From the IMG/VR virus record IMGVR_UViG_3300042558_004148, positions 207,416 to 271,415 of that record: a stretch of DNA of 64,000 nucleotides, one strand, 5' to 3'. Origin of the DNA: a virus. Position 1 is the first letter of the stretch. The number at the start of each line of letters is the position of its first letter. Below, one piece after another: positions 1 to 64,000 of the stretch. The notes beneath the pieces were generated by a model. That model was not told the DNA's origin. It made no database searches and saw only the letters and a program-made list of their open reading frames with translations. A program made the position numbers and the translations under genes.

Positions 1-1
1 A

Positions 2-298
2 GAAAGTAACCGAAAGGTTAAGGATGCTATACAAAAAATTAAAAGTCCCAAACTATCCAGAGATTTTTTAACCACTGTGGCATATAAGGAATCAAGATTT
101 AATCCAAATCCATCCACAAATAAATCCTATACTGGATTATTTCAAATCGGTGGCCCGGCATGGGCTCAATTAAAAAGAATAAATCCAACCAAATATAAAG
201 GTAAAAATCCACCACTTGATCCCACATTAAATGCACAGGCTGGATATGATTATCTAAATTGGTCTTTCGAACAATTTAAAAAATTAACCGAGAAGTAA
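2..298 (+). CDS. lytic transglycosylase (SLT-domain) protein, 5' end outside window
   Basis: The frame is open from the window edge. The segment ...AYKESRFNPNPSTNKSYTGLFQIGGPAW resembles the SLT catalytic E-S...GL(M/F)QI motif. Confidence 0.5.
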   Translation, partial: ESNRKVKDAIQKIKSPKLSRDFLTTVAYKESRFNPNPSTNKSYTGLFQIGGPAWAQLKRINPTKYKGKNPPLDPTLNAQAGYDYLNWSFEQFKKLTEK

Positions 299-304
299 TA
301 TAAA

Positions 305-904
305 TTAAGCTATAAAACGATCTCCTGATAGATCAGACAGATCTATTTCTTCGTCGTCTATTTTTATTGAGATTAGGTTTACTTTAGCTCCCTTGACTAG
401 CCTTATCTCCTTTTCCTCGTAAGAAACAGGTTCTATATTAAGTCTTATTGTAGGTAACCAATCTACAGCAGTTTCATCAACTTCAGCTTCCATTATTGCG
501 GTAAATGGCATTTCGTTGCTATATCCCCAATGAGGTTCAGCCGATGATTTATCCCAGGACCAATAAATCCCGAGGTGTTTTACCTGCGAGGGTAATCTAG
601 ATTCCCATTCCTTATTAACGGTCATTGCTCTCCAGATCCTAATCTTTCCGTTATTAACAAGTTCTCTTTTTAATCTGTCTATAAAATTTTCAGCAAGAGC
701 CTCAAATTCATATTCCACCCAATTTCTAAAATCATCCTCGTCGATATCATCATCCGAAATTCCCTCCTCCGCTGAATATTCATATCTTAGAGATTCATCA
801 TTATAAGTATCAGATATTGCGAGATCCACAAATTTCTTATTAACCACTTCACTTACGGAAATGGAGGTAACACTAGATTCATTTATAAATTGATGGAATT
901 TCAT
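305..904 (-). CDS. hypothetical acidic protein
   Basis: ORF track 305..958. The internal Met at 904 abuts the stop of the upstream minus-strand gene (906), so it is the preferred start. No recognisable domain. Confidence 0.45.
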   Translation of the reverse strand: MKFHQFINESSVTSISVSEVVNKKFVDLAISDTYNDESLRYEYSAEEGISDDDIDEDDFRNWVEYEFEALAENFIDRLKRELVNNGKIRIWRAMTVNKEWESRLPSQVKHLGIYWSWDKSSAEPHWGYSNEMPFTAIMEAEVDETAVDWLPTIRLNIEPVSYEEKEIRLVKGAKVNLISIKIDDEEIDLSDLSGDRFIA

Positions 905-905
905 A

Positions 906-1484
906 CTAATCAGTTGACTTCTTCTCCTTTTTTGCTCTCTGATATAGAGCCTTATCACTCATTTCTGTTGTTCTACCACCAGTGAGGAAAGAATTAACTC
1001 TTGCCATGGCCCATTGCTGTGGTGTTGTTCCTGGAATATGGCCGGTTTTCCATGCAGCATATCCTCTAGACCAGACCTCTCTAAGTATACCTAATGGAAA
1101 TCCTGTCTTATCAGATTTCTTTTTCAGAGCTTTATATATCGGACTATTTTTTCCCATGGATTTCTCGAGAAGAACTTCCTCGGTTATATCAGCATTTTCA
1201 ATAACAATATCTTCAAATATATCAGATGGAATTTTAAAGCTGTCGAATTCTATAATATTCTTAGATTCGAATTCCTCGTTCTCACCAAACATTTCTTTAT
1301 ACTTTTTTGTATATTTAGATGCTTTGGTAGGAACAGGTTTACCCTTTCCAGCTTTTCTACTTTTATAGTCAGCATCCCATGGACCATAAGCAGAATCGTC
1401 ATCATCCTTTTTATCGGCATGTTTCTTAATCTCCTTCTTCATGACATTGGGATTTGTTGTCAAATATTTCTTTGGTAATTTCAT
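906..1484 (-). CDS. hypothetical Lys-rich protein
   Basis: ORF track. Co-directional with its neighbours. No motif recognised. Confidence 0.45.
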   Translation of the reverse strand: MKLPKKYLTTNPNVMKKEIKKHADKKDDDDSAYGPWDADYKSRKAGKGKPVPTKASKYTKKYKEMFGENEEFESKNIIEFDSFKIPSDIFEDIVIENADITEEVLLEKSMGKNSPIYKALKKKSDKTGFPLGILREVWSRGYAAWKTGHIPGTTPQQWAMARVNSFLTGGRTTEMSDKALYQRAKKEKKSTD

Positions 1485-1499
1485 ATCTTGCTATTTCTA

Positions 1500-2240
1500 T
1501 TATAATTTTATCCATTCCTTAAATCTCATAATCGACTCATTTAGGGTTTCAACAAAATTAAAATCCCTAAGAAAATCACCAAAGTCTTCCAAGTAACCTT
1601 TCTTTGTTTCGTCATATTTATCAGTTGTCCATTGCCAATTGAATGATAGCACATCTGGTGTTTTAAATCCGAAGAATTCAAGGACCTGTTTTTCAAGTTT
1701 TATGGCTTCCGCTCCATTCCAGTTATGTCCGGTAGCTACAACGCCGGTTTCTTTGTTTTTAATTAAATTAGATTCTCCTAATGTTGAATGTCTGCTTTCA
1801 ATCCATGTTAATCTTTCAATTAATTCAGTGTAAATTGAATTCATTTTTCCCCATCTGATGGATCCAAAGAAAATAATTATATCTGCCTCAAAAATAGCAT
1901 TTGCTACTTTATATAGTTCATCCGATTTGTTATTTAAGGAAGCCCAACATCTAATATTACCTGTTGGATTCTTAGATTTATCCTTTAGCATAGCTTCCTT
2001 CAAACCACAGGTATTTCCTCTTTTAGTGGATACGTTTCCTTCACAAGGAAATATTTTTAACTTTGCAACATTAATCAATTCAGTATTATTAGGGCCTAGT
2101 TTTTTTAAAAGCTCCTGTGCTATTATGGAAGATTTGGGTAATTCATCGTCACCTTCCCATCGATTGGAGGTTGTTAGAAAGAGTATTTTTTTCTTTCTGT
2201 CCTTCTTTAAATAGTTATAAAGTTTTTTTAATTTATCCAT
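1500..2240 (-). CDS. flavodoxin-like NAD(P)H-dependent FMN reductase family protein
   Basis: N-terminal KKILFLTTSNR and ADIIIFFGSIRWGKMNS resemble a flavodoxin-fold FMN reductase (Rossmann-like beta-alpha core). It sits divergent from the + strand array. Confidence 0.4.
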   Translation of the reverse strand: MDKLKKLYNYLKKDRKKKILFLTTSNRWEGDDELPKSSIIAQELLKKLGPNNTELINVAKLKIFPCEGNVSTKRGNTCGLKEAMLKDKSKNPTGNIRCWASLNNKSDELYKVANAIFEADIIIFFGSIRWGKMNSIYTELIERLTWIESRHSTLGESNLIKNKETGVVATGHNWNGAEAIKLEKQVLEFFGFKTPDVLSFNWQWTTDKYDETKKGYLEDFGDFLRDFNFVETLNESIMRFKEWIKL

Positions 2241-2306
2241 GAATTATATATCATAATATTTTTTCTTCCCGAAAGATTAACCTATATTTGTTAAAAATAT
2301 TAATAT

Positions 2307-2669
2307 ATGAAGAGTTACTATAGAGTGTGTCATCATGAGACATTACAAGGACTTTGGTATGCATTTAATGGTGATTTCACCGGATTAATCCACGACAAGT
2401 TCAAATTCTGTCTAAACAATGGTCTGGAAATGGAATTTGATGAATCCCTGGTTGGGTGGTTATCTGCCGTTGAATCGCAGGAAGACCTATATGCATGGTT
2501 TACAGAGCATGATATAATGGAATTACAAAAGCATGGGTGGTTCATCCATGAATTTGAATGTGAGGATGTCAGATTCTATGAAAGATTCCAGCATCTTGTT
2601 ATAAAGCAGGAGACAGCAAAAGTAAAAAGATTAATAGAACTTAATTTTGAATATGATGAAAGTAGATGA
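2307..2669 (+). CDS. hypothetical protein
   Basis: ORF track; downstream of a TAnnTTTG promoter at ~2283. Confidence 0.45.
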   Translation: MKSYYRVCHHETLQGLWYAFNGDFTGLIHDKFKFCLNNGLEMEFDESLVGWLSAVESQEDLYAWFTEHDIMELQKHGWFIHEFECEDVRFYERFQHLVIKQETAKVKRLIELNFEYDESR

Positions 2670-2940
2670 GAGCAAACTGACATTTGAGGGAAGTATGAAT
2701 TATATCCTGCAGATAATGCCGGATGACGAAGATCCCGATGAGATATACGTCAATCAATATCAACCAAGGAGAAACAAAGTATGGGTTGGTGCTATGAATA
2801 AAGAAGAACTGATACCTCAGGTGGAGGAAACGATTGAGAGAATGAAAATTGCAATCTCGCATTTACAGGAATACCTGGACGGTAAGAGAGACTATGTCTA
2901 CTATTGGGAAAACGAAAAAGAACCTTGGAAAAGTAAATAG
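2647..2940 (+). CDS. hypothetical protein
   Basis: ORF track; short overlap with the upstream gene. Confidence 0.4.
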   Translation: MNMMKVDESKLTFEGSMNYILQIMPDDEDPDEIYVNQYQPRRNKVWVGAMNKEELIPQVEETIERMKIAISHLQEYLDGKRDYVYYWENEKEPWKSK

Positions 2941-2943
2941 AAT

Positions 2944-4083
2944 ATGGAAAGAAAATTAGCATCAGTACAGAAAGTTAGAGAAATACTCCCAATAGAGGGA
3001 GCGGATGCAATAGAAATTGCAGTTATTAATTCATGGAAGGTTATCACAAAAAAAGGTGAATATCAGCCGGGAGATCTTTGCATTTATTGCGAGATTGATT
3101 CATTTCTCCCAATTAAAGAAGAATTTGAATTTCTCAGAAAGAGCTCGTTTAAAAAGATGGATGGTCAAGAAGGATTCCGCCTTAAAACAATTAGATTGAG
3201 AGGTCAAGTTAGTCAGGGTCTTATATTGCCATTATCAGTTTTAAATGGCGAGGAGGAAATGACTGTTGGTATCAGCCAGCAACCATGGGGAGATCAATTA
3301 CAACTTGGACCTTATGACGATGCACTTGTTATAGAAGAGGGAGCTGATGTTACTGAGATTTTAGGGATAGTCAAGTACGATCCACCAATCCCAGCTCAGC
3401 TTGCAGGTAAGGTTAAAGGTTACTTCCCATCATTCATTCGTAAGACCGACGAGGAAAGGGTTCAAAATCTAACTAATGAATATTTTGGGTGGAAAATACA
3501 ATCAGCTACTCAATTCTACGTTACTGAGAAATTGGACGGAAGCTCTGCAACATTCTATTTCAAGGATGGCGTATTTGGTGTGTGTTCTAGAAATCTAGAA
3601 TTGGCTGAGCCTGAAGCATTCGTTGAAGGTGAAATGGTAATGTGTCAGGATGGTGTTGAACGACCTAAGCAGGAAAATTCCTTCTGGAAAGTTGCTCAGC
3701 ATCTACAACTTGGAGATTGGATGGCAAAACAAGATGCCAACTATGCTATCCAAGGGGAGTTGATTGGCGAAGGAATTCAGGGAAATCCATATAAAATAAA
3801 AGGTCACACCGTTAGATTCTTTAATGCATTCAATATCGATACACAGGAATATCTAGGACTGGATGAATTTGAGGGCTTAATAAAATCAATGGGATTGGAA
3901 ACTGTGCCTATCTTAGATCGTAATTTTCTTCTTCCTAATACAGTTGATGATCTATTGGAATATGCTGACGCAAAATCAGTTTTAAATCCGGATTTCGATA
4001 GAGAGGGAGTCGTTATCAGAAGTCTTGATAGAAAGATTAGCTTCAAAGCTATCTCCAATAAATTCCTATTAAAAGAGAAATAA
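2944..4083 (+). CDS. ATP-dependent RNA ligase (nucleotidyltransferase superfamily)
   Basis: Ligase motif I KxDG (TEKLDGSS), a motif IV-like segment (IQGELIGEG) and a motif V-like segment (YKIKGHTVRF). The N-terminal VQKV..IEGAD...GDLCIYCEIDS stretch is typical of phage Rnl-type ligases. Confidence 0.65.
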   Translation: MERKLASVQKVREILPIEGADAIEIAVINSWKVITKKGEYQPGDLCIYCEIDSFLPIKEEFEFLRKSSFKKMDGQEGFRLKTIRLRGQVSQGLILPLSVLNGEEEMTVGISQQPWGDQLQLGPYDDALVIEEGADVTEILGIVKYDPPIPAQLAGKVKGYFPSFIRKTDEERVQNLTNEYFGWKIQSATQFYVTEKLDGSSATFYFKDGVFGVCSRNLELAEPEAFVEGEMVMCQDGVERPKQENSFWKVAQHLQLGDWMAKQDANYAIQGELIGEGIQGNPYKIKGHTVRFFNAFNIDTQEYLGLDEFEGLIKSMGLETVPILDRNFLLPNTVDDLLEYADAKSVLNPDFDREGVVIRSLDRKISFKAISNKFLLKEK

Positions 4084-4544
4084 TGGGGAGAAATAAAATA
4101 AAGGAGCCATTAGTTAACGAGAGGATAGGAATTCTTCTTAAAGCTAATGGCTTTAATAGAAGTGTTGCTAATTATAATTGGGAATCAGATTCAGAAGGCG
4201 ATATGGTTTTTGAATCGGAGCTTCAGTATCCGAATAATTCCGAATTTACACATAATCCTGAGATTGATCCAGCTATAATTGAATTTGAAAAATGGCAGGA
4301 TTCCCTTATTCCTAGACCTTCACAGGAGGTTGTTAGATACTGGTTATCATCGTATAAATCAATTGAAATTGAAATTGAAATTGATAAAACAGCGGAACCA
4401 AAATATTGTTTCTCCGTTTGGTCTTATTCTGATTTCGGTAACTGGGAAGAAATAAAACAGGATGAGTGGTATTTATACCGGACTCGTCAAGAGGCTATCG
4501 ACGAAGCTATTGAATTAGCTTTAAAAAGCTTACAATACAAATAA
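4083..4544 (+). CDS. hypothetical protein
   Basis: ORF track; contains an in-frame (gaaatt)3 repeat encoding IEIEIEID. Confidence 0.45.
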   Translation: MGRNKIKEPLVNERIGILLKANGFNRSVANYNWESDSEGDMVFESELQYPNNSEFTHNPEIDPAIIEFEKWQDSLIPRPSQEVVRYWLSSYKSIEIEIEIDKTAEPKYCFSVWSYSDFGNWEEIKQDEWYLYRTRQEAIDEAIELALKSLQYK

Positions 4545-4545
4545 A

Positions 4546-5010
4546 TTATCTATTGCCTATTCTTTTCTCTATTTGGGTTTTTGCGTGTTTTATTAGATAT
4601 TCATCAACGTTAGGTATTTTATAAAGGAATTCAAGCTCATATTTATAACAGAGTATTTCCTCTATATTTACATCCATTTTTACGCCGAGCATCTTAATTT
4701 TTAAATGCATGGATTCATGGACCAGAACGGAGCATATGTTATTAATATCACCTATCTTCATATCGGAAGCTGATATAAATATTACTCCTTTACCGTTAGT
4801 TTCTACTAAATTAGTTGAATAACCACCATTCCAAAAGGAAATCTTATAGCAGCTTTTGTCTATAAGGTTATAATATGATGTATCTATGGTATTTATTTTA
4901 TCTAATGCTTTACGAACGTCCTTATCCCAGAAATCACCAGCTTGATCTATTTGTATCTGTGCTGATAAATATACGGGAATAAAAAAGAGAATATAAATTA
5001 TGGATTTCAT
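4546..5010 (-). CDS. secreted HExxH zinc-metallopeptidase-like protein
   Basis: N-terminal signal peptide (MKSIIYILFFIPVYLSAQ) and HExxH (VLVHESMHL). Confidence 0.4.
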   Translation of the reverse strand: MKSIIYILFFIPVYLSAQIQIDQAGDFWDKDVRKALDKINTIDTSYYNLIDKSCYKISFWNGGYSTNLVETNGKGVIFISASDMKIGDINNICSVLVHESMHLKIKMLGVKMDVNIEEILCYKYELEFLYKIPNVDEYLIKHAKTQIEKRIGNR

Positions 5011-5043
5011 GATTTATATATTAAAAAATTAAAATTTAAAAAT

Positions 5044-5589
5044 ATGTCTTTAGAGAAAGAACCTGCTAAAAACAGAAAACCAGTACAGAATAACAGAAAA
5101 CCAAAAAAACCAGTGGCTATCAAAAATATCGCGGATGATATAAGCGATCTTGAGGTTGCTAGAAAAATGATTAAAATATACCAAAGTGCACAGGACAGAA
5201 AACTTGAATTCAATTTAAGCTTTGAATCTGTTAAAAAACTTTTGTCATATCATACATGTTATTATACAAATAGGATATTTGATGAGGATGGTCCATTTTC
5301 AAGAAGTTTTGATCGAATCGATTCAGCAAAAGGATATATCGAAAATAATGTGGTTGCATGTACAGTGGATATAAATGGGAAGAAGAGCAACTTGTCAATG
5401 GAGGAAATAGAATGTCTATATACTAAATTGATAAAATATCACACCAAGAAATCCGATCAGACAATAAAATCTGAAATTTCAAATCCAGTAACTTCCATAG
5501 TATCTGAAATCGTTATATCGAACGAGGAACCAGAAGAAATTCGTGATGGTGAAACATCAGAAGGTACCGCTGAAGTGGAAGATATATAG
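5044..5589 (+). CDS. HNH-family nuclease-like protein (possibly inactive, H->R)
   Basis: CYYTNRIF....SFDRIDSAKGYIENNVVACTVDINGKKSN matches the HNH_3 layout (C..C ... D[H]ID ... N ... N..K), but with DRID in place of DHID. Confidence 0.35.
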   Translation: MSLEKEPAKNRKPVQNNRKPKKPVAIKNIADDISDLEVARKMIKIYQSAQDRKLEFNLSFESVKKLLSYHTCYYTNRIFDEDGPFSRSFDRIDSAKGYIENNVVACTVDINGKKSNLSMEEIECLYTKLIKYHTKKSDQTIKSEISNPVTSIVSEIVISNEEPEEIRDGETSEGTAEVEDI

Positions 5590-5592
5590 TGA

Positions 5593-6444
5593 ATGACTAC
5601 TAAAAAATTTAACAGCTGGCTTACCGAGAATTCCTCGGGTGATACCATGATTGAAATCACTCCGGATATCATTACCAAACTTGAGACCGATACTGGACTT
5701 TCAGAATGGAACAAGAATAAATATTTTAGTAGTGGTCAACCCGCATACAATAGTCAAAATTCATATTCCTCTAGAGGAGCAATTTTATATCAGCAGCCGG
5801 ATAAAAAATTAAGGATCATTATACCATTAATGAAGCCAAGTAATATAAAAAACAATTTTACATCACTTGAGGATTTACTGGAGGTTAATTTGATTCCCGA
5901 TTATATGGCAGGATCTTTTTATATAACAATAGAATTTAGTGAGAATCCCGACATTAAACCAGGATCACTAATAATGGAGGAGGTTAAGAATTGGAACAAC
6001 AGACACAGAATATCTTTCCAGTATAATGCAAAAGATTATAGTGATCTACTTGCTGTCGTAAATAAGGGTCTGGATGAGGCATTCGAATTTCTAAAAGATA
6101 TCAGAATAGTAATACCATCGGATATAAAGAAGATACCCGGGGTTAAAGCATACATGGAGGATAAGGTTAGAGAAATCTATAATAAAATGCTGGAAGAGAT
6201 AAGGGAAACAGGTGATGCTGTGGAAGATATCGACGATAATATATTTGCTCAGCTTATAATAACTATTCTGGAAGAACATCCAAATCTAATGGACGATTTC
6301 AACAACCTACCAGAGAAAGCCAAAGATAAATGGCTTCATGGGGTTAAGGAGATATTTCCTGACGGTAAAATAGAAATAAACAAGAAGTCGATAGACTCAA
6401 TAAAAGCTTTTCTTAACGTTAAAAATTCTTTCTATCTCATATAA
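5593..6444 (+). CDS. hypothetical protein
   Basis: ORF track. Confidence 0.45.
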   Translation: MTTKKFNSWLTENSSGDTMIEITPDIITKLETDTGLSEWNKNKYFSSGQPAYNSQNSYSSRGAILYQQPDKKLRIIIPLMKPSNIKNNFTSLEDLLEVNLIPDYMAGSFYITIEFSENPDIKPGSLIMEEVKNWNNRHRISFQYNAKDYSDLLAVVNKGLDEAFEFLKDIRIVIPSDIKKIPGVKAYMEDKVREIYNKMLEEIRETGDAVEDIDDNIFAQLIITILEEHPNLMDDFNNLPEKAKDKWLHGVKEIFPDGKIEINKKSIDSIKAFLNVKNSFYLI

Positions 6445-6842
6445 TGAAAAATATCAAGGATTATAAAGTTTTTGAATCAACAGAGGAAGAGGAAGGTACT
6501 GAAAGATTAGCTCTCCTTATTGATTATAATAGATCCAGGATACTGAAATTCTTTTCGGATAAAGGCATGGATTCAGACTTCGTTGCTATAGAAGATCCAG
6601 AAGAATTTATAATGGAATACTGGCCGAGATCTCTTGATGGTTCAATATCAAATAGGATATCATATTACATTGACGAATTTAGATCAATTATATCCAAGGA
6701 ACTAAAAACTGGCATAGAATGGAGATTCGGACCGAACGGAAACGTACAGAGACTAATATTTACTCTGGATAGCCCGATATCTCAGGAATACTACGATGGG
6801 ATATTAAAATACATCGAGACCAAAGAAAAATTAAAATATTAG
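6444..6842 (+). CDS. hypothetical protein
   Basis: ORF track; ATGA overlap with the upstream gene. Confidence 0.45.
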   Translation: MKNIKDYKVFESTEEEEGTERLALLIDYNRSRILKFFSDKGMDSDFVAIEDPEEFIMEYWPRSLDGSISNRISYYIDEFRSIISKELKTGIEWRFGPNGNVQRLIFTLDSPISQEYYDGILKYIETKEKLKY

Positions 6843-6843
6843 A

Positions 6844-6873
6844 ATCCGAGAATCCTCTCGGATTTATTTTTTA
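6844..6873 (+). terminator. rho-independent terminator
   Basis: Hairpin ATCCGAGA-atcc-TCTCGGAT followed by TTATTTTTTAT. Confidence 0.55.
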
Positions 6874-6914
6874 TACTGTAACAATTTATCATATTTGCCA
6901 TATAAGATTCAATA
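6862..6914 (+). repeat. direct repeat copy 1 (promoter-containing), upstream of galE
   Basis: ATTTATTTTTTATACTGTAACAATTTATCATATTTGCCATATAAGATTCAATA; about 48/54 identical to copy 2 at 7990..8043. Confidence 0.7.
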
Positions 6915-6944
6915 TATTCCTCGGTAAATAATAAATAAAATAAT

Positions 6945-7967
6945 ATGAAAATACTTGTAACAGGCGGTTTGGGATTTATAGGTTCACATACCGTTGTAGC
7001 TTTACAAAATGAAGGATTTGAAGTTATCGCTGTTGATAATTTATCCAATTCTTCACTTGAAGTTTTAAATGGAATTGAACGAATCACCGGAACAAAACCA
7101 GTATTTGAAAACATCGATTTGCGAGATAAAAGTTCGGTTCAAAATCTCTTCAAAAAATACGAAGAAATCTCCGGTGTTATTCATTTTGCCGCTTCAAAAG
7201 CAGTGGGCGAAAGTGTAGAAAATCCGTTGTTGTATTACGAAAACAACATCAACCCATTGATCTACTTGTTGCAAGAATTACAGAAAAAACCTGCTGCACA
7301 TTTTATTTTTAGTTCGTCTTGCACGGTATACGGTCAATCTGAAAAAATGCCTATTACTGAAGATGCACCAACACAGGTAGCTTTATCACCCTATGGAAAC
7401 ACCAAGCAAATTGGGGAAGAAATCATAACCGATGTGGCAAAAGTTGGTGCTATCAATGCTATATTGTTGCGTTATTTCAATCCGATTGGCGCTCATGAAT
7501 CAGCAGAAATTGGAGAATTGCCACTGGGGGTTCCTCAAAATTTAGTACCATTTATTACACAAACAGCCATTGGAATTCGTGAAAGGTTATCAGTATTTGG
7601 AAACGACTATCCCACAACAGACGGAACCGCGGTTAGAGATTATATTCATGTAGTCGATTTAGCCAAAGCACATGTTGTGGCACTTCAACGATTGTTGCAT
7701 CATCAAAATATTGAAAATGTAGAGATTTTTAATTTAGGTACTGGAAAAGGAAGTTCGGTATTGGAAGTGATCCAGGCGTTTGAAAAAGTGACTGAGCAAA
7801 AATTAAATTACCAAATTGTAGGACGCCGTGAGGGTGATATCACAGAAGCTTACGCAGATACAGGGAAAGCCAACACAGTTTTGGGATGGAAAACCGAATT
7901 ATCACTAGAAGATGCATTAGCCTCAGCTTGGAAATGGGAAAAAAAGATTAGCGAAAATCCTTTATAA
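6945..7967 (+). CDS. galE: UDP-glucose 4-epimerase
   Basis: MKILVTGGLGFIGSH (Rossmann GxxGxxG) and the SDR YxxxK region. Full-length GalE-like at 340 aa. Composition and codon usage are visibly less AT-rich than the surrounding phage genes. Confidence 0.85.
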   Translation: MKILVTGGLGFIGSHTVVALQNEGFEVIAVDNLSNSSLEVLNGIERITGTKPVFENIDLRDKSSVQNLFKKYEEISGVIHFAASKAVGESVENPLLYYENNINPLIYLLQELQKKPAAHFIFSSSCTVYGQSEKMPITEDAPTQVALSPYGNTKQIGEEIITDVAKVGAINAILLRYFNPIGAHESAEIGELPLGVPQNLVPFITQTAIGIRERLSVFGNDYPTTDGTAVRDYIHVVDLAKAHVVALQRLLHHQNIENVEIFNLGTGKGSSVLEVIQAFEKVTEQKLNYQIVGRREGDITEAYADTGKANTVLGWKTELSLEDALASAWKWEKKISENPL

Positions 7968-7989
7968 AAATAAATCTGAACCCCACTGA

Positions 7990-8043
7990 ATTTATTTTTT
8001 TATATCGTAACCATTTATTATATTTGCCATATAAGATTAAATA
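7990..8043 (+). repeat. direct repeat copy 2 (promoter-containing), upstream of smpB
   Basis: ATTTATTTTTTTATATCGTAACCATTTATTATATTTGCCATATAAGATTAAATA; near-identical to copy 1. Confidence 0.7.
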
Positions 8044-8064
8044 CTATATCTTATCAAAGTTAAA

Positions 8065-8508
8065 ATGGCAAAAAAACACGTAAATATTGTAAACCGAAAA
8101 GCTAAATTCGAATATGAATTTATAAGAACCTTAGTTGCAGGTATTCAATTGATGGGATCCGAGGTTAAGTCTATAAGGGACTCAAGAGTTGATTTTTCGG
8201 ATTCGTACTGTTATTTTAATAATGGAGAGTTATACATCAAGAATCTAAGCATCACGCAAATGGATTCGCATTATTCACACGAAGCAAAAAGAGATCGAAA
8301 ACTTCTACTGAAGAAAAGAGAACTAACCAAATTTGAAAAAGATCTGGTTAAGAACATGTCAATAGTTCCGTACAGAATCTTCGAAACTGATAAGGCTATG
8401 CTTAAAATGGAAATAGCTCTAGGAAGGGGTAAAAAACTTTACGATAAGAGGGAGACTATAAAAAATAGGGACATAGAAAGAGACACTCAGAAACAACTTA
8501 AAGGATAA
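8065..8508 (+). CDS. smpB: SsrA-binding protein SmpB
   Basis: NRKAKFEYEF..GIQLMGSEVKSIRDSRVDFSDSYCYF, RDRKLLLKKREL and GRGKKLYDKRETIK align position-by-position with bacterial SmpB. Confidence 0.85.
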   Translation: MAKKHVNIVNRKAKFEYEFIRTLVAGIQLMGSEVKSIRDSRVDFSDSYCYFNNGELYIKNLSITQMDSHYSHEAKRDRKLLLKKRELTKFEKDLVKNMSIVPYRIFETDKAMLKMEIALGRGKKLYDKRETIKNRDIERDTQKQLKG

Positions 8509-8512
8509 GGTC

Positions 8513-9046
8513 ATGGAAAAAATTGAATGGTGCATAGAACAGCACAGAAAAACCAATCACTGGTATGATGAGTATTTGCCGTATGAATTTCATCTAAGAA
8601 TGGTAGCACAAGCGGCTAAAGATTTTATTCATTTGGTACCTGATTCAAATGATGGTGAAACATCATTCCGGGATGATATTATCCTGGCTGCACATGGCCA
8701 CGATTTAATAGAAGATACGAGGGTTTCATATAATGACGTAAGAGAGGTTCTTGGTCACACTCCAGCTGATATCATCTATGCAGTATCTAACGAAAAAGGA
8801 AAGAATCGTAAGGAACGAGCAAACGACAAATATTACGGGGGTATCAGAAATACGCCAGGTGCAGTCTTTGTTAAACTTGCAGATCGAATTGCCAATGTTC
8901 AATATTCTAAGATGACTAAATCAAGAATGTTTGAAATGTACAAAAAGGAAAATGATAATTTCTTAACAAGTCTTGGTTTTGTTGAAGGCCAAGCACATCC
9001 ACTTGGTGAGATGTGTCACTATTTGGAAAATCTATTCATTGATTAA
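8513..9046 (+). CDS. HD-domain (p)ppGpp hydrolase-like protein (small alarmone hydrolase / Mesh1-SpoT type)
   Basis: AAHGHDLIEDT, EVLGHTPADIIYAVS and VKLADRIANV match the SpoT/Mesh1 hydrolase HD motifs (HDxxED ... KLADRLhN). Confidence 0.7.
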   Translation: MEKIEWCIEQHRKTNHWYDEYLPYEFHLRMVAQAAKDFIHLVPDSNDGETSFRDDIILAAHGHDLIEDTRVSYNDVREVLGHTPADIIYAVSNEKGKNRKERANDKYYGGIRNTPGAVFVKLADRIANVQYSKMTKSRMFEMYKKENDNFLTSLGFVEGQAHPLGEMCHYLENLFID

Positions 9047-9068
9047 TAATAAATATTAAAATTAAATT

Positions 9069-9401
9069 ATGAAAAAAGCATTTGTATTTTTATTGGGCTT
9101 ATCTTTAAGCTTATTAATTTCCTGCGAAAAAGAGGGAGTTACACGAAACAAAATAGAAGGAAATGAATCAGGTTTACCACCGGAACTTAAAGGTCTAAAA
9201 ATCTACGACGTATCTATTGGTGGTGGTTCATATGTTAAAGTTGGTGTTTTGGATAATGAGGTGAAAGGACTAACATATAGAGAAGGTAAGCATACCGGAG
9301 CTATTGTTATGGTTCACAAAAATCAAAACCGAGTAATTGAGATCGAAACGATTATTTCAGAAAATGATTCCATCATGGTTATTAAAAAAGCTATCAAGTA
9401 A
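9069..9401 (+). CDS. lipoprotein
   Basis: Signal peptide with lipobox LLISC. Confidence 0.5.
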   Translation: MKKAFVFLLGLSLSLLISCEKEGVTRNKIEGNESGLPPELKGLKIYDVSIGGGSYVKVGVLDNEVKGLTYREGKHTGAIVMVHKNQNRVIEIETIISENDSIMVIKKAIK

Positions 9402-9610
9402 TGGTATCTGCTGATTTCGTAAGAATGATGAGAGAAAGTGATGGTACCCCGAGAAATAAGGAGTATGTTGAACAGCTAGCGAGACAACATCAATATATTC
9501 TTGAATGGGATAAAGGTATTGCATATGCTGAGACCAGATGTGGTTGGAGAGAAGAAATGCAAAGGGACAGAGAAGCGGTAAGAAGAGCAAGAGCTAGAGG
9601 ATGTTGGTAA
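9401..9610 (+). CDS. hypothetical protein
   Basis: ORF track; ATGG overlap. Confidence 0.4.
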   Translation: MVSADFVRMMRESDGTPRNKEYVEQLARQHQYILEWDKGIAYAETRCGWREEMQRDREAVRRARARGCW

Positions 9611-9770
9611 TAGTTGGTAGTTATGAATAGTCAAGAAAAAGATCAAATTTCAATAATCATTATGGTTGCCTTATATGCATTTGCATTAGGGTTTCTTACA
9701 GCATCAGTATTATTGGACGATAGAGAAGTTACCGAGGAGGATATGATAGAATTAAATCAACCACAATATT

Positions 9771-10253
9771 ATGAATAATAATCAACCATGGTTAAGAGCC
9801 AGTATAAAAATAACTAAGCCAATCCTATTAATAGATATGGACGGGGTTATTTGTGATTTTGACAAGAGAGCAAAAGAATTAGAGCAGCAAGGTGTTAAAG
9901 GTCATAGTCTTTTTAGACATCCTGATGCATACAGGGCTTTGGAACCTATAGAAGGTGCTATAGATGCATGGCATGAACTACAGGAAAAATACGAGACGTA
10001 TATCTTAAGCACTCCACCATGGAGCAATCCTGATGCTTGGTCGGAAAAAAGAATCTGGGTTCAACAACATCTAGGAGATTCGGCTAAGAAAAAATTAATC
10101 CTATGTCATAATAAGGGATTAGTTAAGGGTGATTTTCTAATCGACGATAGAATAGCCAACGGTGTTGCAGACTTTGAAGGTGAGCATATTCATTTTGCAA
10201 CCGAGAAATTTCCAGGATGGGAAACAGTATTAGAATATCTTAAATCTAAGTAA
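9771..10253 (+). CDS. HAD-family 5'(3')-deoxyribonucleotidase-like protein
   Basis: Motif I LLIDMDGVICDF and a C-terminal FLIDDR (Asp pair) are typical of NT5C-type HAD nucleotidases. Confidence 0.55.
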   Translation: MNNNQPWLRASIKITKPILLIDMDGVICDFDKRAKELEQQGVKGHSLFRHPDAYRALEPIEGAIDAWHELQEKYETYILSTPPWSNPDAWSEKRIWVQQHLGDSAKKKLILCHNKGLVKGDFLIDDRIANGVADFEGEHIHFATEKFPGWETVLEYLKSK

Positions 10254-10254
10254 C

Positions 10255-10623
10255 ATGAATAAATTATTCATTCTTGCAGGTTCTTCTGGTAGTTATGACG
10301 ATTACGCAAGGATCAACATTGGAGTTTATGACTCCGAGGATGCAGCTAAGGAAGCTGGTGATAAATTTCTAAAGAGAAGAAATGATATCCTAAATAACGT
10401 CAACAATAAATGCCCATTAACACCGGATCAATTGAGAATCGTGGAGGAAACTTACGAAACTGATGGACTTACCGAATCTGAGATTGATTCATATTATTCA
10501 TGGTGGAATATCAAGAATATGCTGGAAGAAATAAATAATACCTATTATATCGAGGAGTTCATGCTAAACGTTGACACTTCAGAAAACATAATGGACTTTG
10601 AGGTAGGTGAGGAATATATTTAA
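10255..10623 (+). CDS. hypothetical protein
   Basis: ORF track. Confidence 0.45.
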   Translation: MNKLFILAGSSGSYDDYARINIGVYDSEDAAKEAGDKFLKRRNDILNNVNNKCPLTPDQLRIVEETYETDGLTESEIDSYYSWWNIKNMLEEINNTYYIEEFMLNVDTSENIMDFEVGEEYI

Positions 10624-10849
10624 AAGCTTAAGAGATCAATATTATGATGTTATATTAAGTAAGATCATGATACCTAGGGAAGAACTTAATGAGGTTGAAA
10701 TGGAGATTATAGATGCTGGATTTGAGTTAATGAAGGAGAAACTCGAGGACATTAAAATTCTAAACGATGACATAAAGAGACTCTCGATAGAGAATGCTAA
10801 TCTAAAGGCATATAACGACGATAAAGACTACGGAGATGAAGAAGAATAA
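10607..10849 (+). CDS. hypothetical protein
   Basis: ORF track. Confidence 0.4.
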   Translation: MRNIFKSLRDQYYDVILSKIMIPREELNEVEMEIIDAGFELMKEKLEDIKILNDDIKRLSIENANLKAYNDDKDYGDEEE

Positions 10850-10882
10850 TTTTTTATCTCCGTCTTTTTTTGTTATATTTGC
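10850..10882 (+). promoter_or_regulatory. phage promoter: upstream element TTTTTTATCTCCGTC plus -7 TATATTTG
   Basis: Matches the recurring element + N9 + TAnnTTTG architecture; about 15 nt before ATG 10897. Confidence 0.55.
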
Positions 10883-10896
10883 TAAAAAATAAAGAT

Positions 10897-11628
10897 ATGT
10901 TTAAATTTTACGAGGTTGGTGGAAAGGTTAGAGACGAGATTTTAGGATTACAGTCTAAAGACGTTGATTATGTTGCAGTTCCGAATGATGCTTTATTAAG
11001 CAAATATAAGGAGGCATATGAAATGTTTCTGTCTCTCGAGAATTATCTTACAACAAATGGATTTGAAATATTCCTATCTACTCCTGATTGCTATACAATT
11101 AGAGCGAAGTTTCCGAAAGACCATGTATATTCAGGCGTAGCGGACTTCGTAATGGCACGAAAAGAAGTTGGTTATGTTACAGGCACAAGAACTCCAATAG
11201 TTAAGCCAGGCACTCTATATGACGATCTAGAGCGAAGAGATTTTACCCTCAATGCTCTTGCTAAGGATGACGATGGAACCATCATAGACTTTTTTAATGG
11301 GATAGACGATCTTAAAGCTGGTGTATTGAAAACACCTCTTGATTGCAAGGTGACATTTGACGACGATCCGCTAAGAATTCTGAGAGCTATTAGATTTTCT
11401 ATAACCAAGGGATTTACCATGACACCACATATGGCCATCGTTATTGATTCCTACAATTATGACGAAAAAATGTCAGTGGTTTCAACCGAGAGAATCAGGG
11501 AGGAATTATATAAATGTTTCAAAGAGAATACATTAGGAACGCTAAGAATTCTTAATGAATTTCCAACTCTAAGAAATTACATTTTTGAAAAAACTGATCT
11601 TTGGTTAAAGCCAACTAACGAAAAATAG
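10897..11628 (+). CDS. tRNA nucleotidyltransferase (CCA-adding enzyme, head domain only)
   Basis: MFKFYEVGGKVRDEILGLQSKDVDYVAV matches the GGxVRD...DxD head motif and RRDFTLNALA matches RRDFTINA. The track start at 10870 is a TTG lying inside the -7 box, so the ATG at 10897 is preferred. Confidence 0.8.
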   Translation: MFKFYEVGGKVRDEILGLQSKDVDYVAVPNDALLSKYKEAYEMFLSLENYLTTNGFEIFLSTPDCYTIRAKFPKDHVYSGVADFVMARKEVGYVTGTRTPIVKPGTLYDDLERRDFTLNALAKDDDGTIIDFFNGIDDLKAGVLKTPLDCKVTFDDDPLRILRAIRFSITKGFTMTPHMAIVIDSYNYDEKMSVVSTERIREELYKCFKENTLGTLRILNEFPTLRNYIFEKTDLWLKPTNEK

Positions 11629-11633
11629 ATAAT

Positions 11634-12371
11634 ATGGCTGATAATATATTCTGTCCGGTGTGCAAGTGTCAATTACACGTAACACATAGTGCAAGGTATG
11701 AATCTAGAGAAGAGCACATCTCAAATCCGAATGGTCCATTTTCTATGAAGGATGGATATCAATGTACCAATGTTAGTTGGTGTGAAGCTTCATATCTAAA
11801 TTATACGTGGATACATGATGGTGATTATTATTCAAATCCACCAGAAGGTATCAGCTACTCTGAGGCTTCCAAGAGATTGAAAGCAGCTAGTGTATCTGGA
11901 ATGGGTTATGCACTTAATTCATGGGAACATTATTACGAATTAGGAAAACTTAATGTCGACAAAAGAAAAAAGACTGTCTATATCGGAAAATACATGATTA
12001 AGATAGAGCCTAAAACTTACGGCTATGATTACCCAATCGAAAAACAATATATGCCAAGAAGATTTGGGTGGAAATTTGAATTTTTCCAGAGGACCAGTGA
12101 TGGATGCTACACAAACATAATACCAACATACAGAATGGTTAGGTATTGTTTGAGACAGTTCAATATGAATTATCGCAACATAAAACAAAACAGCTCTTCC
12201 AGCAATGGATCAATTAAGGAGGCTTTATCGATGATAAATTGTACCAATTGGGGTAGAACCCCTGATGATAGACTTTATGCTAAAATATCATCATTCCTCG
12301 TTAGACTATTCTACCCAAAGAAGGTTAAATACGTAAGGGAAATAGCTGAATCAAATCAAATCAAATATTAA
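11634..12371 (+). CDS. hypothetical Cys-rich protein
   Basis: ORF track; N-terminal CPVCKC...H. Confidence 0.45.
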   Translation: MADNIFCPVCKCQLHVTHSARYESREEHISNPNGPFSMKDGYQCTNVSWCEASYLNYTWIHDGDYYSNPPEGISYSEASKRLKAASVSGMGYALNSWEHYYELGKLNVDKRKKTVYIGKYMIKIEPKTYGYDYPIEKQYMPRRFGWKFEFFQRTSDGCYTNIIPTYRMVRYCLRQFNMNYRNIKQNSSSSNGSIKEALSMINCTNWGRTPDDRLYAKISSFLVRLFYPKKVKYVREIAESNQIKY

Positions 12372-12404
12372 TTTTTTATCTCCGTATAAATTGAATATAT
12401 TTGC
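12372..12404 (+). promoter_or_regulatory. phage promoter: TTTTTTATCTCCGTA - N9 - TATATTTG
   Basis: -7 box at 12396..12403; ATG at 12425. Confidence 0.55.
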
Positions 12405-12424
12405 TAATAATTAAAAATAAAATT

Positions 12425-12844
12425 ATGGCGGTAATATCAATTAGTTATGATGGTGGTGGTAAAGAATATGATGATGACGATAACATCATCTCAGAAACTC
12501 CAATAGTATACCAATTCGTAGAATTATCTAATCAGAAGGAGGGAAGAATCAAATTCAATAGTGGTAACTTCGTCAAGGATTGGTATGACGCAAAGAAAAA
12601 ATATTTGGAAACCGAGGAAGAGGATCCAGTATTTTGTCATTCATCATCAGTTGATCACTTTCTTATGGATGGAGCTAAGTATGACAGCGCTTATCTTCAT
12701 GTAGTGGACGGTAAACCTGTTCTTAAATACTTAGACCGAACCAAAGATGATTGGTACATCGATCCGATTGGGGATGGCTGGGAATTTTTTGTCAATGAAG
12801 GTGAAACTCCAACATTCGATGAACTTAAGGAATCTTGCAAATAA
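12425..12844 (+). CDS. hypothetical protein
   Basis: The track start 12401 is a TTG inside the -7 box, so the ATG at 12425 is preferred. Confidence 0.45.
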   Translation: MAVISISYDGGGKEYDDDDNIISETPIVYQFVELSNQKEGRIKFNSGNFVKDWYDAKKKYLETEEEDPVFCHSSSVDHFLMDGAKYDSAYLHVVDGKPVLKYLDRTKDDWYIDPIGDGWEFFVNEGETPTFDELKESCK

Positions 12845-13479
12845 TTATGAAAACAACTATCAAATATAAGGTCTTATATTACCACGGAGGAATGGGCGAA
12901 ATCAAGGTTGATTACGATTGTCCGGATTTTAGTGATATTGAGGTTGAACCATTAGTTCTAAATGGCAAGCAGGTAACCGATGGACATATTCACACAATAG
13001 AATCCCAGATTGATGAGTGGGTAGGTGAATTTGACAAGAAGGAGTGGATGAATTCCAATGACATCATGACCATATTTGATTGGCAAGTGGTGAGTGCAAA
13101 ATCTAAGGAATCTCCAAACATAAACTTGGTGGTCAAAGAAAAAAAATTAACTCAATCGGAGATGGTTGGTCTATTCGTTCAAATGTCTTCAATGTCAGAC
13201 GATTTAAAGCTGGAATTTATTGCTGTCTATAAGGAACTAAAACCCACAATCAAAAATTTAAAATTCGATAAGCAAATTGATATCACATTCAAGGGATTAA
13301 ATATTGGTATGAAAGCTGCAAGTCAGGCATATAAGTACATCAGTGAGTTTTCAAAGACCATGAGTGGCATGAAAACAGATGACTATAAATCAATATCTTG
13401 GGGTGAAACCATCTTTGATAAGGACAAGATGCTTGATGATGCGAAAGATACAACGATTAAAAAATTAGCTAATGACTAG
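12835..13479 (+). CDS. hypothetical protein
   Basis: ORF track. Confidence 0.45.
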   Translation: MQIIMKTTIKYKVLYYHGGMGEIKVDYDCPDFSDIEVEPLVLNGKQVTDGHIHTIESQIDEWVGEFDKKEWMNSNDIMTIFDWQVVSAKSKESPNINLVVKEKKLTQSEMVGLFVQMSSMSDDLKLEFIAVYKELKPTIKNLKFDKQIDITFKGLNIGMKAASQAYKYISEFSKTMSGMKTDDYKSISWGETIFDKDKMLDDAKDTTIKKLAND

Positions 13480-13822
13480 AAGTCTAAAATTCTATAGAGA
13501 TCCAGATGGATGGTTTGTTGATCTACCTGAATGGGAAGGTTCTAAAGCTGATCTACAGATGGTTGCAGGAGCTGACGTATTTCTGGATATAATGTCACAG
13601 GGAGAAAATGAGGTTTATTTAACATTATCAGATACTCCAATGGATAACTGCAGCCAATTAACATTCAAAGAAATTGGGAGGTTGGAAGGATTTGAATTAG
13701 GAGAGGGAGCATGGTACGTTCTTAATGAGTATATTGGGATAGAATATAATCATGATATGTGGCTATGTGATGTCACTAAATTTGTATTTGGCGAATTTCC
13801 TAAAATAATATACTTTATATGA
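13472..13822 (+). CDS. hypothetical protein
   Basis: ORF track. Confidence 0.45.
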   Translation: MTRSLKFYRDPDGWFVDLPEWEGSKADLQMVAGADVFLDIMSQGENEVYLTLSDTPMDNCSQLTFKEIGRLEGFELGEGAWYVLNEYIGIEYNHDMWLCDVTKFVFGEFPKIIYFI

Positions 13823-14679
13823 ATAAGCTAGAATACGTAACGAGACAATTAGCGAGAGCTGAAAGAAAAAGATACGAACATTATGTTGTTAGTAGGGTAT
13901 TTCATTTGTTGAATGATCTGTCCATTAAATTCATAACCCAGCAGTATGTAAATCGTCCTAGCGGTAGAGCTTTAACCGACATGTACTTTCCTCAATTTGG
14001 TGTTCATATAGAAGTGGACGAGCCACACCACAACAATCAAATTCAGGAAGATAAGCTAAGAGAACTCGATATAGTAAATGCAACTGGTCACGACATCATA
14101 AGGATAACAGTTTCTAATCAAACGATCGAAGATGTTAATGCGCAGATAGATTATGTTGTTAACCTAATAAAATCTAGGAAGTTAAATGATCCAGATTTTA
14201 AAGAATGGGATCCTGAACTGGAGCATAACACCGAAACATATTTAGCAAAAGGGAATATAGATCTTTCGGATAATTGCTCCTTCATGACCATGGTCGATGG
14301 AGCTAATTGTTTTGGTAATAGTTATAAACCTGGTGGAATTTGGAAGGGCGGAGCCAAGCACCAACACGAGGATAAGATCATATGGTTCCCGAAGTTATAT
14401 CCAAATAAAAAATGGATTAATACTATATCGGATGACGAGGAGATGATTACCGAAAAATCGGTTGATTCGGACATCACTGAAAAGTATGTTGATAAAATGA
14501 AATCAAAAGATCAGCCAAATCGTATAGTCTTTGCAAGAGTAAAGAGTCCGCTTGGTGAAGTTATGTACAGGTTTAGAGGAGAATATAAATTTGATACTGG
14601 TGCATCCAATTACGATGACGGTCTAATATTCAGAAGAATAGCAACTTCAGTAAAAACTTATAGAGACAATAGAATATAA
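13819..14679 (+). CDS. hypothetical protein with N-terminal DUF559/endonuclease-like domain
   Basis: LTDMYFPQFGVHIEVDEPHH...DKLRELDIVNATGHDIIRI resembles the DUF559 / Vsr-like nuclease fold (…iEvDG.H……D..Rd..L…G..vlR). Confidence 0.35.
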   Translation: MNKLEYVTRQLARAERKRYEHYVVSRVFHLLNDLSIKFITQQYVNRPSGRALTDMYFPQFGVHIEVDEPHHNNQIQEDKLRELDIVNATGHDIIRITVSNQTIEDVNAQIDYVVNLIKSRKLNDPDFKEWDPELEHNTETYLAKGNIDLSDNCSFMTMVDGANCFGNSYKPGGIWKGGAKHQHEDKIIWFPKLYPNKKWINTISDDEEMITEKSVDSDITEKYVDKMKSKDQPNRIVFARVKSPLGEVMYRFRGEYKFDTGASNYDDGLIFRRIATSVKTYRDNRI

Positions 14680-14807
14680 ATTAAACAACTAATATATGAC
14701 AGCAAAAGATTTAATTTCGGAATTATCTAAAATGGATCCTGATAAGATTGTAATACTGACAGATCCTGATGGAATTGGATGGTCAAATATAGGCAAAGTT
14801 ACCGAAG

Positions 14808-15056
14808 GTGTCTCTGATATTAAGATATCTGAGGACGATAACGCATTTGATAATTAATATGGCAGCAATTCAGATAGTTAAGATGGATCATTCAATCATA
14901 GATTGGTTTTACATGATGATGGATCTTGGTAACGAATCTCTAGAATATAGAGAAGTAACGATAAAAGAATTTAAAGAGAATCTACTAAGATCTTTACAAA
15001 CAGGTCCGGAGAAAAAAGAAATCGTATGGATAAAAGAAGGGGAGGAGATAAAATAA
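14808..15056 (+). CDS. hypothetical protein
   Basis: ORF track; start uncertain. Confidence 0.3.
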   Translation: MSLILRYLRTITHLIINMAAIQIVKMDHSIIDWFYMMMDLGNESLEYREVTIKEFKENLLRSLQTGPEKKEIVWIKEGEEIK

Positions 15057-15418
15057 TGAAAAAGTTAGACTTTATAAACCTAATAACAACCTATGCATCA
15101 CACTTCAGAGATCTAAACGAATCTACGGAAGCTGATGAGATATTAGCAGAATTCATAAATTATATTGCTGGTAACCAGGGTGTTGATTATGGAATATATG
15201 CGAGTGATCTGGAAAAACACAAGAGGCGAGTCTATAACCCGCAGGATTCCGATGTTATAATAAACATGTCCAAGCAAATCGGTGAACTAAATACCGCATT
15301 ATCAACTATATACATGAATTCAAGAACCCCGCAGGTAAGAACCTTGATAGAGCATCTGGGGGAAAAATTCGGAGGGGATTTAGAAAGATCAGTGGCGTTA
15401 CATAAAGAGGAAATATAA
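15026..15418 (+). CDS. hypothetical protein
   Basis: ORF track. Confidence 0.45.
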   Translation: MDKRRGGDKIMKKLDFINLITTYASHFRDLNESTEADEILAEFINYIAGNQGVDYGIYASDLEKHKRRVYNPQDSDVIINMSKQIGELNTALSTIYMNSRTPQVRTLIEHLGEKFGGDLERSVALHKEEI

Positions 15419-15642
15419 TGAATAAATTCAGAGCAATTCTTACAGTATTTTTTATGGTCATCATACCGATGGCTATTCTAAATTGCATTTTATATTTAAT
15501 TGGAAGCTTTATTGCTTGGGATTGGAACCCACTTAATTGGCTTTTATTAAGTGAATCGGTAGGTAGGGTAATTTTGGTTATTCTTGAAATAGTATTTCTT
15601 GTAAATTCTCCTAATTTTTTTGACGAAGATTTCGAGCTATAA
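15418..15642 (+). CDS. small membrane protein
   Basis: Two hydrophobic helices. Confidence 0.4.
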   Translation: MNKFRAILTVFFMVIIPMAILNCILYLIGSFIAWDWNPLNWLLLSESVGRVILVILEIVFLVNSPNFFDEDFEL

Positions 15643-16154
15643 TGAGAGTTATATTTCTTGACATAGACGGTGTTTTAAATACATGGGATTATATAGGTTC
15701 ATTATATCTTCTAGCAAGTAAACATAAGGTGGGTTCGAGTATCGATGAATATGGACAGCTATTTGATCCAAGGTGTGTCAATTATCTGGATTACATAATT
15801 AGAGAGACAGATGCTAAGATAGTCATAAGCTCAACATGGAGAAATAAAGGTATAAGCAATCTGCAGGAAATGTGGGAAATGAGGGATTTACCTGGAGAAA
15901 TAATAGACATAACCCCGCTTACCTTGGATGGAGAAATTGTTGAGAGATACTATCACGTCGATGCTGATAGGGGATACGAGATACAGGAATGGTTGGATAA
16001 CCACGACGATATAGAGTCATATGTCATCCTTGATGACATGTCGGATATGCTCCCATCGCAAAATTTCGTAAAATGTGACGGTAAATTTGGAATAACCAGA
16101 GAGGTTGCTAACATGGCAATACACCACTTAATAAAGGAAAAATATTCGGAATAA
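15642..16154 (+). CDS. HAD-superfamily phosphatase
   Basis: Motif I VIFLDIDGVLN, a Ser/Thr motif (ISSTWR) and a later ILDDMSD. Confidence 0.5.
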   Translation: MRVIFLDIDGVLNTWDYIGSLYLLASKHKVGSSIDEYGQLFDPRCVNYLDYIIRETDAKIVISSTWRNKGISNLQEMWEMRDLPGEIIDITPLTLDGEIVERYYHVDADRGYEIQEWLDNHDDIESYVILDDMSDMLPSQNFVKCDGKFGITREVANMAIHHLIKEKYSE

Positions 16155-16206
16155 AATTATTATTTACCGTAATGCTGATCTATATTTGTAAAAAATAATA
16201 AGTATT

Positions 16207-16911
16207 ATGAGTTTATTAGATAAATGGATATTATCAAGAGCTAAAAAAATAGAGGCTAAAAAGAAGGCTCTATATGAATCAGAAACCAAGAAGAGAAAAA
16301 CCATTTCAGATTCGATGAAATTGGTAAAGGAAATACTAATCCGCAGAATAAATAAGGAAGCTAAAGAATTAGCTGATACCGAAACCCACATAAGCATCGG
16401 AGACAAAGCCATATTAAATGTATATTCATTGGGCGGCAAGAATGGATCTAATGGATGGGACGGTGGAACTTCATCTCTCATTAAGAACATACCAAAGGAA
16501 GAATTAAACGAACCAGTAATTGTTGAGATCTCCGAAATTTATATAGACACCTCACTTGCTGAGGAAAGAGTTGGTAGATTCGTGGATAACCTAGATAATG
16601 ATTTACTACTATTAATAATGAACGATGAGAAATTAGTATTTGAAGAATACACCTACTGGTTAATCAATAGAACAGGATCGGGTGATTATGGTTTATATAA
16701 AACCGCATATTTCAAATATGATGGTACATTCCAGCCAAAATGGGGTCTTAATATAGATTCATTTCTAAAGGAGGGAACACCAGAATATAAAAAGACTTAT
16801 TCTCTATGGAAAAGAGAATTGGTATTAAATTCAAAGATCGAAAAACTAAAAACTCAGCTTAAAAAGCTTGACGCGGAGAGGGAGAAGATAATGAATGAAT
16901 TGGTAAATTAA
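16207..16911 (+). CDS. hypothetical protein (coiled-coil C-terminus)
   Basis: ORF track. Confidence 0.45.
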   Translation: MSLLDKWILSRAKKIEAKKKALYESETKKRKTISDSMKLVKEILIRRINKEAKELADTETHISIGDKAILNVYSLGGKNGSNGWDGGTSSLIKNIPKEELNEPVIVEISEIYIDTSLAEERVGRFVDNLDNDLLLLIMNDEKLVFEEYTYWLINRTGSGDYGLYKTAYFKYDGTFQPKWGLNIDSFLKEGTPEYKKTYSLWKRELVLNSKIEKLKTQLKKLDAEREKIMNELVN

Positions 16912-17217
16912 TTGTTGAATATGAATAAGGAAAGAAACGAATTCTTAGAAATGGACGGTCTATATTGGGAATCTGAAACCCATGAGTGGTTTCATGATAA
17001 AACTAGTACTCAGTATGCTCAAAGCGATAATGGTCTTAACAAAGATGCCTTAAAAAATATCTTCTGTTTTGTTACAAGAAACAAGGAGACTGGGGAATAT
17101 GACAGGGTAATGATGGACTCTAAAACAAACGAGGTCATTTACGACACCAAAGTTCTTGAAGAGATGGCATTCGAAATTGATAGAATGAAAGTTTTAAAAA
17201 GATTCAATGTTAGCTGA
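16912..17217 (+). CDS. hypothetical protein
   Basis: ORF track. Confidence 0.4.
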   Translation: MLNMNKERNEFLEMDGLYWESETHEWFHDKTSTQYAQSDNGLNKDALKNIFCFVTRNKETGEYDRVMMDSKTNEVIYDTKVLEEMAFEIDRMKVLKRFNVS

Positions 17218-17419
17218 AAATTATAAATTAGGATATAAGGTAACTACCGAATACTACTACCATGGAGAAGTTTTTACGGTAGTTGGAATTCGAGAAGATG
17301 AATTAGAACTTCGTGGGGATTGGTCAGGGGGAACTCATAACGTAGATCAAACAGATTGGTACCCGATAGAAAAATGTAAACCAGTGCTTCCCAATATTGA
17401 ATGGGATAATATTAAATAA
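17207..17419 (+). CDS. hypothetical protein
   Basis: ORF track. Confidence 0.4.
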   Translation: MLAENYKLGYKVTTEYYYHGEVFTVVGIREDELELRGDWSGGTHNVDQTDWYPIEKCKPVLPNIEWDNIK

Positions 17420-17427
17420 TAATACTA

Positions 17428-17877
17428 ATGGAAACGATATACAGTAAAATAATTTGGGGAGAACTTGGATTAAAAGATTATAAGATTCATCTGGAGGAAT
17501 CAGAAAAAACCAGAGATCTTATTTTGGGATGGGTACGTGATACTGATCTACCTAAGGTGGAGGAAGTTCTTTCCGAACTAAGCTGGATCAGAAAAACAAC
17601 ATACGAAACATATTACGACGGACCATTCTATGGATTCTCCCAGCACGATGATGCTATACTGGATAATCTGGAGGGACATAAGTGCGACCTATTAATTCAC
17701 GATTCCGCCCTGTTTACCACCATTCTAGAAATGGCAATTAGAACTAGAATGACCCCATCAGATTTTGTTTTCATGTCACAGATTTTGGAGGAATTCTGGA
17801 AAAAAGTTCCGGTTGATGGATCATGCTCCTCAGATGGACACAACTGGGGATATAAAGTAGAGGATAACGAAAAATAA
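17428..17877 (+). CDS. hypothetical protein
   Basis: ORF track. Confidence 0.45.
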   Translation: METIYSKIIWGELGLKDYKIHLEESEKTRDLILGWVRDTDLPKVEEVLSELSWIRKTTYETYYDGPFYGFSQHDDAILDNLEGHKCDLLIHDSALFTTILEMAIRTRMTPSDFVFMSQILEEFWKKVPVDGSCSSDGHNWGYKVEDNEK

Positions 17878-17887
17878 TAATAAAAAT

Positions 17888-18487
17888 ATGAGCTACACAG
17901 AATTTCACACAGGTAAATTATATCGCGTAAAAATCGAACACGATATAGAGGACACTTGCAGAACAATTGCAAAAAGATTTGATATTGATTTAGGTGAAGA
18001 TTGGAAAGAGGAATTCCGGGATAATTTTAACGAATATGCAAATAAAAGAGGGGATGCTAAGGAAGAATATTTCATTCACGGCGAGGATCTTTATAGAGTT
18101 ATAGATCACGAGGAAAGAGAGGATGAAGAATATTTCATGAAGCTGGATAGAAACCCGGACGGGAGCATCTCATTCATTGGACAATTCTATAATGGCGGAA
18201 CATGCTTCTCGGAGATGCTGGAGGATGCGCTAGGTGGATTGAAACCATCTTATCAAAAACAGATCAAGGAAACAATCGAGGAAATCTGTGCAACCCACGT
18301 AGTTGATAGTCCAACATCAATTCCGGGTGCAGCTAAGATGATAGCTACCTATAAAGGTCTAGAAAAAGCTATTGAGCTTTATGAGGGTGCTGCTAAAGAA
18401 ATGAAGCATGATATATTCAAATCATCAGCATATGAGGCAACATTGGAAACCATATTAAAGAATTTTAAACCAGACCAGAATGGATAA
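17888..18487 (+). CDS. hypothetical protein
   Basis: ORF track. Confidence 0.45.
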   Translation: MSYTEFHTGKLYRVKIEHDIEDTCRTIAKRFDIDLGEDWKEEFRDNFNEYANKRGDAKEEYFIHGEDLYRVIDHEEREDEEYFMKLDRNPDGSISFIGQFYNGGTCFSEMLEDALGGLKPSYQKQIKETIEEICATHVVDSPTSIPGAAKMIATYKGLEKAIELYEGAAKEMKHDIFKSSAYEATLETILKNFKPDQNG

Positions 18488-18728
18488 CGGAAGTAAATAT
18501 GTGTCGGAATTTCTTCTCAGAAATTCTTTCATGGAGCTGGAGGGAAATACATTTAGCAATGCTCTAAGTACCGTAGTGATACACGATGATCACTACCAAG
18601 TAATCTTCATGTATCCTGATTACAATCTGGGCGATAATGTGGAAATGTTCACTGAATCATTAAATATTTTCCAGTTGGTCGGGATACTGACTTGGTTTGG
18701 TTTAATCGATAGAAACTACTCTAAATAA
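18480..18728 (+). CDS. hypothetical protein
   Basis: ORF track. Confidence 0.4.
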   Translation: MDNGSKYVSEFLLRNSFMELEGNTFSNALSTVVIHDDHYQVIFMYPDYNLGDNVEMFTESLNIFQLVGILTWFGLIDRNYSK

Positions 18729-18931
18729 TGAGACAATTAATTTTAATAGCAATAGCTATACTCTCGATTTCATGTAATGTTGAAATGAGAATAAAAGATC
18801 ACAGTTATACCGATAAATGGCACTATGAGAATGGTAATAGATATCAGGTTTACCAAACTAAAAAAGGTACAAAATACATAATCATTTTAAATAAAAGAGA
18901 AACAAAAATGATTAGAAAGTATATAGATTAA
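18728..18931 (+). CDS. small secreted/lipoprotein-like protein
   Basis: Signal-peptide-like N-terminus ILSISC. Confidence 0.4.
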   Translation: MRQLILIAIAILSISCNVEMRIKDHSYTDKWHYENGNRYQVYQTKKGTKYIIILNKRETKMIRKYID

Positions 18932-19016
18932 TATTTTTAACCCGCATCCGCTAAAATAAATTTATCGGAATTGATGGAAAAGCATTAATGATTTGGATAT
19001 ATAAAATAAAAAAACT

Positions 19017-20054
19017 ATGGATTCAAAATCAGTAATACGATCAATCATAGAAGGAAAGAGCGGGTTACATTTTTCTAAAGGTTGTAAAAAAATGTATAAA
19101 GAACTATATGATGAGATTTGCGAAAATACAAAATTCTTAGATGAGACAAATCCAAGAATAATTGATCGAGCATATCACTACATAAATGGGATAACCGAAT
19201 CTAAAAAATGTATCGAATGTTCAAATCCTATGTCTAGGATTGATTCTACCTTTTGTTCTAAAAAATGCATGGATTCTAGTGAATTCTTAAAAAAGAAAAA
19301 GGAGGAAACAAACTTAAAGAAATTTGGTTCTACAAATGTTTCTAAAACTGATTATTTTAAGGAAAAGTATAAAAATACAATGAATAAAAAATATGGTGTA
19401 GATCATTATTCTAAAACTAAAAGCTATTTAGAAAAGTATAGGGAAACTTCTCTTGAACGATACGGAGAATCGAATCCAGCAAAAAGTGATTTGATAAAAA
19501 AGAAGACTGAAGATACCAATATTGAAAGATATGGAAGTAAAAGTCCTTTGCAAAACCCCGCAATTAAACAAAAAACCATAGAAACTTTGACCTCTAAATA
19601 CAACATCGATCATAATTCTAAAATAGAAGGAAGATATGAAAAAATGAAAGAGAATTCAAATAATAATTTTGGTACCGACCATCCGATGCAAAATGAGGAA
19701 GTTTTTGATAAATGCATGAAAAACTCTTATCGTTTCAAAGAATATAAATTACCCAGTGGTAAAATTGTTAAGGTTCAAGGATATGAGAATTTTGCTTTAG
19801 ATAAATTACTGGAGTCCTATAATGAAAATGATTTGATTATAGGGACTAAAGAGATAAAAACTATTATAGGTAGAATCGAATACTTTTTCGAAGGTGGAAA
19901 AAAAGTATATCATCCTGATATTTACATAGTATCAGAAAATAAAATTGTTGAAGTTAAGTCAGCCTACACGATTAAGCTTGATTTAGAAAAAAACGAAGCT
20001 AAAAGAAAAGCTGTTTTAGATAAAGGAATTAATTTTGAATTTATGATTTTTTAA
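19017..20054 (+). CDS. putative nuclease: Zn-ribbon + six ~23-aa tandem repeats + C-terminal PD-(D/E)xK domain
   Basis: CIECSN...CSKKC zinc ribbon. Repeats of the form K.K.E....K(Y/F)G..(H/N).... x6. C-terminal YHPDIYIV...IVEVKSAY gives D...E.K (restriction-endonuclease-like). Confidence 0.45.
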   Translation: MDSKSVIRSIIEGKSGLHFSKGCKKMYKELYDEICENTKFLDETNPRIIDRAYHYINGITESKKCIECSNPMSRIDSTFCSKKCMDSSEFLKKKKEETNLKKFGSTNVSKTDYFKEKYKNTMNKKYGVDHYSKTKSYLEKYRETSLERYGESNPAKSDLIKKKTEDTNIERYGSKSPLQNPAIKQKTIETLTSKYNIDHNSKIEGRYEKMKENSNNNFGTDHPMQNEEVFDKCMKNSYRFKEYKLPSGKIVKVQGYENFALDKLLESYNENDLIIGTKEIKTIIGRIEYFFEGGKKVYHPDIYIVSENKIVEVKSAYTIKLDLEKNEAKRKAVLDKGINFEFMIF

Positions 20055-20064
20055 TTTTACAAAT

Positions 20065-20922
20065 ATGAAAGACCCAATCGGAGATCGTATGAAATCTTTT
20101 TATGAAGATAGAACTCGATACAAGTTAACAAGAAGAACTTACACAATCATAAGAATTGACGGCAAGTCATTTAGTAATTACACAAAGGGATTAGAAAGAC
20201 CTTTCGACGAAGGACTAATCAATGACATGAATGCTACCACTGCATACCTTTGCAAAAACATTCAAGGAGCTAAATTAGGTTATGTACAATCAGACGAGAT
20301 TAGTTTAGTTCTAACTGACTTCGATGATCTAGGAACACATGCTTGGTTTGATAACAACCTACAGAAAATGGCGTCTGTAGCTGCTTCTATGGCAACAGCT
20401 AAATTTAATGAATTAAGGATTGCTAGAGCTTTTAGACAATATGAATGTCTATTCGATACGCCATTACAGATGAATGCCGATGAGATATTAGAATTTCTAT
20501 CTAAAATCAAGAAAGCTGAGTTTGACGCTAGGGTATTCCAAATCCCTTTTATCGACGAGGTTTGCAACTATTTTATTTGGAGACAACAAGATGCAGTAAG
20601 AAACTCAATTTCTTCGGTTGCACAAAGCCTTTATAGTACAAAAGAACTACATGGGGTTAAGACTGATGGAATGCAAGACCTAATCTTTCAGAAAGGAATC
20701 AATTGGAATGACTATGATTTTCGTAAGAAAAGAGGAGCAGTAATTGGCAAAGTAGAAAAGTTATTTACAAAGACCTCAAATTATTATGATCCTAATACAT
20801 CTTACATCCCGTCTGAACACATTTTTACTAGAAATGTATGGGAAGTTATTGAAACCCCAACGTTCACTCAAGACAAAGATTTTCTTAGAGATATTCTAAA
20901 CAAAGAAATAAAATCAGTTTAA
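20065..20922 (+). CDS. Thg1-like protein (tRNA-His guanylyltransferase family, 3'-5' polymerase)
   Basis: IIRIDGKSFSNYTKGLERPFDE, GYVQSDEISLVL and NNLQKMASVAASMATAKF align with the Thg1/TLP palm-domain motifs (RiDG..F, QSDE). Confidence 0.8.
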   Translation: MKDPIGDRMKSFYEDRTRYKLTRRTYTIIRIDGKSFSNYTKGLERPFDEGLINDMNATTAYLCKNIQGAKLGYVQSDEISLVLTDFDDLGTHAWFDNNLQKMASVAASMATAKFNELRIARAFRQYECLFDTPLQMNADEILEFLSKIKKAEFDARVFQIPFIDEVCNYFIWRQQDAVRNSISSVAQSLYSTKELHGVKTDGMQDLIFQKGINWNDYDFRKKRGAVIGKVEKLFTKTSNYYDPNTSYIPSEHIFTRNVWEVIETPTFTQDKDFLRDILNKEIKSV

Positions 20923-21174
20923 ATGTACAGAGCAAAATATGTAATAATCGGAGGAAGCGCAATAGTTTTCTCCGCTGCTATTAAGCACAGCGAAATGGTT
21001 GGGTATAATAAAAAGGCTGAGGGAGCTGGTTTCGTTGCCTTTGCAACCGAGGTTGATAGTTACGGCGACACGATAATAGTAGCAAAAGCTTACGGAAAAT
21101 CAGATTCACTGGGGATAGAATCCAGAGAGGAAGATTCGGCTATTATAACAAGGCAAATAACAAATGTTTTCTAA
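20923..21174 (+). CDS. hypothetical protein
   Basis: ORF track. Confidence 0.4.
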   Translation: MYRAKYVIIGGSAIVFSAAIKHSEMVGYNKKAEGAGFVAFATEVDSYGDTIIVAKAYGKSDSLGIESREEDSAIITRQITNVF

Positions 21175-21176
21175 TA

Positions 21177-21653
21177 ATGGACCACAGTCAAATATTAGAA
21201 ATCCCTATTATTGAGATAGGTAAAAAAACAGCCAGAGGTAATATCTACACACAATATTCAGTAAATCTGATACTTGATCTATATTATAAGGAGTATGGTG
21301 ATAGGTATGGAAGAAAAATGTGGGGAGAGATAGCAGACTCAGAATCCAAAGATGGAGAATATAGAACTGCAATGGTTCAAGTGGTTGGGAATGGATTATC
21401 ACATTCAATAGATCATATGTACATAAAAGATGGATTTCTTATTGGAATTTTCAAATTCTCCAATAACAAATGGGGTAAGAAGGCAGTTTCCATGCTAAAA
21501 TCCGGCGAAGGTAAATTAATACCAACAATTAGCGGTCGTGTAAATCCGGATACCGGAGAAATTATCGTGGAAAACCTAATATCAGTTGATGTAATTCCTG
21601 CAGTTAATTTAGAATTGGAAAAATTAGAAATGTCATGGATTGAAATTGCATAG
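21177..21653 (+). CDS. hypothetical protein
   Basis: ORF track. Confidence 0.45.
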   Translation: MDHSQILEIPIIEIGKKTARGNIYTQYSVNLILDLYYKEYGDRYGRKMWGEIADSESKDGEYRTAMVQVVGNGLSHSIDHMYIKDGFLIGIFKFSNNKWGKKAVSMLKSGEGKLIPTISGRVNPDTGEIIVENLISVDVIPAVNLELEKLEMSWIEIA

Positions 21654-21657
21654 GAAT

Positions 21658-21692
21658 TAATTTTTAATCCCGTAAATTATCATTACATTTAC
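21658..21692 (+). promoter_or_regulatory. phage promoter: TTTTTAATCCCGTAA - N9 - TACATTTA
   Basis: Variant of the recurring element upstream of ATG 21707. Confidence 0.45.
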
Positions 21693-21706
21693 CAAAATTA
21701 ATAACT

Positions 21707-22483
21707 ATGACGGAGTCAGATTTACTAAATATAGTACTTATCAAATGGCCAGCTTTGGTCGTTAAGGGAGAACCAGTAACCAAGGATCAAGCCAAGGAGA
21801 TACTAATCAGAACAGATTCTCTTTATTTAAGTTGCAATGATCGGGAATGGGAAGAATTTATTCAGACCAAATTTTACGATATAGATTCCAGCATATCAAA
21901 GGGAAATGGTAGGAGACGTTATGATCAAATCGATGAAGAACTTAGAGAAAAACACGGGATTTCTGAGAATGACCATACCAGATTATGGGAGATAAAGGGT
22001 GAATACGAGGATTCAGTTGGATCCATAGAGGGTTTAGAATATCTACGAAACTCCAGAATAGCTTCATCGTGGGTAGGTGGTGCACATGGATGGTGCAACT
22101 GGGACGGGACAATAGGAACTTCAGAATACAATATAGGAAAATATCCTAGTGTTAGCGAAGTCTATGAAGAATGGAAAATAATTGCCAGAGAGTTTCCCTT
22201 TCTAGATCTAAGATGTCAAATAATGAACGAAGAATCCTGTAGTGATGACGAAGACAATACCACAATAAAACCCGTAGTTGAATTTGTAGTTAAAGCAGGC
22301 AAGGTTAAATTAATCGAACCAGTAGAAACTATAACAATACCAATATTCGGCTGGAAGGGTGAAAGAAACGAAAGAGGATGCACGGAGGAGGTATTTTCTG
22401 ATGCTCTTAATTACGCTAAGAATAAAGTTAAAATAGAAAAAATGCTATCATCTGATGATGCATGGGTAGGAGTAAGTAAATAA
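21707..22483 (+). CDS. hypothetical protein
   Basis: ORF track. Confidence 0.45.
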   Translation: MTESDLLNIVLIKWPALVVKGEPVTKDQAKEILIRTDSLYLSCNDREWEEFIQTKFYDIDSSISKGNGRRRYDQIDEELREKHGISENDHTRLWEIKGEYEDSVGSIEGLEYLRNSRIASSWVGGAHGWCNWDGTIGTSEYNIGKYPSVSEVYEEWKIIAREFPFLDLRCQIMNEESCSDDEDNTTIKPVVEFVVKAGKVKLIEPVETITIPIFGWKGERNERGCTEEVFSDALNYAKNKVKIEKMLSSDDAWVGVSK

Positions 22484-22501
22484 TAAAATAAATTGTAAAA
22501 A

Positions 22502-23086
22502 ATGAAATTAAATCAAAATTCAATCAGTGTTAAGTTGTACAGATGGTTCTATGGTCTTGAAGATTATAAGGATCTTCCAGGAAATCTTTGTCCATATTTT
22601 TGGAAACTCGTGTTAGCATATTTGCTTCTTATCCCTTATGCAGCATTTTGCATACCAAACATATTGATCATGGAGGTCTTTAACAAGAATTACTCCAATG
22701 GTGATCATTCAACTGGTGCTAGAATGGGGATAAGCTTTGGCTTCTATCTGGCTGGATTTATTGTTCTTTGTATGGGAACAGCAGTTGGGGCTCTATTTGT
22801 TGACTATGGTGAAACCGGATTTTTTTATGCCATCCTGCCAGGCGGGATTATTTTCTGGATAGGAGCTATCTTAGTAGGTGGATATCATGGAATTAAATAT
22901 CTGATTGAAAGATATAAGGAAAAGAGGGATTACTATATAGACGAGAATGGTAGAAGATGGTATAAGTCAAAAGAAAAAACCGATAACATCATCGTAGCTT
23001 TCGCCAAGGCAAAATATAATAAATACTGTCCTAAGATCGAATGGGTTAATTCCAAAAACAATCCACAGGATGAGCAAGGTAAATAA
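22502..23086 (+). CDS. integral membrane protein
   Basis: Several hydrophobic helices. Confidence 0.45.
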   Translation: MKLNQNSISVKLYRWFYGLEDYKDLPGNLCPYFWKLVLAYLLLIPYAAFCIPNILIMEVFNKNYSNGDHSTGARMGISFGFYLAGFIVLCMGTAVGALFVDYGETGFFYAILPGGIIFWIGAILVGGYHGIKYLIERYKEKRDYYIDENGRRWYKSKEKTDNIIVAFAKAKYNKYCPKIEWVNSKNNPQDEQGK

Positions 23087-23684
23087 GGAAAAGCTAGAAG
23101 CTCAACTATCATTTTTAGTTGAGCTTCTTTCACCGAGGGGTGTTGGTCATACCAGATTGATGACGGAGGGAATTATGAACTATGAGGGAAGATATGCTAT
23201 AGTTGGTAAAACTCACAGTGAAGCAAGGGAGCTATTGAATTCTATTGGTGCAGATCAGAACAATTCAGTCATATATTCTCTAAATAGCTCTAAGAAATTA
23301 TTTGGCACAGCAACACTAAAACTTCCAGTTGCAATTGATAATTGGGTATTAAAAGATTTACTACAATCTGTTTTAATACAGTTAACTAGAAGCACCGATG
23401 ACAAGGAAGTCAATGATATAATAGCCGAAAGAATAGCTAACGTCAAACCAGTTGAGAAAATAGTCGTTAAATATGACGAAAGCATATTATCGGATGTAAT
23501 GTGTATCGCTGAGATTTATCAAGAAAGAACACACGTTATTGAATCATTACTCCTGGAATATCTAAGATGTAATTGGTGGCAGATAACTAAAAAGCTAGAT
23601 CTAAAATCTCAGATACTGGAGCAGTCAATAAAAAATTATAGCGACGAAAAATTAGATTCAATTCTTAAAAAATATAAAAAATAA
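23070..23684 (+). CDS. hypothetical protein
   Basis: ORF track. Confidence 0.45.
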   Translation: MSKVNKEKLEAQLSFLVELLSPRGVGHTRLMTEGIMNYEGRYAIVGKTHSEARELLNSIGADQNNSVIYSLNSSKKLFGTATLKLPVAIDNWVLKDLLQSVLIQLTRSTDDKEVNDIIAERIANVKPVEKIVVKYDESILSDVMCIAEIYQERTHVIESLLLEYLRCNWWQITKKLDLKSQILEQSIKNYSDEKLDSILKKYKK

Positions 23685-23686
23685 AT

Positions 23687-24574
23687 ATGTACATCTTAAA
23701 TCTCACGGACAATGAAAAGTCCGACATTAAATTTCAAATCTCAAAATTCCCTGATGGACAGCAATCAGTAACAATCACTGATTGTACAAATGCATCTGAT
23801 ATATCTCATCCCGTAAAAATTAAGTCCCGTCTAAATTCTTTTAAGGATTTAGAACTTATCGTTTGTGCAACACAAGCTTTACGAGATCTTGGTACTAAAG
23901 AAATTCATTTGTATTCTCCTTATTTTGTAGGTGCTCGTTCAGATCGTAAATTCGTTCAAGGATCCACGAACTATCTAAAAAATGTAATCTGTCCTATTAT
24001 CAATTCACAAAATTTCGAATCGGTAAATGTACTTGATCCTCACTCGGACGTACTCGAAGCTTGCTTAAATAATTACGTTAAGGAAGATAATCATCGACTT
24101 GTAAAATTTGCACTACCTCCAATCGATAATAAAGATGGTGCTCAAAGAAGAGTGGTTCTTGTTTCACCTGATGCTGGGGCTTACAAAAAAATCTTTGATG
24201 TTGCTCAGAAATTCGCCATCGAAAATGTGGTTACTGCTATGAAGCATAGGGACATCGAAACTGGGAAAATCACACATACAGAAATTCCTAATATCGATCA
24301 ATATGGTGAAGATCATAAATTTGTAATTGTCGACGATATCTGTGACGGTGGAAGAACCTTCATCGAATTGGCAAAGGAGATCCGTAAACATAACGCGATT
24401 TCTGACATCTATTTAATTGTTACCCATGGAATCTTCTCAGCAGGATTAAAACCACTGAATGATGCATTCACAGGAATATTCTGCACTAATTCATATTCAG
24501 ATGTGAACGATCCTGAATTTAGCCTACGTAACGATAATGAATTACATAGACTAAAGCAACTTAACGTTTTCTAA
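23687..24574 (+). CDS. ribose-phosphate pyrophosphokinase family protein (Prs-like; candidate ADP-ribose pyrophosphokinase)
   Basis: KFPDGQQSV, YSPYFVGARSDRK (cf. PYfgYARQDRK), VLDPHSD, VVLVSPDAGAYKK and FVIVDDICDGGRTF (PRTase loop) track Prs along its whole length. Confidence 0.75.
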   Translation: MYILNLTDNEKSDIKFQISKFPDGQQSVTITDCTNASDISHPVKIKSRLNSFKDLELIVCATQALRDLGTKEIHLYSPYFVGARSDRKFVQGSTNYLKNVICPIINSQNFESVNVLDPHSDVLEACLNNYVKEDNHRLVKFALPPIDNKDGAQRRVVLVSPDAGAYKKIFDVAQKFAIENVVTAMKHRDIETGKITHTEIPNIDQYGEDHKFVIVDDICDGGRTFIELAKEIRKHNAISDIYLIVTHGIFSAGLKPLNDAFTGIFCTNSYSDVNDPEFSLRNDNELHRLKQLNVF

Positions 24575-24580
24575 AACACT

Positions 24581-25096
24581 ATGGAATACAAAGAAATAAA
24601 AGGAGATCTGATAAAACTAGCTCAGGGAGCCAGTTTTGATGTCATTGCACATGGATGTAATTGTTTTTGCCAAATGGGTGCAGGAATTGCTCCACAGATG
24701 GCAAAGGCTTTTTCTTGTAACGATCCCGAAAAATATCACGGTGAATCAACATCATTCCCGGATAAAAGAGGTGATATGTCTAAGCTAGGAAATATTGAAT
24801 CATACGCTTGGTTCGTATTTGATGAAGAAGGTAACCGCAAGAGATTAGAAGTAGTCAATGCATACACACAATACAAATATGGTAGGAATCATAAGGACGG
24901 AGATAAAAATCCGGTTGATTATGCTGCAATTGAAATGTGTATAAAAAAGATGAATTATCGATTTAAGGGTAAGCATATAGGTCTTCCTAAGATAGGTGCT
25001 GGTCTTGCTGGCGGTGATTGGGAAAGAATCAAGGGTATTATACAAAAAGAATTAAAAGATTGCAGCGTAACTGTTGTAATTTACGAACCCTCTTAA
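24581..25096 (+). CDS. Macro-domain protein (ADP-ribose binding/processing)
   Basis: GDLIKLAQGASFDVIAHGCNC...MGAGIAP and IGLPKIGAGLAGGDWERI match the macro-domain motifs. Confidence 0.7.
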   Translation: MEYKEIKGDLIKLAQGASFDVIAHGCNCFCQMGAGIAPQMAKAFSCNDPEKYHGESTSFPDKRGDMSKLGNIESYAWFVFDEEGNRKRLEVVNAYTQYKYGRNHKDGDKNPVDYAAIEMCIKKMNYRFKGKHIGLPKIGAGLAGGDWERIKGIIQKELKDCSVTVVIYEPS

Positions 25097-25106
25097 AAAC
25101 AAAAAC

Positions 25107-25295
25107 ATGGAGAGATATAAAATAACGTGCAGGATCGAAACCGAATCTTGGAGAAAAACTATCGAATGCAGAGAAATGACAATTAAGGATGGTGCATATT
25201 GTTTTTGGACAGGTGAATATGGAAACACAAATAGATTAATATGGTCATTTCCGGTGATGTTCACGATAATTGAGGCTATAGAAGAAGAAAATTAA
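25107..25295 (+). CDS. hypothetical protein
   Basis: ORF track. Confidence 0.35.
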   Translation: MERYKITCRIETESWRKTIECREMTIKDGAYCFWTGEYGNTNRLIWSFPVMFTIIEAIEEEN

Positions 25296-25303
25296 CTCTA
25301 AAA

Positions 25304-25337
25304 TTTTTTTAATACCGAATTTTTAGCCTATATTTGC
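25304..25337 (+). promoter_or_regulatory. phage promoter: TTTTTTTAATACCGAA - N9 - TATATTTG
   Basis: -7 box at ~25329..25336. Confidence 0.5.
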
Positions 25338-25374
25338 AAAACAATAATTAAAATTGATAAAATAAAGAGAAATT

Positions 25375-25719
25375 ATGGCAGCAAAATCAAAATCAGTAAA
25401 AGCATTAGATTTATTAAAATCTAACAAATCAGTTTCTGAAAGAGCAGAAAACTACATCGTATCAGTAAAACGTAACATTCAACGTGATGTTATCGATGCA
25501 TTAACTGCTAAGAAAGAATCAATGGAGGATGAGTTATTCGAATTAACTAACTTCAACTTGGAAACCGATGTTAATAAAGGTTACCAACAAATGACTAAAG
25601 AATCGGTTGAACAAAGATTCAAAAAAGTTATCGACATCGAGTATAAGTTGAAATTGACAAGTTTAGAATTAGCTTCTAAGCAAGAGTCTTTTGACAAATA
25701 CTTCGCAGATGCTGAATAA
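25375..25719 (+). CDS. hypothetical protein
   Basis: ORF track. Confidence 0.45.
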   Translation: MAAKSKSVKALDLLKSNKSVSERAENYIVSVKRNIQRDVIDALTAKKESMEDELFELTNFNLETDVNKGYQQMTKESVEQRFKKVIDIEYKLKLTSLELASKQESFDKYFADAE

Positions 25720-26257
25720 GATATCTAAAGTATTTATCAGTGCTCCGATCTCTGTTGATTGGAGCACTGTTATGGAATTTGCTTCGGTTGTTAAAGAAGC
25801 TGGTGGTAATCCACAATACTGGTATCGCGATACGGTATACAATCAAAGGTCATTCGATGCATCAAATTCAGTCATATTCATTCTTCCGGGAAATGCATGG
25901 GAAAAATCCCAGCACGGTTTACCTAAGGGTTTGAAATCCGAATTATCCCGTGCATATGCATCAGGTAAAAATATCTACATTGGTTACATTACATCAAGAG
26001 GTGAACACAACATATATTGTGCTGATAGTAATGGAATGGACATCAAAGGTATACAGGGATCATCATCAGCATTTGAAGAACAAATGACAGCAAATAAATA
26101 CGCTGAAAGAGTTATGATGAATAGCACCTATGGTGCAAATATTTGTAGCGAAATTGAATTACCATTACCTAAAGGACCTACTGGGTTTTCAGGTAGACCC
26201 GGGATCGCAGGGGTTGATGGAATTGAATTTGATGAAAGATTATTATTGATGATGTAA
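25709..26257 (+). CDS. hypothetical protein with short collagen-like GXY run and C-terminal RLLLMM motif
   Basis: The track start 25691 is TTG, so the ATG at 25709 is preferred. C-terminus ...KGPTGFSGRPGIAGVDGIEFDERLLLMM. Confidence 0.45.
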   Translation: MLNKISKVFISAPISVDWSTVMEFASVVKEAGGNPQYWYRDTVYNQRSFDASNSVIFILPGNAWEKSQHGLPKGLKSELSRAYASGKNIYIGYITSRGEHNIYCADSNGMDIKGIQGSSSAFEEQMTANKYAERVMMNSTYGANICSEIELPLPKGPTGFSGRPGIAGVDGIEFDERLLLMM

Positions 26258-26429
26258 TCATGGGGAAAGAAAAATACCATTCGTTTGATATCGAAACATA
26301 CCATGCTATGAAATATGCTGATATCGATACATATGCACTGATGTCAGAAATAATTAATGCCGCATCTCGTCCGTGTAATACAGATCCTATCGAAGAAGAA
26401 TTGGATAACAGAATCTTATTAGCTTAACC

Positions 26430-26780
26430 ATGATAACATTCAAAGTAAAAAGAACTGAAGGGGTTGGGGTTAAACCAGGATGTGGATGGATTAAATATGT
26501 AGGAAAATCTAGACTAGACGGATTTCCAATTTTTTCTACTGATTATATAGGGCGTATTACTACTGATATCATAAAAGATCACTTAATCGTTAATACTAAA
26601 CCAGGATATATTCTAGAAAATCACGAGATAGAAGGAATAGGAAGTTTAGATGGTGGAATGATCAGGTCTTTCTCCGATGATTTGGTTCCAGTTAAGCCTA
26701 TGGATTCTCCTAGCGGAACCCTATTCTATATTGATCATGTTTATGAAGATTTAGATCCACGATTGCTATTAATGATGTAA
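26430..26780 (+). CDS. hypothetical protein with C-terminal RLLLMM motif
   Basis: Ends ...DLDPRLLLMM, the same six C-terminal residues as the upstream gene. Confidence 0.45.
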   Translation: MITFKVKRTEGVGVKPGCGWIKYVGKSRLDGFPIFSTDYIGRITTDIIKDHLIVNTKPGYILENHEIEGIGSLDGGMIRSFSDDLVPVKPMDSPSGTLFYIDHVYEDLDPRLLLMM

Positions 26781-26807
26781 ATTATTGATAACTTTTGTAA
26801 ATAATTG

Positions 26808-26840
26808 TCCCGAGATTTTTTAATCTCGGGATTTTGTTTT
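26808..26840 (+). terminator. rho-independent terminator followed directly by a -7 box
   Basis: TCCCGAGAttttttaaTCTCGGGA + TTTTGTTTT; TATATTTG at ~26840..26847. Confidence 0.55.
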
Positions 26841-26864
26841 ATATTTGCTCGTAATTAAAAAAAT

Positions 26865-27512
26865 ATGAAAAATAAAAAAGAACACCTAGACATCGAGAAT
26901 CCAATGGAAATGCTTGCTGCATTTACCCAAATGATGGGTTCCGGAGGGGTCCATAGTTTTTTTGGAGGATTACCTTTCGAAGAGAAAGAGAAATATCCAC
27001 ATGATCGATTAGGTGATGGATACGAACTTCGAAAAATCGAAATGAAAGATTTAAAAGGAAATCCAGTTGATAATCGAGATAATTACTCTCATTTATATCA
27101 TAACGATCTTAAGGTTTCTAGTGAAGTATTTCGTAGAGGTGGAACTGGTGGTAAATTTAAAGATGGTTATTGTTCACTGATACATTACGTAGAAGACAAA
27201 AAGAATTCTAAAGGATTTGATTTTGGAACACATGTTATCATTAACAATTTAGGTGAAATTGTTATGGGTAGAAAGGGATTGGATTATCCTAGTCATATTG
27301 GTGGTCATCTTGGTTCGATTAATAATTACATATATGATTTGAGAAGTGGTGCTGCAATTGCTCCAAAGTCTTCAACTACAATTACAGGAACAAACTGTAT
27401 TATTGTTGAACATAGATACGATTGGTATGATAAGGAGGTTAAGTTACCATTAGGAATCTACCGCATAGATTTTCAAACGGCAGAACTTTTATTAATAGAC
27501 AGCATAAAATAA
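26865..27512 (+). CDS. hypothetical protein
   Basis: ORF track. Confidence 0.45.
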   Translation: MKNKKEHLDIENPMEMLAAFTQMMGSGGVHSFFGGLPFEEKEKYPHDRLGDGYELRKIEMKDLKGNPVDNRDNYSHLYHNDLKVSSEVFRRGGTGGKFKDGYCSLIHYVEDKKNSKGFDFGTHVIINNLGEIVMGRKGLDYPSHIGGHLGSINNYIYDLRSGAAIAPKSSTTITGTNCIIVEHRYDWYDKEVKLPLGIYRIDFQTAELLLIDSIK

Positions 27513-27525
27513 TAAATACGTAATT

Positions 27526-27936
27526 ATGAAAAAACATTATTTTGAATTAGACAAAGTAGATTCTATTACTCTAACGGGAGAAAAAGAAACAGAATATGGA
27601 TGGTTCCAAGAGATTCCATCTAGACCTAAAACATTCCTAGGAATTAAATATGGTATGCATGAAGCAATTCCAGCAGGTTGGAATGATTATATTGATAAGG
27701 ACGGAAACGAATACAATACGCATTGGAGAAAACCAGTATCGTATTTTGCAGATTATTCTTCGTACAAAGTATGCGATATCACAGAAAGAATTTATAACAA
27801 AGCACATGTAGAAATTCGTTTTGGTTATAAACAATCTTTTGGAGTTAACTTCAATGATAACACAGAGGCTCAAAAATATGTTGATGATTTAATTAACTCA
27901 TCAGAAAAACAATTTCACGTAATAGTTAATATCTAA
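27526..27936 (+). CDS. hypothetical protein
   Basis: ORF track. Confidence 0.45.
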   Translation: MKKHYFELDKVDSITLTGEKETEYGWFQEIPSRPKTFLGIKYGMHEAIPAGWNDYIDKDGNEYNTHWRKPVSYFADYSSYKVCDITERIYNKAHVEIRFGYKQSFGVNFNDNTEAQKYVDDLINSSEKQFHVIVNI

Positions 27937-27940
27937 TCAA

Positions 27941-28432
27941 ATGAAAACATACACTAAATACACATTCTTCTATAAAACACGTCACCCGTTCTCCAATTGG
28001 CATCCATGTTCATTTGAGGACGAGGAGGGAAACGAATATAATTGCTCAGAGCAATGGATGATGGCGGAAAAGGCTAAGCTATTTGGCGACGAAGAAACCA
28101 GAGAGGAAATTTTATTCTCAAAGGATCCTGGTAAACAAAAGGAGCTAGGGAGAAAGGTTAAGAATTTCAATTCTGATGTCTGGACAGAAAATGCTAAAAA
28201 AATTGTTTACAATGGATGTCATTTGAAATTCACTCAGAATCCAAAATTACTAAAAACATTATTGGACACCGAAGGAACCTTACTTGTTGAAGCTTCACCC
28301 TACGATAAAATCTGGGGTATAGGTCTTGGCGAGGATGACCCTAAAATACACGATCCTAAAAATTGGAGAGGTACAAATTGGCTAGGCGAAGTTCTAACTG
28401 ATCTTAGAGATAATCTATTAAAATCTAAATAA
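27941..28432 (+). CDS. NADAR (YbiA/DUF1768) domain protein
   Basis: FSNWHPCSF.....YNCSEQWMMAEKAKLF....W......KF.QNP.L...LL.T....LVEASPYDKIWGIG is the NADAR signature. Confidence 0.7.
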   Translation: MKTYTKYTFFYKTRHPFSNWHPCSFEDEEGNEYNCSEQWMMAEKAKLFGDEETREEILFSKDPGKQKELGRKVKNFNSDVWTENAKKIVYNGCHLKFTQNPKLLKTLLDTEGTLLVEASPYDKIWGIGLGEDDPKIHDPKNWRGTNWLGEVLTDLRDNLLKSK

Positions 28433-28433
28433 A

Positions 28434-28682
28434 ATGGCAACATCACCAGAATACTTAAACAAAGCTTTCCAGAGGGAAGTTGATGAATTTGAACTTAAAT
28501 TGGATTCTCAACTGGAGAAAAAAACCGTAGTAAAAGGAGGTTCGGTTTCTATAGACATTCCAAATGGAATGTCACAAAGACATTTCGGACTACTTGAATC
28601 CAAATATATTTCCGCTGGATGGAGTTCAGTTAAATGGAATAGTGATCAGAGAGAAGGTATGTGGTTAACTTTCACCTACTAG
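28434..28682 (+). CDS. hypothetical protein
   Basis: ORF track. Confidence 0.4.
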   Translation: MATSPEYLNKAFQREVDEFELKLDSQLEKKTVVKGGSVSIDIPNGMSQRHFGLLESKYISAGWSSVKWNSDQREGMWLTFTY

Positions 28683-28686
28683 GTCA

Positions 28687-29196
28687 ATGAGCAAATTAGT
28701 CTATATAGGATCGCCATATTCAAATCAGGATCCAGCTGTTAGAGAGGAAAACTTTAATATAGTTTCCAGACTAGCTGCAAGAGAATGCTCAAATGGAAAA
28801 GTTGCTTTCTCGCCAATAACATATGGGCATACTCTTATTGAGTTTAAACATATGCCAACCAATTGGGAATTCTGGAAATCATTTTGTCTTGCATTTCTAG
28901 AACATGCTGATGAGCTACTGGTTTATAAAATGCCAGGATGGGAGAATTCAAGGGGTCTTGCCGAAGAGATACTATTTGCAACCGAGAGGAATATAAAAAT
29001 CACTTGGTTGGAATATGATCAATACGAAAACGTTCCCGTAGATGAAAAGAGAGAATTCATATCAGCGAATGGAGAATGGGAGAATTCATGGTCCGATGAT
29101 AACTGGGTACGTAAGGACTCAGATAACAAAGAAGCAAATACTGGAATAGATACCGACCATCTATATAGATCACTTAAATTAAAAAGTGAGTTGTAA
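28687..29196 (+). CDS. DUF1937-like protein (nucleoside 2-deoxyribosyltransferase-like fold)
   Basis: VYIGSPYS...SPI.YGH...PGWENSRGLAEEILFA resembles the DUF1937 / N-deoxyribosyltransferase-like pattern. Confidence 0.4.
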   Translation: MSKLVYIGSPYSNQDPAVREENFNIVSRLAARECSNGKVAFSPITYGHTLIEFKHMPTNWEFWKSFCLAFLEHADELLVYKMPGWENSRGLAEEILFATERNIKITWLEYDQYENVPVDEKREFISANGEWENSWSDDNWVRKDSDNKEANTGIDTDHLYRSLKLKSEL

Positions 29197-29230
29197 TTTT
29201 TTTATCCCGTATAAATTTAATATCTTTACA
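29196..29230 (+). promoter_or_regulatory. phage promoter: TTTTTTTATCCCGTA - N9 - TATCTTTA
   Basis: Canonical copy of the recurring upstream element; ATG at 29248. Confidence 0.5.
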
Positions 29231-29247
29231 AAACTAAAAATATAAAT

Positions 29248-30765
29248 ATGTTTAAACCCACAAGTTTATTTTACACTGATGGCTATAAAATTGGCCACAA
29301 GAAAATGTTAGCTCCCGGAACAACCCGTTTGTACGGTACTTGGATTCCACGAAGCACAAAGCATGCTCCTGAGGGAGTAGATAAAATAGTATCATTCGGT
29401 CAACAATTGGTAGTGAAATGGTTACATGATGAATTCGAAGAGAATTTTTTCAAACAACCAATTAGCGTTGCTACTAAATTTTCCGATGATATGTCAAAGT
29501 ATTTAGGACTTCCGTTCGATGGTTCACACTTCTCGGAATTACATCATCTGGGTTACTTGCCTATTAGAATTAAAGCTTTACCTGAAGGTATCGAAACAAA
29601 CCCTAACATCCCTCACATGACATTTGTGAATACTGTGGATGGATTCGGATGGTTAACATTATATTTGGAGACCATCATATCTTCATTGGCATGGAAACCA
29701 GCAACCTCTGCTACACTTGCACTAAGATACCGAAGAAATTTGGTTGAATGGGTTACGAAAACTGATCCGGCTAACGCTTGGTTAATTCCTTTCCTATGTC
29801 ACGACTTCTCTGCTAGAGGTTTATCTCCATGGGATATGTTATCTAGTGGTTTAGGACACGCTACGTCATTCAGAGGATCTGACACTATTGTTTGTATTCC
29901 TGCAGCACGATACTTCTATAACGAGCCAGAAAACGATGTCTGCATCAATTCTGTTAACGCTTCTGAACACTCAGTATCAACAACAAAGATATTTACTGTA
30001 GGAGAACAACAAATGATCTCCGATTGGTTAACTGAATTCCCTACAGGAATCCTATCAATTGTATCTGACACTTTTGATTTATGGAAACTTATCACGGAAT
30101 ATCTTCCTGCAAATAAAGAGCAAATCATGTCACGTGATGGAAAACTTGTTATCCGTCCTGACTCTGGTGATCCAGTAGATATTATCTGTGGTTCAGTGGA
30201 TGTGTTTAAGCACAATGATCCTAATTCACCACAAAGAAAAGGTGTAGTTGAATTACTTTGGGATATCTTCGGTGGAACAATCAACGAACAAGGATACAAA
30301 GTTCTTGATCCACATATTGGTGCGATCTACGGGGATTCAATCACAGTTGGTCGTCAGATTCAAATCTATGAAAGATTAGAAGAAAAAGGTTTTGCTTCAA
30401 CAAACATCGTGTTGGGAATCGGATCATTCACTTATCAAATGAATACTAGAGATACTTTGGGATTCGCTGCTAAAGGAGCTTGGTTCGAAGTAGAAGAACC
30501 TATATTTGGTGAATTTTTAGACCAAAATCTAAATACTGAAAAGGTTGCTTATGACATCTATAAAGATCCAATCACTGACGACGGAACTAAAAAATCATTG
30601 AAGGGATTAGTTCAAGTTGTAATGGAAGGCGATGAATATCATGTTAATACTCAATGTACTTGGGAACAGGAGGAGCAGGGCTTTTTACAAACAATCTATG
30701 AAGAGGGAAGATTCGTTAACGAAACAACTCTTGAGGAAGTACGTAACAAATTAAATTCTTTATAA
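29248..30765 (+). CDS. nadV: nicotinamide phosphoribosyltransferase family protein (Nampt/NadV-like; candidate nicotinamide ADP-ribose transferase)
   Basis: LFYTDGYKIGHKKMLAPGTTRLYGTWIPRS matches the Nampt N-terminus (tDsYK.tH..yP..t..yS....R). NASEHSVSTT matches AAEHST. Length 505 aa. Confidence 0.75.
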   Translation: MFKPTSLFYTDGYKIGHKKMLAPGTTRLYGTWIPRSTKHAPEGVDKIVSFGQQLVVKWLHDEFEENFFKQPISVATKFSDDMSKYLGLPFDGSHFSELHHLGYLPIRIKALPEGIETNPNIPHMTFVNTVDGFGWLTLYLETIISSLAWKPATSATLALRYRRNLVEWVTKTDPANAWLIPFLCHDFSARGLSPWDMLSSGLGHATSFRGSDTIVCIPAARYFYNEPENDVCINSVNASEHSVSTTKIFTVGEQQMISDWLTEFPTGILSIVSDTFDLWKLITEYLPANKEQIMSRDGKLVIRPDSGDPVDIICGSVDVFKHNDPNSPQRKGVVELLWDIFGGTINEQGYKVLDPHIGAIYGDSITVGRQIQIYERLEEKGFASTNIVLGIGSFTYQMNTRDTLGFAAKGAWFEVEEPIFGEFLDQNLNTEKVAYDIYKDPITDDGTKKSLKGLVQVVMEGDEYHVNTQCTWEQEEQGFLQTIYEEGRFVNETTLEEVRNKLNSL

Positions 30766-30767
30766 TT

Positions 30768-31031
30768 ATGGCAATGGAAAAAGTATGGCAATGGCTTGCA
30801 ATCCTGGTAATTGCAACATTAACTGGGACATTAGTTCATCATGTAGTATCACCAAAACACGTGGTTAGATATGAACTAGGGATTGGGTATGATGGAATTC
30901 CAGCGATTACCGCAGATATCGAGAACTCGGCAGATGATCGCATTCATCTATCAAAAGAAGTGAGCTGGAGCGATGCAGTTCATATGGTTGATTCATTAAA
31001 TATGAATTTACGTAAACATCGTATAAAATAA
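30768..31031 (+). CDS. small membrane protein (NfeD-like position upstream of flotillin)
   Basis: N-terminal TM helix WLAILVIATLTGTL; immediately precedes the SPFH/flotillin gene. Confidence 0.35.
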   Translation: MAMEKVWQWLAILVIATLTGTLVHHVVSPKHVVRYELGIGYDGIPAITADIENSADDRIHLSKEVSWSDAVHMVDSLNMNLRKHRIK

Positions 31032-31055
31032 ATTTTATTAAAAATCAAAAATTAA

Positions 31056-32948
31056 ATGGAAATTCTATTATCTTATGCCTGGGTATTAATCCCAATTTTA
31101 GCTCTCTTGTTTTACAAGTTCACGCTACGTTTCTTCTTCGGTATGGTTATTATACCAGAAGACAAAATCGGTTTAGTTACCAAAAAATTCGTTTTGTTCG
31201 GTGCAAACAAATCTCTTCCTGATGGGAAAATTATTGCACTAAATGGAGAACCTGGTTACCAGGCGGATCCACTAGCTCCTGGACTTTATTGGGGTTATTG
31301 GGTGTGGCAATATTCAATTGATCAATCTCCATTGACTGTAATTCCGAAAGGTAAGATTGGTTTGCTATCTGCTAAAGACGGTGCACAATTACCTACTGGA
31401 TCTATTCTTGCCCGAAATATTGAATGTGATAATTATCAAGACACTAGGGCATTCCTATTAAATGGCGGACAGCGAGGTAAACAGGTTGGTTACTTAAACA
31501 ATGGGGTTTATCGTATCAATCCATATTTATTTGAAATATTCTTAGCTGATATCACAAGCATCGAAGATGGGATGGTCGGTGTAGTAACGGCATTAGACGG
31601 AACTCCTCTAGAACTAGCTTCCATTGCAGGATCAGTAATTGAAGGTCATAATAATTTCCAAGATTTTGATAAGTTTTTATCAAAGGGAGGTCAAAGAGGT
31701 ATGCAAATCCAGGTTATTCAAGCTGGTTCTTATTCTCTTAACCCTTGGGCAGTTGAGGTAGAGAAAAAAGAAATGACTTCTATTCCAATCGGTCATGTCG
31801 GTGTGGTAATATCATATGTTGGAGATGAAGGTGAGGACACTACTGGTGACGGATTCAAACACGGTAATATTGTTAAGAAGGGGCAAAAAGGAGTTTGGGC
31901 TTCGGTATTAGACCCTGGTAAATATGCAATTAATCCTTACACACAAAAAATTGAAATCGTACCTACAACCAATCTAGTTCTTAACTGGGCAACTGCTAGA
32001 AACGAATCACATAATTTGGATCAGAACTTAAGTACAATTACAGTTCGATCTCAAGATGGATTCCCATTCAACTTGGACGTATCACAAATCATTCACGTAC
32101 CTTCAACTGAAGCTCCTAAGGTAATTGCTCGATTTGGTTCAATGTCAAACCTAGTATCTCAGGTATTAGAACCTACAATTGGTAACTACTTCAGAAACTC
32201 AGCTCAGGATTCGGATGTTATTTCTTTCCTATCAACTAGACAGCAAAGACAAACTGCTGCTAAGGAAAAGATCAGTCAGGTACTGGAGGAATATAATGTT
32301 CATGCTGTTGATACTCTTATCGGAGATATCGTTCCACCAGCAGAGTTAATGAAAACCCTAACAGATCGTAAGATTGCATCGGAGGAGGAAGTAACTTTTG
32401 ATACTCAACGTAAAGCACAGGATAAACGTAAAACTTTAGAATCTGCTAAAGCACTTGCTGATATGCAGGGACAAATGGTTCAGGCACAACAATCTGTAGA
32501 AATCTCCGAAAGAGAAGCTCAAGCAGCGGTTAAAAAATCTGAAGGTGAAGCTAAGGCGATAGAATTAAAAGCTGGTGCAAACGCAAAAGCCAAAATCTTA
32601 AATGCTGAAGCTGAAGCGAAACAAATTCAATTAACAGGTACAGCGGAAGCTACTAAGATTGAAGCGATCGGTAAAGCAACAGCGGAAGCTTACGATTTAC
32701 AGGTTAAAGCAATGGGTGAAGCCAATTTCGGTCAATTAAAAGTAGTTGAATCGATTGGGGTGAACAATATCAAGATTATCCCTGAAATTCTTATCACAGG
32801 TGGAGAAAGCGGATCTAATGGTCCAATCTCGGGATTACTTGGGATGGAATTATTAAGTCAGGTTACTGCTAGAAAAAATGCAAATGCATCTACTACAGAA
32901 ACACCATTGAGCTCAATAACTCAGGAAAGTCCGAAAAAAGATAAATAA
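31056..32948 (+). CDS. flotillin-like SPFH-domain membrane protein
   Basis: N-terminal TM helix, a central SPFH-like region and a C-terminal Ala/Glu-rich coiled coil (AEAEAKQIQLTGTAEATKIEAIGKATAEA) typical of flotillin/YqiK. Confidence 0.6.
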   Translation: MEILLSYAWVLIPILALLFYKFTLRFFFGMVIIPEDKIGLVTKKFVLFGANKSLPDGKIIALNGEPGYQADPLAPGLYWGYWVWQYSIDQSPLTVIPKGKIGLLSAKDGAQLPTGSILARNIECDNYQDTRAFLLNGGQRGKQVGYLNNGVYRINPYLFEIFLADITSIEDGMVGVVTALDGTPLELASIAGSVIEGHNNFQDFDKFLSKGGQRGMQIQVIQAGSYSLNPWAVEVEKKEMTSIPIGHVGVVISYVGDEGEDTTGDGFKHGNIVKKGQKGVWASVLDPGKYAINPYTQKIEIVPTTNLVLNWATARNESHNLDQNLSTITVRSQDGFPFNLDVSQIIHVPSTEAPKVIARFGSMSNLVSQVLEPTIGNYFRNSAQDSDVISFLSTRQQRQTAAKEKISQVLEEYNVHAVDTLIGDIVPPAELMKTLTDRKIASEEEVTFDTQRKAQDKRKTLESAKALADMQGQMVQAQQSVEISEREAQAAVKKSEGEAKAIELKAGANAKAKILNAEAEAKQIQLTGTAEATKIEAIGKATAEAYDLQVKAMGEANFGQLKVVESIGVNNIKIIPEILITGGESGSNGPISGLLGMELLSQVTARKNANASTTETPLSSITQESPKKDK

Positions 32949-32966
32949 TCTAAATCTGGATATATT

Positions 32967-32994
32967 AAACCCCATGAGAAATCATGGGGTTTTT
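32967..32994 (+). terminator. rho-independent terminator
   Basis: AAACCCCATGAgaaaTCATGGGGTTTTT. Confidence 0.65.
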
Positions 32995-33042
32995 CGTGGA
33001 ACAAAACCCTTCTATTTTCTATAAATAATAAAAGATTACCCG

Positions 33043-33663
33043 ATGAACATAAATGTATTTTTTGATAAAATTTTTTATATTAATTTGGATAAGGACACCG
33101 ACAGGGATTCCAAAATGATTGAGCAATTCAAACGATATAACATAACTAACTACGAGCGTGTTTCGGGTACAGTTTGGGAATTGGTTCCTGACATTTCATT
33201 TTGGAGAAATTTCAACCAGGATCAAACAACTGAAAAATACGTTTTGGGCAGTCTCGGATGCAGAAATTCACATTGGAGAATTACTAAAATGGCAATGGAG
33301 AGAGGATATAACAAAATATTAATTTTGGAAGACGATGTTATCTTTACCGAGGACCCACATGAAATTTTAGAGAATAATAAAAATAAATTGGATAATTGGG
33401 ACATGCTTTATTTCGGTGGAGCGGAGGAGGATAATTTCGATGGGCAGATCGTTGGCGCATATGCATATTGTTTAAATAGGAAGTTAATAGAGGAAATATA
33501 TTATATGCTACCAACTTCCGGTATGGAAGTAGATAACTTTTATGCAAAGGTGCTGTTTCATATGAGCTACAATTACAGTAAATCAGGTAGGTATGATATA
33601 AAGAAGATCGAACCTTTTAATACAATCAAAGTCGATTTCGAATTTATCTCAAATATTAGATAA
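33043..33663 (+). CDS. glycosyltransferase family 25 (LPS/LOS-type) protein
   Basis: N-terminal FDKIFYINLDKDTDR matches the GT25 signature (…YvINL……R). Confidence 0.6.
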   Translation: MNINVFFDKIFYINLDKDTDRDSKMIEQFKRYNITNYERVSGTVWELVPDISFWRNFNQDQTTEKYVLGSLGCRNSHWRITKMAMERGYNKILILEDDVIFTEDPHEILENNKNKLDNWDMLYFGGAEEDNFDGQIVGAYAYCLNRKLIEEIYYMLPTSGMEVDNFYAKVLFHMSYNYSKSGRYDIKKIEPFNTIKVDFEFISNIR

Positions 33664-33666
33664 AAT

Positions 33667-34356
33667 ATGGAAACAAACCCTTTTAATTTTTTCGATAAGA
33701 TCTTTTATATCAACCTAGATGATAGGCCTGAAAGAAAGTTACATATTGAAAATGAATTGGAAAAATATGGAATCGTTGCTGAGAGATTTCCAGCAATACA
33801 ATTAACGCAGGAGCAAAACGAGATTTTAAAAAGTGAGGGCTGCATGTTTAAAAAAGATGAAAGACCCGAATACTCAAGATTTGCAAAATCCTGTGCGTTA
33901 TCGCACCTTCATATTATACTAAGATCCAAATTAATGGGATACAAGAACGTTTTAATTCTTGAGGATGATGTTATATTCAGGGAAGATATTTTGGAGGAAT
34001 TAAAAAAATCACTTGATGATTTAGAAAAAGAATCCAGATGGGACATGTTTTATATCGGATGCAATCCATTCCTATATGAGAAGGTAACCGACAATTTATC
34101 AATTTCATTAGGAGCATATGCAGCACACGCATATGCTGTGAATAGTCATTTCTATGATACCATATTAAATATACCATTCAGGATTCTTCCAATTATAGAT
34201 GTGTATTATTATAATCTATCTACGAACCCATTATATAAATTATATATGTCGCCACATAATTTAGCTTGGCAGATACCTAGTTATTCGACTCTGGAGGAGA
34301 TGGACGTTGACTATTATCCAATTATAGAGGAGAGATATAATCTGAATGGAATCTAA
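33667..34356 (+). CDS. glycosyltransferase family 25 protein (tandem paralogue)
   Basis: FFDKIFYINLDDRPERK; LILEDDV shared with the upstream paralogue. Confidence 0.6.
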   Translation: METNPFNFFDKIFYINLDDRPERKLHIENELEKYGIVAERFPAIQLTQEQNEILKSEGCMFKKDERPEYSRFAKSCALSHLHIILRSKLMGYKNVLILEDDVIFREDILEELKKSLDDLEKESRWDMFYIGCNPFLYEKVTDNLSISLGAYAAHAYAVNSHFYDTILNIPFRILPIIDVYYYNLSTNPLYKLYMSPHNLAWQIPSYSTLEEMDVDYYPIIEERYNLNGI

Positions 34357-34381
34357 AAATTAAAAAACTAAAAGTATAATA

Positions 34382-34891
34382 ATGATAACATTAAATAAAC
34401 CAGATGACCAATTTATAACGGAATCCGATTCAATAAAGATATTTCTAGCGGGATCTATCGATATGGGATCTTCAGAAGATTGGCAAACAGAAATATACAA
34501 CCGATTAGTAACAATCGAAGCTGATAATGCAGCAAATATCGAAGTTTATAATCCCAGAAGAGATTCATGGGATAGTACCTGGACACAGGAACAATCAAAT
34601 TCTGAGTTCAATTATCAGGTTAATTGGGAGCTTAATAACATAGAAGACTCAGATATAGTTTTCTTTAATATATTACCAGATTCAAAAAGTCCAATCACAT
34701 TAATGGAACTTGGCCTATGTGCGGGTAAGGAGAAAAAAGCTATAGTTTGCTGTCCTGATGGATTCTACAGAAAGGGAAATGTTGATGTTGTTTGTACAAG
34801 ATATGGTATACAACAATACACAGATATAGATTCGGCATTTGGTGCATTATTAACGGAATTGAATAAAATCGAAAGAAGTAAAATTAAATAA
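34382..34891 (+). CDS. nucleoside 2-deoxyribosyltransferase-like / DNPH1-like protein
   Basis: IKIFLAGSID and SDIVFFNILPDSKSPITLMELGLCAGKEKKAIV match the Nuc_deoxyrib_tr pattern (kiYlAG ... D.GT.fElG.a...gKpv). Confidence 0.45.
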   Translation: MITLNKPDDQFITESDSIKIFLAGSIDMGSSEDWQTEIYNRLVTIEADNAANIEVYNPRRDSWDSTWTQEQSNSEFNYQVNWELNNIEDSDIVFFNILPDSKSPITLMELGLCAGKEKKAIVCCPDGFYRKGNVDVVCTRYGIQQYTDIDSAFGALLTELNKIERSKIK

Positions 34892-34898
34892 AATTAAA

Positions 34899-35804
34899 GT
34901 GATGAAAGCAATAAAAGAAATCGTACAGTATATAGAAACTGATAATCCAACCGGGACATTAAGTATACTGGAGCCAAATTACTCATCCGTAAGTGAGGAA
35001 GGCATATTACCAATACAATTAAACACCAAGAATTTCCATTTGGAAGACCATAGGATCAAATCAGTAATGAACAAAGAAACTATTGCTGATATCATGGCTA
35101 TGCACGGTATAGATTCAAGAGCGATGACAAAAAATACAATCGATAATGAAGCTGAAGTTAACCTAGAGAAAAAAATCTATGGGATGCTAGAAGAATCAGG
35201 AAGAAATAACTACCGAAGTGAATGGAGCAAAACTAGATGGTTCATTTATAATTGGTTGGGTTATTATCCTAAGGTTAGAATATTAGCAACAGAGTCTTCA
35301 CCTGGGAGTCTTTTAAAGCATATACATATAGCAGGAAGTAAAATAGCAAACAAGTCAAGAGGTGGAGGTGCTGATTTTATTATAGTTAGCCAATCAATAG
35401 GATCACTGCTATCGGATCTTAGCCAATTCTCTTTCAATATGGAAGAAGCAACAAATTTCATAGAGAACGGATCATCAATCAGACAAATAGGTGTTCTTGC
35501 TGGAAGATATAGGGTACTTATAAATCCTTTACTTAGTAATGATATAGATCAAACCAGTATTGTAATCGGAGCATCCACAAAAGAAGGACAGGAAGGTGTC
35601 TATCATATTGCTATGCTTCCTACCTATGATGAAATCGAGAACGAAAACTACGCAACTCTAAGAACTGAAATCATCACGGTGAGGTCACAAAGAATGGCAA
35701 CAATAAAAACCAACAACTCTGATTTCAAATACATAACAATTCCGCTTACTAAATCTAGACACAATATAATAACTCACCTATATAAAAAAATATTTAAAAA
35801 ATAA
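34899..35804 (+). CDS. hypothetical protein
   Basis: ORF track. Confidence 0.45.
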   Translation: MMKAIKEIVQYIETDNPTGTLSILEPNYSSVSEEGILPIQLNTKNFHLEDHRIKSVMNKETIADIMAMHGIDSRAMTKNTIDNEAEVNLEKKIYGMLEESGRNNYRSEWSKTRWFIYNWLGYYPKVRILATESSPGSLLKHIHIAGSKIANKSRGGGADFIIVSQSIGSLLSDLSQFSFNMEEATNFIENGSSIRQIGVLAGRYRVLINPLLSNDIDQTSIVIGASTKEGQEGVYHIAMLPTYDEIENENYATLRTEIITVRSQRMATIKTNNSDFKYITIPLTKSRHNIITHLYKKIFKK

Positions 35805-35807
35805 GAG

Positions 35808-36929
35808 ATGATTATAAATAAAAAAAGCCAAAATAACCTATCAGGATTTTATATAGTCTATGAGGGATCAACGAATCTAGAAAAATCAGGATGGTACGGA
35901 ATATCGCATCTGATGGAGCATTTAGTATGTAAGTCATTTGATCATTTTCAGGAAGATCTTGATCGTGATGGTATTGAATGGAATGCTTACACAAGCGGCA
36001 ATGAAATAGTTTTCTATCTTACTGGTCTTGACGAGAGAGTAAATAAGTGGAAATATAAATTTGTGGAGTTGTTAAGCAAATTTAAAGTTACCGAGGAAGA
36101 ATTTGAAAATGAAAGAAATATAGTTCTTGAGGAATATATGGACTGCTTCAATGATCAAACTCAGGCTCACTTCCTTAATCTATCAAGAAAACTTTTTAAA
36201 GATTATGATCCTATTGGGCTAAGATCGGATTTAGAGGCTCTTAAGTTTAGTGATTGTTTAGAATACTTTGAATTACAATATTCAAAACCTAGCAAAATTA
36301 TAAACATCTCAAAAAACCACGATTACATCAACGATGAGCTGGTATTTGCTGATACGGAGATTAAGAACGATAAAGAATATGGGAATCATGAGGTTGAATT
36401 GGAATTAAATAATGAATTCAAGGACAAGACATCAATCATATTATTGAGTCCGATGATCAGAGAAGACTTTGCTTATGTTTCTTTCATAAATTCCATGTTG
36501 GGATTAGGTTTAAAATCTCCATTATACCAGGAAATCAGAGAAAAAAGAGGTCTTGCTTATTATGTTCATTGCTATCAGCCAAGAATATATGATAAAGGAA
36601 TGGTTGTTATCTCAACACAGGTATCAAACAAGAACGTAGAGGCGGTTATTAATGCAGTTAAGGAGGTTATAGCAAATCCAGATACCTATTTAACTCAGGA
36701 AAGATTTGATGTCGTTAAGGACTACTTTACTGTCAGAAAAGAAAAGAACGAAATCTTATCTTACGAGAAAGCCATCGGAACAATATTACAACCAGAGGGA
36801 TGGTCAATGTATGACATATTAGAAACTGCCACCATGGATAAAATCAAAGAGGTGTATGAGAAATATTACAATTTTGAAAACTTCTATATTTCAAACGATA
36901 AGGAGGAATTTGTAAAAGAATCAAATTAA
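35808..36929 (+). CDS. M16 (insulinase/pitrilysin) family peptidase-like protein
   Basis: Inverted zinc motif HxxEH (GISHLMEHLVCKS) near the N-terminus. Confidence 0.5.
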   Translation: MIINKKSQNNLSGFYIVYEGSTNLEKSGWYGISHLMEHLVCKSFDHFQEDLDRDGIEWNAYTSGNEIVFYLTGLDERVNKWKYKFVELLSKFKVTEEEFENERNIVLEEYMDCFNDQTQAHFLNLSRKLFKDYDPIGLRSDLEALKFSDCLEYFELQYSKPSKIINISKNHDYINDELVFADTEIKNDKEYGNHEVELELNNEFKDKTSIILLSPMIREDFAYVSFINSMLGLGLKSPLYQEIREKRGLAYYVHCYQPRIYDKGMVVISTQVSNKNVEAVINAVKEVIANPDTYLTQERFDVVKDYFTVRKEKNEILSYEKAIGTILQPEGWSMYDILETATMDKIKEVYEKYYNFENFYISNDKEEFVKESN

Positions 36930-36938
36930 TATAGACAC

Positions 36939-37286
36939 ATGAAAGTTATCATTGCTGGTGGTAGGGGTTTTTCAGATTTTCAATTATTATATGCTAAGTG
37001 TGAAGAAATTTTAGCTAATCAAACGGAAGTAGAGATTGTTAGCGGTACTGCAAAGGGAGCAGACAAAATGGGAGAACACTATGCTAAATTAAAAGGATTT
37101 ACGGTTAAGCAATTCCCTGCGGAATGGGACAAATATGGAAAATCAGCAGGATATATTAGAAATAAGGATATGGCGGATTACGCTGATATCCTTATTTCAT
37201 TCTGGGATGGAGAATCAAAAGGAACAAAGCATATGATAGATCTTGCAACGGAGAGAAATCTATCAATTCACATAATAAATTATTAA
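36939..37286 (+). CDS. SLOG/LOG-like Rossmann-fold protein (DUF2493-like)
   Basis: MKVIIAGGRGF....VEIVSGTAKGADKMGEHYA......FPAEWDKYGKSAGYIRNKDM......ISFWDGESKGT. Confidence 0.4.
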   Translation: MKVIIAGGRGFSDFQLLYAKCEEILANQTEVEIVSGTAKGADKMGEHYAKLKGFTVKQFPAEWDKYGKSAGYIRNKDMADYADILISFWDGESKGTKHMIDLATERNLSIHIINY

Positions 37287-37289
37287 AAA

Positions 37290-37511
37290 ATGGACAATTT
37301 TATTAAATTAAATATCGTAAAGGAACCGGATGGTTCGATACTAGAGATAAATCCAGCATTCATAGAAAGCATGGAGAGCGATAATAGCACAACAAAAATA
37401 GTGACCTTTAGCGGTAGATTATACGAGGTTAAGGAAAGCATCGGAGAAATCAGAAAGCTGTCTTCAATAAAGAAAAAATTCAATTATCAATATCCTACGA
37501 TGAATAGTTAA
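37290..37511 (+). CDS. hypothetical protein
   Basis: ORF track. Confidence 0.4.
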   Translation: MDNFIKLNIVKEPDGSILEINPAFIESMESDNSTTKIVTFSGRLYEVKESIGEIRKLSSIKKKFNYQYPTMNS

Positions 37512-38052
37512 TTCTACCAGCAACTTTGGACGCTAGTTCAGAGATCACACCAGAAGAAAGAGATGATAAATCAGCGGAAGATATAGATACAGTGTCAGGA
37601 TCAACAGAAGCTTTTATCTTTACCTCCAAATCATCCACTAAATTTATATCATAGGAGATATCAGCACCATAAGTATCAATGCCTATATAATCGGAAGGAT
37701 TCTTTTCGAAAACTGAGTAGATGACACCAGCTATATCATCTCTGGTAAATTTAGGGCCAGTAGCCTCAGGATCAGCAGTAATATTATCTATTACATCATC
37801 CGCTATTCTCTCGCCATCAATGTGGATATCATAGTCATCAACATCCTCGCTTACCTCAGCATTAACTTTAACCTCTCCCTTACTATCATAATAATCAATT
37901 TTAATTGGAATTTTGTTGCTATTTATGACAAAGTAGTCTTCACTATTTGAATGTATTTGGTCAAATCCTTCAATTATCTGGGAAATCGTATATCCATCGT
38001 TCGATGACTCGTTGATTTTATGTTCGTTATTAAAGGGTTTTAGATGTTTCAT
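37495..38052 (-). CDS. hypothetical acidic protein
   Basis: ORF track; D/E-rich. Confidence 0.45.
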   Translation of the reverse strand: MKHLKPFNNEHKINESSNDGYTISQIIEGFDQIHSNSEDYFVINSNKIPIKIDYYDSKGEVKVNAEVSEDVDDYDIHIDGERIADDVIDNITADPEATGPKFTRDDIAGVIYSVFEKNPSDYIGIDTYGADISYDINLVDDLEVKIKASVDPDTVSISSADLSSLSSGVISELASKVAGRINYSS

Positions 38053-38103
38053 TTCAAATACATTTATATTATTCTATATATCGGTGATGATATATAATGT
38101 AAT

Positions 38104-38550
38104 ATGATAAACTTAGTTAAATTCTCAGACTTTTTAAATTCTTCGGATGAAGTAAATGAAGCTTACTCACCAGGATACACACCTGAATGGAAGGACGGCG
38201 GACTAGTTCTAATTAAGGGTATACCTCTTAAAGACGGAAAACCAAGGCTATATGGGGCTAAATTAAAGAGGATCATAAAGGACGATAGAGGAAATTTCTT
38301 CAGAGCTATCCTATATCCCGAATTATACATAATTAGAAAGAATGAGAGCGGGAACTACGTTGCCCCTAGAGTTGACATTAATGATAATACATTAAAGAAG
38401 TCAGTAGGAATTTCTGGATTTAACGTTGCTCTTAATTCTAAAAGCGGTAAAACACCAATGTGGAAAACATCTGTAACCGAAACAAGTTTTCCTAGATTCC
38501 TGAATGACTGGAGATCATCTCTGGATTCCTGGGATGAATTTAATTACTAG
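38104..38550 (+). CDS. hypothetical protein
   Basis: ORF track. Confidence 0.45.
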   Translation: MINLVKFSDFLNSSDEVNEAYSPGYTPEWKDGGLVLIKGIPLKDGKPRLYGAKLKRIIKDDRGNFFRAILYPELYIIRKNESGNYVAPRVDINDNTLKKSVGISGFNVALNSKSGKTPMWKTSVTETSFPRFLNDWRSSLDSWDEFNY

Positions 38551-39116
38551 GATTTACCAAGAATATCATTTATAACCCAATCGTTCCTTTCCGACATTGG
38601 AATATCACTAAGATCAATATATGGGATATTTTCAAGATCCATATAATTTCTTATCACAGAATCTAGTTTTATTATCTCCTCTTTATTATGGAACCTTATA
38701 CCGTCTTGCTCATCATCTTCCAGGAATGGCGGAACGTAATATATTTTATGCCACTGGCCCAAAGATTTAAGGATCTCCTTTTGTATATGATTTATGGTAG
38801 CAATATCCTTAAGAGAAAGAGGATGTTTAAAGGTTGATCTGAAATAGAAGTAATTTAATATACTGCTAGAATCACAGACTATCCAATCCTTAGATCCAAG
38901 ATACATTCTTTCCCTACCTATTTGTTTATAAAATATAACTATCTGATCAGTTGGTGTGTCAGGAATACCCCATTCTGCTATGTAGTCAGTAGCAGCTTCA
39001 CCAACGAAGATAGAATTCTTTTTCCTTATCTTAAGACCATGATGAACTGATGTTGCTAAAGTTGACTTCCCCGATGATGGAGCACCCATAACACAAATAA
39101 GTTTTGATTCCTTCAT
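38547..39116 (-). CDS. P-loop NTPase (AAA_28/NadR-kinase-like; putative nucleoside/nucleotide kinase)
   Basis: Walker A LICVMGAPSSGKSTLA at the N-terminus. Small at 189 aa. Confidence 0.45.
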   Translation of the reverse strand: MKESKLICVMGAPSSGKSTLATSVHHGLKIRKKNSIFVGEAATDYIAEWGIPDTPTDQIVIFYKQIGRERMYLGSKDWIVCDSSSILNYFYFRSTFKHPLSLKDIATINHIQKEILKSLGQWHKIYYVPPFLEDDEQDGIRFHNKEEIIKLDSVIRNYMDLENIPYIDLSDIPMSERNDWVINDILGKS

Positions 39117-39166
39117 ATAAATTACATTTGAATGTTATATTGGAAAATTTATAAAAATTCCATGTT

Positions 39167-39201
39167 TATTTTTTAATACCGAGAAATAAATCTATATTTG
39201 C
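39167..39201 (+). promoter_or_regulatory. phage promoter: TTTTTTAATACCGAG - N9 - TATATTTG
   Basis: -7 box at ~39193..39200. Confidence 0.5.
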
Positions 39202-39234
39202 AATCTAAAAAATAAAAACTAATTTTTAAAATTT

Positions 39235-39792
39235 ATGGAAACATCAAAAATTATTAAGTATTCAATTATTGCACTGGTATCGATATTCCTATTAGGGACA
39301 ATCGGAAGTGTTATCTCGACTTCCAATGATGAGGTTGAATTAAAAAATCGCTTCAAACAAAAAATGGATGAACGTACCGCATTTTATGATAAGATGTGGA
39401 AAACAATCTCTCAGAAATCGCAAATTGCAATTAAAAATGATAGTTCATTCGTTAGAAATGTAAATATCATTATGCAAGGAAGAAAAGATGCACCGCAGGT
39501 ATTTATGAAATGGATCCAGGAATCAAATCCAAATTCAAATTATGAAACTGTATCCTCCTTATATGCTGATTTAAGTAGAACCGTAGAGGGACAGAGAGAT
39601 GGTTTCTTCATGCAGGAAAAAATGATCCAAGACATCGTTCTATCACATGATAATATAATGACTAGATTTCCTTCAGGTTTTATCCTATCAACCTTCATGG
39701 GTAGAACAAGATTAGTATACAAACCTATTACATCGGACCGTACAGATGGCGTTATCAAGTCAGGTAAGGATAACGATGTAAGCGTATTTTAA
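39235..39792 (+). CDS. membrane-anchored protein (weak LemA-like)
   Basis: N-terminal TM helix; weak LemA-like MW..ISQ.SQ segment. Confidence 0.35.
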   Translation: METSKIIKYSIIALVSIFLLGTIGSVISTSNDEVELKNRFKQKMDERTAFYDKMWKTISQKSQIAIKNDSSFVRNVNIIMQGRKDAPQVFMKWIQESNPNSNYETVSSLYADLSRTVEGQRDGFFMQEKMIQDIVLSHDNIMTRFPSGFILSTFMGRTRLVYKPITSDRTDGVIKSGKDNDVSVF

Positions 39793-39805
39793 TAATAACA
39801 TAAGT

Positions 39806-39837
39806 CAAAAAGCCAGTCGTAAAGGCTGGCTTTTTTT
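39806..39837 (+). terminator. rho-independent terminator
   Basis: AGCCAGtcgtaaaGGCTGGC + TTTTTTT. Confidence 0.7.
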
Positions 39838-39860
39838 ATAAACAATTAAAAATAATCATT

Positions 39861-41072
39861 ATGTCTATTTGGCTTTCATTACTTATACCAGTTCTTGCAG
39901 CAGCAGTTATGCTGAAGTGGTTTCCTAAATATTTAGCATGGTGGGAAGGAGCTATTCCTCTAGCTGTTTGCTTTGTATTCATTGGGATTTTTAAATTCAC
40001 GGTCGAAAAAGTACAGGTGAATGACACTGAGTATCACGGTGCTCTTATAGTCGAAGCCAGATACTATGAGTATTGGGAAACTTACGTACATCGAACATGC
40101 ACAAGGACGGTTAGTTGCGGTAAAAATTGCACAACAACTGTTTCTTATGACTGTTCATATTGTGACGAGAATTATGAACGCTGGACAGTTGTAAATTCAC
40201 TGGGTAATGAATTTACAGTATCAAAATCATATTACGATTATCTTGTTAAGAAATGGAAAGACACACCAGAATTTGTAGAGCTAAACAGGGATATTGATCA
40301 TAGCGGTGGATGTGGACAGGATGGGGATATGTACAGGGTTAATTGGAATGCAGATCCACTAACAGCAGAAGCTACGACTACAAGTCATTGGTATGAGAAT
40401 AGAGTACAGGCAGCTCACACAGCTTTCGATTTTGCTGATGTTACCGAGGATGATGTAAAAGCATATAAACTATTTGAATATCCCGATATAGACGGATTCC
40501 AACAGGAGACAGTTCTTGGATTGGATAAAGTTAAATGGGTGAAGAAATGGGAAGTCAATAGGATGAAACAATGGGCAAAATATCTAAATGGACATCTCGG
40601 AACCAAAAAACACGCAAGAATATATTTACTATTCTTCGTTGATCAATCTGCTTTAGCAGCTAATATGCAGGAAGCATACTGGGACGGCGGAAATGATAAT
40701 GAGTTAGTTGTTTGTATAGGTCTTAATAGTAAAACCAGAAAGATCCAATGGACCAGACCATTTACATGGTCACCGGAAAGAAGGATCATACCAGATGTCA
40801 GAGAGGATATAATGTCAAGAGATAATTTCGACGTCGATAATATAGCAAATTCAATATTGGTTAATGTTGGGAAAGAGTACAAAAGAAAGAACTTTGAGGA
40901 ATTCTCATACATCACAGTTGAACCACCTACATGGGCTAAATGGGTAACATTTATAGTAACCTTAATGATAACTGTAGCACTATGCTGGTGGGCAGTTACG
41001 AATCAAATAGATTCAGCATATGATCCTTTAAAGGAATTATTTAATAAAAGAAATAATGGATATAGATATTAA
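39861..41072 (+). CDS. membrane protein with Cys-rich ectodomain
   Basis: N- and C-terminal TM helices; multiple Cys (CTRTVSCGKNCTT...CSYCD). Confidence 0.45.
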   Translation: MSIWLSLLIPVLAAAVMLKWFPKYLAWWEGAIPLAVCFVFIGIFKFTVEKVQVNDTEYHGALIVEARYYEYWETYVHRTCTRTVSCGKNCTTTVSYDCSYCDENYERWTVVNSLGNEFTVSKSYYDYLVKKWKDTPEFVELNRDIDHSGGCGQDGDMYRVNWNADPLTAEATTTSHWYENRVQAAHTAFDFADVTEDDVKAYKLFEYPDIDGFQQETVLGLDKVKWVKKWEVNRMKQWAKYLNGHLGTKKHARIYLLFFVDQSALAANMQEAYWDGGNDNELVVCIGLNSKTRKIQWTRPFTWSPERRIIPDVREDIMSRDNFDVDNIANSILVNVGKEYKRKNFEEFSYITVEPPTWAKWVTFIVTLMITVALCWWAVTNQIDSAYDPLKELFNKRNNGYRY

Positions 41073-41388
41073 TAAGGTTGTTGAATTCACGAACAGATAT
41101 GGAACTGTTCTTGAATTCAAAAGAACTTCAATCTCTGAATTTTTGGTGTCTAATATACCAAATTTTTTCGCCAGAAGATCCATGACTGAATCGGGTGAAA
41201 CGGTAATGTATGATCCATCAGGTGGTCCTTATATAGGAGCTGAGATAGATGGGCATCCTGGTACAGATATGGGATATTATGACAAAGCATGGAAGGGGCT
41301 GATAGTTAATAATATAGAAATCCTGGAAGGTGATCAAATAATACTAAGATGCCACGGAGGTCCGGTGGAATGGGATCAGATTAAATAA
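41056..41388 (+). CDS. hypothetical protein
   Basis: ORF track. Confidence 0.4.
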   Translation: MDIDINKVVEFTNRYGTVLEFKRTSISEFLVSNIPNFFARRSMTESGETVMYDPSGGPYIGAEIDGHPGTDMGYYDKAWKGLIVNNIEILEGDQIILRCHGGPVEWDQIK

Positions 41389-41989
41389 GAGGTAACTTGT
41401 TTTTGAATGATTTATATCTGTCAATAATTTTATCAAATTCATCAGATTCTAGATTGATGGAGGAAAGGAATAATTCTTTCTCTTCCTTCTTCAATATAGG
41501 ATAGATCATAAGGAAATTATCAATATCACCTTTATAAGCTGATACTAGGTATTCGCCAAGTTTATCCTTGGGTACTCTGTCGAAATGACCAAGATCTATG
41601 CTTTTATACCTCTTATATCTCTTCTTAGCCCATGATAGAATGTAGAGAAATCTTGAATTCCAATCATTTAGATTTTGTATTGGTGCATCGAATTCTTTTA
41701 ATATATGAGGATTACCCTTATTGATTCCCCTCACGTTTCTATAAAAACTTGCGGTAGACTTTCTTATTGGTCCATTCTGATATATCGTGATAGCTGTGTC
41801 CGGTGCATCCATATCAAGCTCGTTGTTATATAATCTCATGTTACCATGACTCCATATTGCATTGGTAGTGGAATCAGTAAACCCTAATGTTTCCAATACC
41901 TTAAAAGTAGGAAGAGCCTTAACATCATCAATTGTATATGAATAATTAGCAGATTCAAATAGATCGGAGAATTTTAGAAGATTTATCAC
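41381..41989 (-). CDS. hypothetical protein
   Basis: ORF track. Confidence 0.45.
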   Translation of the reverse strand: MINLLKFSDLFESANYSYTIDDVKALPTFKVLETLGFTDSTTNAIWSHGNMRLYNNELDMDAPDTAITIYQNGPIRKSTASFYRNVRGINKGNPHILKEFDAPIQNLNDWNSRFLYILSWAKKRYKRYKSIDLGHFDRVPKDKLGEYLVSAYKGDIDNFLMIYPILKKEEKELFLSSINLESDEFDKIIDRYKSFKNKLPLI

Positions 41990-42023
41990 TATTAGCTTAT
42001 ATTTAATTTAATCTATATATCAT

Positions 42024-42055
42024 TTTTTATACCCGTAACATTTTAATACATTTAC
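42024..42055 (+). promoter_or_regulatory. phage promoter: TTTTTTATACCCGTAA - N9 - TACATTTA
   Basis: Recurring element upstream of ATG 42068. Confidence 0.45.
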
Positions 42056-42067
42056 AAAAAATCAAAT

Positions 42068-42817
42068 ATGAATAAGATATTAGAATCTTTAAGACCTTTC
42101 TGCTCTGTTAAAAATGCAGGACCAGCATACCTAAATGGAGCTGAGCCAACACCAAGAGTTAGATTTATCATTGATCTTTTAGATGAGATGAAAATACCTT
42201 ATGAAATTGACAGCTTCCTGTTCAATGATATAAATCTATATAATGTGATATTGAGAGGAACCAGCAAAAGAATGGTGGTAGCACATCATGATATAGTTAA
42301 TCCAGATTCTGAGAATGCGAATGACAATTCAGCATCAGTCCTTAATGCGATATATTTAAAATCGATACTTCCTGAGATCAATGTAGTTCTGACAGATGCC
42401 GAGGAGGTTGGTCTTAGAGGTGCATCACATTTGGCAGAACAAATATTGGCTGGAGAATTTGGAGAAATTGAATGGGTATTAAATTTGGAATTAAGTGGAG
42501 CTGGCGGTAAGAATTTTATGATAGGATCACATAAGGGTAAACTTACAGACAGGATTGTCGAGATGTTTAATGCACCAGTAGTTCAAACTCCTCCTAGCGA
42601 TTCTTATGCATTTGAAAGATATGGCATAGATACCAATGTAATAAACCCATTATCGCTATTGAATGAAGGAGAATCTAGTATATTGAGTGAGTCAGGATAT
42701 TTAGATAACTCATCATGGTGGTTGTGTCATACCATGGAGGACACTGCGGATAAGTTATCAACAAAAGATATGTATGATTTTGTCAACGAGGTTCTTGTAC
42801 CCATAGTTTCGGAATAA
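42068..42817 (+). CDS. M28/M20-type zinc exopeptidase-like protein
   Basis: VVAHHDIV....DNSASVLNAIYL and VVLTDAEEVGLRGASH match the metal-ligand layout of M28/M42 peptidases (H.D ... D ... EE ... H). Confidence 0.5.
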   Translation: MNKILESLRPFCSVKNAGPAYLNGAEPTPRVRFIIDLLDEMKIPYEIDSFLFNDINLYNVILRGTSKRMVVAHHDIVNPDSENANDNSASVLNAIYLKSILPEINVVLTDAEEVGLRGASHLAEQILAGEFGEIEWVLNLELSGAGGKNFMIGSHKGKLTDRIVEMFNAPVVQTPPSDSYAFERYGIDTNVINPLSLLNEGESSILSESGYLDNSSWWLCHTMEDTADKLSTKDMYDFVNEVLVPIVSE

Positions 42818-43032
42818 TGAATTATTTGATATATAAATCTATGTTTGGTGCCATTATAATAAAATCTAGGGATGTTCAGGAAGCTAAAGAAAAATGGGGC
42901 TCAGAAATGGTCGACTCATTATTTAAGTTGTTAAATGGAAATCATCCGGATCACATTATAAAAAACCTAGAATCAGAGGATAAATTTGAAGAAGCTAAAT
43001 GCTTGATGTTTATACTTAGAAATAGAAAATAA
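42817..43032 (+). CDS. hypothetical protein
   Basis: ORF track. Confidence 0.4.
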   Translation: MNYLIYKSMFGAIIIKSRDVQEAKEKWGSEMVDSLFKLLNGNHPDHIIKNLESEDKFEEAKCLMFILRNRK

Positions 43033-43118
43033 TTTTGAAACATAACATCAAATAGGTGATATAAAAATAGAACACTAAGAGGTTTAGTAATAGACAATCA
43101 TAGATGTTTGTTTTGGTT

Positions 43119-43148
43119 CACCAGAGTCTTTTTAAGACTCTGGTTTTT
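43119..43148 (+). terminator. rho-independent terminator
   Basis: ACCAGAGTCTttttaAGACTCTGGT + TTTTTATT. Confidence 0.65.
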
Positions 43149-43173
43149 TATTAAAAATAATTTTAAATAACTA

Positions 43174-43353
43174 TGACAAATTCAGAGCAAATTGAAGAGA
43201 TTATGTACGAGGCATATAATCTTAAAATACACAGAAAGGTGTTCGATCTTGCAAAAAAACATATAGACGAAGGTTCACTTGCTGTTGATGCTTATGAGAA
43301 AGCATTAAGAACAGTGAAAGAGAATAGAAGAAGAGAGATCGCTGCTAGATAGT
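43174..43353 (+). CDS. small hypothetical protein (59 aa)
   Basis: ATG directly after the terminator. Below the ORF-track size cutoff. Coordinates approximate. Confidence 0.3.
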
Positions 43354-43653
43354 GATCTCTTTTTCATTTAAGTCGACTTTATTTTCTGGCTTCAATAAAT
43401 AATACAATCCAAAAAACAATGCCGATATGGAATAGAAAATTATATCGGTTACCCAATATGATCCAGTCCACTTCATCACAAGAGCGAATAGTGCGTCGAA
43501 TCCCAATGGATTGAAGAAAGTTGCTAGGATAAGAATTAGTGTTCTTATTTTTTTCTTTTTGTTCACGTTTAAAACTATCGGGGTCCATAGAGGAATTAAT
43601 TTTCTAAACATATGATATACAATATAATATGTTACGGGATTCAAGTTATCCAT
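43345..43653 (-). CDS. small membrane protein
   Basis: Three hydrophobic helices. Confidence 0.4.
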   Translation of the reverse strand: MDNLNPVTYYIVYHMFRKLIPLWTPIVLNVNKKKKIRTLILILATFFNPLGFDALFALVMKWTGSYWVTDIIFYSISALFFGLYYLLKPENKVDLNEKEITI

Positions 43654-43878
43654 CTCTATATATTTATTTCCGAAATTTTTTTATATTCCCGCATATAATA
43701 CTTATATTTACAAATTATTAACTAGTTTAAATTAATATGTCGGTAATTTCAAACAATAAGTATGACATGTTTAATTGGGTTGAGAAAATAATTGGCTCTT
43801 ATAAAACTTTAGATCATACTAATGGTTCTGATAGATTATAAGAGAGGTTTAAGATTAAATCAATGAAAAAAAGAAAAT

Positions 43879-44598
43879 ATGAACTTTGATATAAATAATT
43901 TCAACAAACTAGGTTATGTAATAGTAAAAGATTTTTTATCTGAAGATGAACTAAAAACTTTATTAGAAACATCACAAAAGCATTATGAGTATTCTCTTAA
44001 CTTAAGGGAACATGAAGGCAACTACAGACTAAACAGTCCAACTAATTTAAACAAAATAGAGGGTGCCTGCGATTACGAACCTGAGTTTTTGAAGATAGCA
44101 AAAAATAAAATTTTAGTAGATACTGCCAAGAAATTAATTAATACCGAGGAAACATTGGATGTTTATATATCTAAATTTTTCCCTATGAAACCTAAAGTGG
44201 GAATATCAACATTTTTCCACCAAGACAATTTCTATTTTGGAGGCGATCCCAATACCATAATTAGTTGTGCTCTATATTTTCAAGATACGAATAAAGAAAA
44301 TGGTTGCTTAAGAATCATTCCGGGGTCCCATAATATAGGAATAATAAGACATGATATATCTTCTCATATAGGAGGTATAAGGTGGATAGATGAAAAAATA
44401 CTAAATCCTAATGCGATATTAGATTTAGAACTGGATGCTCCATATGCTGTGTTTTTTAATATTAATATGATACATGGGTGTTATCCAAACACATCAAACG
44501 GGACTCGATTTAGCTTAGCATGGGAATACATAGAATCTAGTAATAGTAAAGTAGCACACTCACCAGATAATTGGTGTGATAGAAACTTAGTAGGATAA
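43879..44598 (+). CDS. phytanoyl-CoA dioxygenase (PhyH) family 2OG-Fe(II) oxygenase
   Basis: FHQDNFYF...CALYFQDTNKENGCLRIIPGSH matches the PhyH H.D ... eNG.l.viPGSH pattern. Confidence 0.6.
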   Translation: MNFDINNFNKLGYVIVKDFLSEDELKTLLETSQKHYEYSLNLREHEGNYRLNSPTNLNKIEGACDYEPEFLKIAKNKILVDTAKKLINTEETLDVYISKFFPMKPKVGISTFFHQDNFYFGGDPNTIISCALYFQDTNKENGCLRIIPGSHNIGIIRHDISSHIGGIRWIDEKILNPNAILDLELDAPYAVFFNINMIHGCYPNTSNGTRFSLAWEYIESSNSKVAHSPDNWCDRNLVG

Positions 44599-44599
44599 T

Positions 44600-45169
44600 A
44601 TGAGTTCTCTAAGATTTAATCCTCCGAAACAATGGAATAATAATTTTGGTAATAGATACTTTTTGGGACTTACTGACTTGATGTATGACTTATACGGTAC
44701 CTTATTAAACCGACCTAATTTAAAGATGCTGGAAATTGGGTCTTATAAAGGAGAATCAGCTTTTATGTTTGCTTCTCTAGGTATATTTACAGAGATACAT
44801 TGCATTGATCCCTTAGAAGGTGTGGAAGAGTCAAATGATATTTTTACTGAGAATTGGGACAATGTTAAGAATGAATTTAAACTAAATACTCGTTACTTCG
44901 ATAATGTAACCCTGCATCAAGGATTTAGTTATAATTTGGTTAATAATTTTGAAGACAATTATTTTGACTTTATATACATTGATGGTAATCACTCATACGA
45001 GGATGCAAAAAAAGACATTGAATTATACCTTCCAAAAACTAAACATTTAATGGGTGGACATGATTATCAAAAAGAATGGCCTGGAGTAATCAAGGCAGTA
45101 GATGAAATCTTTGGTAAACCTCATAAAACATATTCCGACGGAAGTTGGATAAAATCAATTAAGTCATGA
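44600..45169 (+). CDS. class I SAM-dependent methyltransferase (Methyltransf_24-like)
   Basis: MLEIGSYKGESAFMFAS (motif I) ... IDGNHSYEDAKKD ... GGHDY; tight ATGA coupling to the dioxygenase gene. Confidence 0.5.
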   Translation: MSSLRFNPPKQWNNNFGNRYFLGLTDLMYDLYGTLLNRPNLKMLEIGSYKGESAFMFASLGIFTEIHCIDPLEGVEESNDIFTENWDNVKNEFKLNTRYFDNVTLHQGFSYNLVNNFEDNYFDFIYIDGNHSYEDAKKDIELYLPKTKHLMGGHDYQKEWPGVIKAVDEIFGKPHKTYSDGSWIKSIKS

Positions 45170-45495
45170 AAGACCCTAAAATAAAAATAAATAAAATAGT
45201 TAAAGAATATAAAGATGCCACTGCTAAAGAAATCTGGGAGGGAGTTAGAGATAACTTTACCTTTGGGTTTCTTGGGGCTGTATTAGTTGTATTCATATCA
45301 ACAAAACTTGATACTGCCGTATTCCTAGGATATTTAGTATACTATTTCTATATGGGTAGAATAGTGAATAGACCAAAGTATGTTACATCATTAGGAAAAC
45401 TAATAGTATTTCCGATACCATCCGCTCTAGGAGCATTTAGCGGATATAAATTAGCTTATTTACTATCAAATTTAATTAACAATATAAACTTTTAA
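45166..45495 (+). CDS. small membrane protein
   Basis: Two TM helices. Confidence 0.4.
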   Translation: MKDPKIKINKIVKEYKDATAKEIWEGVRDNFTFGFLGAVLVVFISTKLDTAVFLGYLVYYFYMGRIVNRPKYVTSLGKLIVFPIPSALGAFSGYKLAYLLSNLINNINF

Positions 45496-45497
45496 TT

Positions 45498-45812
45498 ATG
45501 CCAAATTTCGAAACGTACGTCGACGTTGATGCTGATGATTTCTATAAGGAATGTAACAGGAGAGAGAAAAAAGAATTAATAGATCTAATATCAAGCGAAT
45601 GTGAAGACGATCCAGATCTAAAAGAATATCTTATCGAATCAATCGAATATGAATCAGATAACGGGATGGGATCGATCTCATCGAATGGTAGAGAAACATT
45701 CGATCAGCTACTTTTCAAAAAATCATTGCTTGCATTAGATAAGCAATATCATTGTCTTCCTAATGAATTAGTTGAGCAGGTTAATAAACTTGCAGAAAAA
45801 TTTAGAATTTAA
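45498..45812 (+). CDS. hypothetical acidic protein
   Basis: ORF track. Confidence 0.4.
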   Translation: MPNFETYVDVDADDFYKECNRREKKELIDLISSECEDDPDLKEYLIESIEYESDNGMGSISSNGRETFDQLLFKKSLLALDKQYHCLPNELVEQVNKLAEKFRI

Positions 45813-45833
45813 AAAAAATCTAAAATAATACCC

Positions 45834-46091
45834 ATGGGCAATAAATGTATATGCGGAAAGAAAGCTGATAGAAGGATTTCTATCGAGACCGGTGAGGTTT
45901 TTATAGAATGCTGTTCTAAATGTTCAAACAAGATAAAAGCGGAAATGCTGGAAGTGAAGGAGAATCAAATTTACAGACAGGGTAAAAGCAGAAGACAATA
46001 TAAGACATCACTAATGATAGCTATGTGGGCATTATTATCCATTTTAGCAATTGGAGTATTATTTTTAATAAAAAGTATATGGAATTATTAA
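45834..46091 (+). CDS. zinc-ribbon membrane protein
   Basis: CICGKK...ECCSKCSNK plus a C-terminal TM helix. Confidence 0.4.
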   Translation: MGNKCICGKKADRRISIETGEVFIECCSKCSNKIKAEMLEVKENQIYRQGKSRRQYKTSLMIAMWALLSILAIGVLFLIKSIWNY

Positions 46092-46495
46092 ACACCCATC
46101 CTATCAAAAAATCTGATTTGGGATTTCATGGTAACCTATTTGGTGGGAAATTATTAGCATGGATAGATGCTGCAGCTGCTGGATATTCTATGCAGCTTTG
46201 TGATACACCAAGAATGGTAACAGTATCCATCGATAAGTGTTATTTTGAAAAACCAGCTAGAGAGGGTCAGCTTCTTAAGATATATGGTACACCTAGTAAA
46301 TTGGGAACTACCTCAGTTACTCTTTATATGGAAGCTAGAGCTCATAATGTATATACCGGTAATCAGGTGATAGTTCTAAGAACAAACATAAGATTTGTTT
46401 CTATAGACGAAGGAGGTAACCCTATACCAATCGGGGATAAAGGAAGAAACAGAATAAGCTCCATGATAGAAGATAACAAGGAATCGAATATCTGA
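46079..46495 (+). CDS. hotdog-fold acyl-CoA thioesterase-like protein
   Basis: LGFHGNLFGGKLLAWIDAAAAGYSM matches the 4HBT/YciA motif. The start at 46079 (ATG) is preferred over the track start. Confidence 0.55.
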   Translation: MELLNTHPIKKSDLGFHGNLFGGKLLAWIDAAAAGYSMQLCDTPRMVTVSIDKCYFEKPAREGQLLKIYGTPSKLGTTSVTLYMEARAHNVYTGNQVIVLRTNIRFVSIDEGGNPIPIGDKGRNRISSMIEDNKESNI

Positions 46496-46517
46496 AGCCC
46501 AAAATAAATCAAAAAAT

Positions 46518-46553
46518 AAAGCCTGGAATTTTTTTATTCCGGGCTTTATTTTT
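46518..46553 (+). terminator. rho-independent terminator overlapping the next promoter
   Basis: AAAGCCTGGAAtttttttaTTCCGGGCTTT + ATTTTTAT; TATATTTG at 46553..46560. Confidence 0.6.
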
Positions 46554-46585
46554 ATATTTGCATTATAAAATTAATAAGATCCGAT

Positions 46586-46798
46586 ATGGAGAAAGATACA
46601 AATAAAAATCCATTAATATTTCCACTGATAGGTGCTTCGATGTCATTTATAATGTACATGTTTGCATTTCATGCAGAAAGAAACGAAAACAAGGAGCTGA
46701 AAATCCAAATTGAATCTTATAAACATCAGATAGATTCACTGAAAATTATAAATAACATTAATCCAAAATCAAATATAAATGATAACAATAAACAATAA
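46586..46798 (+). CDS. small membrane protein
   Basis: ORF track; TM helix. Confidence 0.4.
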   Translation: MEKDTNKNPLIFPLIGASMSFIMYMFAFHAERNENKELKIQIESYKHQIDSLKIINNINPKSNINDNNKQ

Positions 46799-47165
46799 CA
46801 GTTACTCAGGTAGAAGCATAGTGATCAAAGATGGTAAAGTTATCGTAGACGGTAAGGATGTCACACCTGATTCCAAGGAAGTAAACATCTCTGTTATCGG
46901 AGATCTGGAAAATCTTGAAGTTGATTATGCTAAAAGTATAGAGATAACAGGAAATGTCAATAAGGTCAGATCCGGAAGCGGCGATGTTAATTGTGAGAGA
47001 GTTGGCGGTGATGTCCAGACAGGTTCTGGTGATGTTGAATGTTCATATATCAATGGTGACGTTAATACCGGTTCCGGTGATGTTAAATCGAATACCATTA
47101 TGGGATCGGTAAAAACTGGATCAGGTGATATCAAATATAAAAAACAAGATGGAAACAGTATTTAA
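46779..47165 (+). CDS. repeat protein (five GSGDV-type ~11-aa repeats; DUF4097/adhesin-head-like)
   Basis: RSGSGDVNCERVGGDVQTGSGDVECSYINGDVNTGSGDVKSNTIMGSVKTGSGDIKY. Confidence 0.4.
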   Translation: MITINNNSYSGRSIVIKDGKVIVDGKDVTPDSKEVNISVIGDLENLEVDYAKSIEITGNVNKVRSGSGDVNCERVGGDVQTGSGDVECSYINGDVNTGSGDVKSNTIMGSVKTGSGDIKYKKQDGNSI

Positions 47166-47532
47166 AGTTGCTAAGTACGAAAAGACCGATGTTGGGTTTA
47201 ATCATCTTGGATATGATGAGTATCTAATCACATACATCAAAGGTAAGAAACCCCACCAAATCAGAATTGTTGTTAACGGAATATTATCAACTAAGGTTAT
47301 TAATTTGGTAGACGGAAAATCCGGATATAAGAATCAAATACTAGCTGCAATTAGTGAAATTAAAAACGGTAAGATTAGCATGAATAATATCGTTTCTGCA
47401 AAGAAAAAAGTAACACTAGCATATATTGATACTTTCTACAGTAAGTTAATAGTTCGCAACGTTAAGAACTATTTAATAGGAATTAATAAGGAGGAAGGAA
47501 GAGACTCGTTAACCAAATTTGAATTAATTTAA
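47125..47532 (+). CDS. hypothetical protein
   Basis: ORF track. Confidence 0.4.
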   Translation: MISNIKNKMETVFKVAKYEKTDVGFNHLGYDEYLITYIKGKKPHQIRIVVNGILSTKVINLVDGKSGYKNQILAAISEIKNGKISMNNIVSAKKKVTLAYIDTFYSKLIVRNVKNYLIGINKEEGRDSLTKFELI

Positions 47533-47545
47533 TCACAATTTAAAG

Positions 47546-48364
47546 ATGCCAGAATTACCAGAAGTAGCTAGAGCAGCACTATCATTAAATACTGCAATAC
47601 AGGGTAAAACATTAAGTGATGTTATCGTACACTCGGGAAGATATTCCAGACATGGGGATCCAGTCGGGTTAGCTAATTTTAGTGAGGAACTTCCTGCACA
47701 TGTTGATAATGTTACCTTCTGTGGAAAACTTATCTTATTTGAATTTACCGGTAAGAGCGGGAAAAAATGGTGGCTTTGGAATACACTCGGCATGGGAGGT
47801 GGATGGAGACATGAGAGAACAAAACACGGACATGTTGAGTTTGTAACAAATGACGGTTCAGTTTTCTTCACAGATATACGTAATTTCGGTACATTGAAAT
47901 TTGTAGATAGCGAGAATGAAACAAATAAGAAAAAATCATCCATTGGACCTAATCATTTAGCAGATACAATTTCCGACGAGTTATTCAAGACCCGATTACT
48001 TAAAAGACCGAACCGTACTATGCCAGAGGTCTTAATGGACCAATCACTAATAGGTGGGATAGGCAATTACATTAAAGCTGAGATCCTTTATATTGCAGGG
48101 ATTTCACCGCACCGAATTGTAAATACACTATCCGACGAGGAATTTGCAAAACTTAATGCAGCAACCAAGGATGTGGTTAATAAATCATTCGCCAGTCAGG
48201 GAGCATCCATAAGTACATATAAGGGAATGGATGGCGAAGAAGGAGACTTTGTATTTTATTTCAAAGTATACGGTAGAAAAGAATGCGAGAGTGGATTCAC
48301 GGTAATAAGAGAAACTACGAAGGAAGGAAGAACAACTCATTGGGTTCCACAAATACAAAAATAA
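47546..48364 (+). CDS. Fpg/Nei-family DNA glycosylase (formamidopyrimidine/endonuclease VIII-like)
   Basis: N-terminal MPELPEVARAAL (catalytic Pro2/Glu3). Central H2TH-like region LMDQSLIGGIGNYIKAEILYIAGISP. C-terminal finger-like segment. Confidence 0.75.
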   Translation: MPELPEVARAALSLNTAIQGKTLSDVIVHSGRYSRHGDPVGLANFSEELPAHVDNVTFCGKLILFEFTGKSGKKWWLWNTLGMGGGWRHERTKHGHVEFVTNDGSVFFTDIRNFGTLKFVDSENETNKKKSSIGPNHLADTISDELFKTRLLKRPNRTMPEVLMDQSLIGGIGNYIKAEILYIAGISPHRIVNTLSDEEFAKLNAATKDVVNKSFASQGASISTYKGMDGEEGDFVFYFKVYGRKECESGFTVIRETTKEGRTTHWVPQIQK

Positions 48365-48762
48365 TGAAAGATAAAAAACCTGATCTGGTTGTTTGGAGTG
48401 AGGATGAAGGGTATGATGCTAAATCTAAAGCATATCCAACAACTGTTTCCGGACAAGGTTTTGATTTACCTAACGTTCCCCTATTTAGGGAATTATCATC
48501 GAAAAAAATGATGGACGTTTTTAATAGAGAGAAAGAAGAAATTAGAGAACGAATAGAAAAGCTTTACGAAGAATATAACACTTCAATTATGGTTTGGGAA
48601 TCTAAAATTTCATTTGAACCAATCATAGGAAAAATCTATCACTTATACAATTTCAACGGACAGAGAACTCTATCTTTAATCAGTCCTCAAGAATGGAATA
48701 AAGAAACCGATTTTATCGGATCATATATGTTAAATTCAGAAAACAAATGGATAAAAAAATAG
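48364..48762 (+). CDS. hypothetical protein
   Basis: The internal ATG at 48364 (MKDKKPDL) is preferred over the track start, which lies inside the upstream gene. Confidence 0.4.
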   Translation: MKDKKPDLVVWSEDEGYDAKSKAYPTTVSGQGFDLPNVPLFRELSSKKMMDVFNREKEEIRERIEKLYEEYNTSIMVWESKISFEPIIGKIYHLYNFNGQRTLSLISPQEWNKETDFIGSYMLNSENKWIKK

Positions 48763-48971
48763 GTATAAAAGATAGGATTAAGGCATTTTTTGATGCAGCC
48801 GGAGCATTTTTTCGATGGATGTGGATGTATCCAACAACTCCAATTGAGAATTTTCAGGATGCAAGGTTTCGCTACAGTTCTCAATTGGATCCGGAGATTA
48901 TAAAAGCATTTGATGACATACAAAAATCAATAGAAGAGCATCAGCGTGGTAATAAAAAAATTAATTCATGA
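48747..48971 (+). CDS. hypothetical protein
   Basis: ORF track. Confidence 0.35.
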   Translation: MDKKIGIKDRIKAFFDAAGAFFRWMWMYPTTPIENFQDARFRYSSQLDPEIIKAFDDIQKSIEEHQRGNKKINS

Positions 48972-49177
48972 GAAGTTTTAATAATCTCTTTGATGTAATC
49001 GATATGAAAGCATCTATTAAACAACCAGATACTTACCACCGTATAGAAGAGGAAATAGCATCATTACACAGGCTCCTAGATAAATTAGCACCTAATACAA
49101 TGGGTGAGGGTGATCTTATAGGTAATAGGATAGAGAAATTATTATCATCAGATGCAGATTGGGATAAAATAAAATAG
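48968..49177 (+). CDS. hypothetical protein
   Basis: ORF track. Confidence 0.35.
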   Translation: MRSFNNLFDVIDMKASIKQPDTYHRIEEEIASLHRLLDKLAPNTMGEGDLIGNRIEKLLSSDADWDKIK

Positions 49178-49183
49178 CAAATT

Positions 49184-49217
49184 ATTTTTTTATCTCGTAT
49201 AAATTGATTAAATTTGT
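49184..49217 (+). promoter_or_regulatory. phage promoter driving tRNA-like gene A: TTTTTTTATCTCGTA - N9 - TAAATTTG
   Basis: The -7 box lies about 15 nt upstream of the predicted 5' end of the tRNA-like RNA at 49232. Confidence 0.5.
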
Positions 49218-49231
49218 ATAACAATTAAAAA

Positions 49232-49311
49232 GGTCCTGGAGCTTAATCTGACGTGGAAGTCAGGTCTGCCTCTAAAACAGATAGCATCGGGTTCGAATCC
49301 TGCTAGGATCA
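49232..49311 (+). tRNA. tRNA-like gene A (80 nt, non-canonical D region), anticodon loop C-U-CUA-A-A (amber-suppressor-like CUA)
   Basis: Acceptor GGTCCTG pairs with TAGGATC (two G.U pairs). T arm CGGG-TTCGAAT-CCTG. Anticodon stem TCTG/CAGA closes the loop CTCTAAA. Discriminator A. No encoded CCA. Confidence 0.45.
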
Positions 49312-49317
49312 CAAAAG

Positions 49318-49330
49318 AGTTCTTTGAAAT
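49318..49330 (+). repeat. 13-bp direct repeat AGTTCTTTGAAAT (copy 1)
   Basis: Identical 13-mer recurs at 50148..50160, bracketing about 820 bp. Confidence 0.5.
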
Positions 49331-49597
49331 AGTAAGATAGCAGATAGACCTATATCAGCAGAATCCCACAGGGAGTCAGAAATGACGAGCAAGACGGAGC
49401 TCCTATCAGATTAACGCGTTGAGGAGGCACTCAAAGTTTTCCGAGAGGTTAACAGGTGTATAAACGATGGTTTGGGTAGAACGGATGTTAAAGGCGAGAT
49501 ATAGGTAGAAAGGATGGGGTAACCCACGAATGTGTAAATCTTAAGGTCTTACTATTTTAATTATTCTTGATTGATAATTAACACTTAAAAAATATTT

Positions 49598-50143
49598 ATG
49601 GCAACATTATTTGCATTTGGAACAATTTGGTTTTGGTTCCTAATTACGGCGGTTCTAGTAACCATTATTTCCATCACTGAATTGGAGGAGTCGTCATCCT
49701 GGCATTGGCCAATATTACTAGGAATCCCAACACTGCTATACTTTACTGGATGTGCAGATGAGATCAATTCCATTATAAACTATGCTAAGGATAATCCATT
49801 AGCAATAATTCTGATCTTAGGTGGATATTTATTAGTAGGTACCCTCTGGTCTTTCATTAAATGGTTTCTATATCTTACAAATTTAACGGAATATTACAGA
49901 AAATATCCATATAATTTCAGTTCAGCTAAGGATAAATTTAATGCTAGGGAAAATAAGGAGAGAATCATTAATTGGATGATGTATTGGCCGTTGTCAGGAA
50001 TTTGGACATTGATCGACGATCCAGTTAAGAAAGCATTCCAAAAGATATTCTCCGGATTAGAAAACAGATTCCAAAAGATATCAGATAATTTAACAGAGGA
50101 ATTTACCGAAAAGGAATCTGAAGAATTTGACAAGAGAGGTTAA
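49598..50143 (+). CDS. integral membrane protein
   Basis: Several TM helices. Confidence 0.45.
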   Translation: MATLFAFGTIWFWFLITAVLVTIISITELEESSSWHWPILLGIPTLLYFTGCADEINSIINYAKDNPLAIILILGGYLLVGTLWSFIKWFLYLTNLTEYYRKYPYNFSSAKDKFNARENKERIINWMMYWPLSGIWTLIDDPVKKAFQKIFSGLENRFQKISDNLTEEFTEKESEEFDKRG

Positions 50144-50147
50144 AAAT

Positions 50148-50160
50148 AGTTCTTTGAAAT
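50148..50160 (+). repeat. 13-bp direct repeat AGTTCTTTGAAAT (copy 2)
   Basis: See copy 1. Confidence 0.5.
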
Positions 50161-50164
50161 TATA

Positions 50165-50840
50165 AAAAATATCATAAAAACGGCCTGGTTGGTAGACAGG
50201 GAGGAGTATTTAATGTAATCTGCTCAATGTGAGGAAATAACTGTCTGTAGGCATACAACAGTCCAAACGATAAACCATTATGATACAATTAGCAATGGAG
50301 GTAAACGCGAGATGAAGCGTTGGAGAATAGGGGCTCATGGATTTGAGATTCCCGCCTGGCTACCCATCAGGACTTTATAAGATAATTCCATCCACCTATA
50401 AGAAACCATTGCTTTTTAAAATATATTTAGTTAATAAATATTTTGGGGAAAGGATTAATTAACTAAACAGGTTAAACATTGAATACCTTTGTAAATTATA
50501 GTTGGGCATTTCACAGATGAGTGTTTAGATGAGTTTGAATCTCAGATTGTCCTCAAAGTTAAGAAGTTGAAAGACTCTTTTGCTATAGGTTTACATAAAG
50601 ATACTATCAGTAATGGTAGATGTGTTGTTCCCTTGAGAAAGGAATACGATTTGGCAAGCTTGGTGCAGGAGTTTTGATACTGACAAGACAACACAAATGA
50701 GTTCTCAGCAAGTGCTTCGAAAAGCTATGCAGTTTTAAAACTCCTATGGAGCCTTACAAACTAGAAGTACGTGACCCTACTCTTATACAAGCCCCGTAAC
50801 TGATAACTCGGTAGGCTATAAGAAAGAGGGTGCTAAATAA
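50165..50840. other. about 680-bp ORF-free, GC-richer block; candidate structured ncRNA(s)
   Basis: No ORF of 60 aa or more on either strand. Composition differs from the flanking AT-rich genes. It sits inside the tRNA-like cluster. Confidence 0.3.
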
Positions 50841-50845
50841 AAGTT

Positions 50846-51052
50846 ATGGAAAGAGAAATAAGTAAAGAAACTGATGAGTTTATTGATAAATTAGACCATC
50901 TATGTTGGGAACATCGCTTTGAAATTTGGCCAACTGATACCATTAATAAAAGAAATGAAGATGGATCATATCCAACTTTTACTATTCATAATATGAGCAA
51001 TGGGGAAACAGTAAGATTAATATATGTCGATGGTGACGGAAGAGGTAAATAA
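50846..51052 (+). CDS. hypothetical protein
   Basis: ORF track. Confidence 0.4.
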   Translation: MEREISKETDEFIDKLDHLCWEHRFEIWPTDTINKRNEDGSYPTFTIHNMSNGETVRLIYVDGDGRGK

Positions 51053-51058
51053 TTAAAT

Positions 51059-51228
51059 AGTCAGGTGGCGGAATTGGTAGACGCTATTTTGAAAGCAAAC
51101 AGTTGCAGGATTAGATCGGCACCAGCTAAGTAGTATCAAATGCCATTAAGGTACTGGGTCGTAATAACTGATATTAACCGCTCGCGGTTGGCATGTAATC
51201 CATGCAGGTTCGAGTCCTGCCCTGACTA
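51059..51228 (+). tRNA. tRNA-like gene B (about 170 nt): type-II-like 5' half and T arm/acceptor separated by an insertion of about 100 nt
   Basis: 5' AGTCAGG-TG-GCGGAATTGGTAGACGC (canonical acceptor + D arm). 3' GCAGG-TTCGAGT-CCTGC + CCTGACT + A. The acceptor strands are complementary. About 100 nt too long for a tRNA. Confidence 0.45.
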
Positions 51229-51268
51229 CGAATTCTTATCGACGTTGATAAGAAGAAAAACAAATATA

Positions 51269-51727
51269 ATGAAAAGAACAAAATTAATTTTAATTGCGAT
51301 GTTAAGTGTTTTGTCACTAAGTACATTCGCTCAATCCATTACATCGGTAGTTACCCCGGCAACTAGTGATACTTTATGCAATGGATCAACCACTTTTACC
51401 GGAGCTAATCCATCAGCAGTGTTTATTTGGATGCAACAAGGGACAACACCAATTGCAACGTTTACATCGGATTCAACAACCTATAATCTATGTCCAGGAA
51501 TATATGATGTTCAAATTTGGAACAATATGACGGATACGATGTACTATGATACAGTCATTACCATCCTATCACCATCAACACATTTAGGAATCGATGAATT
51601 GACAAATGAAGCCAAAATTGTAGGAGTATTTGATTTAGTAGGTAAAGAATCTGAATTGGTAACAAATAAACCTCTGGTTTTGGTTTATAGTAACGGAACA
51701 AGAAAACGTAGATATATTACAGAATAA
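51269..51727 (+). CDS. secreted protein
   Basis: The internal ATG at 51269 gives a signal peptide MKRTKLILIAMLSVLSLSTFAQ. The track start 51140 lies inside tRNA-like gene B. Confidence 0.5.
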   Translation: MKRTKLILIAMLSVLSLSTFAQSITSVVTPATSDTLCNGSTTFTGANPSAVFIWMQQGTTPIATFTSDSTTYNLCPGIYDVQIWNNMTDTMYYDTVITILSPSTHLGIDELTNEAKIVGVFDLVGKESELVTNKPLVLVYSNGTRKRRYITE

Positions 51728-51734
51728 TAAAAAA

Positions 51735-51864
51735 AGTCAGGTGGCGGAATTGGTAGACGCTAGACAGGTAACCAACTACAACTGTAATAAACCCGCTGAT
51801 CACGGTTAATAAGAACAGCTCTGTCGCAGAGGTTGGTATACAGGTTCGAATCCTGTCCTGGCTA
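51735..51864 (+). tRNA. tRNA-like gene C (about 130 nt): first 28 nt identical to gene B; insertion of about 57 nt
   Basis: 5' AGTCAGGTGGCGGAATTGGTAGACGCTA is identical to B. 3' ACAGG-TTCGAAT-CCTGT + CCTGGCT + A. The acceptor pairs with one G.U pair. Confidence 0.45.
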
Positions 51865-52009
51865 CTTAGCAAGGCATAAACGATAAGGAAAATCTGTCAC
51901 AAGTTTATGTTAAGTTGCAGACAGACCGAAATGCTTACGGTTAACAGGGCTTACCCATAAAGTCCAGAGAGCATAATCTAACGGGTGACTGATGGAAAGA
52001 CATCAAAAT

Positions 52010-52096
52010 AGTCAGGTGGTGTAATAGGCAACACCCTTCATTATCAGGCCCCGTAAGGCTGGAAGGACGACGCAGGTTCGAATCCTGTCCTGACCA
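52010..52096 (+). tRNA. tRNA-like gene D (87 nt) with an extended (about 32-nt) anticodon-arm-like hairpin
   Basis: Acceptor AGTCAGG/CCTGACC (A1.C72). D arm GTGT-AATAGGCA-ACAC. Long hairpin CCTTC...CAG(G)CC-CCGTAA-GGCTG...GAAGG. T arm GCAGG-TTCGAAT-CCTGT. Confidence 0.45.
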
Positions 52097-52217
52097 CTAA
52101 AACAACTAGCGGAGTAGGCACAAATCTTCGTTAACAGTGGTATTTAAGTAGGTTTGGGGATGCTGTGTAGTCCATTGAAAACTAAACCGAAGATTGCTTA
52201 TGTAGTTGTTTTTATAC

Positions 52218-52283
52218 AGTCAGATGAAAGTAGGCTAAGACGAATTAAGTTTCGCGTTGCAGGTTCGATTCCTGCTCTGACTA
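52218..52283 (+). tRNA. tRNA-like gene E (66 nt, degenerate; possibly a pseudo-tRNA)
   Basis: Acceptor AGTCAGA/TCTGACT and T arm GCAGG-TTCGATT-CCTGC. The internal region is too short for both a D arm and an anticodon arm. Confidence 0.35.
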
Positions 52284-52309
52284 CTAATATTAAATTAAAA
52301 AAATTCCAT

Positions 52310-52636
52310 GTGAATGTAGACTTATTTAGACATTGGCTTCCGGACTTAAGACAAACTCAAAACAAGAGTGCTTATGTAGCAAAGCAATGCCCGATTTGTC
52401 CAAGAACCCCGAATAGCAAATCGTTTCGTATAAACACGAAACTAAAAGTTTTTAAGTGCTATCAATGCGGAAGAGGTGGAAAGAACTTTAATAAGATGGT
52501 CCATTATTTAAAGAAACGTGATACTAGTGTACATAGTAATAAATATCTGAAGAAAATAGGTCGTCGTCCAGTGTGTGTTCCTATTGAGGTTCATTACGGT
52601 TGTGAAACTTTCTATGAAAGTCAGCTCCCATTTTGA
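52310..52636 (+). CDS. CHC2 (primase-type) zinc-finger protein, start uncertain (GTG)
   Basis: CPICPRTPNSKSF....KVFKCYQCGRGGKNFNKMVHYL matches the DnaG CHC2 finger. The frame is open back through tRNA-like gene E with no ATG, so GTG 52310 is the first plausible start. Confidence 0.4.
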   Translation: MNVDLFRHWLPDLRQTQNKSAYVAKQCPICPRTPNSKSFRINTKLKVFKCYQCGRGGKNFNKMVHYLKKRDTSVHSNKYLKKIGRRPVCVPIEVHYGCETFYESQLPF

Positions 52637-52641
52637 CATAT

Positions 52642-52676
52642 AACCCGTGAGGACGTAAAGACGAATAAGCGGGTTT
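52642..52676 (+). terminator. possible terminator (long-loop hairpin)
   Basis: AACCCG...CGGGTT stem followed by TATTAAAAATAAATTT; weak. Confidence 0.3.
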
Positions 52677-52742
52677 ATTAAAAATAAATTTAATAAAAAA
52701 AGAAACTTTTTTAAAAACAAATATATAATAGGTATGAATTAG

Positions 52743-53084
52743 ATTAAATTACAAACTCCGAAACTTGTCATCATAACCAGACAAGACATCAACCCAGGTT
52801 ATCAAGTTGTTCAATCAACACATTCAATAGCTGACTTTGCTTATGAACATCCTGAAAAGTTCAAAGAATGGAAAGAGACATCAAATTCTATAATTTGTCT
52901 CTCCGCAAGATCAGAAGAGCACCTAATTAAACTTTACGAGAAATACAGAACCGTCACAGAGGCATCATTGTTTTTTGAGCCTGATGTTGACGCATATACT
53001 TCTGCGTGTTTTTTTGGAACTCCACAAGTCAGAAAAGCATTCTCGCATCTACCGCTATCATTAAAAACACAACCAACATCATGA
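52743..53084 (+). CDS. PTH2-like peptidyl-tRNA hydrolase; no canonical start codon in the open frame
   Basis: KLVIITRQDINPGYQVVQSTHSIADFAY and WKETSNSIICLSARSEEHLIKLYEKY align with PTH2 ([29 protein letters not shown] / [27 protein letters not shown]). The frame opens at ATT directly after ATG-AAT-TAG. Stop overlaps the next gene (ATGA). Start coordinate approximate. Confidence 0.55.
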   Translation: MKLQTPKLVIITRQDINPGYQVVQSTHSIADFAYEHPEKFKEWKETSNSIICLSARSEEHLIKLYEKYRTVTEASLFFEPDVDAYTSACFFGTPQVRKAFSHLPLSLKTQPTS

Positions 53085-53494
53085 AAGGAATTCTAAAAGT
53101 TAGAAACATAGATTCAATTAAGAGATTGAGTCTTAAGAGGGCTATCGGCAAGCAGAAAGGTCTGAGATCGAGAATGTCAAAAATTCGAACATCAATATTA
53201 TTTCTAGAGGAACATAATATGCTCACCGAGGATCAGCTATGGGATATAATGGTGATTTATTTAAAATATCATGCTGAATATTCCAAATTACAATATCTGA
53301 TCTATGTTAGGAAAAGAAGCTCCTGGCTCAATTATACCACGCTATCCCAGGAAACAATGGATGAATATATCAACAAAATCTCAGTTAATTCACACAATAT
53401 TACTAGCAATCTACCATACGAGATCTATTATAAATATAGGGATGCTATGACAAGGAGAGAACTAGAATTAAAACAAATAATAAATAATAAATAA
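53081..53494 (+). CDS. hypothetical protein
   Basis: The internal ATG at 53081 (MKGILKV) overlaps the PTH2-like stop; preferred over the track GTG at 53006. Confidence 0.4.
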   Translation: MKGILKVRNIDSIKRLSLKRAIGKQKGLRSRMSKIRTSILFLEEHNMLTEDQLWDIMVIYLKYHAEYSKLQYLIYVRKRSSWLNYTTLSQETMDEYINKISVNSHNITSNLPYEIYYKYRDAMTRRELELKQIINNK

Positions 53495-53545
53495 TAAATA
53501 ATTATGTGCAACTAGATTAACAACAAAGAAGAGCTCGTTATTGCA

Positions 53546-54091
53546 ATGAGCCAATGCGAGCAGACTAAAGGACAGTCTGTATTAGATCACGGTAAATCTG
53601 TGGAATCCCATTTATTCGATTTACTTCATCATCTACGCCACGGATCCGATCTGAAATACGAATGGAAAATTCCAGAATTCGTATACGAAAACAAGGATCT
53701 ATTACTTAAGTCATTGCCAGATGACGAGACATTAAGTCTCTATACAATTTACCACGACTGTGGAAAAATTTTATGTATGGAAATAGATGCCGACGGACGT
53801 AAACACTTCCCTAATCACGCAGAAATATCTCATAAGACCTTTACCCGATTTTTTGAAAATAGTGTTGCAGCGGAGCTAATTCGATGTGATATGGACATTC
53901 ATTGTCTTAAGTCCGAAGGTGTAGAGGAATTTGCAAAAAATCCACACTGTTTAACCTTATTATTAGCTGGATTAGCAGAAATCCATTCAAACTCTCAGAT
54001 GTTTGGTGGGATGGATAGTACAAGTTTTAAAATCAAATGGAAAGCCATCACCCAACGAGGCAAACAAATATTAAAAATAAAAACAATTTAA
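53546..54091 (+). CDS. HD-domain phosphohydrolase-like protein
   Basis: VLDHGKSVESH ... LYTIYHDCGK ... FPNHAEISH gives the H..H ... HD.GK ... H..H layout. Confidence 0.45.
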   Translation: MSQCEQTKGQSVLDHGKSVESHLFDLLHHLRHGSDLKYEWKIPEFVYENKDLLLKSLPDDETLSLYTIYHDCGKILCMEIDADGRKHFPNHAEISHKTFTRFFENSVAAELIRCDMDIHCLKSEGVEEFAKNPHCLTLLLAGLAEIHSNSQMFGGMDSTSFKIKWKAITQRGKQILKIKTI

Positions 54092-54093
54092 TT

Positions 54094-54447
54094 ATGAAAA
54101 CAACGGAACATCACAAGAAAGAGGTTTTAAACTACCTAAGAAAAACAACAGAGCATAGATTCATTATAAAGGATGAGCTTATGCACGTCGAAGAAACAGA
54201 GGACGGAGTATTCTACCTAGTTAAAAACGGTAAGCATGGGACTAGTCCAATATTCTCAGATTGCTCAATAGAGGATTTTATGAAAAGAAATACCCCTCCG
54301 TTGGGGAACACTAAGAATATAATTAAGCATAGAATATTTGGATCTGCAACATGTTACTGTCACGACTACCATGGACATACATATACATCCATAAAGAGAA
54401 AGTATTACGATAAGCTTATGGCAGAAATAAAAAAAGGTGAGATTTAA
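54094..54447 (+). CDS. hypothetical protein
   Basis: The internal ATG at 54094 is preferred over the track start inside the upstream gene. Confidence 0.4.
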   Translation: MKTTEHHKKEVLNYLRKTTEHRFIIKDELMHVEETEDGVFYLVKNGKHGTSPIFSDCSIEDFMKRNTPPLGNTKNIIKHRIFGSATCYCHDYHGHTYTSIKRKYYDKLMAEIKKGEI

Positions 54448-54463
54448 TCTCACCTTTTTTATA
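54430..54463. terminator. bidirectional rho-independent terminator between convergent genes
   Basis: AAAAAAGGTGAGATttaATCTCACCTTTTTTAT; A-run and T-run flank the hairpin. Confidence 0.65.
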
Positions 54464-55178
54464 TTGAATTGTAGCCATTCTTTATGGAATCGTGGTGGTT
54501 TATCCAGAATCTTTCTCTCTCGAAAATGAATTTATCAGCTTCTGAATATTCCTTTGTATCATCCGGGATCTTAACAACCTCTATCACTTCAAATGTCCAA
54601 TCACTAATCTCGGTTGTCTTTATCTCATTGTGGAATTTAGTGCTACCGAGTTGGAAAAAGTGTTGATACCATCGGAAAGTAAATGCTTGTGTTGTCTTTC
54701 CTATATAGGATAGACCAGTTTTCTTATTGGTTATCTTGTATATGACAGGAATGTGTTTACCGTTCATTACGTTATCCTCATTCCACTTTACGGTCTCAAT
54801 AAGCTTTGCTTCGTGTTTACATTCATCGGAGCAATATTCAGATCCCTTATTTAAACAATTAGCATCATTGTACTTATCAATTATTCTGAATTCAGATCCA
54901 CAAGTGGAACACTCCCTTGATGAAAATAACCTAGAATGCCCAGAGTTTTCCGTTATTTCAGTTATTGCTAGAAGATATTCATTAGCATCTATATCCTTAT
55001 CAAGAACTCTTAGTGGAAATTTTCTACCGTATTCCTCGTCTATAATTAGTTTAGCTTCCTTTCTATCAGTAGCTGAAACCTTACCACTGAATATGGGAGG
55101 GAAAGCCCATTTCCCATATGAATATGGGTCACTCGGATTATTCTTACCCTTTATCTGATAATAGAATTCCTTCATCAA
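54459..55178 (-). CDS. GIY-YIG nuclease-domain protein with N-terminal Cys cluster (homing-endonuclease-like)
   Basis: IPVIYKITNKKTGLSYIGKTTQAFTFRWYQH...E...NGYN gives GIY ... YIG ... R ... H ... E ... N. N-terminal CSTCGSE...CSDEC. Confidence 0.6.
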   Translation of the reverse strand: MMKEFYYQIKGKNNPSDPYSYGKWAFPPIFSGKVSATDRKEAKLIIDEEYGRKFPLRVLDKDIDANEYLLAITEITENSGHSRLFSSRECSTCGSEFRIIDKYNDANCLNKGSEYCSDECKHEAKLIETVKWNEDNVMNGKHIPVIYKITNKKTGLSYIGKTTQAFTFRWYQHFFQLGSTKFHNEIKTTEISDWTFEVIEVVKIPDDTKEYSEADKFIFERERFWINHHDSIKNGYNSI

Positions 55179-55195
55179 CCGAAAATAATAGGGAG

Positions 55196-55381
55196 TTAAA
55201 GAATTTCACCATCTGCAAGGTCTTCTCCTGCATCTGCAAGGTCTTCACCTGCTGATTGTATTAATTTTTTGGTTGCATCCGCTTCCTCTCCGGTTACTAC
55301 ATTTACAGTGTCCTTTAAGATCGCTACTGGAGTAAGTGCTGTTTTAATAGTTGCACCAACTAAGTTAGATAAAAATCCCAT
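55196..55381 (-). CDS. small hypothetical protein
   Basis: ORF track. Confidence 0.3.
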   Translation of the reverse strand: MGFLSNLVGATIKTALTPVAILKDTVNVVTGEEADATKKLIQSAGEDLADAGEDLADGEIL

Positions 55382-55442
55382 AATTAAATTTATTTTCTTA
55401 TTTATATTAAATGAAATTAATTTAGTTCCCTTGGATATTGGT

Positions 55443-55799
55443 TTAATCCTTCTCGTATCTGATTATCAATTCACCAACAACCTCTATTCTTCCAACAAGC
55501 TCCTGAAATTCCACCGGAGTAATATCCATTTTCTTATAAGTTGATGAATAAAGTTTATCCATCAGATCCTTATACTCATCCTTAGCTTTATCAAGATCGA
55601 ATTTACCATCACCAGCTTTTCTATATGTTGGCAGCTTAACTACAAAGTGATGATAAGTGAGCATGGCATCACCACCTTTTTCCTTTGCTGAATCAGCTAT
55701 CTTTGTAGCACCAGCTAATCTCACATTAGAAAATTCCTCAAAAGATTCGCTTTTGGCCTCATTAATATTTAAACTCGGATAATCTTTAATATATTGCAT
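55443..55799 (-). CDS. hypothetical protein
   Basis: ORF track. Confidence 0.45.
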   Translation of the reverse strand: MQYIKDYPSLNINEAKSESFEEFSNVRLAGATKIADSAKEKGGDAMLTYHHFVVKLPTYRKAGDGKFDLDKAKDEYKDLMDKLYSSTYKKMDITPVEFQELVGRIEVVGELIIRYEKD

Positions 55800-55843
55800 A
55801 TGATTTATAATTTATGTATATATTCAAAAAAATTGATTAAATA

Positions 55844-55876
55844 TTTTTTTATCCCGTAATTATGCATTACTTTTAC
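55844..55876 (+). promoter_or_regulatory. phage promoter: TTTTTTTATCCCGTAA - N9 - TACTTTTA
   Basis: Recurring element upstream of ATG 55902. Confidence 0.45.
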
Positions 55877-55901
55877 CTCATAAATCTTAAAATATAAAAA
55901 T

Positions 55902-56360
55902 ATGACTTACGTTAAGAAAGCAAAAAATGCACAAGCTCCTTCAAACAACAAAGTTTGGACTTCTAAGGACGACAAAACTTTAATCGGAATGGCAAAAGAT
56001 GGTGCTTCCACTGCAGAGATTGCCAAGGAGTTGGGAAGAACTAAAGCTGCTATCTGGGGCAGAAAATATGGCCTAGGTGTTACAGGAAGATTAACATCAT
56101 CTAAAGGACAAGGAATCATGGTACCGGTTTCAATTTCTACGAAAGTTAGAAAGAATGCAGGTAAAAATTCTAAAGTAACAACATCAGCTAAGGGAAGTGT
56201 TGCACGTTCAACTAAACCTGAAGTTATGGTAAATGTTGAGACAGGCTCGGTTAAAGTTTCAAAACCTAGCAAAGGTGCTAAGACAGAAACTATCGGTTTA
56301 GCTATGATCAAAAAGTTTGCTAAAGCAAACGGTGCGAAAGTAACGATCACTTTTGAGTAA
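55902..56360 (+). CDS. Lys-rich HTH DNA-binding protein (histone-like tail)
   Basis: WTSKDDKTLIGMAKDGASTAEIAKELGRTKAAIWGRK is helix-turn-helix-like. The C-terminus is K/T/S-rich. Confidence 0.4.
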   Translation: MTYVKKAKNAQAPSNNKVWTSKDDKTLIGMAKDGASTAEIAKELGRTKAAIWGRKYGLGVTGRLTSSKGQGIMVPVSISTKVRKNAGKNSKVTTSAKGSVARSTKPEVMVNVETGSVKVSKPSKGAKTETIGLAMIKKFAKANGAKVTITFE

Positions 56361-56384
56361 GTAAAAATAGAAATAAATAAATAT

Positions 56385-56418
56385 AAAAAAGGTCCGGCAA
56401 AAGTCGGACCTTTTTATT
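56385..56418 (+). terminator. rho-independent terminator
   Basis: AAAAAAGGTCCGGCaaaaGTCGGACC + TTTTTATT. Confidence 0.7.
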
Positions 56419-56444
56419 GAGGTAATTTTAATGATATATACTGA

Positions 56445-56918
56445 ATGAAACATCTAACAGTATACGAATCATATACAGCAGCAAACGCAGACTATCTACC
56501 GGTTGTAACCAGCGTACCTAATTTTAAGGAGGATTACAAGAGTCTGGCTGAACAATTTTTAGGTGTGGTTAGAAAAGATTATATTACGGGAAAGGATAAG
56601 CCATACAACGTTAAATACGGCGATGACTCATGGTACACACAGGAGTTTTTTAGATGGTGTGAGCTACTTGGTATACCAGTAAAGGTGATATATTTCCAGG
56701 GAAATGGCGATATTAAAGATCATGTAGCTATATTTCTTAATGGATATATTATAGACTTTACCTACAAAAAAATATCAGGTAATCCCAAGGATAATTATTA
56801 TGTAGGTAATGCTAAAGGGTATCTGAAGTATGGTTATAGTGATTCGAAAACTGATATATTGGAAGAATTCCCATCATGGGTAGAAAGATATCAATCTCCT
56901 ATAAAGAAGACCAATTAA
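56445..56918 (+). CDS. hypothetical protein
   Basis: ORF track. Confidence 0.45.
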   Translation: MKHLTVYESYTAANADYLPVVTSVPNFKEDYKSLAEQFLGVVRKDYITGKDKPYNVKYGDDSWYTQEFFRWCELLGIPVKVIYFQGNGDIKDHVAIFLNGYIIDFTYKKISGNPKDNYYVGNAKGYLKYGYSDSKTDILEEFPSWVERYQSPIKKTN

Positions 56919-56966
56919 TCGATCTTAGTTAAAATCTCCCAATAATACCATTCCCAACAGTTTCGT

Positions 56967-57326
56967 TTAATATCTTGTCGGAATTCTTCCAGCTGGTCTA
57001 TCACCCATATTGGGATTACCTCCGCTCATCTTAGCCATGACTAATCCAAATAGAAAAGCATTGAAAGCTTCATAGTGGTCTGAAGCATATATTACATTGT
57101 CATTAATAGCTACACCTGATTGTCCATCTGGGGTGTGTCTGATTGATAAATGTGGGTACATTCTTTTAACATCAGCTTCCAATTTAGCTCTCATAGCTTC
57201 CTGCTCTCTTGTAACAACCTCAGTCTCGCTTCTTAAAGCAGGAGTTGAATCGGTATCATTAGATGCTAATTGCGGAACGTTGCTATTCTCATTAACAAAA
57301 TCAGAATATATTTTTATGTTTTCCAT
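56967..57326 (-). CDS. hypothetical protein
   Basis: ORF track. Confidence 0.4.
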   Translation of the reverse strand: MENIKIYSDFVNENSNVPQLASNDTDSTPALRSETEVVTREQEAMRAKLEADVKRMYPHLSIRHTPDGQSGVAINDNVIYASDHYEAFNAFLFGLVMAKMSGGNPNMGDRPAGRIPTRY

Positions 57327-57353
57327 AATAAATTTTTATTTCATCTATATATC

Positions 57354-57391
57354 AAAAAAGAAGGATGAAAGTAGCGAACCTTTCATCCTTC
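57354..57391 (-). terminator. rho-independent terminator (minus strand)
   Basis: 12-bp stem GAAGGATGAAAG/CTTTCATCCTTC with the T-run on the minus strand; downstream of the minus-strand gene 57456..58514. Confidence 0.6.
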
Positions 57392-57455
57392 AGTGATCGT
57401 AACCACTCCGGTCCTAAAATGGGGCACTAAGCCCGCCGGATAAAATATATATCAT

Positions 57456-58514
57456 TTAGATTATACCTATATCAAGTCCTGATGCGATCTTGCTATAATC
57501 TCTTATTCCAGTTCTTTTAAGAACCTCCGCTTTCATTTCAGGATTACCATTTAGCTTAATTATATCCAGCGGATTCTTTTTAATGTACTCATCCAGGATT
57601 TCCTGCCATGAACCATCATTATCAGATAAAGCGATATCGTGATATAGGTTAGTAAGTATATCCGATTTTTTTGATCCATTTTTATCAGTTATAAATATTT
57701 CAACCTTCTTAATGTATTTAGTTAAAATTTCATCAATCTTCTGTATCATCGGATAACTATTCTGATAGCCGAGCTTCATTTTAATTCTTATATAACGATC
57801 TCTATATTTGGATGTTTTCACTTCGCTTCCTGGTTTACCAGGAGAAATGTTGACAGTGTCAATACCATTCTTAAAGACAACCATTCCGCTACCTTTAAGG
57901 AGGGAAGCTATAATATGGAATGGCCACGATTTATTATGCTCTCCGTATACTTGATGAGAAAAATTCATGGTGATAGAATCATCCTTATTAACACTAGATG
58001 TACTTAATCCATTAAGAAGAAGTCTGTCCATTAAAGGGGTTCTTATTTTACTAAAGTCATTTAGAACACCAGGATTAAAGCTTTCCCTATATTTCTTATA
58101 AATATCACCTCCAGAAAGAGAATCCATACTGGCATTAGCCAATATCCATTTCTTATCCGAAACCATCTTATCAACTTCGTTTCTAGTAAAACCGCTTGGA
58201 GCCACCTTCTTAATACAGTCAATAACCATTTCTTCGAACAGTTTAGAAAGATCGGATGATGTTTGTTTTCCGTAATCTCTTCCCGATGAGCTGTAGGTAT
58301 AATTCCAATTGGATCCTGTTTTCCAGAAGTAGGTCATAACAGGAAGGAATCGGCTGGTTACATATACTCTTCCAGTCTTTACTGGTTTGGTTTTAATAAG
58401 TGATTCTAGTTTTTTACCCCACTCCGTAGAATTTAATGCTTTCATAAACTCCTCAGCTTCTGGATGTAAAGCTTTTTCAGCCTCAAATAATCTGAATGTT
58501 CTTAGGTTTTTCAT
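57456..58514 (-). CDS. hypothetical protein
   Basis: ORF track; 352 aa. Confidence 0.45.
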   Translation of the reverse strand: MKNLRTFRLFEAEKALHPEAEEFMKALNSTEWGKKLESLIKTKPVKTGRVYVTSRFLPVMTYFWKTGSNWNYTYSSSGRDYGKQTSSDLSKLFEEMVIDCIKKVAPSGFTRNEVDKMVSDKKWILANASMDSLSGGDIYKKYRESFNPGVLNDFSKIRTPLMDRLLLNGLSTSSVNKDDSITMNFSHQVYGEHNKSWPFHIIASLLKGSGMVVFKNGIDTVNISPGKPGSEVKTSKYRDRYIRIKMKLGYQNSYPMIQKIDEILTKYIKKVEIFITDKNGSKKSDILTNLYHDIALSDNDGSWQEILDEYIKKNPLDIIKLNGNPEMKAEVLKRTGIRDYSKIASGLDIGII

Positions 58515-58528
58515 GATGTATATATCCG

Positions 58529-59521
58529 CTATATTACATCCTTTATCGACATAAAGTTTCTGAATGCCTCATACTTTCTAACATCCTCTTCCGTTACTGT
58601 CGGAAGGTCATTGTACATGTGGATCTGATCTTCTAATGGTATTTTCTTCCATATCTTAAGCAAACCTTTACTGTAGTCACCACCAGCAGCCTTCATAGCA
58701 TTAAAAGCCAGCTTAAGAGATTTGCTACTAACCACGTTACCCTCCAGATCTATATCTCTAAGAGTTAGATTAATAGGTGCACCTTTCATAGAAACAAGTT
58801 CATTATGGGACACTACCAGCCTTCTTCGTATTTCCGGACATCCTACAAGGTCACGCAATTTATTATCGGCGCAATTTAATGTAGCCAGCGATAGATTTTT
58901 TAACGGTTCCAATGATGTTATTTCATTATATGAGCATTTTAGATCTCCGTCTATATATTTGGAAATGTATTTTAGAGAGGTCAATTTATTATTGGAACAG
59001 TCGTATTCGCTCACCCAATCCGGTCCATTCTTAAGGGATGTCAGTTCATTATGAGAGCAATCAAAATGGTAGGAAACCTTTCTTGGTAGGGCTGACCAAA
59101 GCTGCTTGAGCCCGGAATGTCTAATGCTAAAATATCTACAATTACCAAACTTTACGTCCTTCATCGTTTTAAATATTGCCAGCCTTAATTTTTTATCTTT
59201 TTTCGATTCTTCTCTATACCATCTACTCTTGGATTCAAGACCAAGATCAACTGATGCTAAAGTTCCATCAATATTAACAGATTCTGTAGAATAGTCAAAA
59301 TTCCACGAGCTACTAAACCCATTTAGTATTTTTTTGACATCTTCACTAAGATGTGGAGGATCATTGTACTTTTTTAATAACCTATGAGATGCATCAAATA
59401 TTGCTCTGAATTCCTCCGAATCGGTTTCATTAAGACCCTCGATGGCTCCGATCACTTTCTTATGTAATTCAGCATTCCATGATGGTTTTTTCACTACTCT
59501 TTTTGCCATAATATTATCCAA
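58529..59521 (-). CDS. leucine-rich-repeat (LRR) protein
   Basis: Tandem ~22-aa LRR-like units: CSHNELTSLKNGP, CSNNKLTSLKYIS, CSYNEITSLEPLK, CADNKLRDLVGCP, SHNELVSMKGAP. Confidence 0.5.
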   Translation of the reverse strand: MDNIMAKRVVKKPSWNAELHKKVIGAIEGLNETDSEEFRAIFDASHRLLKKYNDPPHLSEDVKKILNGFSSSWNFDYSTESVNIDGTLASVDLGLESKSRWYREESKKDKKLRLAIFKTMKDVKFGNCRYFSIRHSGLKQLWSALPRKVSYHFDCSHNELTSLKNGPDWVSEYDCSNNKLTSLKYISKYIDGDLKCSYNEITSLEPLKNLSLATLNCADNKLRDLVGCPEIRRRLVVSHNELVSMKGAPINLTLRDIDLEGNVVSSKSLKLAFNAMKAAGGDYSKGLLKIWKKIPLEDQIHMYNDLPTVTEEDVRKYEAFRNFMSIKDVI

Positions 59522-59584
59522 GATATCGATATTATATGTGATGATCGATATTAGGTTCCAAAATGGTGATGACTAAATACCACA

Positions 59585-59624
59585 AAAAAGGCTCAGTATT
59601 TTAATTTCTGAGCCTTTTTTATTA
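59585..59624 (-). terminator. rho-independent terminator (bidirectional-capable)
   Basis: AAAAAAGGCTCAGtattttaatttCTGAGCCTTTTTTATT. Confidence 0.65.
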
Positions 59625-60164
59625 TTCTAATGCGTGATTTTCCCAATGTCCTTCCGGATAACTAGGATTTATATAACATGTAAACTTTGTCCAGTCCTTT
59701 CTTTTATCTTCGTTCCAATGATTCCATCTAGCATCCTCGTCCATAAATGGTTGATAACCTGATTTCTTTATTAGCTCAACAAGCCAATTAAGTAATTCTT
59801 TAATTAATGAATCATCCTTCTCACCCTCAATCTCAATGGAACATGCAATCCATGGTGTTCTTTGGACTTTACCTGATCTATCAGAGCTACCATATGTTAA
59901 AAGCTCGGGATAAAAAACCATACCAGTTTTGTTTATCCATTCCTTATTAGGAACATCCGGATTTAATTCAAACGGGGTTTCTATTTCAATATACCCGGTA
60001 TCTACTTGATTACATTCTTTGTTTTTAAGAATGGCCGCAATAGCATCCTCTATCTCAGTATCAAGTTCTGGAGAAATGTCTATGAGTGATTCATTTATAT
60101 GCGAGCTGAAAGATTTTATATACTTCATCTTATTATGCATTTTCGTTCGCCCAATCCTGTGCAA
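59622..60164 (-). CDS. hypothetical protein
   Basis: ORF track. Confidence 0.45.
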   Translation of the reverse strand: MHRIGRTKMHNKMKYIKSFSSHINESLIDISPELDTEIEDAIAAILKNKECNQVDTGYIEIETPFELNPDVPNKEWINKTGMVFYPELLTYGSSDRSGKVQRTPWIACSIEIEGEKDDSLIKELLNWLVELIKKSGYQPFMDEDARWNHWNEDKRKDWTKFTCYINPSYPEGHWENHALE

Positions 60165-60384
60165 TCTCTGGATGCATCGAATTAAGTTCGTCTAGTTCAA
60201 CTTCAGTAAGTGGTGTTCCGTCCGTGTATTCAGCATAGGAAACGTATGAGTCAACGAAGTCTGGTCTATCATTAGTATCTATACCATCAACCTCAATTGT
60301 GCTAAGGTCCAAACCTTTATCCTTGAATAGGAATATAAATTCAGGCTTCCCTGCAAAATCCTCAAATAATCTAATATGTTTCAT
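60133..60384 (-). CDS. hypothetical acidic protein
   Basis: ORF track. Confidence 0.4.
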   Translation of the reverse strand: MKHIRLFEDFAGKPEFIFLFKDKGLDLSTIEVDGIDTNDRPDFVDSYVSYAEYTDGTPLTEVELDELNSMHPEIAQDWANENA

Positions 60385-60464
60385 AATTTATTTATTATAT
60401 TAATCTATATATCAATTTAAAATAGTTATAAATTCTTCATAACTAAAAACATAAAATACAAATT

Positions 60465-60499
60465 TATTTTTTTATACCGGGGAATTCTCAGATATTTGC
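60465..60499 (+). promoter_or_regulatory. phage promoter: TTTTTTTATACCGGG - N9 - GATATTTG
   Basis: Recurring element upstream of ATG 60543. Confidence 0.45.
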
Positions 60500-60542
60500 A
60501 TAATAAATCGATGAAATCAATTAATTCAAAATAAAAAAACAT

Positions 60543-61577
60543 ATGGGAAGTTGGTCAGTAAGCTGTGGAATTAGCAATATCGCAATCACATCAGGAAATG
60601 AATGTTGCATCATTCCGCTAAATGAATCAGGTCAAGACTATGGTGGGTATTTACCTACTACATTACCAATTTTTGGTAAGTATGATGACTATGGCGGTAT
60701 GGAAGACATAGTTGAGGATGAGAACACTAAACTCATAGAGGACTTTTTCGGTATCACAATTGCTGAATTTATTGAATTTTTGGTTGATGGAGAATATACT
60801 TTCGATAGACGTGAGGTTAAACCAATCAGACAAAAGCTAGAAGACAATGGAAAACTAGAGCACATCGAGAAATGGCGTTTTATGTGGGTGGATAAACAGG
60901 TTTATGATGTTATGGCACAATCATATGACGAACATGAGAAGGGACATCATGACTTTGGTACACCAGAAATGTTATCATTGTTAGGCTTCACACTTATTGA
61001 TGGTGAAATCACAAACTACGATCCAAAACGTTTCAATAAGAAATATAAAAAAGGTGATTTGATTGTATATTCTGATGATAGAACAATGTTATCAGAAGCT
61101 AATCGATACATTTTTTATACCGATAAAGGTTGCGAGAGTAGTCTTACCACATACACAGAATTACCAGAAGAATTAGCGTACATTAAGGATAAAACCAGTA
61201 GTGAAATTTGGCGATTAATGTCCAAAGTAAAGCAGAAGGAAAAGCTGGGTTATATCTTTGGGAATCGTTATGATCTGGATATCGACGAGGGACTATTAGC
61301 TAACTTAAAAGATGCAATAGAAAAAACAGGTGATGTACTTGGTATTAAAATCAACAAAAAATCAATCTATAAACAATACTTCGACAATATGGAGGAATTT
61401 GGTGATAAAATCGTTGGATTACTTAATGTTCGTGGTAATATGCATCCTATGTCCAGCAGATTTTTTCCACACGTATTGTATCTAACCCCACAATGTGGTG
61501 AACATGAACAACACCAAATATTGCTTGAAGCATTTGCAAAGATTAATAAATCATACATCGAAGAATATGAAGACTAA
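60543..61577 (+). CDS. hypothetical protein
   Basis: ORF track. Confidence 0.45.
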   Translation: MGSWSVSCGISNIAITSGNECCIIPLNESGQDYGGYLPTTLPIFGKYDDYGGMEDIVEDENTKLIEDFFGITIAEFIEFLVDGEYTFDRREVKPIRQKLEDNGKLEHIEKWRFMWVDKQVYDVMAQSYDEHEKGHHDFGTPEMLSLLGFTLIDGEITNYDPKRFNKKYKKGDLIVYSDDRTMLSEANRYIFYTDKGCESSLTTYTELPEELAYIKDKTSSEIWRLMSKVKQKEKLGYIFGNRYDLDIDEGLLANLKDAIEKTGDVLGIKINKKSIYKQYFDNMEEFGDKIVGLLNVRGNMHPMSSRFFPHVLYLTPQCGEHEQHQILLEAFAKINKSYIEEYED

Positions 61578-62151
61578 TAACGAAACGACGCTTAAAGCAT
61601 CAAAAAAAGGAAATTATTTCCAGATCGATTATGTTAATGGGCTGGACCATGTTCCATCACACTACAATAAATACGTATGGGCTTTGAGCAAGAAGCATGC
61701 TAGAGAATTTATCAAACGTGTAGCTGAGATTGAAACCAGCATCAAGGAAATTCTTATCAGAGACGGTTTACCTTATGATTACCGTTTGATTGTTTATTTG
61801 TATTTGAATGCGATTGATAATATATCATCTGGGTTAGATATTAGAAGCAATATGAGTAGTTCAGAATTGGCTGATCGTTTTGTATATGGTTATGACCACA
61901 AATACAAAGAAGCGTATACGTTTTGTAAAGATACGCTAGATCATGTTGAAACTACTGGCAAGTTCGATAGCTACATGAAAGATTGGAGAAGACACGATAA
62001 ACACAATGAACTTGTTCGTGAATTTAACCTACCATTAAAACGACTGGAACTGGAAGACTTCCATGTTGATGAATTAAAGAATATGAGTGAAGCATTGGAT
62101 ATGCTGCACAAATTGATTGACGAACAAAAAGAGTTAGTAGATGGGAAATAA
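61567..62151 (+). CDS. hypothetical protein
   Basis: The internal ATG at 61567 is preferred over the track start inside the upstream gene. Confidence 0.4.
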   Translation: MKTNNETTLKASKKGNYFQIDYVNGLDHVPSHYNKYVWALSKKHAREFIKRVAEIETSIKEILIRDGLPYDYRLIVYLYLNAIDNISSGLDIRSNMSSSELADRFVYGYDHKYKEAYTFCKDTLDHVETTGKFDSYMKDWRRHDKHNELVREFNLPLKRLELEDFHVDELKNMSEALDMLHKLIDEQKELVDGK

Positions 62152-62401
62152 TGAAGCAGATCAAATCAAGTGCTATTGCGGACATACAGATTACTGTGAT
62201 TGCGGTCCAGATGTTGTTGGTGATGCCAATGAAATTGAGAAGCTGGTGGAGTCATGGAGACAAAGACAGCTGAAATATGAGGACCTTGCTCAAAAGCACT
62301 CGGATAACGAGCACAATTTTAAAAAATTTACATATAAAGCAATGGCTACTAGAGATTGCTGGAAGGAACTATTAGAATTAGTAAACAAATCAAAAAATTA
62401 A
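62141..62401 (+). CDS. hypothetical Cys/His-containing protein
   Basis: ORF track; CYCGHTDYCDC. Confidence 0.4.
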   Translation: MGNNEADQIKCYCGHTDYCDCGPDVVGDANEIEKLVESWRQRQLKYEDLAQKHSDNEHNFKKFTYKAMATRDCWKELLELVNKSKN

Positions 62402-62407
62402 ATTAAA

Positions 62408-62731
62408 ATGACTCAAGAAGAATTAAAGCAAAAGTTTGCACAGAAAATGTTGGATGAGAATCTAGATTTCTTACCATTGGAAGAATCCCTACAATTAGTG
62501 GATTGCGATATTAACCTAGACACCCGATTTTCATGGGTTATAAATGTGGAGGAACTTGGTACCGAGGATAGAGATTATGACGAAATGACCACGGAGGAAC
62601 TTCTGGGAAATTACAGAGAAGTTTTTGGTGATTCTGATTGTGGCTTAAAAGTTGGTAATAGTGATCAAGAATTTTCTGAATTCACTATGGAATTAGCTCC
62701 GGCACCAACTTATATCGATTTAATCAAATAA
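62408..62731 (+). CDS. hypothetical acidic protein
   Basis: ORF track. Confidence 0.4.
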   Translation: MTQEELKQKFAQKMLDENLDFLPLEESLQLVDCDINLDTRFSWVINVEELGTEDRDYDEMTTEELLGNYREVFGDSDCGLKVGNSDQEFSEFTMELAPAPTYIDLIK

Positions 62732-62734
62732 GTT

Positions 62735-62932
62735 ATGTCGAATCGGGTAAGATCTGGATGGAAAGACTTTTTAAATTGGCTGATAGGCTTACCCAAATGT
62801 AAAAAAGGTGGTCGATGCAATATGGATTCTGAAATTGAATATACCATGAAATCTGGAAAATTCTTTCGAAAAAGTAACAGATGGGCATGTTCTAAATGTC
62901 ATACAGAGACAACCAAATATGGAGAAATTTAA
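62735..62932 (+). CDS. zinc-ribbon protein
   Basis: CKKGGRC...CSKCH. Confidence 0.4.
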   Translation: MSNRVRSGWKDFLNWLIGLPKCKKGGRCNMDSEIEYTMKSGKFFRKSNRWACSKCHTETTKYGEI

Positions 62933-62975
62933 AACCTCGCTTGGGTAGGTAAAAGCTAATTAATAATATGAAAAA
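62931..62975 (+). repeat. intergenic direct repeat copy 1 (AAACCTCGCTTGGGTAGGTAAAAGCTAA...AATATGAAAA)
   Basis: About 36/40 identical to copy 2 at 63195..63240; each spans a stop codon and the next start. Confidence 0.55.
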
Positions 62976-63207
62976 TTTAATCATCACCGTGTCTGGTGAA
63001 ACTAACTCAGGAAAGTCTCGTATAATGCTATTACTAAAGGATTTTCTAAGAGAAAATGATTTTATAGTCGAATTTGACGGTGGAATCGATTATGAAAACG
63101 AGAATCAATTCAACGAACACGTGAGCAAAAATTTCGATCATGTAATTGAGCATGTGAAAAATACAAAAACTATAACGTTGAAAGAAGAACAACTAAACCT
63201 CGCTTGA
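62968..63207 (+). CDS. small P-loop-like protein
   Basis: SGETNSGKS (GxxxxGKS). Confidence 0.35.
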   Translation: MKNLIITVSGETNSGKSRIMLLLKDFLRENDFIVEFDGGIDYENENQFNEHVSKNFDHVIEHVKNTKTITLKEEQLNLA

Positions 63208-63240
63208 ATAGGTAAAAGCTAACACGTAATATGAAAATAT
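63195..63240 (+). repeat. intergenic direct repeat copy 2
   Basis: AAACCTCGCTTGAATAGGTAAAAGCTAACACGTAATATGAAAAT. Confidence 0.55.
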
Positions 63241-63821
63241 CAGTAAATCAAGATGACTCATTCCAATTAGAGGAAGTTTATCTGCCGATAGTTCTAGTAT
63301 CCGACGATAAGGAGGAAATGTCTATCGTAATGAGAGACAGCGGATTTGAGTTCAAGTATCAAGGGGATTGGTACATTGCAAAGAATGGAGTAGTTGAGCT
63401 TCTAAGAAAACAGGATCTGTCCGGTGCATTAAAAGAAGCACCAGATACGGCAACAGCACAGTACGAAACACCAAATGCCGTTGATTTTATGGATCTAGCT
63501 CCACAAACAACATTACAAACAACAAGAGGTGATGTAGTACCAGATGTGGATACGACGGGGAATGGAAAGCTGGTTGAAGCCATATTGAGAGAATATATTT
63601 CTGAAAATCTATTTAATGGTTCAGAAGGATTAAAGGAATTACTTCAGAAAGAAATGGATAATCGTTTAGAATTCACTGTGATAGTATTTGACGTGGAGAG
63701 TGGTGATGGATTCATTCACGGATCTGCTGGTTATCACTCGGATGGAAAGATGAGAATAGCTAACTTTACGGTGACGTCATACTTAGGTGATGTTATTTCT
63801 TCCGAAAATAAAGCGGATTAG
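63231..63821 (+). CDS. hypothetical protein
   Basis: ORF track. Confidence 0.45.
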   Translation: MKISVNQDDSFQLEEVYLPIVLVSDDKEEMSIVMRDSGFEFKYQGDWYIAKNGVVELLRKQDLSGALKEAPDTATAQYETPNAVDFMDLAPQTTLQTTRGDVVPDVDTTGNGKLVEAILREYISENLFNGSEGLKELLQKEMDNRLEFTVIVFDVESGDGFIHGSAGYHSDGKMRIANFTVTSYLGDVISSENKAD

Positions 63822-63857
63822 TCAGCCTAATAGGCTACTCAAAAATATAATATGGAT

Positions 63858-63893
63858 AGGAATGTCTTAATTAAGGCATTCCTATTTTTTTTA
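63858..63893 (+). terminator. rho-independent terminator followed by a phage promoter
   Basis: AGGAATGtcttaattaaggCATTCCT + ATTTTTTTT, then TTACCCGCAA ... TACATTTA (63908..63915). Confidence 0.55.
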
Positions 63894-64000
63894 CCCGCAA
63901 TGTGGTATTACATTTACACCATTAATAGATTCTTAATTTTAGGAAGAACATGAAGAAAAATCTATACCTATTACCAACTGATAAACCAAGCAGATTAATA

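Follow-up and report, generated by a model that had tools for sequence, protein, structure and literature searches.

The window, by which we mean the whole 64 kb stretch of phage DNA analysed here, contains 17 copies of a 33 bp signal, A-TTTTTT(T)-WW-N-(C/T)CG-N11-TAnnTTT(G/A), which we term the putative type-A promoter. All 17 are intergenic and lie on the + strand. The first (2258–2290; ATTTTTTCTTCCCGAA-N9-TATATTTG; 19.6 bits) has its -7 box 16 nt from the ATG of ORF 2307–2669. A degenerate copy (6867–6897, + strand; TTTTTTATACTG-N11-CATATTTG) precedes a galE-like gene (6945–7967), and the next full site (7994–8026; 18.9 bits) lies before smpB (8065–8508). Further sites precede a CCA/polyA-polymerase-head gene with its ATG at 10897 (site 10849–10881), ORF 12425–12844 (12371–12403), ORF 16207–16911 (16156–16188; TTATTATTTACCG-N11-TATATTTG), ORF 21707–22483 (21659–21691), ORF 25375–25719 (25304–25336), ORF 26865–27512 (26815–26847) and a NAMPT gene, 29248–30765 (29196–29228). 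The copy at 16156 is weak (13.8 bits, leave-one-out 7.7), with TTATTA instead of the T-run. The NAMPT site matches the consensus and shares the best score, 23.7 bits, with a second consensus copy (55843–55875) before a GcrA-DBD-like gene (55902–56360, + strand). Between these two are sites before ORF 39235–39792 (39168–39200), an M28 peptidase gene, 42068–42817 (42022–42054), a 34-residue ORF with its ATG at 43737 and a PhyH gene, 43879–44598 (43678–43710; TTTTATATTCCCG-N11-TATATTTA), ORF 46586–46798 (46528–46560) and, at a distance of 22 nt, a tRNA-like RNA, 49239–49311 (49184–49216). The last two precede ORF 60543–61577 (60466–60498; variant box GATATTTG; 20.6 bits) and a gene that starts at 63950 and continues past the end of the window (63884–63916). 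All 13 positions listed in an earlier note on this DNA carry the motif, its 'galE/smpB' site being that at 7994–8026, and three extra sites (16156, 26815 and 43678) were found besides the degenerate copy.

Aligned on the TA of the -7 box (position 0), the consensus reads A (-25), six T (-24 to -19), W W (-18, -17), T (-16), C/A (-15), C/T (-14), C (-13), G (-12), T or any base (-11) and A (-10), followed by nine unspecified nucleotides, TAnnTTT(G/A) and C. All 17 sites have C(-13) and G(-12). The spacing is also fixed at every site, exactly as the earlier note had it: 9 nt separate CCGTA from the -7 box (11 nt after CCG). The box itself is TAnnTTT(G/A) at 16 of the 17 sites, with G at 11 and A at 6. 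Its distance to the ATG is 13–44 nt rather than the 15–25 nt originally given, and the site at 49184 precedes an RNA rather than a protein gene. CCGTA had been thought to replace the -33 TTTG of the host. The host -33 box is indeed lost, as G is absent from -22 to -19 at all 17 sites and the Bacteroidota TTTG is not matched; however, it is the T-run that fills the -33 position, starting at -24 from TA, exactly where TTTG lies in sister phages, and CCG is an additional spacer element ∼8 bp downstream of it. The upstream element is therefore bipartite and in fixed register, A-T6/7 and then (C/T)CG, at roughly -37 to -22. As UP elements sit further upstream than this, the earlier suggestion of an UP-like element does not hold in the classical sense. 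The motif does not contain GANTC, and its consensus, ATTTTTTTATCCCGTA, does not match the MotA box (a/t)(a/t)(a/t)TGCTTtA.

The pattern TTTTTT-N5-CG-N11-TA-NN-TTT with at most one mismatch gives 18 matches, 16 of which are true sites, against 0.67 ± 0.79 expected from dinucleotide shuffles (18 was reached in 0/100). A position weight matrix was built only from the upstream part, with the -7 box left out, and run along both strands (128 kb in all); its 14 top matches were all intergenic, on the + strand and before a -7 box, and 17 of the 18 matches at or above 13.8 bits were of promoter type. Coding sequence makes up 91% of the window, yet none of the 17 sites is in it; equal frequency inside genes was an outcome that the earlier note had named as counting against the motif.

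Strong hairpins are present at four sites, embedded in three cases and adjacent in one. The sites at 10849, 26815 and 46528 lie inside terminator hairpins (-17.8, -18.8 and -22.2 kcal/mol, respectively); in the first the T-run is the loop and CCG is in the 3' arm, and the hairpin is kept in the related contigs L080 and L081 via compensatory stem changes. At 63884 the T-run doubles as the U-tract of a terminator with an upstream hairpin of -17.8 kcal/mol. RNA structure or an intrinsic terminator was rejected as the explanation of the motif, a GC-rich hairpin and U-tract being found at only 4/17 sites; because the other 13 have no hairpin, the element is probably part of a promoter rather than an RNA structure. 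The galE-like gene is flanked by a 58 nt direct repeat (88% identity), one copy of which includes 6867–6897 and the other of which is at 7989–8046.

The motif stays with orthologous genes in relatives of 117–434 kb at 44–80% protein identity. Among 81 orthologue pairs it is present in both members in 10, in the relative only in two, in the window only in five (two of which proved to be conserved on inspection) and in neither in 64 (Fisher p = 9e-8). Synteny is shuffled among the relatives while each gene retains its own promoter. The 21659 promoter is kept before orthologues at 44–46% protein identity in contigs of 270 kb and 319 kb; that at 12371 is kept in L080 and L049, that of the NAMPT gene in L049 (its closest NAMPT relative), that at 39168 in L049 and L081, and those at 42022 and 46528 in L146. 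In 56 non-redundant sites of the clade the spacing is again invariant, and A(-25) and C(+8), neither of which was used in selection, are retained.

In 948 kb around the homologues of one gene, the motif is confined to a subclade; the other lineages have the canonical TTTG-N19/20-TAnnTTTG, also before the orthologous gene, and the two promoter types almost never occur at one locus. In the DNA of the type-A clade that was classified (the window and 12 loci, about 310 kb), there are hardly any canonical promoters of the host type. A scan of 596 Gb of cellular genomes (GTDB) gave 27 scattered single matches and no recurrent use of the motif, and host use is excluded at comparable stringency. Judged by these sequence comparisons, the type-A promoter is conserved, clade-specific and phage-only in its upstream element, in agreement with the earlier description of a phage-specific, non-host element associated with promoters.

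The genes behind type-A sites include those for tRNAs, dCMP deaminase, NAD salvage (NAMPT), RNA repair and SmpB, and relatives also carry the motif before tRNA genes. The genes for the tail sheath and for a virion structural protein, like the minus-strand genes of the window, have instead (G/A)ATATATA(G/A/C), which resembles the T4 late promoter. Since the structural and minus-strand genes carry this second motif, type A probably marks a non-late class (pre-late, i.e. early or middle), and the idea that it defines a single transcriptional class is upheld. To our knowledge, metagenomes are the only source of huge Bacteroidota phages, and no account exists of how they schedule transcription. Type A and the late-like ATATATAG would allow hundreds of unknown genes to be divided into temporal classes from sequence alone, and both motifs help to delimit the clade and to recognise its contigs.

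The product of 55902–56360 is a protein of 152 residues in which a three-helix DNA-binding domain of the GcrA type is followed by a disordered, basic linker and a short C-terminal motif that is conserved. Matches to the GcrA DNA-binding domain are weak (PDB 7ye1_G, E = 0.0026; NF050816, E = 2e-6, 28 bits against an NCBIfam cut-off of 280); the top Foldseek match is 5yiu (target TM-score 0.86, E = 0.24). The C-terminal part, one helix and a tail, gave no match to the sigma-interacting domain of GcrA. A type-A promoter precedes every homologue examined, the window copy lying behind a best-scoring site, and the gene is found only in type-A contigs; this co-occurrence may reflect only shared ancestry. 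The protein is the only candidate that we see for a reader of the upstream element, and its position behind a type-A promoter counts against that role. Pfam scans of all window ORFs, which cover about 64 kb of a genome that is likely to exceed 250 kb, revealed neither sigma or RNA polymerase genes nor MotA/AsiA homologues.

We tentatively interpret the type-A sites as pre-late promoters of one clade of huge tailed Bacteroidota phages that may well be read by a phage-supplied factor, although our confidence in this falls somewhat short of even. A phage-supplied reader is suggested because cellular genomes lack the element and because, at these same genes, the -33 box of sister phages is the normal one. 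The host primary-sigma holoenzyme would bind the TAnnTTT(G/A) -7 box; the canonical -33 TTTG would have been exchanged for the bipartite T-run/CCG element, and an activator or sigma cofactor that acts as a monomer, and that is either synthesised early or enters with the DNA, would contact CCG and the T-run in place of sigma region 4. In a bolder and rather unlikely form, the element would be the DNA half of a novel takeover system for the Bacteroidota primary sigma, in which a small protein of the phage (the GcrA-DBD-like one is a possibility) binds A-T6..CCG instead of the sigma region 4/-33 contact and redirects the host polymerase to promoters spaced about 4 kb apart across a genome of 250–430 kb.

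It is also quite possible, if doubtful, that the sites are early promoters of great strength which the host RNA polymerase reads in unmodified form, with the T-run as a -33 variant or minor-groove contact and CCG as a spacer contact; by analogy with T4 early promoters and promoter-early stem-loop (PeSL) cassettes, the phage consensus would then merely optimise polymerase binding. In the sampled DNA of the clade there is essentially no -7-box class other than type A, so that immediate-early transcription seems to need it. The near-absence of canonical promoters leaves no obvious way to express an activator first, unless type A has basal activity or a factor is injected, which favours reading by the unaided polymerase. 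The T-run begins exactly at the canonical TTTG position, and as some Bacteroidota have a -33 box that is weak or cannot be detected (PMC7366714), its loss need not imply a displaced sigma region 4. The sites also resemble PeSL cassettes in lying in an accessory-gene region, in being fused to stem-loop terminators in 4/17 cases and in the promoter repeats flanking galE (PMC2839356, PMC4122927), and T4 early promoters likewise have consensus positions beyond those of the host (PMC2988021). However, PeSL and T4 early promoters fit the host consensus, whereas type A lacks the -33 G at every site and has a CG that no cellular genome uses recurrently, and sister phages retain TTTG at orthologous genes. 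We slightly favour a phage-specified sigma cofactor or activator over the unaided host polymerase.

Some huge phages encode a sigma-70 (PMC7162821), and a sigma-70-like ORF is present in the related contig L108, so that a phage factor of this family with a host-like region 2 and a region 4 specific for the T-run/CCG might be envisaged. We consider it improbable: the L108 lineage has canonical promoters and not type A, neither the window nor, in a search of limited sensitivity, the type-A lineage loci yielded a sigma gene, the 16 bp element is long for region 4 alone, and a first promoter class would still be required. Less probable still is an element that is mainly not a positive promoter element, whether a shut-off repressor operator, part of a terminator or a hotspot of recombination that gene shuffling maintains. 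In its favour, four sites overlap terminators and an inserted gene is flanked by promoter repeats. Against it, 13/17 sites have no hairpin; a register with the -7 box that is exact to the base, together with a lost -33 G, is what a positive recognition element would show; and the motif persists at genes whose proteins are 45% identical, a divergence that makes homogenisation by recombination implausible.

Replacement of the -33 box throughout this clade, set against its retention by sister phages at those very genes, amounts to a natural experiment in how the unusual Bacteroidota sigma-A recognises promoters. Should a phage cofactor take part, host polymerase would be captured by a new route, and Bacteroidota engineering would gain a compact, orthogonal expression part. 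If the bolder takeover reading were true, it would be the first sigma appropriation outside the T4-like phages of Proteobacteria and would supply an orthogonal promoter/activator pair for Bacteroidota.

In phage T4, MotA and AsiA reportedly replace the sigma region 4 contact at middle promoters. In these promoters the host -10 element is kept, and 12 ± 1 bp upstream of it a phage box takes the place of the -35 element (PMC2988021). Type A likewise combines a stringent host-type downstream element with an asymmetric phage box at an invariant distance, here 9–11 bp, and both the T4 promoters and, probably, type A mark one temporal class in a myovirus with an additional minimal A/T-rich late-type promoter. 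The two differ in sequence (TGCTT versus T6..CCG), in the greater length of the type-A element (16 bp) and in the host sigma, which here is the Bacteroidota sigma-A with its -7/-33 architecture; furthermore, no MotA/AsiA homologue is seen in the window and no host-type early class was found beside type A.

The PeSL cassettes of T4-type phages (RB49/phi1, T4 and KVP40) are, like the sites described here, repeated conserved intergenic cassettes (a promoter, or a promoter and terminator) concentrated among accessory genes, in which a stem-loop can sit between the promoter boxes; in both cases the cassettes travel with genes, which here keep their promoters despite shuffled synteny, and direct repeats surround inserted genes (galE in the window). 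PeSL promoters have the host sigma-70 consensus, whereas type A departs from the host consensus at -33 and has a stem-loop at only about a quarter of its sites. With the canonical Bacteroidota sigma-A promoter (TTTG at -33, TAnnTTTG at -7), type A shares the -7 box, short leaders and the upstream T position. It differs in the absence of the G of TTTG at all sites, in the CG found at every site 11 nt ahead of the -7 box and in the A that bounds the T-run, none of which we know from hosts.

Like Caulobacter GcrA, the window protein has a DNA-binding domain of the GcrA type, a long linker and, at the C-terminus, a short part that is conserved. Similarity to the sigma-interacting domain and a GANTC/m6A site are missing here, and the type-A element is 4–6 bp upstream of the GcrA site position (-22 to -18); the link between protein and motif is a candidate one. 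GcrA acts as a monomer in the -35/-10 spacer, where it holds sigma domain 2 (PMC9976885), and the asymmetric, invariant CCG in the type-A spacer would fit a monomer in the same way.

The window is 64 kb long with a G+C content of 34.6% and is ~91% coding, with 94 of its 114 ORFs on the plus strand. Seventeen sites on this strand and one degenerate copy carry the type A motif, which consists of a 16 bp upstream element (ATCCCGTA) and a TAnnTTT(G/A) −7 box. With the TA of the −7 box as reference, the consensus is A(−25), T6 (−24 to −19), W, W, T, C/A, C/T, C(−13), G(−12), T, A, followed by N9, TAnnTTT(G/A) and then C. The CG is present in all 17 sites, the register is constant throughout and the motif is found at every position listed in the earlier note. 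The fixed-spacing pattern gave 18 matches compared with 0.67 ± 0.79 expected, a number reached in none of 100 shuffles. When both strands were scored with a weight matrix that covered just the upstream part, the best 14 matches were all intergenic and on the plus strand, each exactly 9 nt 5′ of a −7 box. The shuffles and the upstream-part matrix rule out an artefact of chance or composition. None of the 17 sites lies in coding DNA, and the motif is thus not equally common there. The distance from the −7 box to the start codon is 13–44 nt. Site 49184 lies upstream of a tRNA-like RNA, and in relatives the motif is often located 5′ of tRNA genes. The sole strong match to the upstream element without a −7 box (CTTTTTTATTCCCGTA, 16.6 bits) is on the minus strand at 4972–4987, in the first codons of gene 4546–5010 of that strand.

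No close DNA relative of the window was found among cultured-phage records by megablast with a 12 kb query. The SPFH-like protein of the window (630 residues) shares 64% identity with a protein of LR756502.1, a 642 kb 'uncultured phage', and 62–84% identity with homologues from 58 IMG/VR contigs, the longest of which has 508 kb. Bacteroidetes were predicted as hosts of the >634 kb genomes in the LR756502.1 study (PMC7162821). The gene content is typical for an accessory region of a large myovirus and includes an RNA ligase, Thg1, a CCA-adding-type enzyme, an RNA-repair HAD domain, NAMPT, PRPP synthetase, NADAR, SmpB, homing endonucleases and a gp23-like paralogue; tail-sheath, tail-fibre and terminase genes are present on related contigs. 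The gp23-like ORF (34899–35804, 301 residues) partially matches the T4 major capsid protein Gp23 (Pfam E = 3e-10), is ~23% identical to cyanophage gp23 and has metabolic genes as neighbours; it is probably a paralogue and not the capsid gene. A further ORF (13819–14679) combines a PvuRts1I-like N-terminal domain with an SRA domain, as in the endonuclease family dependent on modified cytosine (5hmC). Rfam detected four tRNA-like RNAs (49239–49311, 51735–51864, 52010–52096 and 52218–52283), two above the gathering score and two just below; one of the four is 130 nt long, with a possible intron. ARAGORN found no tRNAs in the entire window, and the surrounding region (48.3–53 kb) contains few ORFs. 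Serglycin matches in concatenated Pfam queries were spurious and were produced by the GS linkers.

To assess conservation, genes of the window were paired with their orthologues in related loci (81 pairs), where the order of genes has been shuffled. In ten pairs both genes are preceded by the motif, in two only the relative's gene and in five only the window gene, and 64 pairs have it at neither gene (Fisher p = 9e-8). Of the five with the motif at the window gene alone, two represent the conserved hairpin variant. Orthologues with 44–46% protein identity still carry the motif. A(−25) and C(+8), neither of which was used for selection, are likewise retained in the 56 non-redundant sites of the clade. 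IMG/VR contains 21 exact matches to the consensus, with 13 on eight contigs of 88–434 kb and five on a single contig of 348 kb. Among 31 loci with NAMPT homologues the motif is retained only in the closest, because NAMPT is widely exchanged.

No meaningful hairpin is present at 13 of the 17 sites, and an interpretation of the T-run as a terminator U-tract or of the CCG as a hairpin arm holds for just four. Three of these are compact terminator/promoter fusions on the plus strand (10828–10881, 26805–26847 and 46514–46560, with sites 10849, 26815 and 46528), in which the T-run forms the loop, the CCG is in the 3′ arm and the 11 nt promoter spacer is the U-tract. At plus-strand site 63884 a hairpin lies upstream and uses the T-run as its U-tract. 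Two relatives (L080, ~13800–13870; L081, ~12070–12135) have retained the fusion 5′ of the CCA-enzyme gene, with compensatory stem changes and preservation of (C/T)CG-N11-TAATCTTG. A 58 nt direct repeat of a promoter region (6861–6917 and 7989–8046, 88% identity) lies on either side of the galE-like epimerase gene and has degenerated in its upstream copy, with CTG for TCG and CATATTTG for TATATTTG. In arrangement, this repeat looks like a PeSL-type cassette insertion.

In 948 kb around the SPFH homologues, relaxed matches are confined to a subset of loci, with 29 of 32 in gene orientation, and ~500 kb from more distant relatives contains none. In these other lineages, promoters of the textbook form TTTG-N19/20-TAnnTTTG are present, also directly 5′ of the orthologous SPFH gene, and a single locus hardly ever contains both types. 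LR756502 and many relatives with canonical TTTG rule out a motif common to all huge Bacteroidota phages. In LR756502.1 (323817–365586), (T)TATCCT abutting TATATTTG was seen at at least five gene starts. The documented host consensus is TTTG/−33 and TAnnTTTG/−7, with a −33 box that is weak in some species (PMC7366714). The type A T-run starts at the same coordinate (−24) as TTTG in the canonical lineages; therefore, the −33 position is retained with loss of its G, and the CCG is an added spacer element. The proposal that a CCGTA element replaces the −33 box needs refinement: it is the T-run that occupies this position. A scan of 596 Gb of bacterial and archaeal genomes gave 27 exact matches to the consensus, in unrelated taxa, once per locus and with no second relaxed site nearby at any of them. 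Exact matches make up ~12% of the type A sites in the window, and a host using the motif with similar stringency would therefore give many matches; a host promoter type is ruled out at that stringency. A literature search on the motif or on promoters of huge Bacteroidota phages found nothing relevant. Judged from sequence, the type A promoter architecture is real and conserved and is confined to a single clade, and the earlier note was right to regard it as a handle on a phage-specific class.

The minus-strand operons of the window lack type A. Their genes have (G/A)ATATATA(G/A/C) (ATATATAG) 3–30 nt 5′ of the start codon, at 2252, 5022, 38082, 42021, 43664, 55824, 57353, 58526 and 60413; plus-strand copies are at 18996, 38089 and 56433. 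The total count in the window is not above that in shuffles; 13 of 18 copies are intergenic, and the motif is strongly conserved in relatives (contigs L146–L152; L002, 930–968). Frequently only 3 nt separate it from the ATG, in which case the mRNAs would be leaderless or the motif would serve another function, and many genes behind it begin with MKH. On type A contigs it is found 5′ of the genes for the tail sheath and a virion structural protein, and at the sheath-gene locus the dCMP deaminase has a type A promoter. T4 late promoters consist of a bare TATAAATA, which this motif resembles, and T4 late genes are mostly oriented opposite to early genes. From these gene targets and the likeness to T4 in promoter and orientation, type A is best read as a pre-late class. 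One and the same gene has a −7-box promoter followed directly by the ATATATA motif in L151 (~9744–9700, minus strand), L146 (~15564–15500, minus strand) and the window (56423–56441); the former is type A in the two relatives and TAATTTTA, without the type A upstream element, in the window. This suggests two-class control of some genes.

The −7 box implies recognition by sigma-A region 2 of the host holoenzyme, and a cofactor or activator specified by the phage would read the upstream element. We consider this reading to have a little under an even chance of being correct; in its favour, the element is long and asymmetric and is absent from cells, and sister phages keep TTTG. Unaided host polymerase is a somewhat less probable reader. 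It is favoured by the near absence of canonical promoters from the sampled type A DNA, which therefore offers nothing obvious to express an activator first, and by cassettes that behave like the PeSL promoter/terminator cassettes of T4-type phages (PMC2839356, PMC4122927), including the promoter repeat flanking the galE-like gene. A phage sigma factor is unlikely: a tblastn search with regions 2–4 of E. coli sigma-70 (an approximate query) gave one match in the complete set of loci (2.1 Mb), on a canonical-lineage contig. Functions of the element other than promoter recognition are more improbable still. The match is a sigma-70-like ORF (L108, 2687–3079) with a region 2 that is 43% identical to E. 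coli over 54 residues; the promoters of this contig are canonical TTTG-N20-TACCTTTG.

For the cofactor reading, a candidate reader, offered as a lead only, is the 152-residue product of ORF 55902–56360, which follows the joint best-scoring type A site. It has a predicted GcrA-type three-helix DNA-binding domain (PDB 7ye1_G, E = 0.0026; NCBIfam NF050816, E = 2e-6, far below the cut-off; Foldseek top match 5yiu, target TM-score 0.86). The rest of the protein consists of a disordered, basic linker and, at the C-terminus, a short motif that is invariant. The family comprises just 17 clusters among 5.8 billion proteins. A single-sequence search of IMG/VR gave no matches; homologues were retrieved by an alignment-based search, and all of the contigs checked are type A with the motif 5′ of the gene. 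However, this co-occurrence may simply reflect shared ancestry, and the C-terminus is unlike the sigma-interacting domain of GcrA. Two precedents also speak for the cofactor reading: GcrA itself can bind the spacer as a monomer while holding sigma (PMC9976885), and the geometry of type A matches that of T4 middle promoters, which pair a host −10 element with a MotA box located 12 ± 1 bp further 5′, in place of the −35 element (PMC2988021).

Follow-up and report, generated by a model that had tools for sequence, protein, structure and literature searches.

The window analysed here is a 64,000-nucleotide stretch of a virus record (IMGVR_UViG_3300042558_004148, positions 207,416 to 271,415), and all coordinates refer to this stretch. 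An open reading frame at positions 19017 to 20054 on the plus strand, with an ATG start and its own stop codon, encodes a protein of 345 amino acids (aa); its stop codon is separated by a gap of 10 nt from a Thg1-like 3'-5' nucleotidyltransferase gene on the same strand (20065-20922; Pfam PF04446, E = 4e-28). A sequence-only reading of this DNA, made without database searches, had described the frame as a modular nuclease with a zinc ribbon, six tandem repeats of about 23 aa carrying a KYG motif, and a C-terminal PD-(D/E)xK core with a D...E.K signature, lying directly upstream of a Thg1-like gene, and the analyses below bear out each part of that description. The GC content of the nuclease gene is 27.9%, compared with 34.6 ± 2.1% for the window; 0.8% of equal-sized segments are as low, and the gene is the lowest-GC stretch for its size in that part of the window. 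Searches with tblastn recovered no paralogues of the nuclease within the window, and scans for consensus promoters and terminators across 18.4 to 21.2 kb gave matches no commoner than in shuffled sequence. The window has the look of a region of accessory genes in a large T4-related phage: its other products include an RNA ligase, a GDP-mannose dehydratase-type enzyme, an NAPRTase, an SPFH protein, and an M16 peptidase, relatives occur on contigs as long as 399 kb, and related loci encode Gp23 and gene-30.3 domains. A megablast comparison of the 14- to 26-kb part of the window with 50,697 phage records recovered no near-identical genomes. Thg1 is itself only sporadically present in jumbo phages (PMC7824862).

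The protein begins with a helical domain (aa 1 to 60, positions 19017 to 19196, plus strand, as are all features described here) that AlphaFold2 models as five helices with pLDDT of at least 90. This domain carries the conserved pattern T.FL...R..H(I/Y).N, is common to many homologues, and is partly enclosed by a match to phrog_3339 (aa 36 to 241). A zinc ribbon or treble clef follows (aa 61 to 88, positions 19197 to 19280), with cysteines at C65 and C68, which are invariant among 50 homologues, and at C80 and C84, which are at least 90% conserved in the same set; the corresponding profile matches, to the Pfam DUF2116 treble clef and to YacG (the sole NCBIfam match), are weak. Next come six tandem 23-aa repeats of the form K..T....(Y/F)G (aa 89 to 226, positions 19281 to 19694) and an alpha/beta TnsA-like PD-(D/E)xK nuclease domain (aa 241 to 345, positions 19737 to 20051). 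The AlphaFold2 model as a whole, built with 50 homologues, has a mean pLDDT of 92.8 and no segments below 50.

All six repeat units are exactly 23 aa long, with [YF]G at residues 103, 126, 149, 172, and 218 and YN at residue 195. The protein compared with itself at an offset of 23 scored 151, whereas the best offset in 2000 shuffles scored -0.3 ± 9.6 (z of about 16), and the next-ranked offsets were 46 and 69. In the model each unit folds as a 15-residue helix followed by a short helix, the two joined by a (K/R)(Y/F)G turn; repeat positions 19 to 21 fall in this short helix after the YG turn. The same architecture extends across the family, since a 23-aa motif spacing is dominant among 120 homologues (537 cases), in which the length of the repeat run varies from about 2 to 12. 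Profile matches in the repeat region are to the N-terminal part of DUF7487 and to PHROG families annotated as homing endonucleases, the latter being confined to the N-terminal and repeat regions of the protein, and we predict that the array is a DNA-recognition module. Profiles for NUMOD1, NUMOD3, and NUMOD4 are absent among the Pfam matches of the protein at E values up to 1; the KYG repeat and NUMOD are different modules.

The strongest profile match is to Pfam DUF7487 (PF24308), at 213.2 bits (E = 5.7e-63; residues 139 to 337), which passes the gathering threshold of 27 bits, and PF24308 is present in all 120 listed homologues. TnsA_N (PF08722) scores 22.1 bits, under its gathering threshold of 26.5 bits, and a homologue in Vibrio phage Va1 barely passes that threshold at 26.6 bits. 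The modelled domain has the alpha-beta-beta-beta-alpha-beta core of the PD-(D/E)xK superfamily, in which D301 lies just ahead of a strand at residues 302 to 304, and E312 and K314 lie on a strand at residues 309 to 314. Invariant positions among the 50 homologues are E257, E270, P300-D301, E312-V-K314, and K329, and E257, D301, E312, and K314 are the predicted catalytic residues. Searches of PDB sequences with the single protein and with a 50-sequence profile gave no meaningful matches, and a Foldseek search of the PDB returned nothing at E ≤ 0.001, with weak matches to cap-snatching PD-(D/E)xK endonucleases only. The nuclease domain is closest in fold to TnsA, with a canonical D...ExK site. 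The likeness to TnsA of Tn7 (PDB 1t0f) is one of fold and not of system: the N-terminal architecture differs, genes resembling TnsB, TnsC, or TnsD are absent among the neighboring open reading frames in the window and in related loci, and there are no transposon ends nearby. Two findings had been named as capable of overturning the nuclease assignment, namely, structure prediction without a PD-(D/E)xK fold and repeats found in this protein only; the assignment withstands both, because the model confirms the fold and the repeats occur in other proteins as well.

Relatives of the nuclease with 43 to 95% identity, all of them metagenome derived, lie directly 5' of a Thg1 gene in seven distinct neighborhoods (the window and loci L171, L006, L170, L001, L004, and L172). 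The closest relatives in this position are P0001 (95% identity), P0004 (69%), P0006 and P0007 (both 66%), P0012 (48%), and P0013 (43%), and the genes farther out from the nuclease-Thg1 pair vary from case to case. A comparison with related phages that lack the gene had been proposed alongside the nuclease assignment. None of 80 viral IMG/VR contigs with Thg1 relatives (40 to 79% identity) carries a DUF7487 gene within 6 kb of Thg1; loci L008 to L012 have the Thg1 genes nearest to that of the window (78 to 79%) yet lack DUF7487 within 6 kb; and at clean empty sites, among them L031, L032, and L056, a homologue of the window open reading frame at 17888 to 18487 abuts Thg1. Such patchy presence at one locus across related genomes is characteristic of free-standing homing endonuclease genes. 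An association with Thg1 across the whole DUF7487 family was also considered and was rejected: among 80 distant DUF7487 loci (32 to 42% identity), Thg1 lies within 5 kb in 2 and is adjacent in neither. On these comparisons, the link to Thg1 is specific to the clade of the window nuclease.

The DNA around the nuclease gene retains scars of insertion into Thg1. Immediately upstream, positions 18962 to 18986 hold a 25-nt sequence (TTATCGGAATTGATGGAAAAGCATT) that matches Thg1 codons 28 to 36. Compared with Thg1 alleles without a nuclease gene, this vestige matches nt 83 to 106, at 21 of 24 positions against L018; in each of the 8 nuclease-free Thg1 genes examined, its best match falls at this gene position, and the maximum reached in 300 shuffling trials was 20 of 24. 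The vestige is conserved in all six cassettes whose 150 nt of upstream sequence were aligned, the window included, and we interpret it as what remained of the old target site, on its left side, after the element inserted into Thg1; it corresponds to the left half of that site. Between the vestige and the start codon lies a conserved 5' leader of the element (AATGATTTGGATATATAAAATAAAAAAACT; 18987 to 19016), within which the block GATATATAAA is invariant in the six cassettes and which may contain a putative promoter or ribosome-binding site; the junction of vestige and leader in the aligned cassettes reads …GATGGAAAAGCATT|AATGATTTGGATATATAAAATAAAAA…ATG. Two other loci retain a longer remnant, a truncated Thg1 duplicate of 36 to 37 codons upstream of the nuclease gene (4826 to 4939 in L170 and 9556 to 9666 in L001), whose sequence (MKDALGDRMKDFYEDRTRIRLPRRTYTIIRIDGKAFH*) is of the nuclease-free allele type, unlike the full-length Thg1 downstream in the same genome. 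In L172, the nuclease gene splits Thg1 after codon 38, leaving a 41-aa piece upstream and a 198-aa piece, starting at codon 43, downstream. These three kinds of footprint have breakpoints that all fall within about 7 nt, in codons 36 to 38, in the region encoding the catalytic RIDGKAFH motif of Thg1. The footprints indicate that the element is located inside a former Thg1 gene at codons 36 to 38, and the neighboring Thg1-like gene is best read as its target and not as a chance neighbor. An intron-encoded enzyme is not supported: Rfam searches of L172 and L170 at E values up to 1 found no intron or other RNA families, and the open reading frame has its own ATG and stop.

From these sequence comparisons, we consider it highly probable that the open reading frame encodes the endonuclease of a free-standing homing element, with neither intron nor intein, that targets the phage Thg1-like gene. 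The sequence-only reading had left a choice between such an element and a defense or anti-defense nuclease; presence and absence among related loci, the footprints, co-conversion (see below), and the repeats shared with the putative homing endonuclease F-LimIII favor the former, and the latter half of the suggestion finds no counterpart in PADLOC-DB, in which 5027 defense-system models gave no matches at E values up to 0.1. A nuclease serving phage-phage competition or anti-defense, placed beside Thg1 by virtue of a variable accessory hot spot, would account for the varied content upstream of Thg1 among related phages and for a GC content as low as that of acquired DNA, and it overlaps with homing insofar as cutting the Thg1 of a rival would also exclude the rival's markers; we nevertheless regard it as improbable, given that every copy shares one Thg1 junction at the nucleotide level, with duplications of the target gene, in addition to the PADLOC result.

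A comparison of the window with L171 points to recent movement of the free-standing homing element. The DNA shared by the two is confined to 18916 to 20908; identity is 96 to 99% between about 18950 and about 20186 and drops beyond that to 84%, then 67%, then 52%, and the sequence farther upstream is unrelated. The Thg1 codons 1 to 36, which form the replacement 5' end in the window (20065 to 20172), lie within this tract: nt 1 to 120 of the L171 Thg1 are 97 to 100% identical to the window and 67 to 70% identical to the nuclease-free allele of L008, and nt 121 to 300 are 92 to 97% identical to L008 and 75 to 85% identical to the window. Because identity switches from window to L008, the L171 Thg1 is a chimera with its junction at codon ~40, just past the altered codons described below, and the identity profile is a mosaic in which the window Thg1 from about 20186 onward lies outside the recently transferred tract. 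Near-identical copies, unrelated flanks, and a mosaic Thg1 together indicate recent transfer of a mobile unit that, as delimited by this profile, spans about 1.2 kb (approximately 18987 to 20186 in the window) and takes in the leader and the endonuclease gene as well as Thg1 codons 1 to ~40; the co-conversion tract ends at the predicted target. Neither Thg1 as the target nor the inclusion of the first ~36 to 40 codons of Thg1 in the element had been noticed in the sequence-only reading. It is very unlikely that the gene is a homing endonuclease relic, whether inactive or domesticated, that now passes only vertically along with Thg1: divergence of the nuclease and of Thg1 is similar in several pairs (66 and 65%, 69 and 64%, and 48 and 45% identity, respectively), as vertical inheritance would have it, but the catalytic residues are all invariant in the 50 homologues, the zinc-binding C80 and C84 are at least 90% conserved, and the 96 to 99% identity between window and L171 DNA, between unrelated flanks and next to a mosaic downstream Thg1, reflects recent transfer.

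The recognition and cut sites of the homing endonuclease were inferred only from the breakpoints and the allele differences. The predicted target, …GACGGAAARGCATTTCACACYTAY…, is about 25 bp long and encodes the Thg1 active-site motif RIDGKAFHTY, and the predicted cut-prone site type is GACGGAAAGGCATTTCACACTTATACG. In human Thg1, the equivalent of the Asp in this motif is the catalytic residue D29, and the equivalent of the His is H34, which contacts the nucleotide (PMC6471195, PMC9508852). The 5' region of L008-type Thg1 carries …ATCCGTATCGACGGAAAGGCATTTCACACTTATACGAAAGG…, and the allele of the window itself reads …ATAAGAATTGACGGCAAGTCATTTAGTAATTACACAAAGGG…. The difference lies in codons 37 and 38 (20173 to 20178), which are AGT AAT (Ser-Asn) in the window, where the site TTT AGT AAT occupies 20170 to 20178, and CAC ACY (His-Thr) in alleles without the nuclease gene. 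About 70 distinct nuclease-free Thg1 alleles encode FH(T/S), with DNA of the form …GCATTTCACACYTAY…; the exceptions are L049 (FST) and L040, which has diverged at the residues before the site (MKAGHT). Carrier alleles encode FSN in the window, L171, L170, and L001 and FKN in L006 (AGT AAT and AAG AAT, respectively), so that F(S/K)N occurs in 4 of 5 carrier lineages. L004 carries the nuclease yet encodes FHS, with DNA that differs at several wobble positions; carriers and noncarriers differ at a site near the insertion point, with L004 as the exception at the protein level. The change at codons 37 and 38 would plausibly confer immunity from self-cleavage, and it may represent one or two evolutionary events only, so its link with carriage of the nuclease is not statistically independent and counts as support and not as proof. 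Loss of the His equivalent to H34 might impair Thg1, which fits poorly with a harmless element.

Together these features suggest a mechanism by which the element could spread. The N-terminal domain, zinc ribbon, and six KYG repeats would recognize the RIDGKAFH-coding DNA, and the TnsA-like PD-(D/E)xK domain (E257/D301/E312/K314) would cut it, so that in a coinfection the enzyme would break the Thg1 allele without the element. Repair from the carrier genome would then copy the element together with a short flanking stretch of Thg1. Since the element brings a start codon and the first 36 codons, to which recipient codons 37 to the end are rejoined, Thg1 is kept intact, and the displaced old 5' end stays upstream, where it decays, being complete in L170 and L001 and reduced to 25 nt in the window. 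The AGT AAT in the element's copy of the site would protect the carrier from self-cleavage. The layout in L170 and L001 would be expected from invasion of the donor Thg1 by the right side of the break and leftward synthesis through the element, followed by joining of the left end without long homology. A two-gene repair or editing cassette, in which the nuclease would trim damaged or mismatched tRNA 5' ends for the 3'-5' polymerase to rebuild, draws on the adjacency to Thg1 and on some RNA-repair neighbors in L171, but it has very little probability in our judgment, as 80 of 80 other phage Thg1 genes have no nuclease, Thg1 is missing within 5 kb at 78 of 80 more distant DUF7487 loci, the window contains no tRNA genes, and such a cassette does not account for the displaced 5' ends, the vestige, the split Thg1 of L172, or the mosaic boundary at codon ~40.

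The free-standing homing element proposed here has clear parallels among T4-like phages, where SegF, SegG, and MobE are free-standing homing endonucleases that carry out "intronless homing" (PMC2988022, PMC2790892). As in those systems, the nuclease is encoded by a stand-alone gene with its own start and stop, located beside a conserved gene that bears the site in element-free genomes, with a patchy distribution among related phages and co-conversion of flanking markers. SegF, SegG, and MobE differ in being GIY-YIG or HNH enzymes with NUMOD-type DNA-binding modules and an intergenic location, whereas the present nuclease combines a TnsA-like PD-(D/E)xK domain with a KYG array, lies inside the target coding sequence, and carries a duplicate of the 5' end of its target. 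MobE has also been found to split nrdA in Aeromonas phage Aeh1, described as "genes in pieces" (PMC3045599), and L172 shows the same layout, with its Thg1 in two pieces, of 41 and 198 aa, on either side of the DUF7487 gene; unlike Aeh1 nrdA, the window Thg1 is whole by way of the element-borne first 36 codons. Known homing endonucleases with the PD-(D/E)xK fold are I-Ssp6803I and a Vsr-like, or EDxHD, family that includes I-Bth0305I (PMC2677866). These enzymes have no relationship to the window nuclease at the sequence level, are intron encoded or intein associated, and lack a zinc ribbon and 23-aa repeat array, and the canonical D...ExK site of the window nuclease contrasts with the Vsr-type His site.

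F-LimIII of Dickeya phage LIMEstone1, annotated as a putative homing endonuclease, shares the KYG repeat module; it matches DUF7487 profile positions 1 to 89 (E = 3e-18), and its gene sits between conserved baseplate genes. It differs in its length of 547 aa and in its nuclease domain, which is Vsr/DUF559/MTES_1575-like and not TnsA-like. A further parallel is the mitochondrial atp6 gene of the fungus Allomyces, where, reportedly (Paquin et al., 1994), a mobile endonuclease open reading frame together with a piece of the host gene replaces the resident end. The displaced end is said to persist there as a pseudogene fragment, the replaced piece being the 3' end and the enzyme of the GIY-YIG type, so that the Thg1 element resembles its mirror image, with the 5' end replaced, in a phage, and with an enzyme of the PD-(D/E)xK type.

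Homing behavior itself is known from T4-like phages; the present gene belongs to an uncharacterized endonuclease family, for which it provides a predicted target and an element whose architecture is unusual. We found no papers naming DUF7487 and no characterized member, nor any papers linking TnsA with free-standing homing endonucleases in phage. The Thg1 locus gives DUF7487 a concrete proposed role in homing, with a predicted target of about 25 bp and a predicted resistant allele, and if cleavage proves true the family would be a third lineage of PD-(D/E)xK-fold homing endonucleases. The locus also illustrates a less familiar lifestyle, that of a selfish element that occupies a coding sequence with the help of neither intron nor intein and supplies a replacement 5' end. 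A more speculative point concerns how the repeats read DNA. At repeat positions 19 to 21, the commonest residue accounts for 50% between repeats, and conservation among the Thg1-target orthologues is 77 to 87%. It is conceivable, though we think it doubtful, that the KYG repeats form a modular array, every repeat touching the target at a fixed step, with specificity coming from positions 19 to 21 and from repeat number. If so, the family would pair a TALE-like recognition scaffold with exchangeable nucleases, the TnsA-like one described here and the Vsr-like one of F-LimIII, and the predicted Thg1 site would be the first repeat-to-sequence pairing from which to work out a code. Architectures of this type, with variable-length repeats and swappable nuclease domains, have been useful in engineering DNA-targeting proteins.

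The DUF7487 family is large: the search recovered 572 homologues at E ≤ 1e-5, and IMG/VR contains at least 520 confirmed matches. Jumbo phages carry members of the family, as do giant viruses of eukaryotes (Marseillevirus, Klosneuvirus, and iridoviruses). Structural relatives are found in many phages as well as in Marseillevirus, Klosneuvirus, and iridoviruses. Copy number can be high, with 13 matching places in one 462-kb phage and 5 to 9 in Lak phages (LR756500 is a record with 13 copies), and in Vibrio phage Va1 one DUF7487 copy adjoins the major capsid gene, gp23.

In one related viral locus (L172, positions 468 to 2326), the Thg1 gene is broken by a DUF7487 gene whose product is a 43% identical relative of the endonuclease in the window. 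The interruption leaves an N-terminal piece of 41 amino acids and a C-terminal piece of 198 amino acids, with approximately 4 codons absent between them, and no intron was detected at this split gene with Rfam. Alleles of Thg1 that adjoin the endonuclease also differ at codon 37 (20173 to 20175 in the window), where a nearly invariant histidine is replaced by serine or lysine. The equivalent of this histidine in human Thg1, H34, is in contact with the activation-site nucleotide (PMC9508852, PMC6471195); replacement of the histidine may be a functional cost of putative target-site immunity. On the side of the endonuclease, the residues at positions 19 to 21 of the KYG-type repeats (19281 to 19694), in the short helix that follows the YG turn, vary from one repeat to the next and are 77 to 87% conserved across orthologues that have Thg1 as their common target; they are candidate specificity determinants.

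The two genes lie farther apart in another viral contig (L092, 4920 to 7964), in which a DUF7487 gene (38% identical) is located 1.1 kb upstream of a Thg1 gene in the same orientation and is separated from it by three small open reading frames (ORFs); this proximity could be an older, eroded form of the same association, or a coincidence. The surroundings of the cassette also differ between loci. The window segment at 25155 to 25295 has 79% identity to the small ORF directly upstream of the cassette in the related locus L171 (4761 to 4901), which identifies the same accessory gene 5 kb away in the window and illustrates how gene order has been shuffled among these phages.

Further candidate insertions and nuclease genes lie near cassettes in other relatives. 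At 9556 to 10000 in L001, the displaced remnant of Thg1, 36 codons long, is separated by a 70-amino-acid ORF (9692 to 9904) from the short vestige preceding the endonuclease gene, an arrangement suggestive of another insertion nested at the same site. In L005 (5233 to 6652), and likewise in L004, a T4 gene-30.3-like gene (PF08010) is present in two pieces of 38 and 153 amino acids with a LEM-3-type GIY-YIG ORF between them; it is apparently another gene fractured by a homing endonuclease, with the DUF7487-Thg1 pair lying ∼1.5 kb downstream of it. In the 399-kb relative (L001/L002, 18486 to 19313), a separate ORF of 251 to 275 amino acids with a TnsA_N-like domain (PF08722) lies downstream of the DUF7487-Thg1 pair, at a distance of ∼7 kb, and may represent another nuclease of the fold class of the DUF7487 protein. 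Lastly, the window itself contains another low-GC patch at 42800 to 44700 (28 to 29% GC, compared to 34.6% window-wide), similar in this respect to the endonuclease region; it carries ORFs of 71, 102, and 239 amino acids, the second of them membrane-like and encoded on the minus strand, and could be a further acquired or mobile insert.

Follow-up and report, generated by a model that had tools for sequence, protein, structure and literature searches.

A predicted NARP1-AP-type NAD+ reconstitution module with candidate accessory glycosidase-like genes in a jumbo phage genome

We analyzed a 64-kb stretch (the window) of a roughly 370-kb jumbo phage genome; absences reported within the window apply to those 64 kb only. 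Within it lies a module that likely consists of a NARP1-AP core (Adps, Adpp, and Namat), which would rebuild NAD+ after a NADase defense has acted, plus candidate accessory glycosidase-like genes. The seven ORFs named in a first-pass annotation, five of which it had described as ADP-ribose-related genes in one direction, are all present at the given coordinates on the + strand with the assigned domains. Pfam matched Pribosyltran, NADAR, DUF1937, and NAPRTase, and the Macro match fell below the gathering score but is backed by other matches. The features are as follows.

23687..24574, + strand: predicted Adps, a PRPS-like ADP-ribose pyrophosphokinase and first NARP1 enzyme (Pfam, BLASTP, residues)
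24581..25096, + strand: Adpp-like Macro domain protein, predicted ADPR-1''-phosphate phosphatase (Gary Adpp homology, position)
25107..27512, + strand: variable cassette comprising six ORFs (25107, 25375, 25691, 26260, 26430, 26865) with no assignable function
26807..26832, + strand: terminator-like hairpin, 11-bp stem and T-run, in the intergenic gap between ORF 26430-26780 and ORF 26865-27512
27526..27936, + strand: 136-aa conserved protein, fold unknown, also present in other NARP1 neighborhoods
27941..28432, + strand: NADAR domain protein, YbiA-type, with Glu in LLVEAS (Pfam, TIGR02464, PDB)
28434..28682, + strand: small conserved ORF, 82 aa, found after Macro or NADAR in related loci L038, L058, L065, and L088
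28687..29196, + strand: DUF1937 (NDT-superfamily) protein with a ~55-aa C-terminal extension (Pfam, PDB)
29248..30765, + strand: predicted Namat, nicotinamide ADPR-transferase and second NARP1 enzyme (PDB matches, clamp motifs)
30768..32948, + strand: small membrane-like ORF and 630-aa SPFH/Band7 protein (Band_7 1.2e-26), conserved 3' of Namat
34382..34891, + strand: PF15891 NDT-like protein (NDT2), candidate NARP1 accessory enzyme (Pfam, neighborhood)
36939..37286, + strand: YAcAr/YpsA-type SLOG protein (Pfam YAcAr SLOG 2.7e-17)

The Prs-like protein (23687-24574) matched Pfam Pribosyltran (1.8e-8), with Pribosyl_synth sub-threshold. In NCBIfam it scored 90.2 bits against the 113-bit TIGR01251 cutoff and lay far under all equivalog cutoffs. 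Using BLASTP, we obtained 135 bits to Bas62 Adps and 114 bits to ICP1 Adps, which are validated or near-validated references, and 51.6 bits to E. coli Prs. The Adps residues F21, R84/D86/R87, H119, D162, K186, and D216/D217 are kept, the adenine-contact Phe/Arg and DD pair are conserved, the PP (donor) loop DDICDGGRTF is the same as in Bas62, and the catalytic Lys is also common to Adps. The PRPS C-terminal helices are absent from the protein. By these sequence comparisons, the protein lies outside housekeeping Prs and closer to Adps than to E. coli Prs.

The Nampt-like protein (29248-30765) matched Pfam NAPRTase (4.5e-30), and its PDB matches scored 393.7 bits for SPβL1 Namat (9w5x), 158.7 for Xcc Nampt, and about 131 for human Nampt. 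Its catalytic-core residues align with SPβL1 Namat, and it contains the published Namat clamp motifs, SCH GSFTYQMNTRD (the Namat signature) and SCL PRSTKHAP. Unlike the Tyr/Phe found in NARP1, clamp position 7 is the non-aromatic Met, a variant present in 9 of 36 Namat homologues scanned. The alignments indicate that the protein groups with the solved Namat and not with true Nampt. The Adps-like scores, clamp motifs, and PDB bits thus agree with the proposal, made from the first reading, of a NARP1-like pair of ADPR pyrophosphokinase and Nampt-like transferase.

The Macro gene starts 7 nt downstream of Adps. Its Pfam match is weak (E 0.0042, under the gathering score), but PDB matches to the protein include the macrodomains 2fg1/2afc (about 1e-9), Poa1p (4e-4), and the BT1257 macrodomain, and in 2804 phage records its matches are macro-domain proteins or "putative phosphatases." Furthermore, it aligns with validated Adpp from Vibrio phage Gary at a modest 35% identity (E 2e-24) with motifs in common. 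Because these structure, phage-record, and Adpp matches offset the weak Pfam score, we consider the Macro assignment secure. An Adpp-like gene adjoining Adps, beside Adps and Namat, in turn identifies the core as the known NARP1-AP system.

As in NARP1 (Adps and Namat) of Bas63, SPβL1, and ICP1 (NrsAB), the two window enzymes belong to the same families, carry the diagnostic residues (PP loop, Lys, SCH/SCL), and are encoded on one strand and one genomic arm; their identity to validated NARP1 enzymes is only 31-45%, with a modest 31-38% for Adps. The predicted chemistry, ADPR to ADPR-PP to NAD+, is likewise that of NARP1. A host NADase defense of the SIR2, TIR, or SEFIR type would cut NAD+ into ADP-ribose and nicotinamide. 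By homology, Adps would then place the pyrophosphate of ATP on the 1'' position of ADP-ribose, which would yield ADPR-PP, and Namat would exchange that pyrophosphate for nicotinamide, which would yield NAD+. As in the Adps-Adpp-Namat operon of Gary, where the Poa1p-like Macro protein also directly follows Adps, the Macro protein is predicted to strip the 1''-phosphate from the ADPR-1''-phosphate that RES-type NAD+ phosphorylases (aRES) produce, which would yield usable ADP-ribose.

The layout differs from these systems. The first-pass annotation had described Adps and Namat as separated by Macro and NADAR genes; the two are indeed not adjacent, but the interval holds eleven ORFs that are 50 aa or longer, not those two genes alone. 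Unlike in Bas63, SPβL1, and ICP1, this interval spans 4.7 kb and includes the terminator-like hairpin, and unlike in the compact three-gene operon of Gary, Namat lies apart from the other two genes, with NADAR and NDT-like genes in addition. None of the six cassette ORFs matched Pfam or PHROG, and just one of them, the 62-aa ORF at 25107, turned up again in related loci; L065, the most syntenic relative, is without the cassette. The 82-aa ORF had no match in Pfam, PHROG, or PDB. From the hairpin in the gap, we infer that Adps/Macro is transcribed separately from NADAR/DUF1937/Namat, which suggests that a ~2.8-kb variable cassette with its hairpin probably splits the module into two transcription units. 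Given the distance and the hairpin, co-expression of Adps and Namat is an assumption.

We also propose, less firmly and from gene neighborhood only, that the NADAR protein and the NDT-superfamily proteins at 28687-29196 and 34382-34891 probably act as accessory N-glycosidases within the same economy. They may release ADP-ribose that is N-linked in adducts or signals, or they may free nicotinamide from pyridine nucleotides. There is a precedent in the RyDEP-containing NARP1 locus of mycobacteriophage DyoEdafos, where an accessory enzyme converts a NAD+-derived molecule to ADPR; unlike that locus, the window is without a RyR-domain protein, and its candidates have NADAR and NDT folds. The NDT-like protein (Pfam Nuc_deoxyri_tr2, 1.4e-33) has relatives in 80 viral contigs, and Namat lies within 8 kb in 62 of them. 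Adps, Macro, and NADAR were found in 47, 35, and 16 of these 80 loci, respectively, and an SPFH gene follows Namat in 19. Many of the loci are related, and the counts are therefore not independent. In viral loci seeded with Namat, Adps is a few kb away in 29/31, and relatives carry compact Adps-Macro-NADAR-Namat-NDT operons. The SLOG gene sits with the NDT-like gene in L064, L065, L071, and Ralstonia phage RsoM2USA.

It is possible, though we doubt it, that the extra genes ride along independently in an accessory-gene arm, with their nearness to NARP1 reflecting only shared early expression and shared ancestry. As such passengers, NADAR would guard phage DNA against DarT1/YarT-type guanine ADP-ribosylation, and the NDT-like and DUF1937 proteins would act in nucleotide metabolism. 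Consistent with this idea, all tested NADARs strip ADP-ribose from guanine, and the phage NADAR AdfN (T4 gp30.3) counters DarTG1. The relatedness among loci also favors it, as do four cultured jumbo phages (of Ralstonia, Xanthomonas, Alishewanella, and Brevundimonas) whose NDT-like homologues have no NARP1 neighbors. Among viral relatives of the DUF1937 protein (Pfam DUF1937 7.8e-14; PDB 1t1j 8e-10), the 13 closest lie within NARP1 loci and 67 more distant ones, of 80, lie outside, so its NARP1 link is limited to one close subclade; its C-terminal extension is common to L065 alone. In Caulobacter phage CcrBL9, a DUF1937 gene follows a PnuC-NadR pair. In contrast to the passenger idea, the NDT-like gene occurs in about 45 different gene orders, including between Adps and Namat or overlapping Namat, and an Adps-NDT-Namat triplet recurs across chromosomes of several Bacteroidota families. 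Furthermore, the window NADAR (Pfam NADAR 4.7e-52; TIGR02464 169 bits against a 73.7 cutoff; PDB 8bau 4.8e-22) shares the fold of AdfN but sits in a NARP1 locus and has Glu rather than His at the diagnostic last-strand residue, which marks the YbiA family and not the AdfN type. NADAR is present in 16/80 phage and 19/80 bacterial NARP1 loci.

Homologous Adps and Namat also occur in bacterial nrtR-prs-nadV operons, published with ADPR as effector (Rodionov 2008), and in "bacterial NARP1" (Lan 2026). Such loci in Bacteroidota hold the NDT-like, NADAR, and Macro genes of the window as well, in chromosomal NrtR-Adps-NDT-Namat-NADAR-KptA-Macro operons and in NrtR-headed operons on Mb-sized contigs with KptA/Tpt1, PARG, Macro, and NADAR. 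Because the same families cluster on bacterial chromosomes as well as across dozens of related viral contigs, their grouping is not chance, and the earlier idea of an expanded ADPR-handling module gains support. The module looks like a viral counterpart of this ADP-ribose-responsive operon. Since nrtR-prs-nadV operons are known housekeeping-type regulons, the module could instead be a Bacteroidota-derived recycling unit with the same chemistry and no dedicated counter-defense, in which ADP-ribose from RNA repair, sirtuins, and reversal of ADP-ribosylation would feed the NAD+ demand of a large phage. The window does encode an RNA ligase, a CCA-type nucleotidyltransferase, and a Thg1-like enzyme, and Thg1 lies within the NARP1 neighborhood in 12/80 loci. 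However, we consider this reading unlikely: unlike the bacterial operons, which also feature DUF4291 and a metallophosphatase, the window is without these two genes, and we found no KptA, NrtR, or PARG homologue in it either; experiments have shown that phage NARP1 and NARP1-AP overcome SIR2-HerA, Thoeris I, DSR, and aRES; and NARP1 is active only after ADPR builds up.

Classical salvage like that of NARP2, in which the two proteins would make PRPP and NMN for a host or phage NMNAT encoded elsewhere, is very improbable: both proteins match generic families (Pribosyltran and NAPRTase), the Nampt-like protein passes NF006629 ("nicotinate phosphoribosyltransferase," NCBIfam), published Namat has some PRPP activity in vitro and about half of the NMN-forming activity of human Nampt, and most of the genome lies outside the window, but the Adps- and Namat-like features described above, a 64-kb window with no NMNAT motif or NadR or PnuC homologue, and surveys that pair 97% of Adps-clade genes with Namat and put NARP2 Nampts in a separate clade all argue against it. 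The module shares phage NAD+ restoration with NARP2 (KVP40 Nampt and NMNAT/Nudix) and NARP3 (PnuC and NadR) but differs in its Namat-type transferase and in having no NMNAT, NadR, or PnuC within the window; the first-pass annotation had also argued against NARP2, from the missing NMNAT motif.

Taken together, these results favor a NARP1-AP core with accessory genes. The core itself was already known; what is new is the association of the PF15891 NDT-like gene with NARP1, for which we found no published description. Across many phages and Bacteroidota genomes, extra, uncharacterized glycosidase-like genes accompany the pathway that rebuilds NAD+.

The island lies on the plus strand, which carries nearly all genes of the AT-rich window (G+C about 35%). 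The ORFs named in the first-pass annotation were found at exactly the coordinates it gave, and their domains are backed by Pfam or structure matches.

Domain assignments in the island (coordinates, strand, assignment)
23687-24574, +, phosphoribosyltransferase/PRPP-synthetase-like protein (Pfam)
24581-25096, +, Macro protein (Pfam below threshold, E 0.0042; secured by structures and phage homologues)
27941-28432, +, NADAR protein (Pfam 4.7e-52)
28687-29196, +, DUF1937 protein (Pfam)
29248-30765, +, NAPRTase/Nampt-family protein (Pfam)
34382-34891, +, PF15891 NDT-like protein (Pfam 1.4e-33)
36939-37286, +, YAcAr SLOG protein (Pfam)

The first-pass annotation proposed a NARP1-like island, and the evidence for an Adps-type kinase, a Namat-type transferase and an Adpp-like Macro protein supports that proposal and sharpens it. 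Judged by sequence, the locus is a dispersed NARP1-AP, a known system, within a wider conserved ADP-ribose module. In NARP1, Adps pyrophosphorylates ADP-ribose (ADPR) and Namat joins the resulting ADPR-PP to nicotinamide, as published.

The Prs-like protein was compared with housekeeping PRPP synthetase (Prs) and with phage Adps. It scored under every NCBIfam/TIGRFAM Prs cut-off, with 90.2 bits against the 113-bit NCBIfam subfamily cut-off and about 75-76 bits at most against equivalog cut-offs of at least 296 (about 300-500), which argues against a housekeeping Prs. Matches to PRPS structures in the PDB reached 48.9 bits at most, and BLASTP gave 135 bits to Bas62 Adps and 114 to ICP1 Adps versus 51.6 to E. 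coli Prs. Bas62 is a sister of the experimentally tested Bas63, and ICP1 Adps is structurally characterised. The ICP1 structures single out the catalytic Lys185, Asp212/213, Phe18/Arg87/Phe92, His121, Asp161, a remodelled PP loop and the loss of the PRPS C-terminal helices. Alignment of the window protein showed that F21, R84/R87, the F in RKFVQG, H119, D162, K186 and D216/D217 are kept, which comprise the adenine-contacting Phe/Arg and the equivalents of His121, Asp161, catalytic Lys185 and Asp212/213. Its donor (PP) loop, DDICDGGRTF, is identical to that of Bas62, whereas E. coli Prs has DDMIDTGGT, and it lacks the C-terminal extension that forms the PRPS C-terminal helices. Profile cut-offs, BLASTP and residue alignment together place the protein in the Adps clade.

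The Nampt-like protein scored 393.7 bits against SPβL1 Namat (9w5x, taken as such because its numbering agrees with that published for SPβL1 Namat) and 369.5 against 9ke8, versus 158.7 for the true Nampt of Xcc (Xanthomonas) and about 131 for human Nampt, which assigns it to the Namat clade. The published selectivity clamp of Namat consists of SCH, GSXΦXΦXΦTRD, where positions 3 and 7 are aromatic, and SCL, in which the third residue is R/K/Y and is accompanied by a stacking residue. The window SCL (PRSTKHAP) has Lys and then His, which agrees with this rule, and the window SCH (GSFTYQMNTRD) has Phe at position 3 and the non-aromatic Met at position 7. Met also occupies position 7 in 9 of 36 scanned Namat homologues, including the closest relatives and phiAbaA1. 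The first-pass annotation had held that placement of both core proteins in housekeeping clades would count against NARP1; the Prs-like protein fell below the Prs cut-offs and the Nampt-like protein scored higher with Namat than with Nampt, so this placement was not found.

Two other reconstitution routes were weighed. NARP3 pairs PnuC with NadR, and the 64-kb window holds homologues of neither. NARP2 combines a Nampt-clade enzyme with a phage NMNAT; the transferase here is Namat-type, and the window contains neither the GxFxPxHxGH motif nor a NadR-like match. The first-pass annotation likewise saw no NMNAT motif (H/T-x-G-H). The minus strand encodes, at 38547-39116, an AAA_28 P-loop protein (Pfam 6.9e-13), a family to which the ribosylnicotinamide kinase domain of NadR also belongs. 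Conservation of this protein among the island's closest relatives is 79-80%, and its similarity to a phage NadR is only weak (E 0.12). In four related loci (L028:10001-11842, L029:10001-12705, L031:1891-4679 and L033:10001-12596), Namat is split into two to three pieces by inserts of ~0.2-1.1 kb that may represent introns, inteins or homing elements.

The Macro ORF begins 7 nt beyond Adps. According to a 2026 preprint, aRES proteins (RES-domain defence proteins) split NAD+ into nicotinamide and ADPR-1''-phosphate, the latter being unusable for Adps, and a Poa1p-like Macro phosphatase, Adpp, found in 15% of NARP1 phages, restores ADPR. The window protein shares 35% identity (E 2e-24) with the Adpp of Vibrio phage Gary, a purified enzyme whose sequence we took from Table S1 of that preprint, and the two have in common the motifs AHxCNCF...MGxGIA and GLPxIGxGLAGGDW. 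Its PDB matches are the macrodomain structures 2fg1/2afc (1e-9) and Poa1p (4e-4), and homologues occur in 2804 phage records, many annotated as phosphatase or macro domain. Assignment to DarG fails at 37.5 bits against a 250-bit cut-off. Because this Adpp-like Macro gene stands beside Adps, we assign the locus to NARP1-AP, for which the published definition is a Poa1p-like Macro protein at most two genes from a NARP1 gene, and we predict that the Macro protein is an ADPR-1''-phosphate phosphatase. Acinetobacter phage phiAbaA1 has a comparable layout, in the order Adps-x-Namat-Macro.

Homology to validated enzymes makes a three-step pathway likely, in which the Macro protein would convert ADPR-1''-phosphate to ADPR, Adps would convert ADPR to ADPR-PP, and Namat would combine ADPR-PP with nicotinamide to yield NAD+.

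The distance from Adps-Macro to Namat is 4.7 kb, with eleven ORFs in between. The published NARP1 search rule, which is a search rule and not a biological property, asks for Namat within 10 genes of Adps. Counting ORFs from 50 aa upwards places Namat 12th downstream of Adps, and it is the 10th when ORFs of 55 and 62 aa are left out, which makes the locus borderline under this rule, such that automated surveys could overlook it. Six of the intervening ORFs (25107-27512) have no database match and five of these recur in no relative; the 25107-27512 cassette is missing altogether from L065, the contig with the greatest synteny, and a strong terminator-like hairpin occupies the intergenic gap at 26807-26832. 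We infer that a variable cassette was inserted between the core genes and that Adps and Namat are on separate transcripts. A sigma-70 promoter scan yielded fewer sites than in shuffles, and we claim no promoters. Pfam and PHROGs gave no match for the small ORFs between Macro and Namat or in the flanks, and a PDB sequence search with ORFs 27526 and 28434 gave no meaningful match. The locus differs from those with the NARP1 accessory RyDEP in that RyR Repeat12 (PF02026) is absent, by Pfam and PHROG, from the ORFs between Adps and Namat.

The NDT-like protein shows the NDT/Rcl fold (structure prediction with pLDDT 90.5), and its invariant residues include a Glu at the NDT nucleophile position, two more acidic residues and an Arg/Lys cluster. 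We regard the protein as a probable active N-glycosidase for a phosphorylated ribosyl compound. Among 31 viral contigs gathered with Namat (47-79% identity), 29 carry Adps within a few kb of Namat, and several have compact operons that include the NDT-like gene, in the orders Adps-Macro-NADAR-Namat-NDT-like (L010, L030 and L032), Adps-NDT-like-Macro-Namat (L014) and Adps-Macro-x-x-Namat-NDT-like (L008). A profile scan with the NDT-like protein returned 533 viral contigs, and we compared the best 80 (47-67% identity) over 8 kb on each side.

Genes found in the best 80 of 533 NDT-seeded viral loci
Namat, 62 of 80
Adps, 47 of 80
Macro, 35 of 80
SPFH, 19 of 80
NADAR, 16 of 80
DUF1937, 10 of 80

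The NDT-like gene occurs in about 45 gene orders, including positions between Adps and Namat or overlapping Namat, and in 47 of 72 loci its start is no more than 2.2 kb from that of Namat. Because some of the loci are related, the counts are not independent, but the many arrangements argue for selection on the linkage of the NDT-like gene to NARP1. The linkage does not extend everywhere, since four cultured jumbo phages carry a homologue without NARP1 neighbours. In the literature on PF15891, DUF1937 or 4MCJ we found no link to NAD+ reconstitution (De Souza and Aravind, 2012, may discuss such neighbourhoods), and a 2022 survey reported only ADP-ribosyl cyclase-like viral members of the NDT-like superfamily. 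The NDT-like component of the ADP-ribose module appears undescribed.

NADAR scored 176.9 bits against the 35.1-bit cut-off of PF08719 and 169.2 against the 73.7-bit cut-off of TIGR02464, and its best structure match is a Phytophthora NADAR. Because Glu occupies its diagnostic last-strand position (LLVEAS), the residue also found there in the YbiA family and in 8bau, we class it as YbiA-type. This residue sets it apart from AdfN (T4 gp30.3), which has His at that position and counters DarTG1. NADARs assayed so far all strip ADP-ribose from guanine, and NADAR genes adjoining phage NadV were noted in 2022; a literature search found no description of NADAR together with NARP1. For DUF1937, a single-sequence scan of viral contigs gave no relative and a profile scan supplied 80, of which only the 13 closest are in NARP1 loci, which argues against a general NAD-linked family. 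In Caulobacter phage CcrBL9 (L124:3332-5393), a PnuC-like transporter, a NadR-like enzyme and DUF1937 form an overlapping three-gene run; PnuC-NadR is the NARP3 arrangement, and the DUF1937 gene, of the NDT superfamily, overlaps the end of the pair.

Related gene sets occur in bacterial genomes. The NDT-like profile gave 108 hits there, most of them in Bacteroidota (Ferruginibacter, Flavobacterium, Pedobacter, Chitinophaga, Aquimarina and Saprospiraceae), and within 5 kb the best 80 loci contain Adps in 25, Namat in 19 and NADAR in 19. The typical order, with the gene assignments confirmed by Pfam, is NrtR, Adps, NDT-like, Namat, several NADAR paralogues and KptA/Tpt1, followed by calcineurin-like phosphoesterase, DUF4291, Macro and microbial PARG genes. 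NrtR heads chromosomal operons at L127, L133, L137, L162, L172 and other Bacteroidota genome loci. NrtR is an ADP-ribose-responsive regulator, nrtR-prs-nadV operons were described in 2008 without the NDT-like/NADAR extension, and bacterial NARP1 activity has been demonstrated for a Paenibacillus pair. In contrast to the Bacteroidota operons, the window lacks NrtR, KptA, PARG and DUF4291. Given the shared genes, the island of the phage resembles a pared-down viral version of an operon with which a host recycles ADP-ribose, and the link to NrtR-headed operons suggests the source from which phages obtained the pathway. Island DNA had no near-identity match among 50,697 phage records, and metagenomic contigs of up to 373 kb carry the NDT-like protein at 100% identity, which assigns the window to an uncultured jumbo phage. 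The best cultured-phage relatives of its proteins include Leptolyngbya phage Lbo-JY46 (Namat 66%, Adps 44%), Tenacibaculum phage PTm1 (Namat 61%) and Cellulophaga phages (Macro 45%). Based on the phage relatives and bacterial homologues, the host of the window phage is probably a member of the Bacteroidota.

Several further genes were observed in or around such loci. A family of ~144-aa HAD-like ORFs with a DxDxT motif (AVDFDDTIS) and no Pfam match lies between or beside Adps and Namat in 18 viral loci (L005:9517-9942, L012:4318-4737, L027:9533-9967 and 15 more) and in bacterial loci L142, L148, L160 and L199; it is absent from the window and may constitute a second phosphatase type linked to NARP1. 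Directly after Namat, the window encodes a 630-aa SPFH/Band7 protein (31056-32948; with a small ORF at 30768-31031), a position kept in 19 of 80 viral loci. Two tandem family-25 glycosyltransferases (33043-34356) are inserted between the SPFH and NDT-like genes; they were not detected there in the compared related viral contigs, and one homologue lies elsewhere in L017. Between the NDT-like and SLOG genes (34899-36929) are a short, 301-aa Gp23-like protein and then an M16 peptidase, far from any visible structural module, and several relatives have a homologue of the Gp23-like ORF following Namat or the NDT-like gene. A tRNA-repair-like set (2944-4083, 10870-11628 and 20065-20922) comprises an RNA ligase bearing a PHA02142 OB domain, a nucleotidyltransferase with a CCA/poly(A)-polymerase head and a Thg1-like enzyme. 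Homologues of Thg1 are found within the NARP1 neighbourhood of 12 of 80 related loci, and also close to the CcrBL9 NadR pair. Immediately upstream of the Thg1-like gene, a DUF7487 protein (19017-20054) with a weak TnsA-like endonuclease match may be a homing-type endonuclease. The phage also encodes, at 13819-14679, a PvuRts1I-like endonuclease that carries an SRA domain, a type of enzyme that cuts hydroxymethylcytosine-modified DNA.

Judging only from gene neighbourhood, we tentatively suggest that the NADAR and NDT-like proteins would provide ADPR or nicotinamide by acting on further compounds derived from NAD+. Two substrates would fit the fold of the NDT-like protein. It could be an N-glycosidase that turns a further NAD+-derived product into ADP-ribose, the candidates being a base-exchange product or an N-linked ADP-ribose signal (for instance His-ADPR or N-cyclised ADPR). 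Alternatively, its substrate could be NMN or nicotinamide riboside, with nicotinamide as the released product. If either activity is real, a wider range of defences or of NAD+ breakdown pathways would become reversible by NARP1, as is already the case with Adpp and RyDEP. It is possible, at a confidence that stops short of favouring the idea, that PF15891 NDT-like proteins, and perhaps also YbiA-type NADAR and the close DUF1937 subclade, are undescribed enzymes of an extended NAD+ reconstitution pathway common to phages and Bacteroidota.

NAD+ depletion is among the commonest bacterial anti-phage strategies, and the answer most common among phages is NARP1. Questions about the extra genes in NARP1 loci recently led to both the Adpp phosphatase and the RyDEP glycosidase, and the next accessory candidates are the PF15891 NDT-like protein, which lies between or beside Adps and Namat in phages and Bacteroidota, the YbiA-type NADAR and the putative HAD-like phosphatase of relatives. 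If these candidates feed further NAD+ breakdown products into NARP1, each points to a corresponding host chemistry that awaits discovery, and protein families with solved structures but no known role (4mcj and 1t1j) would gain a function.
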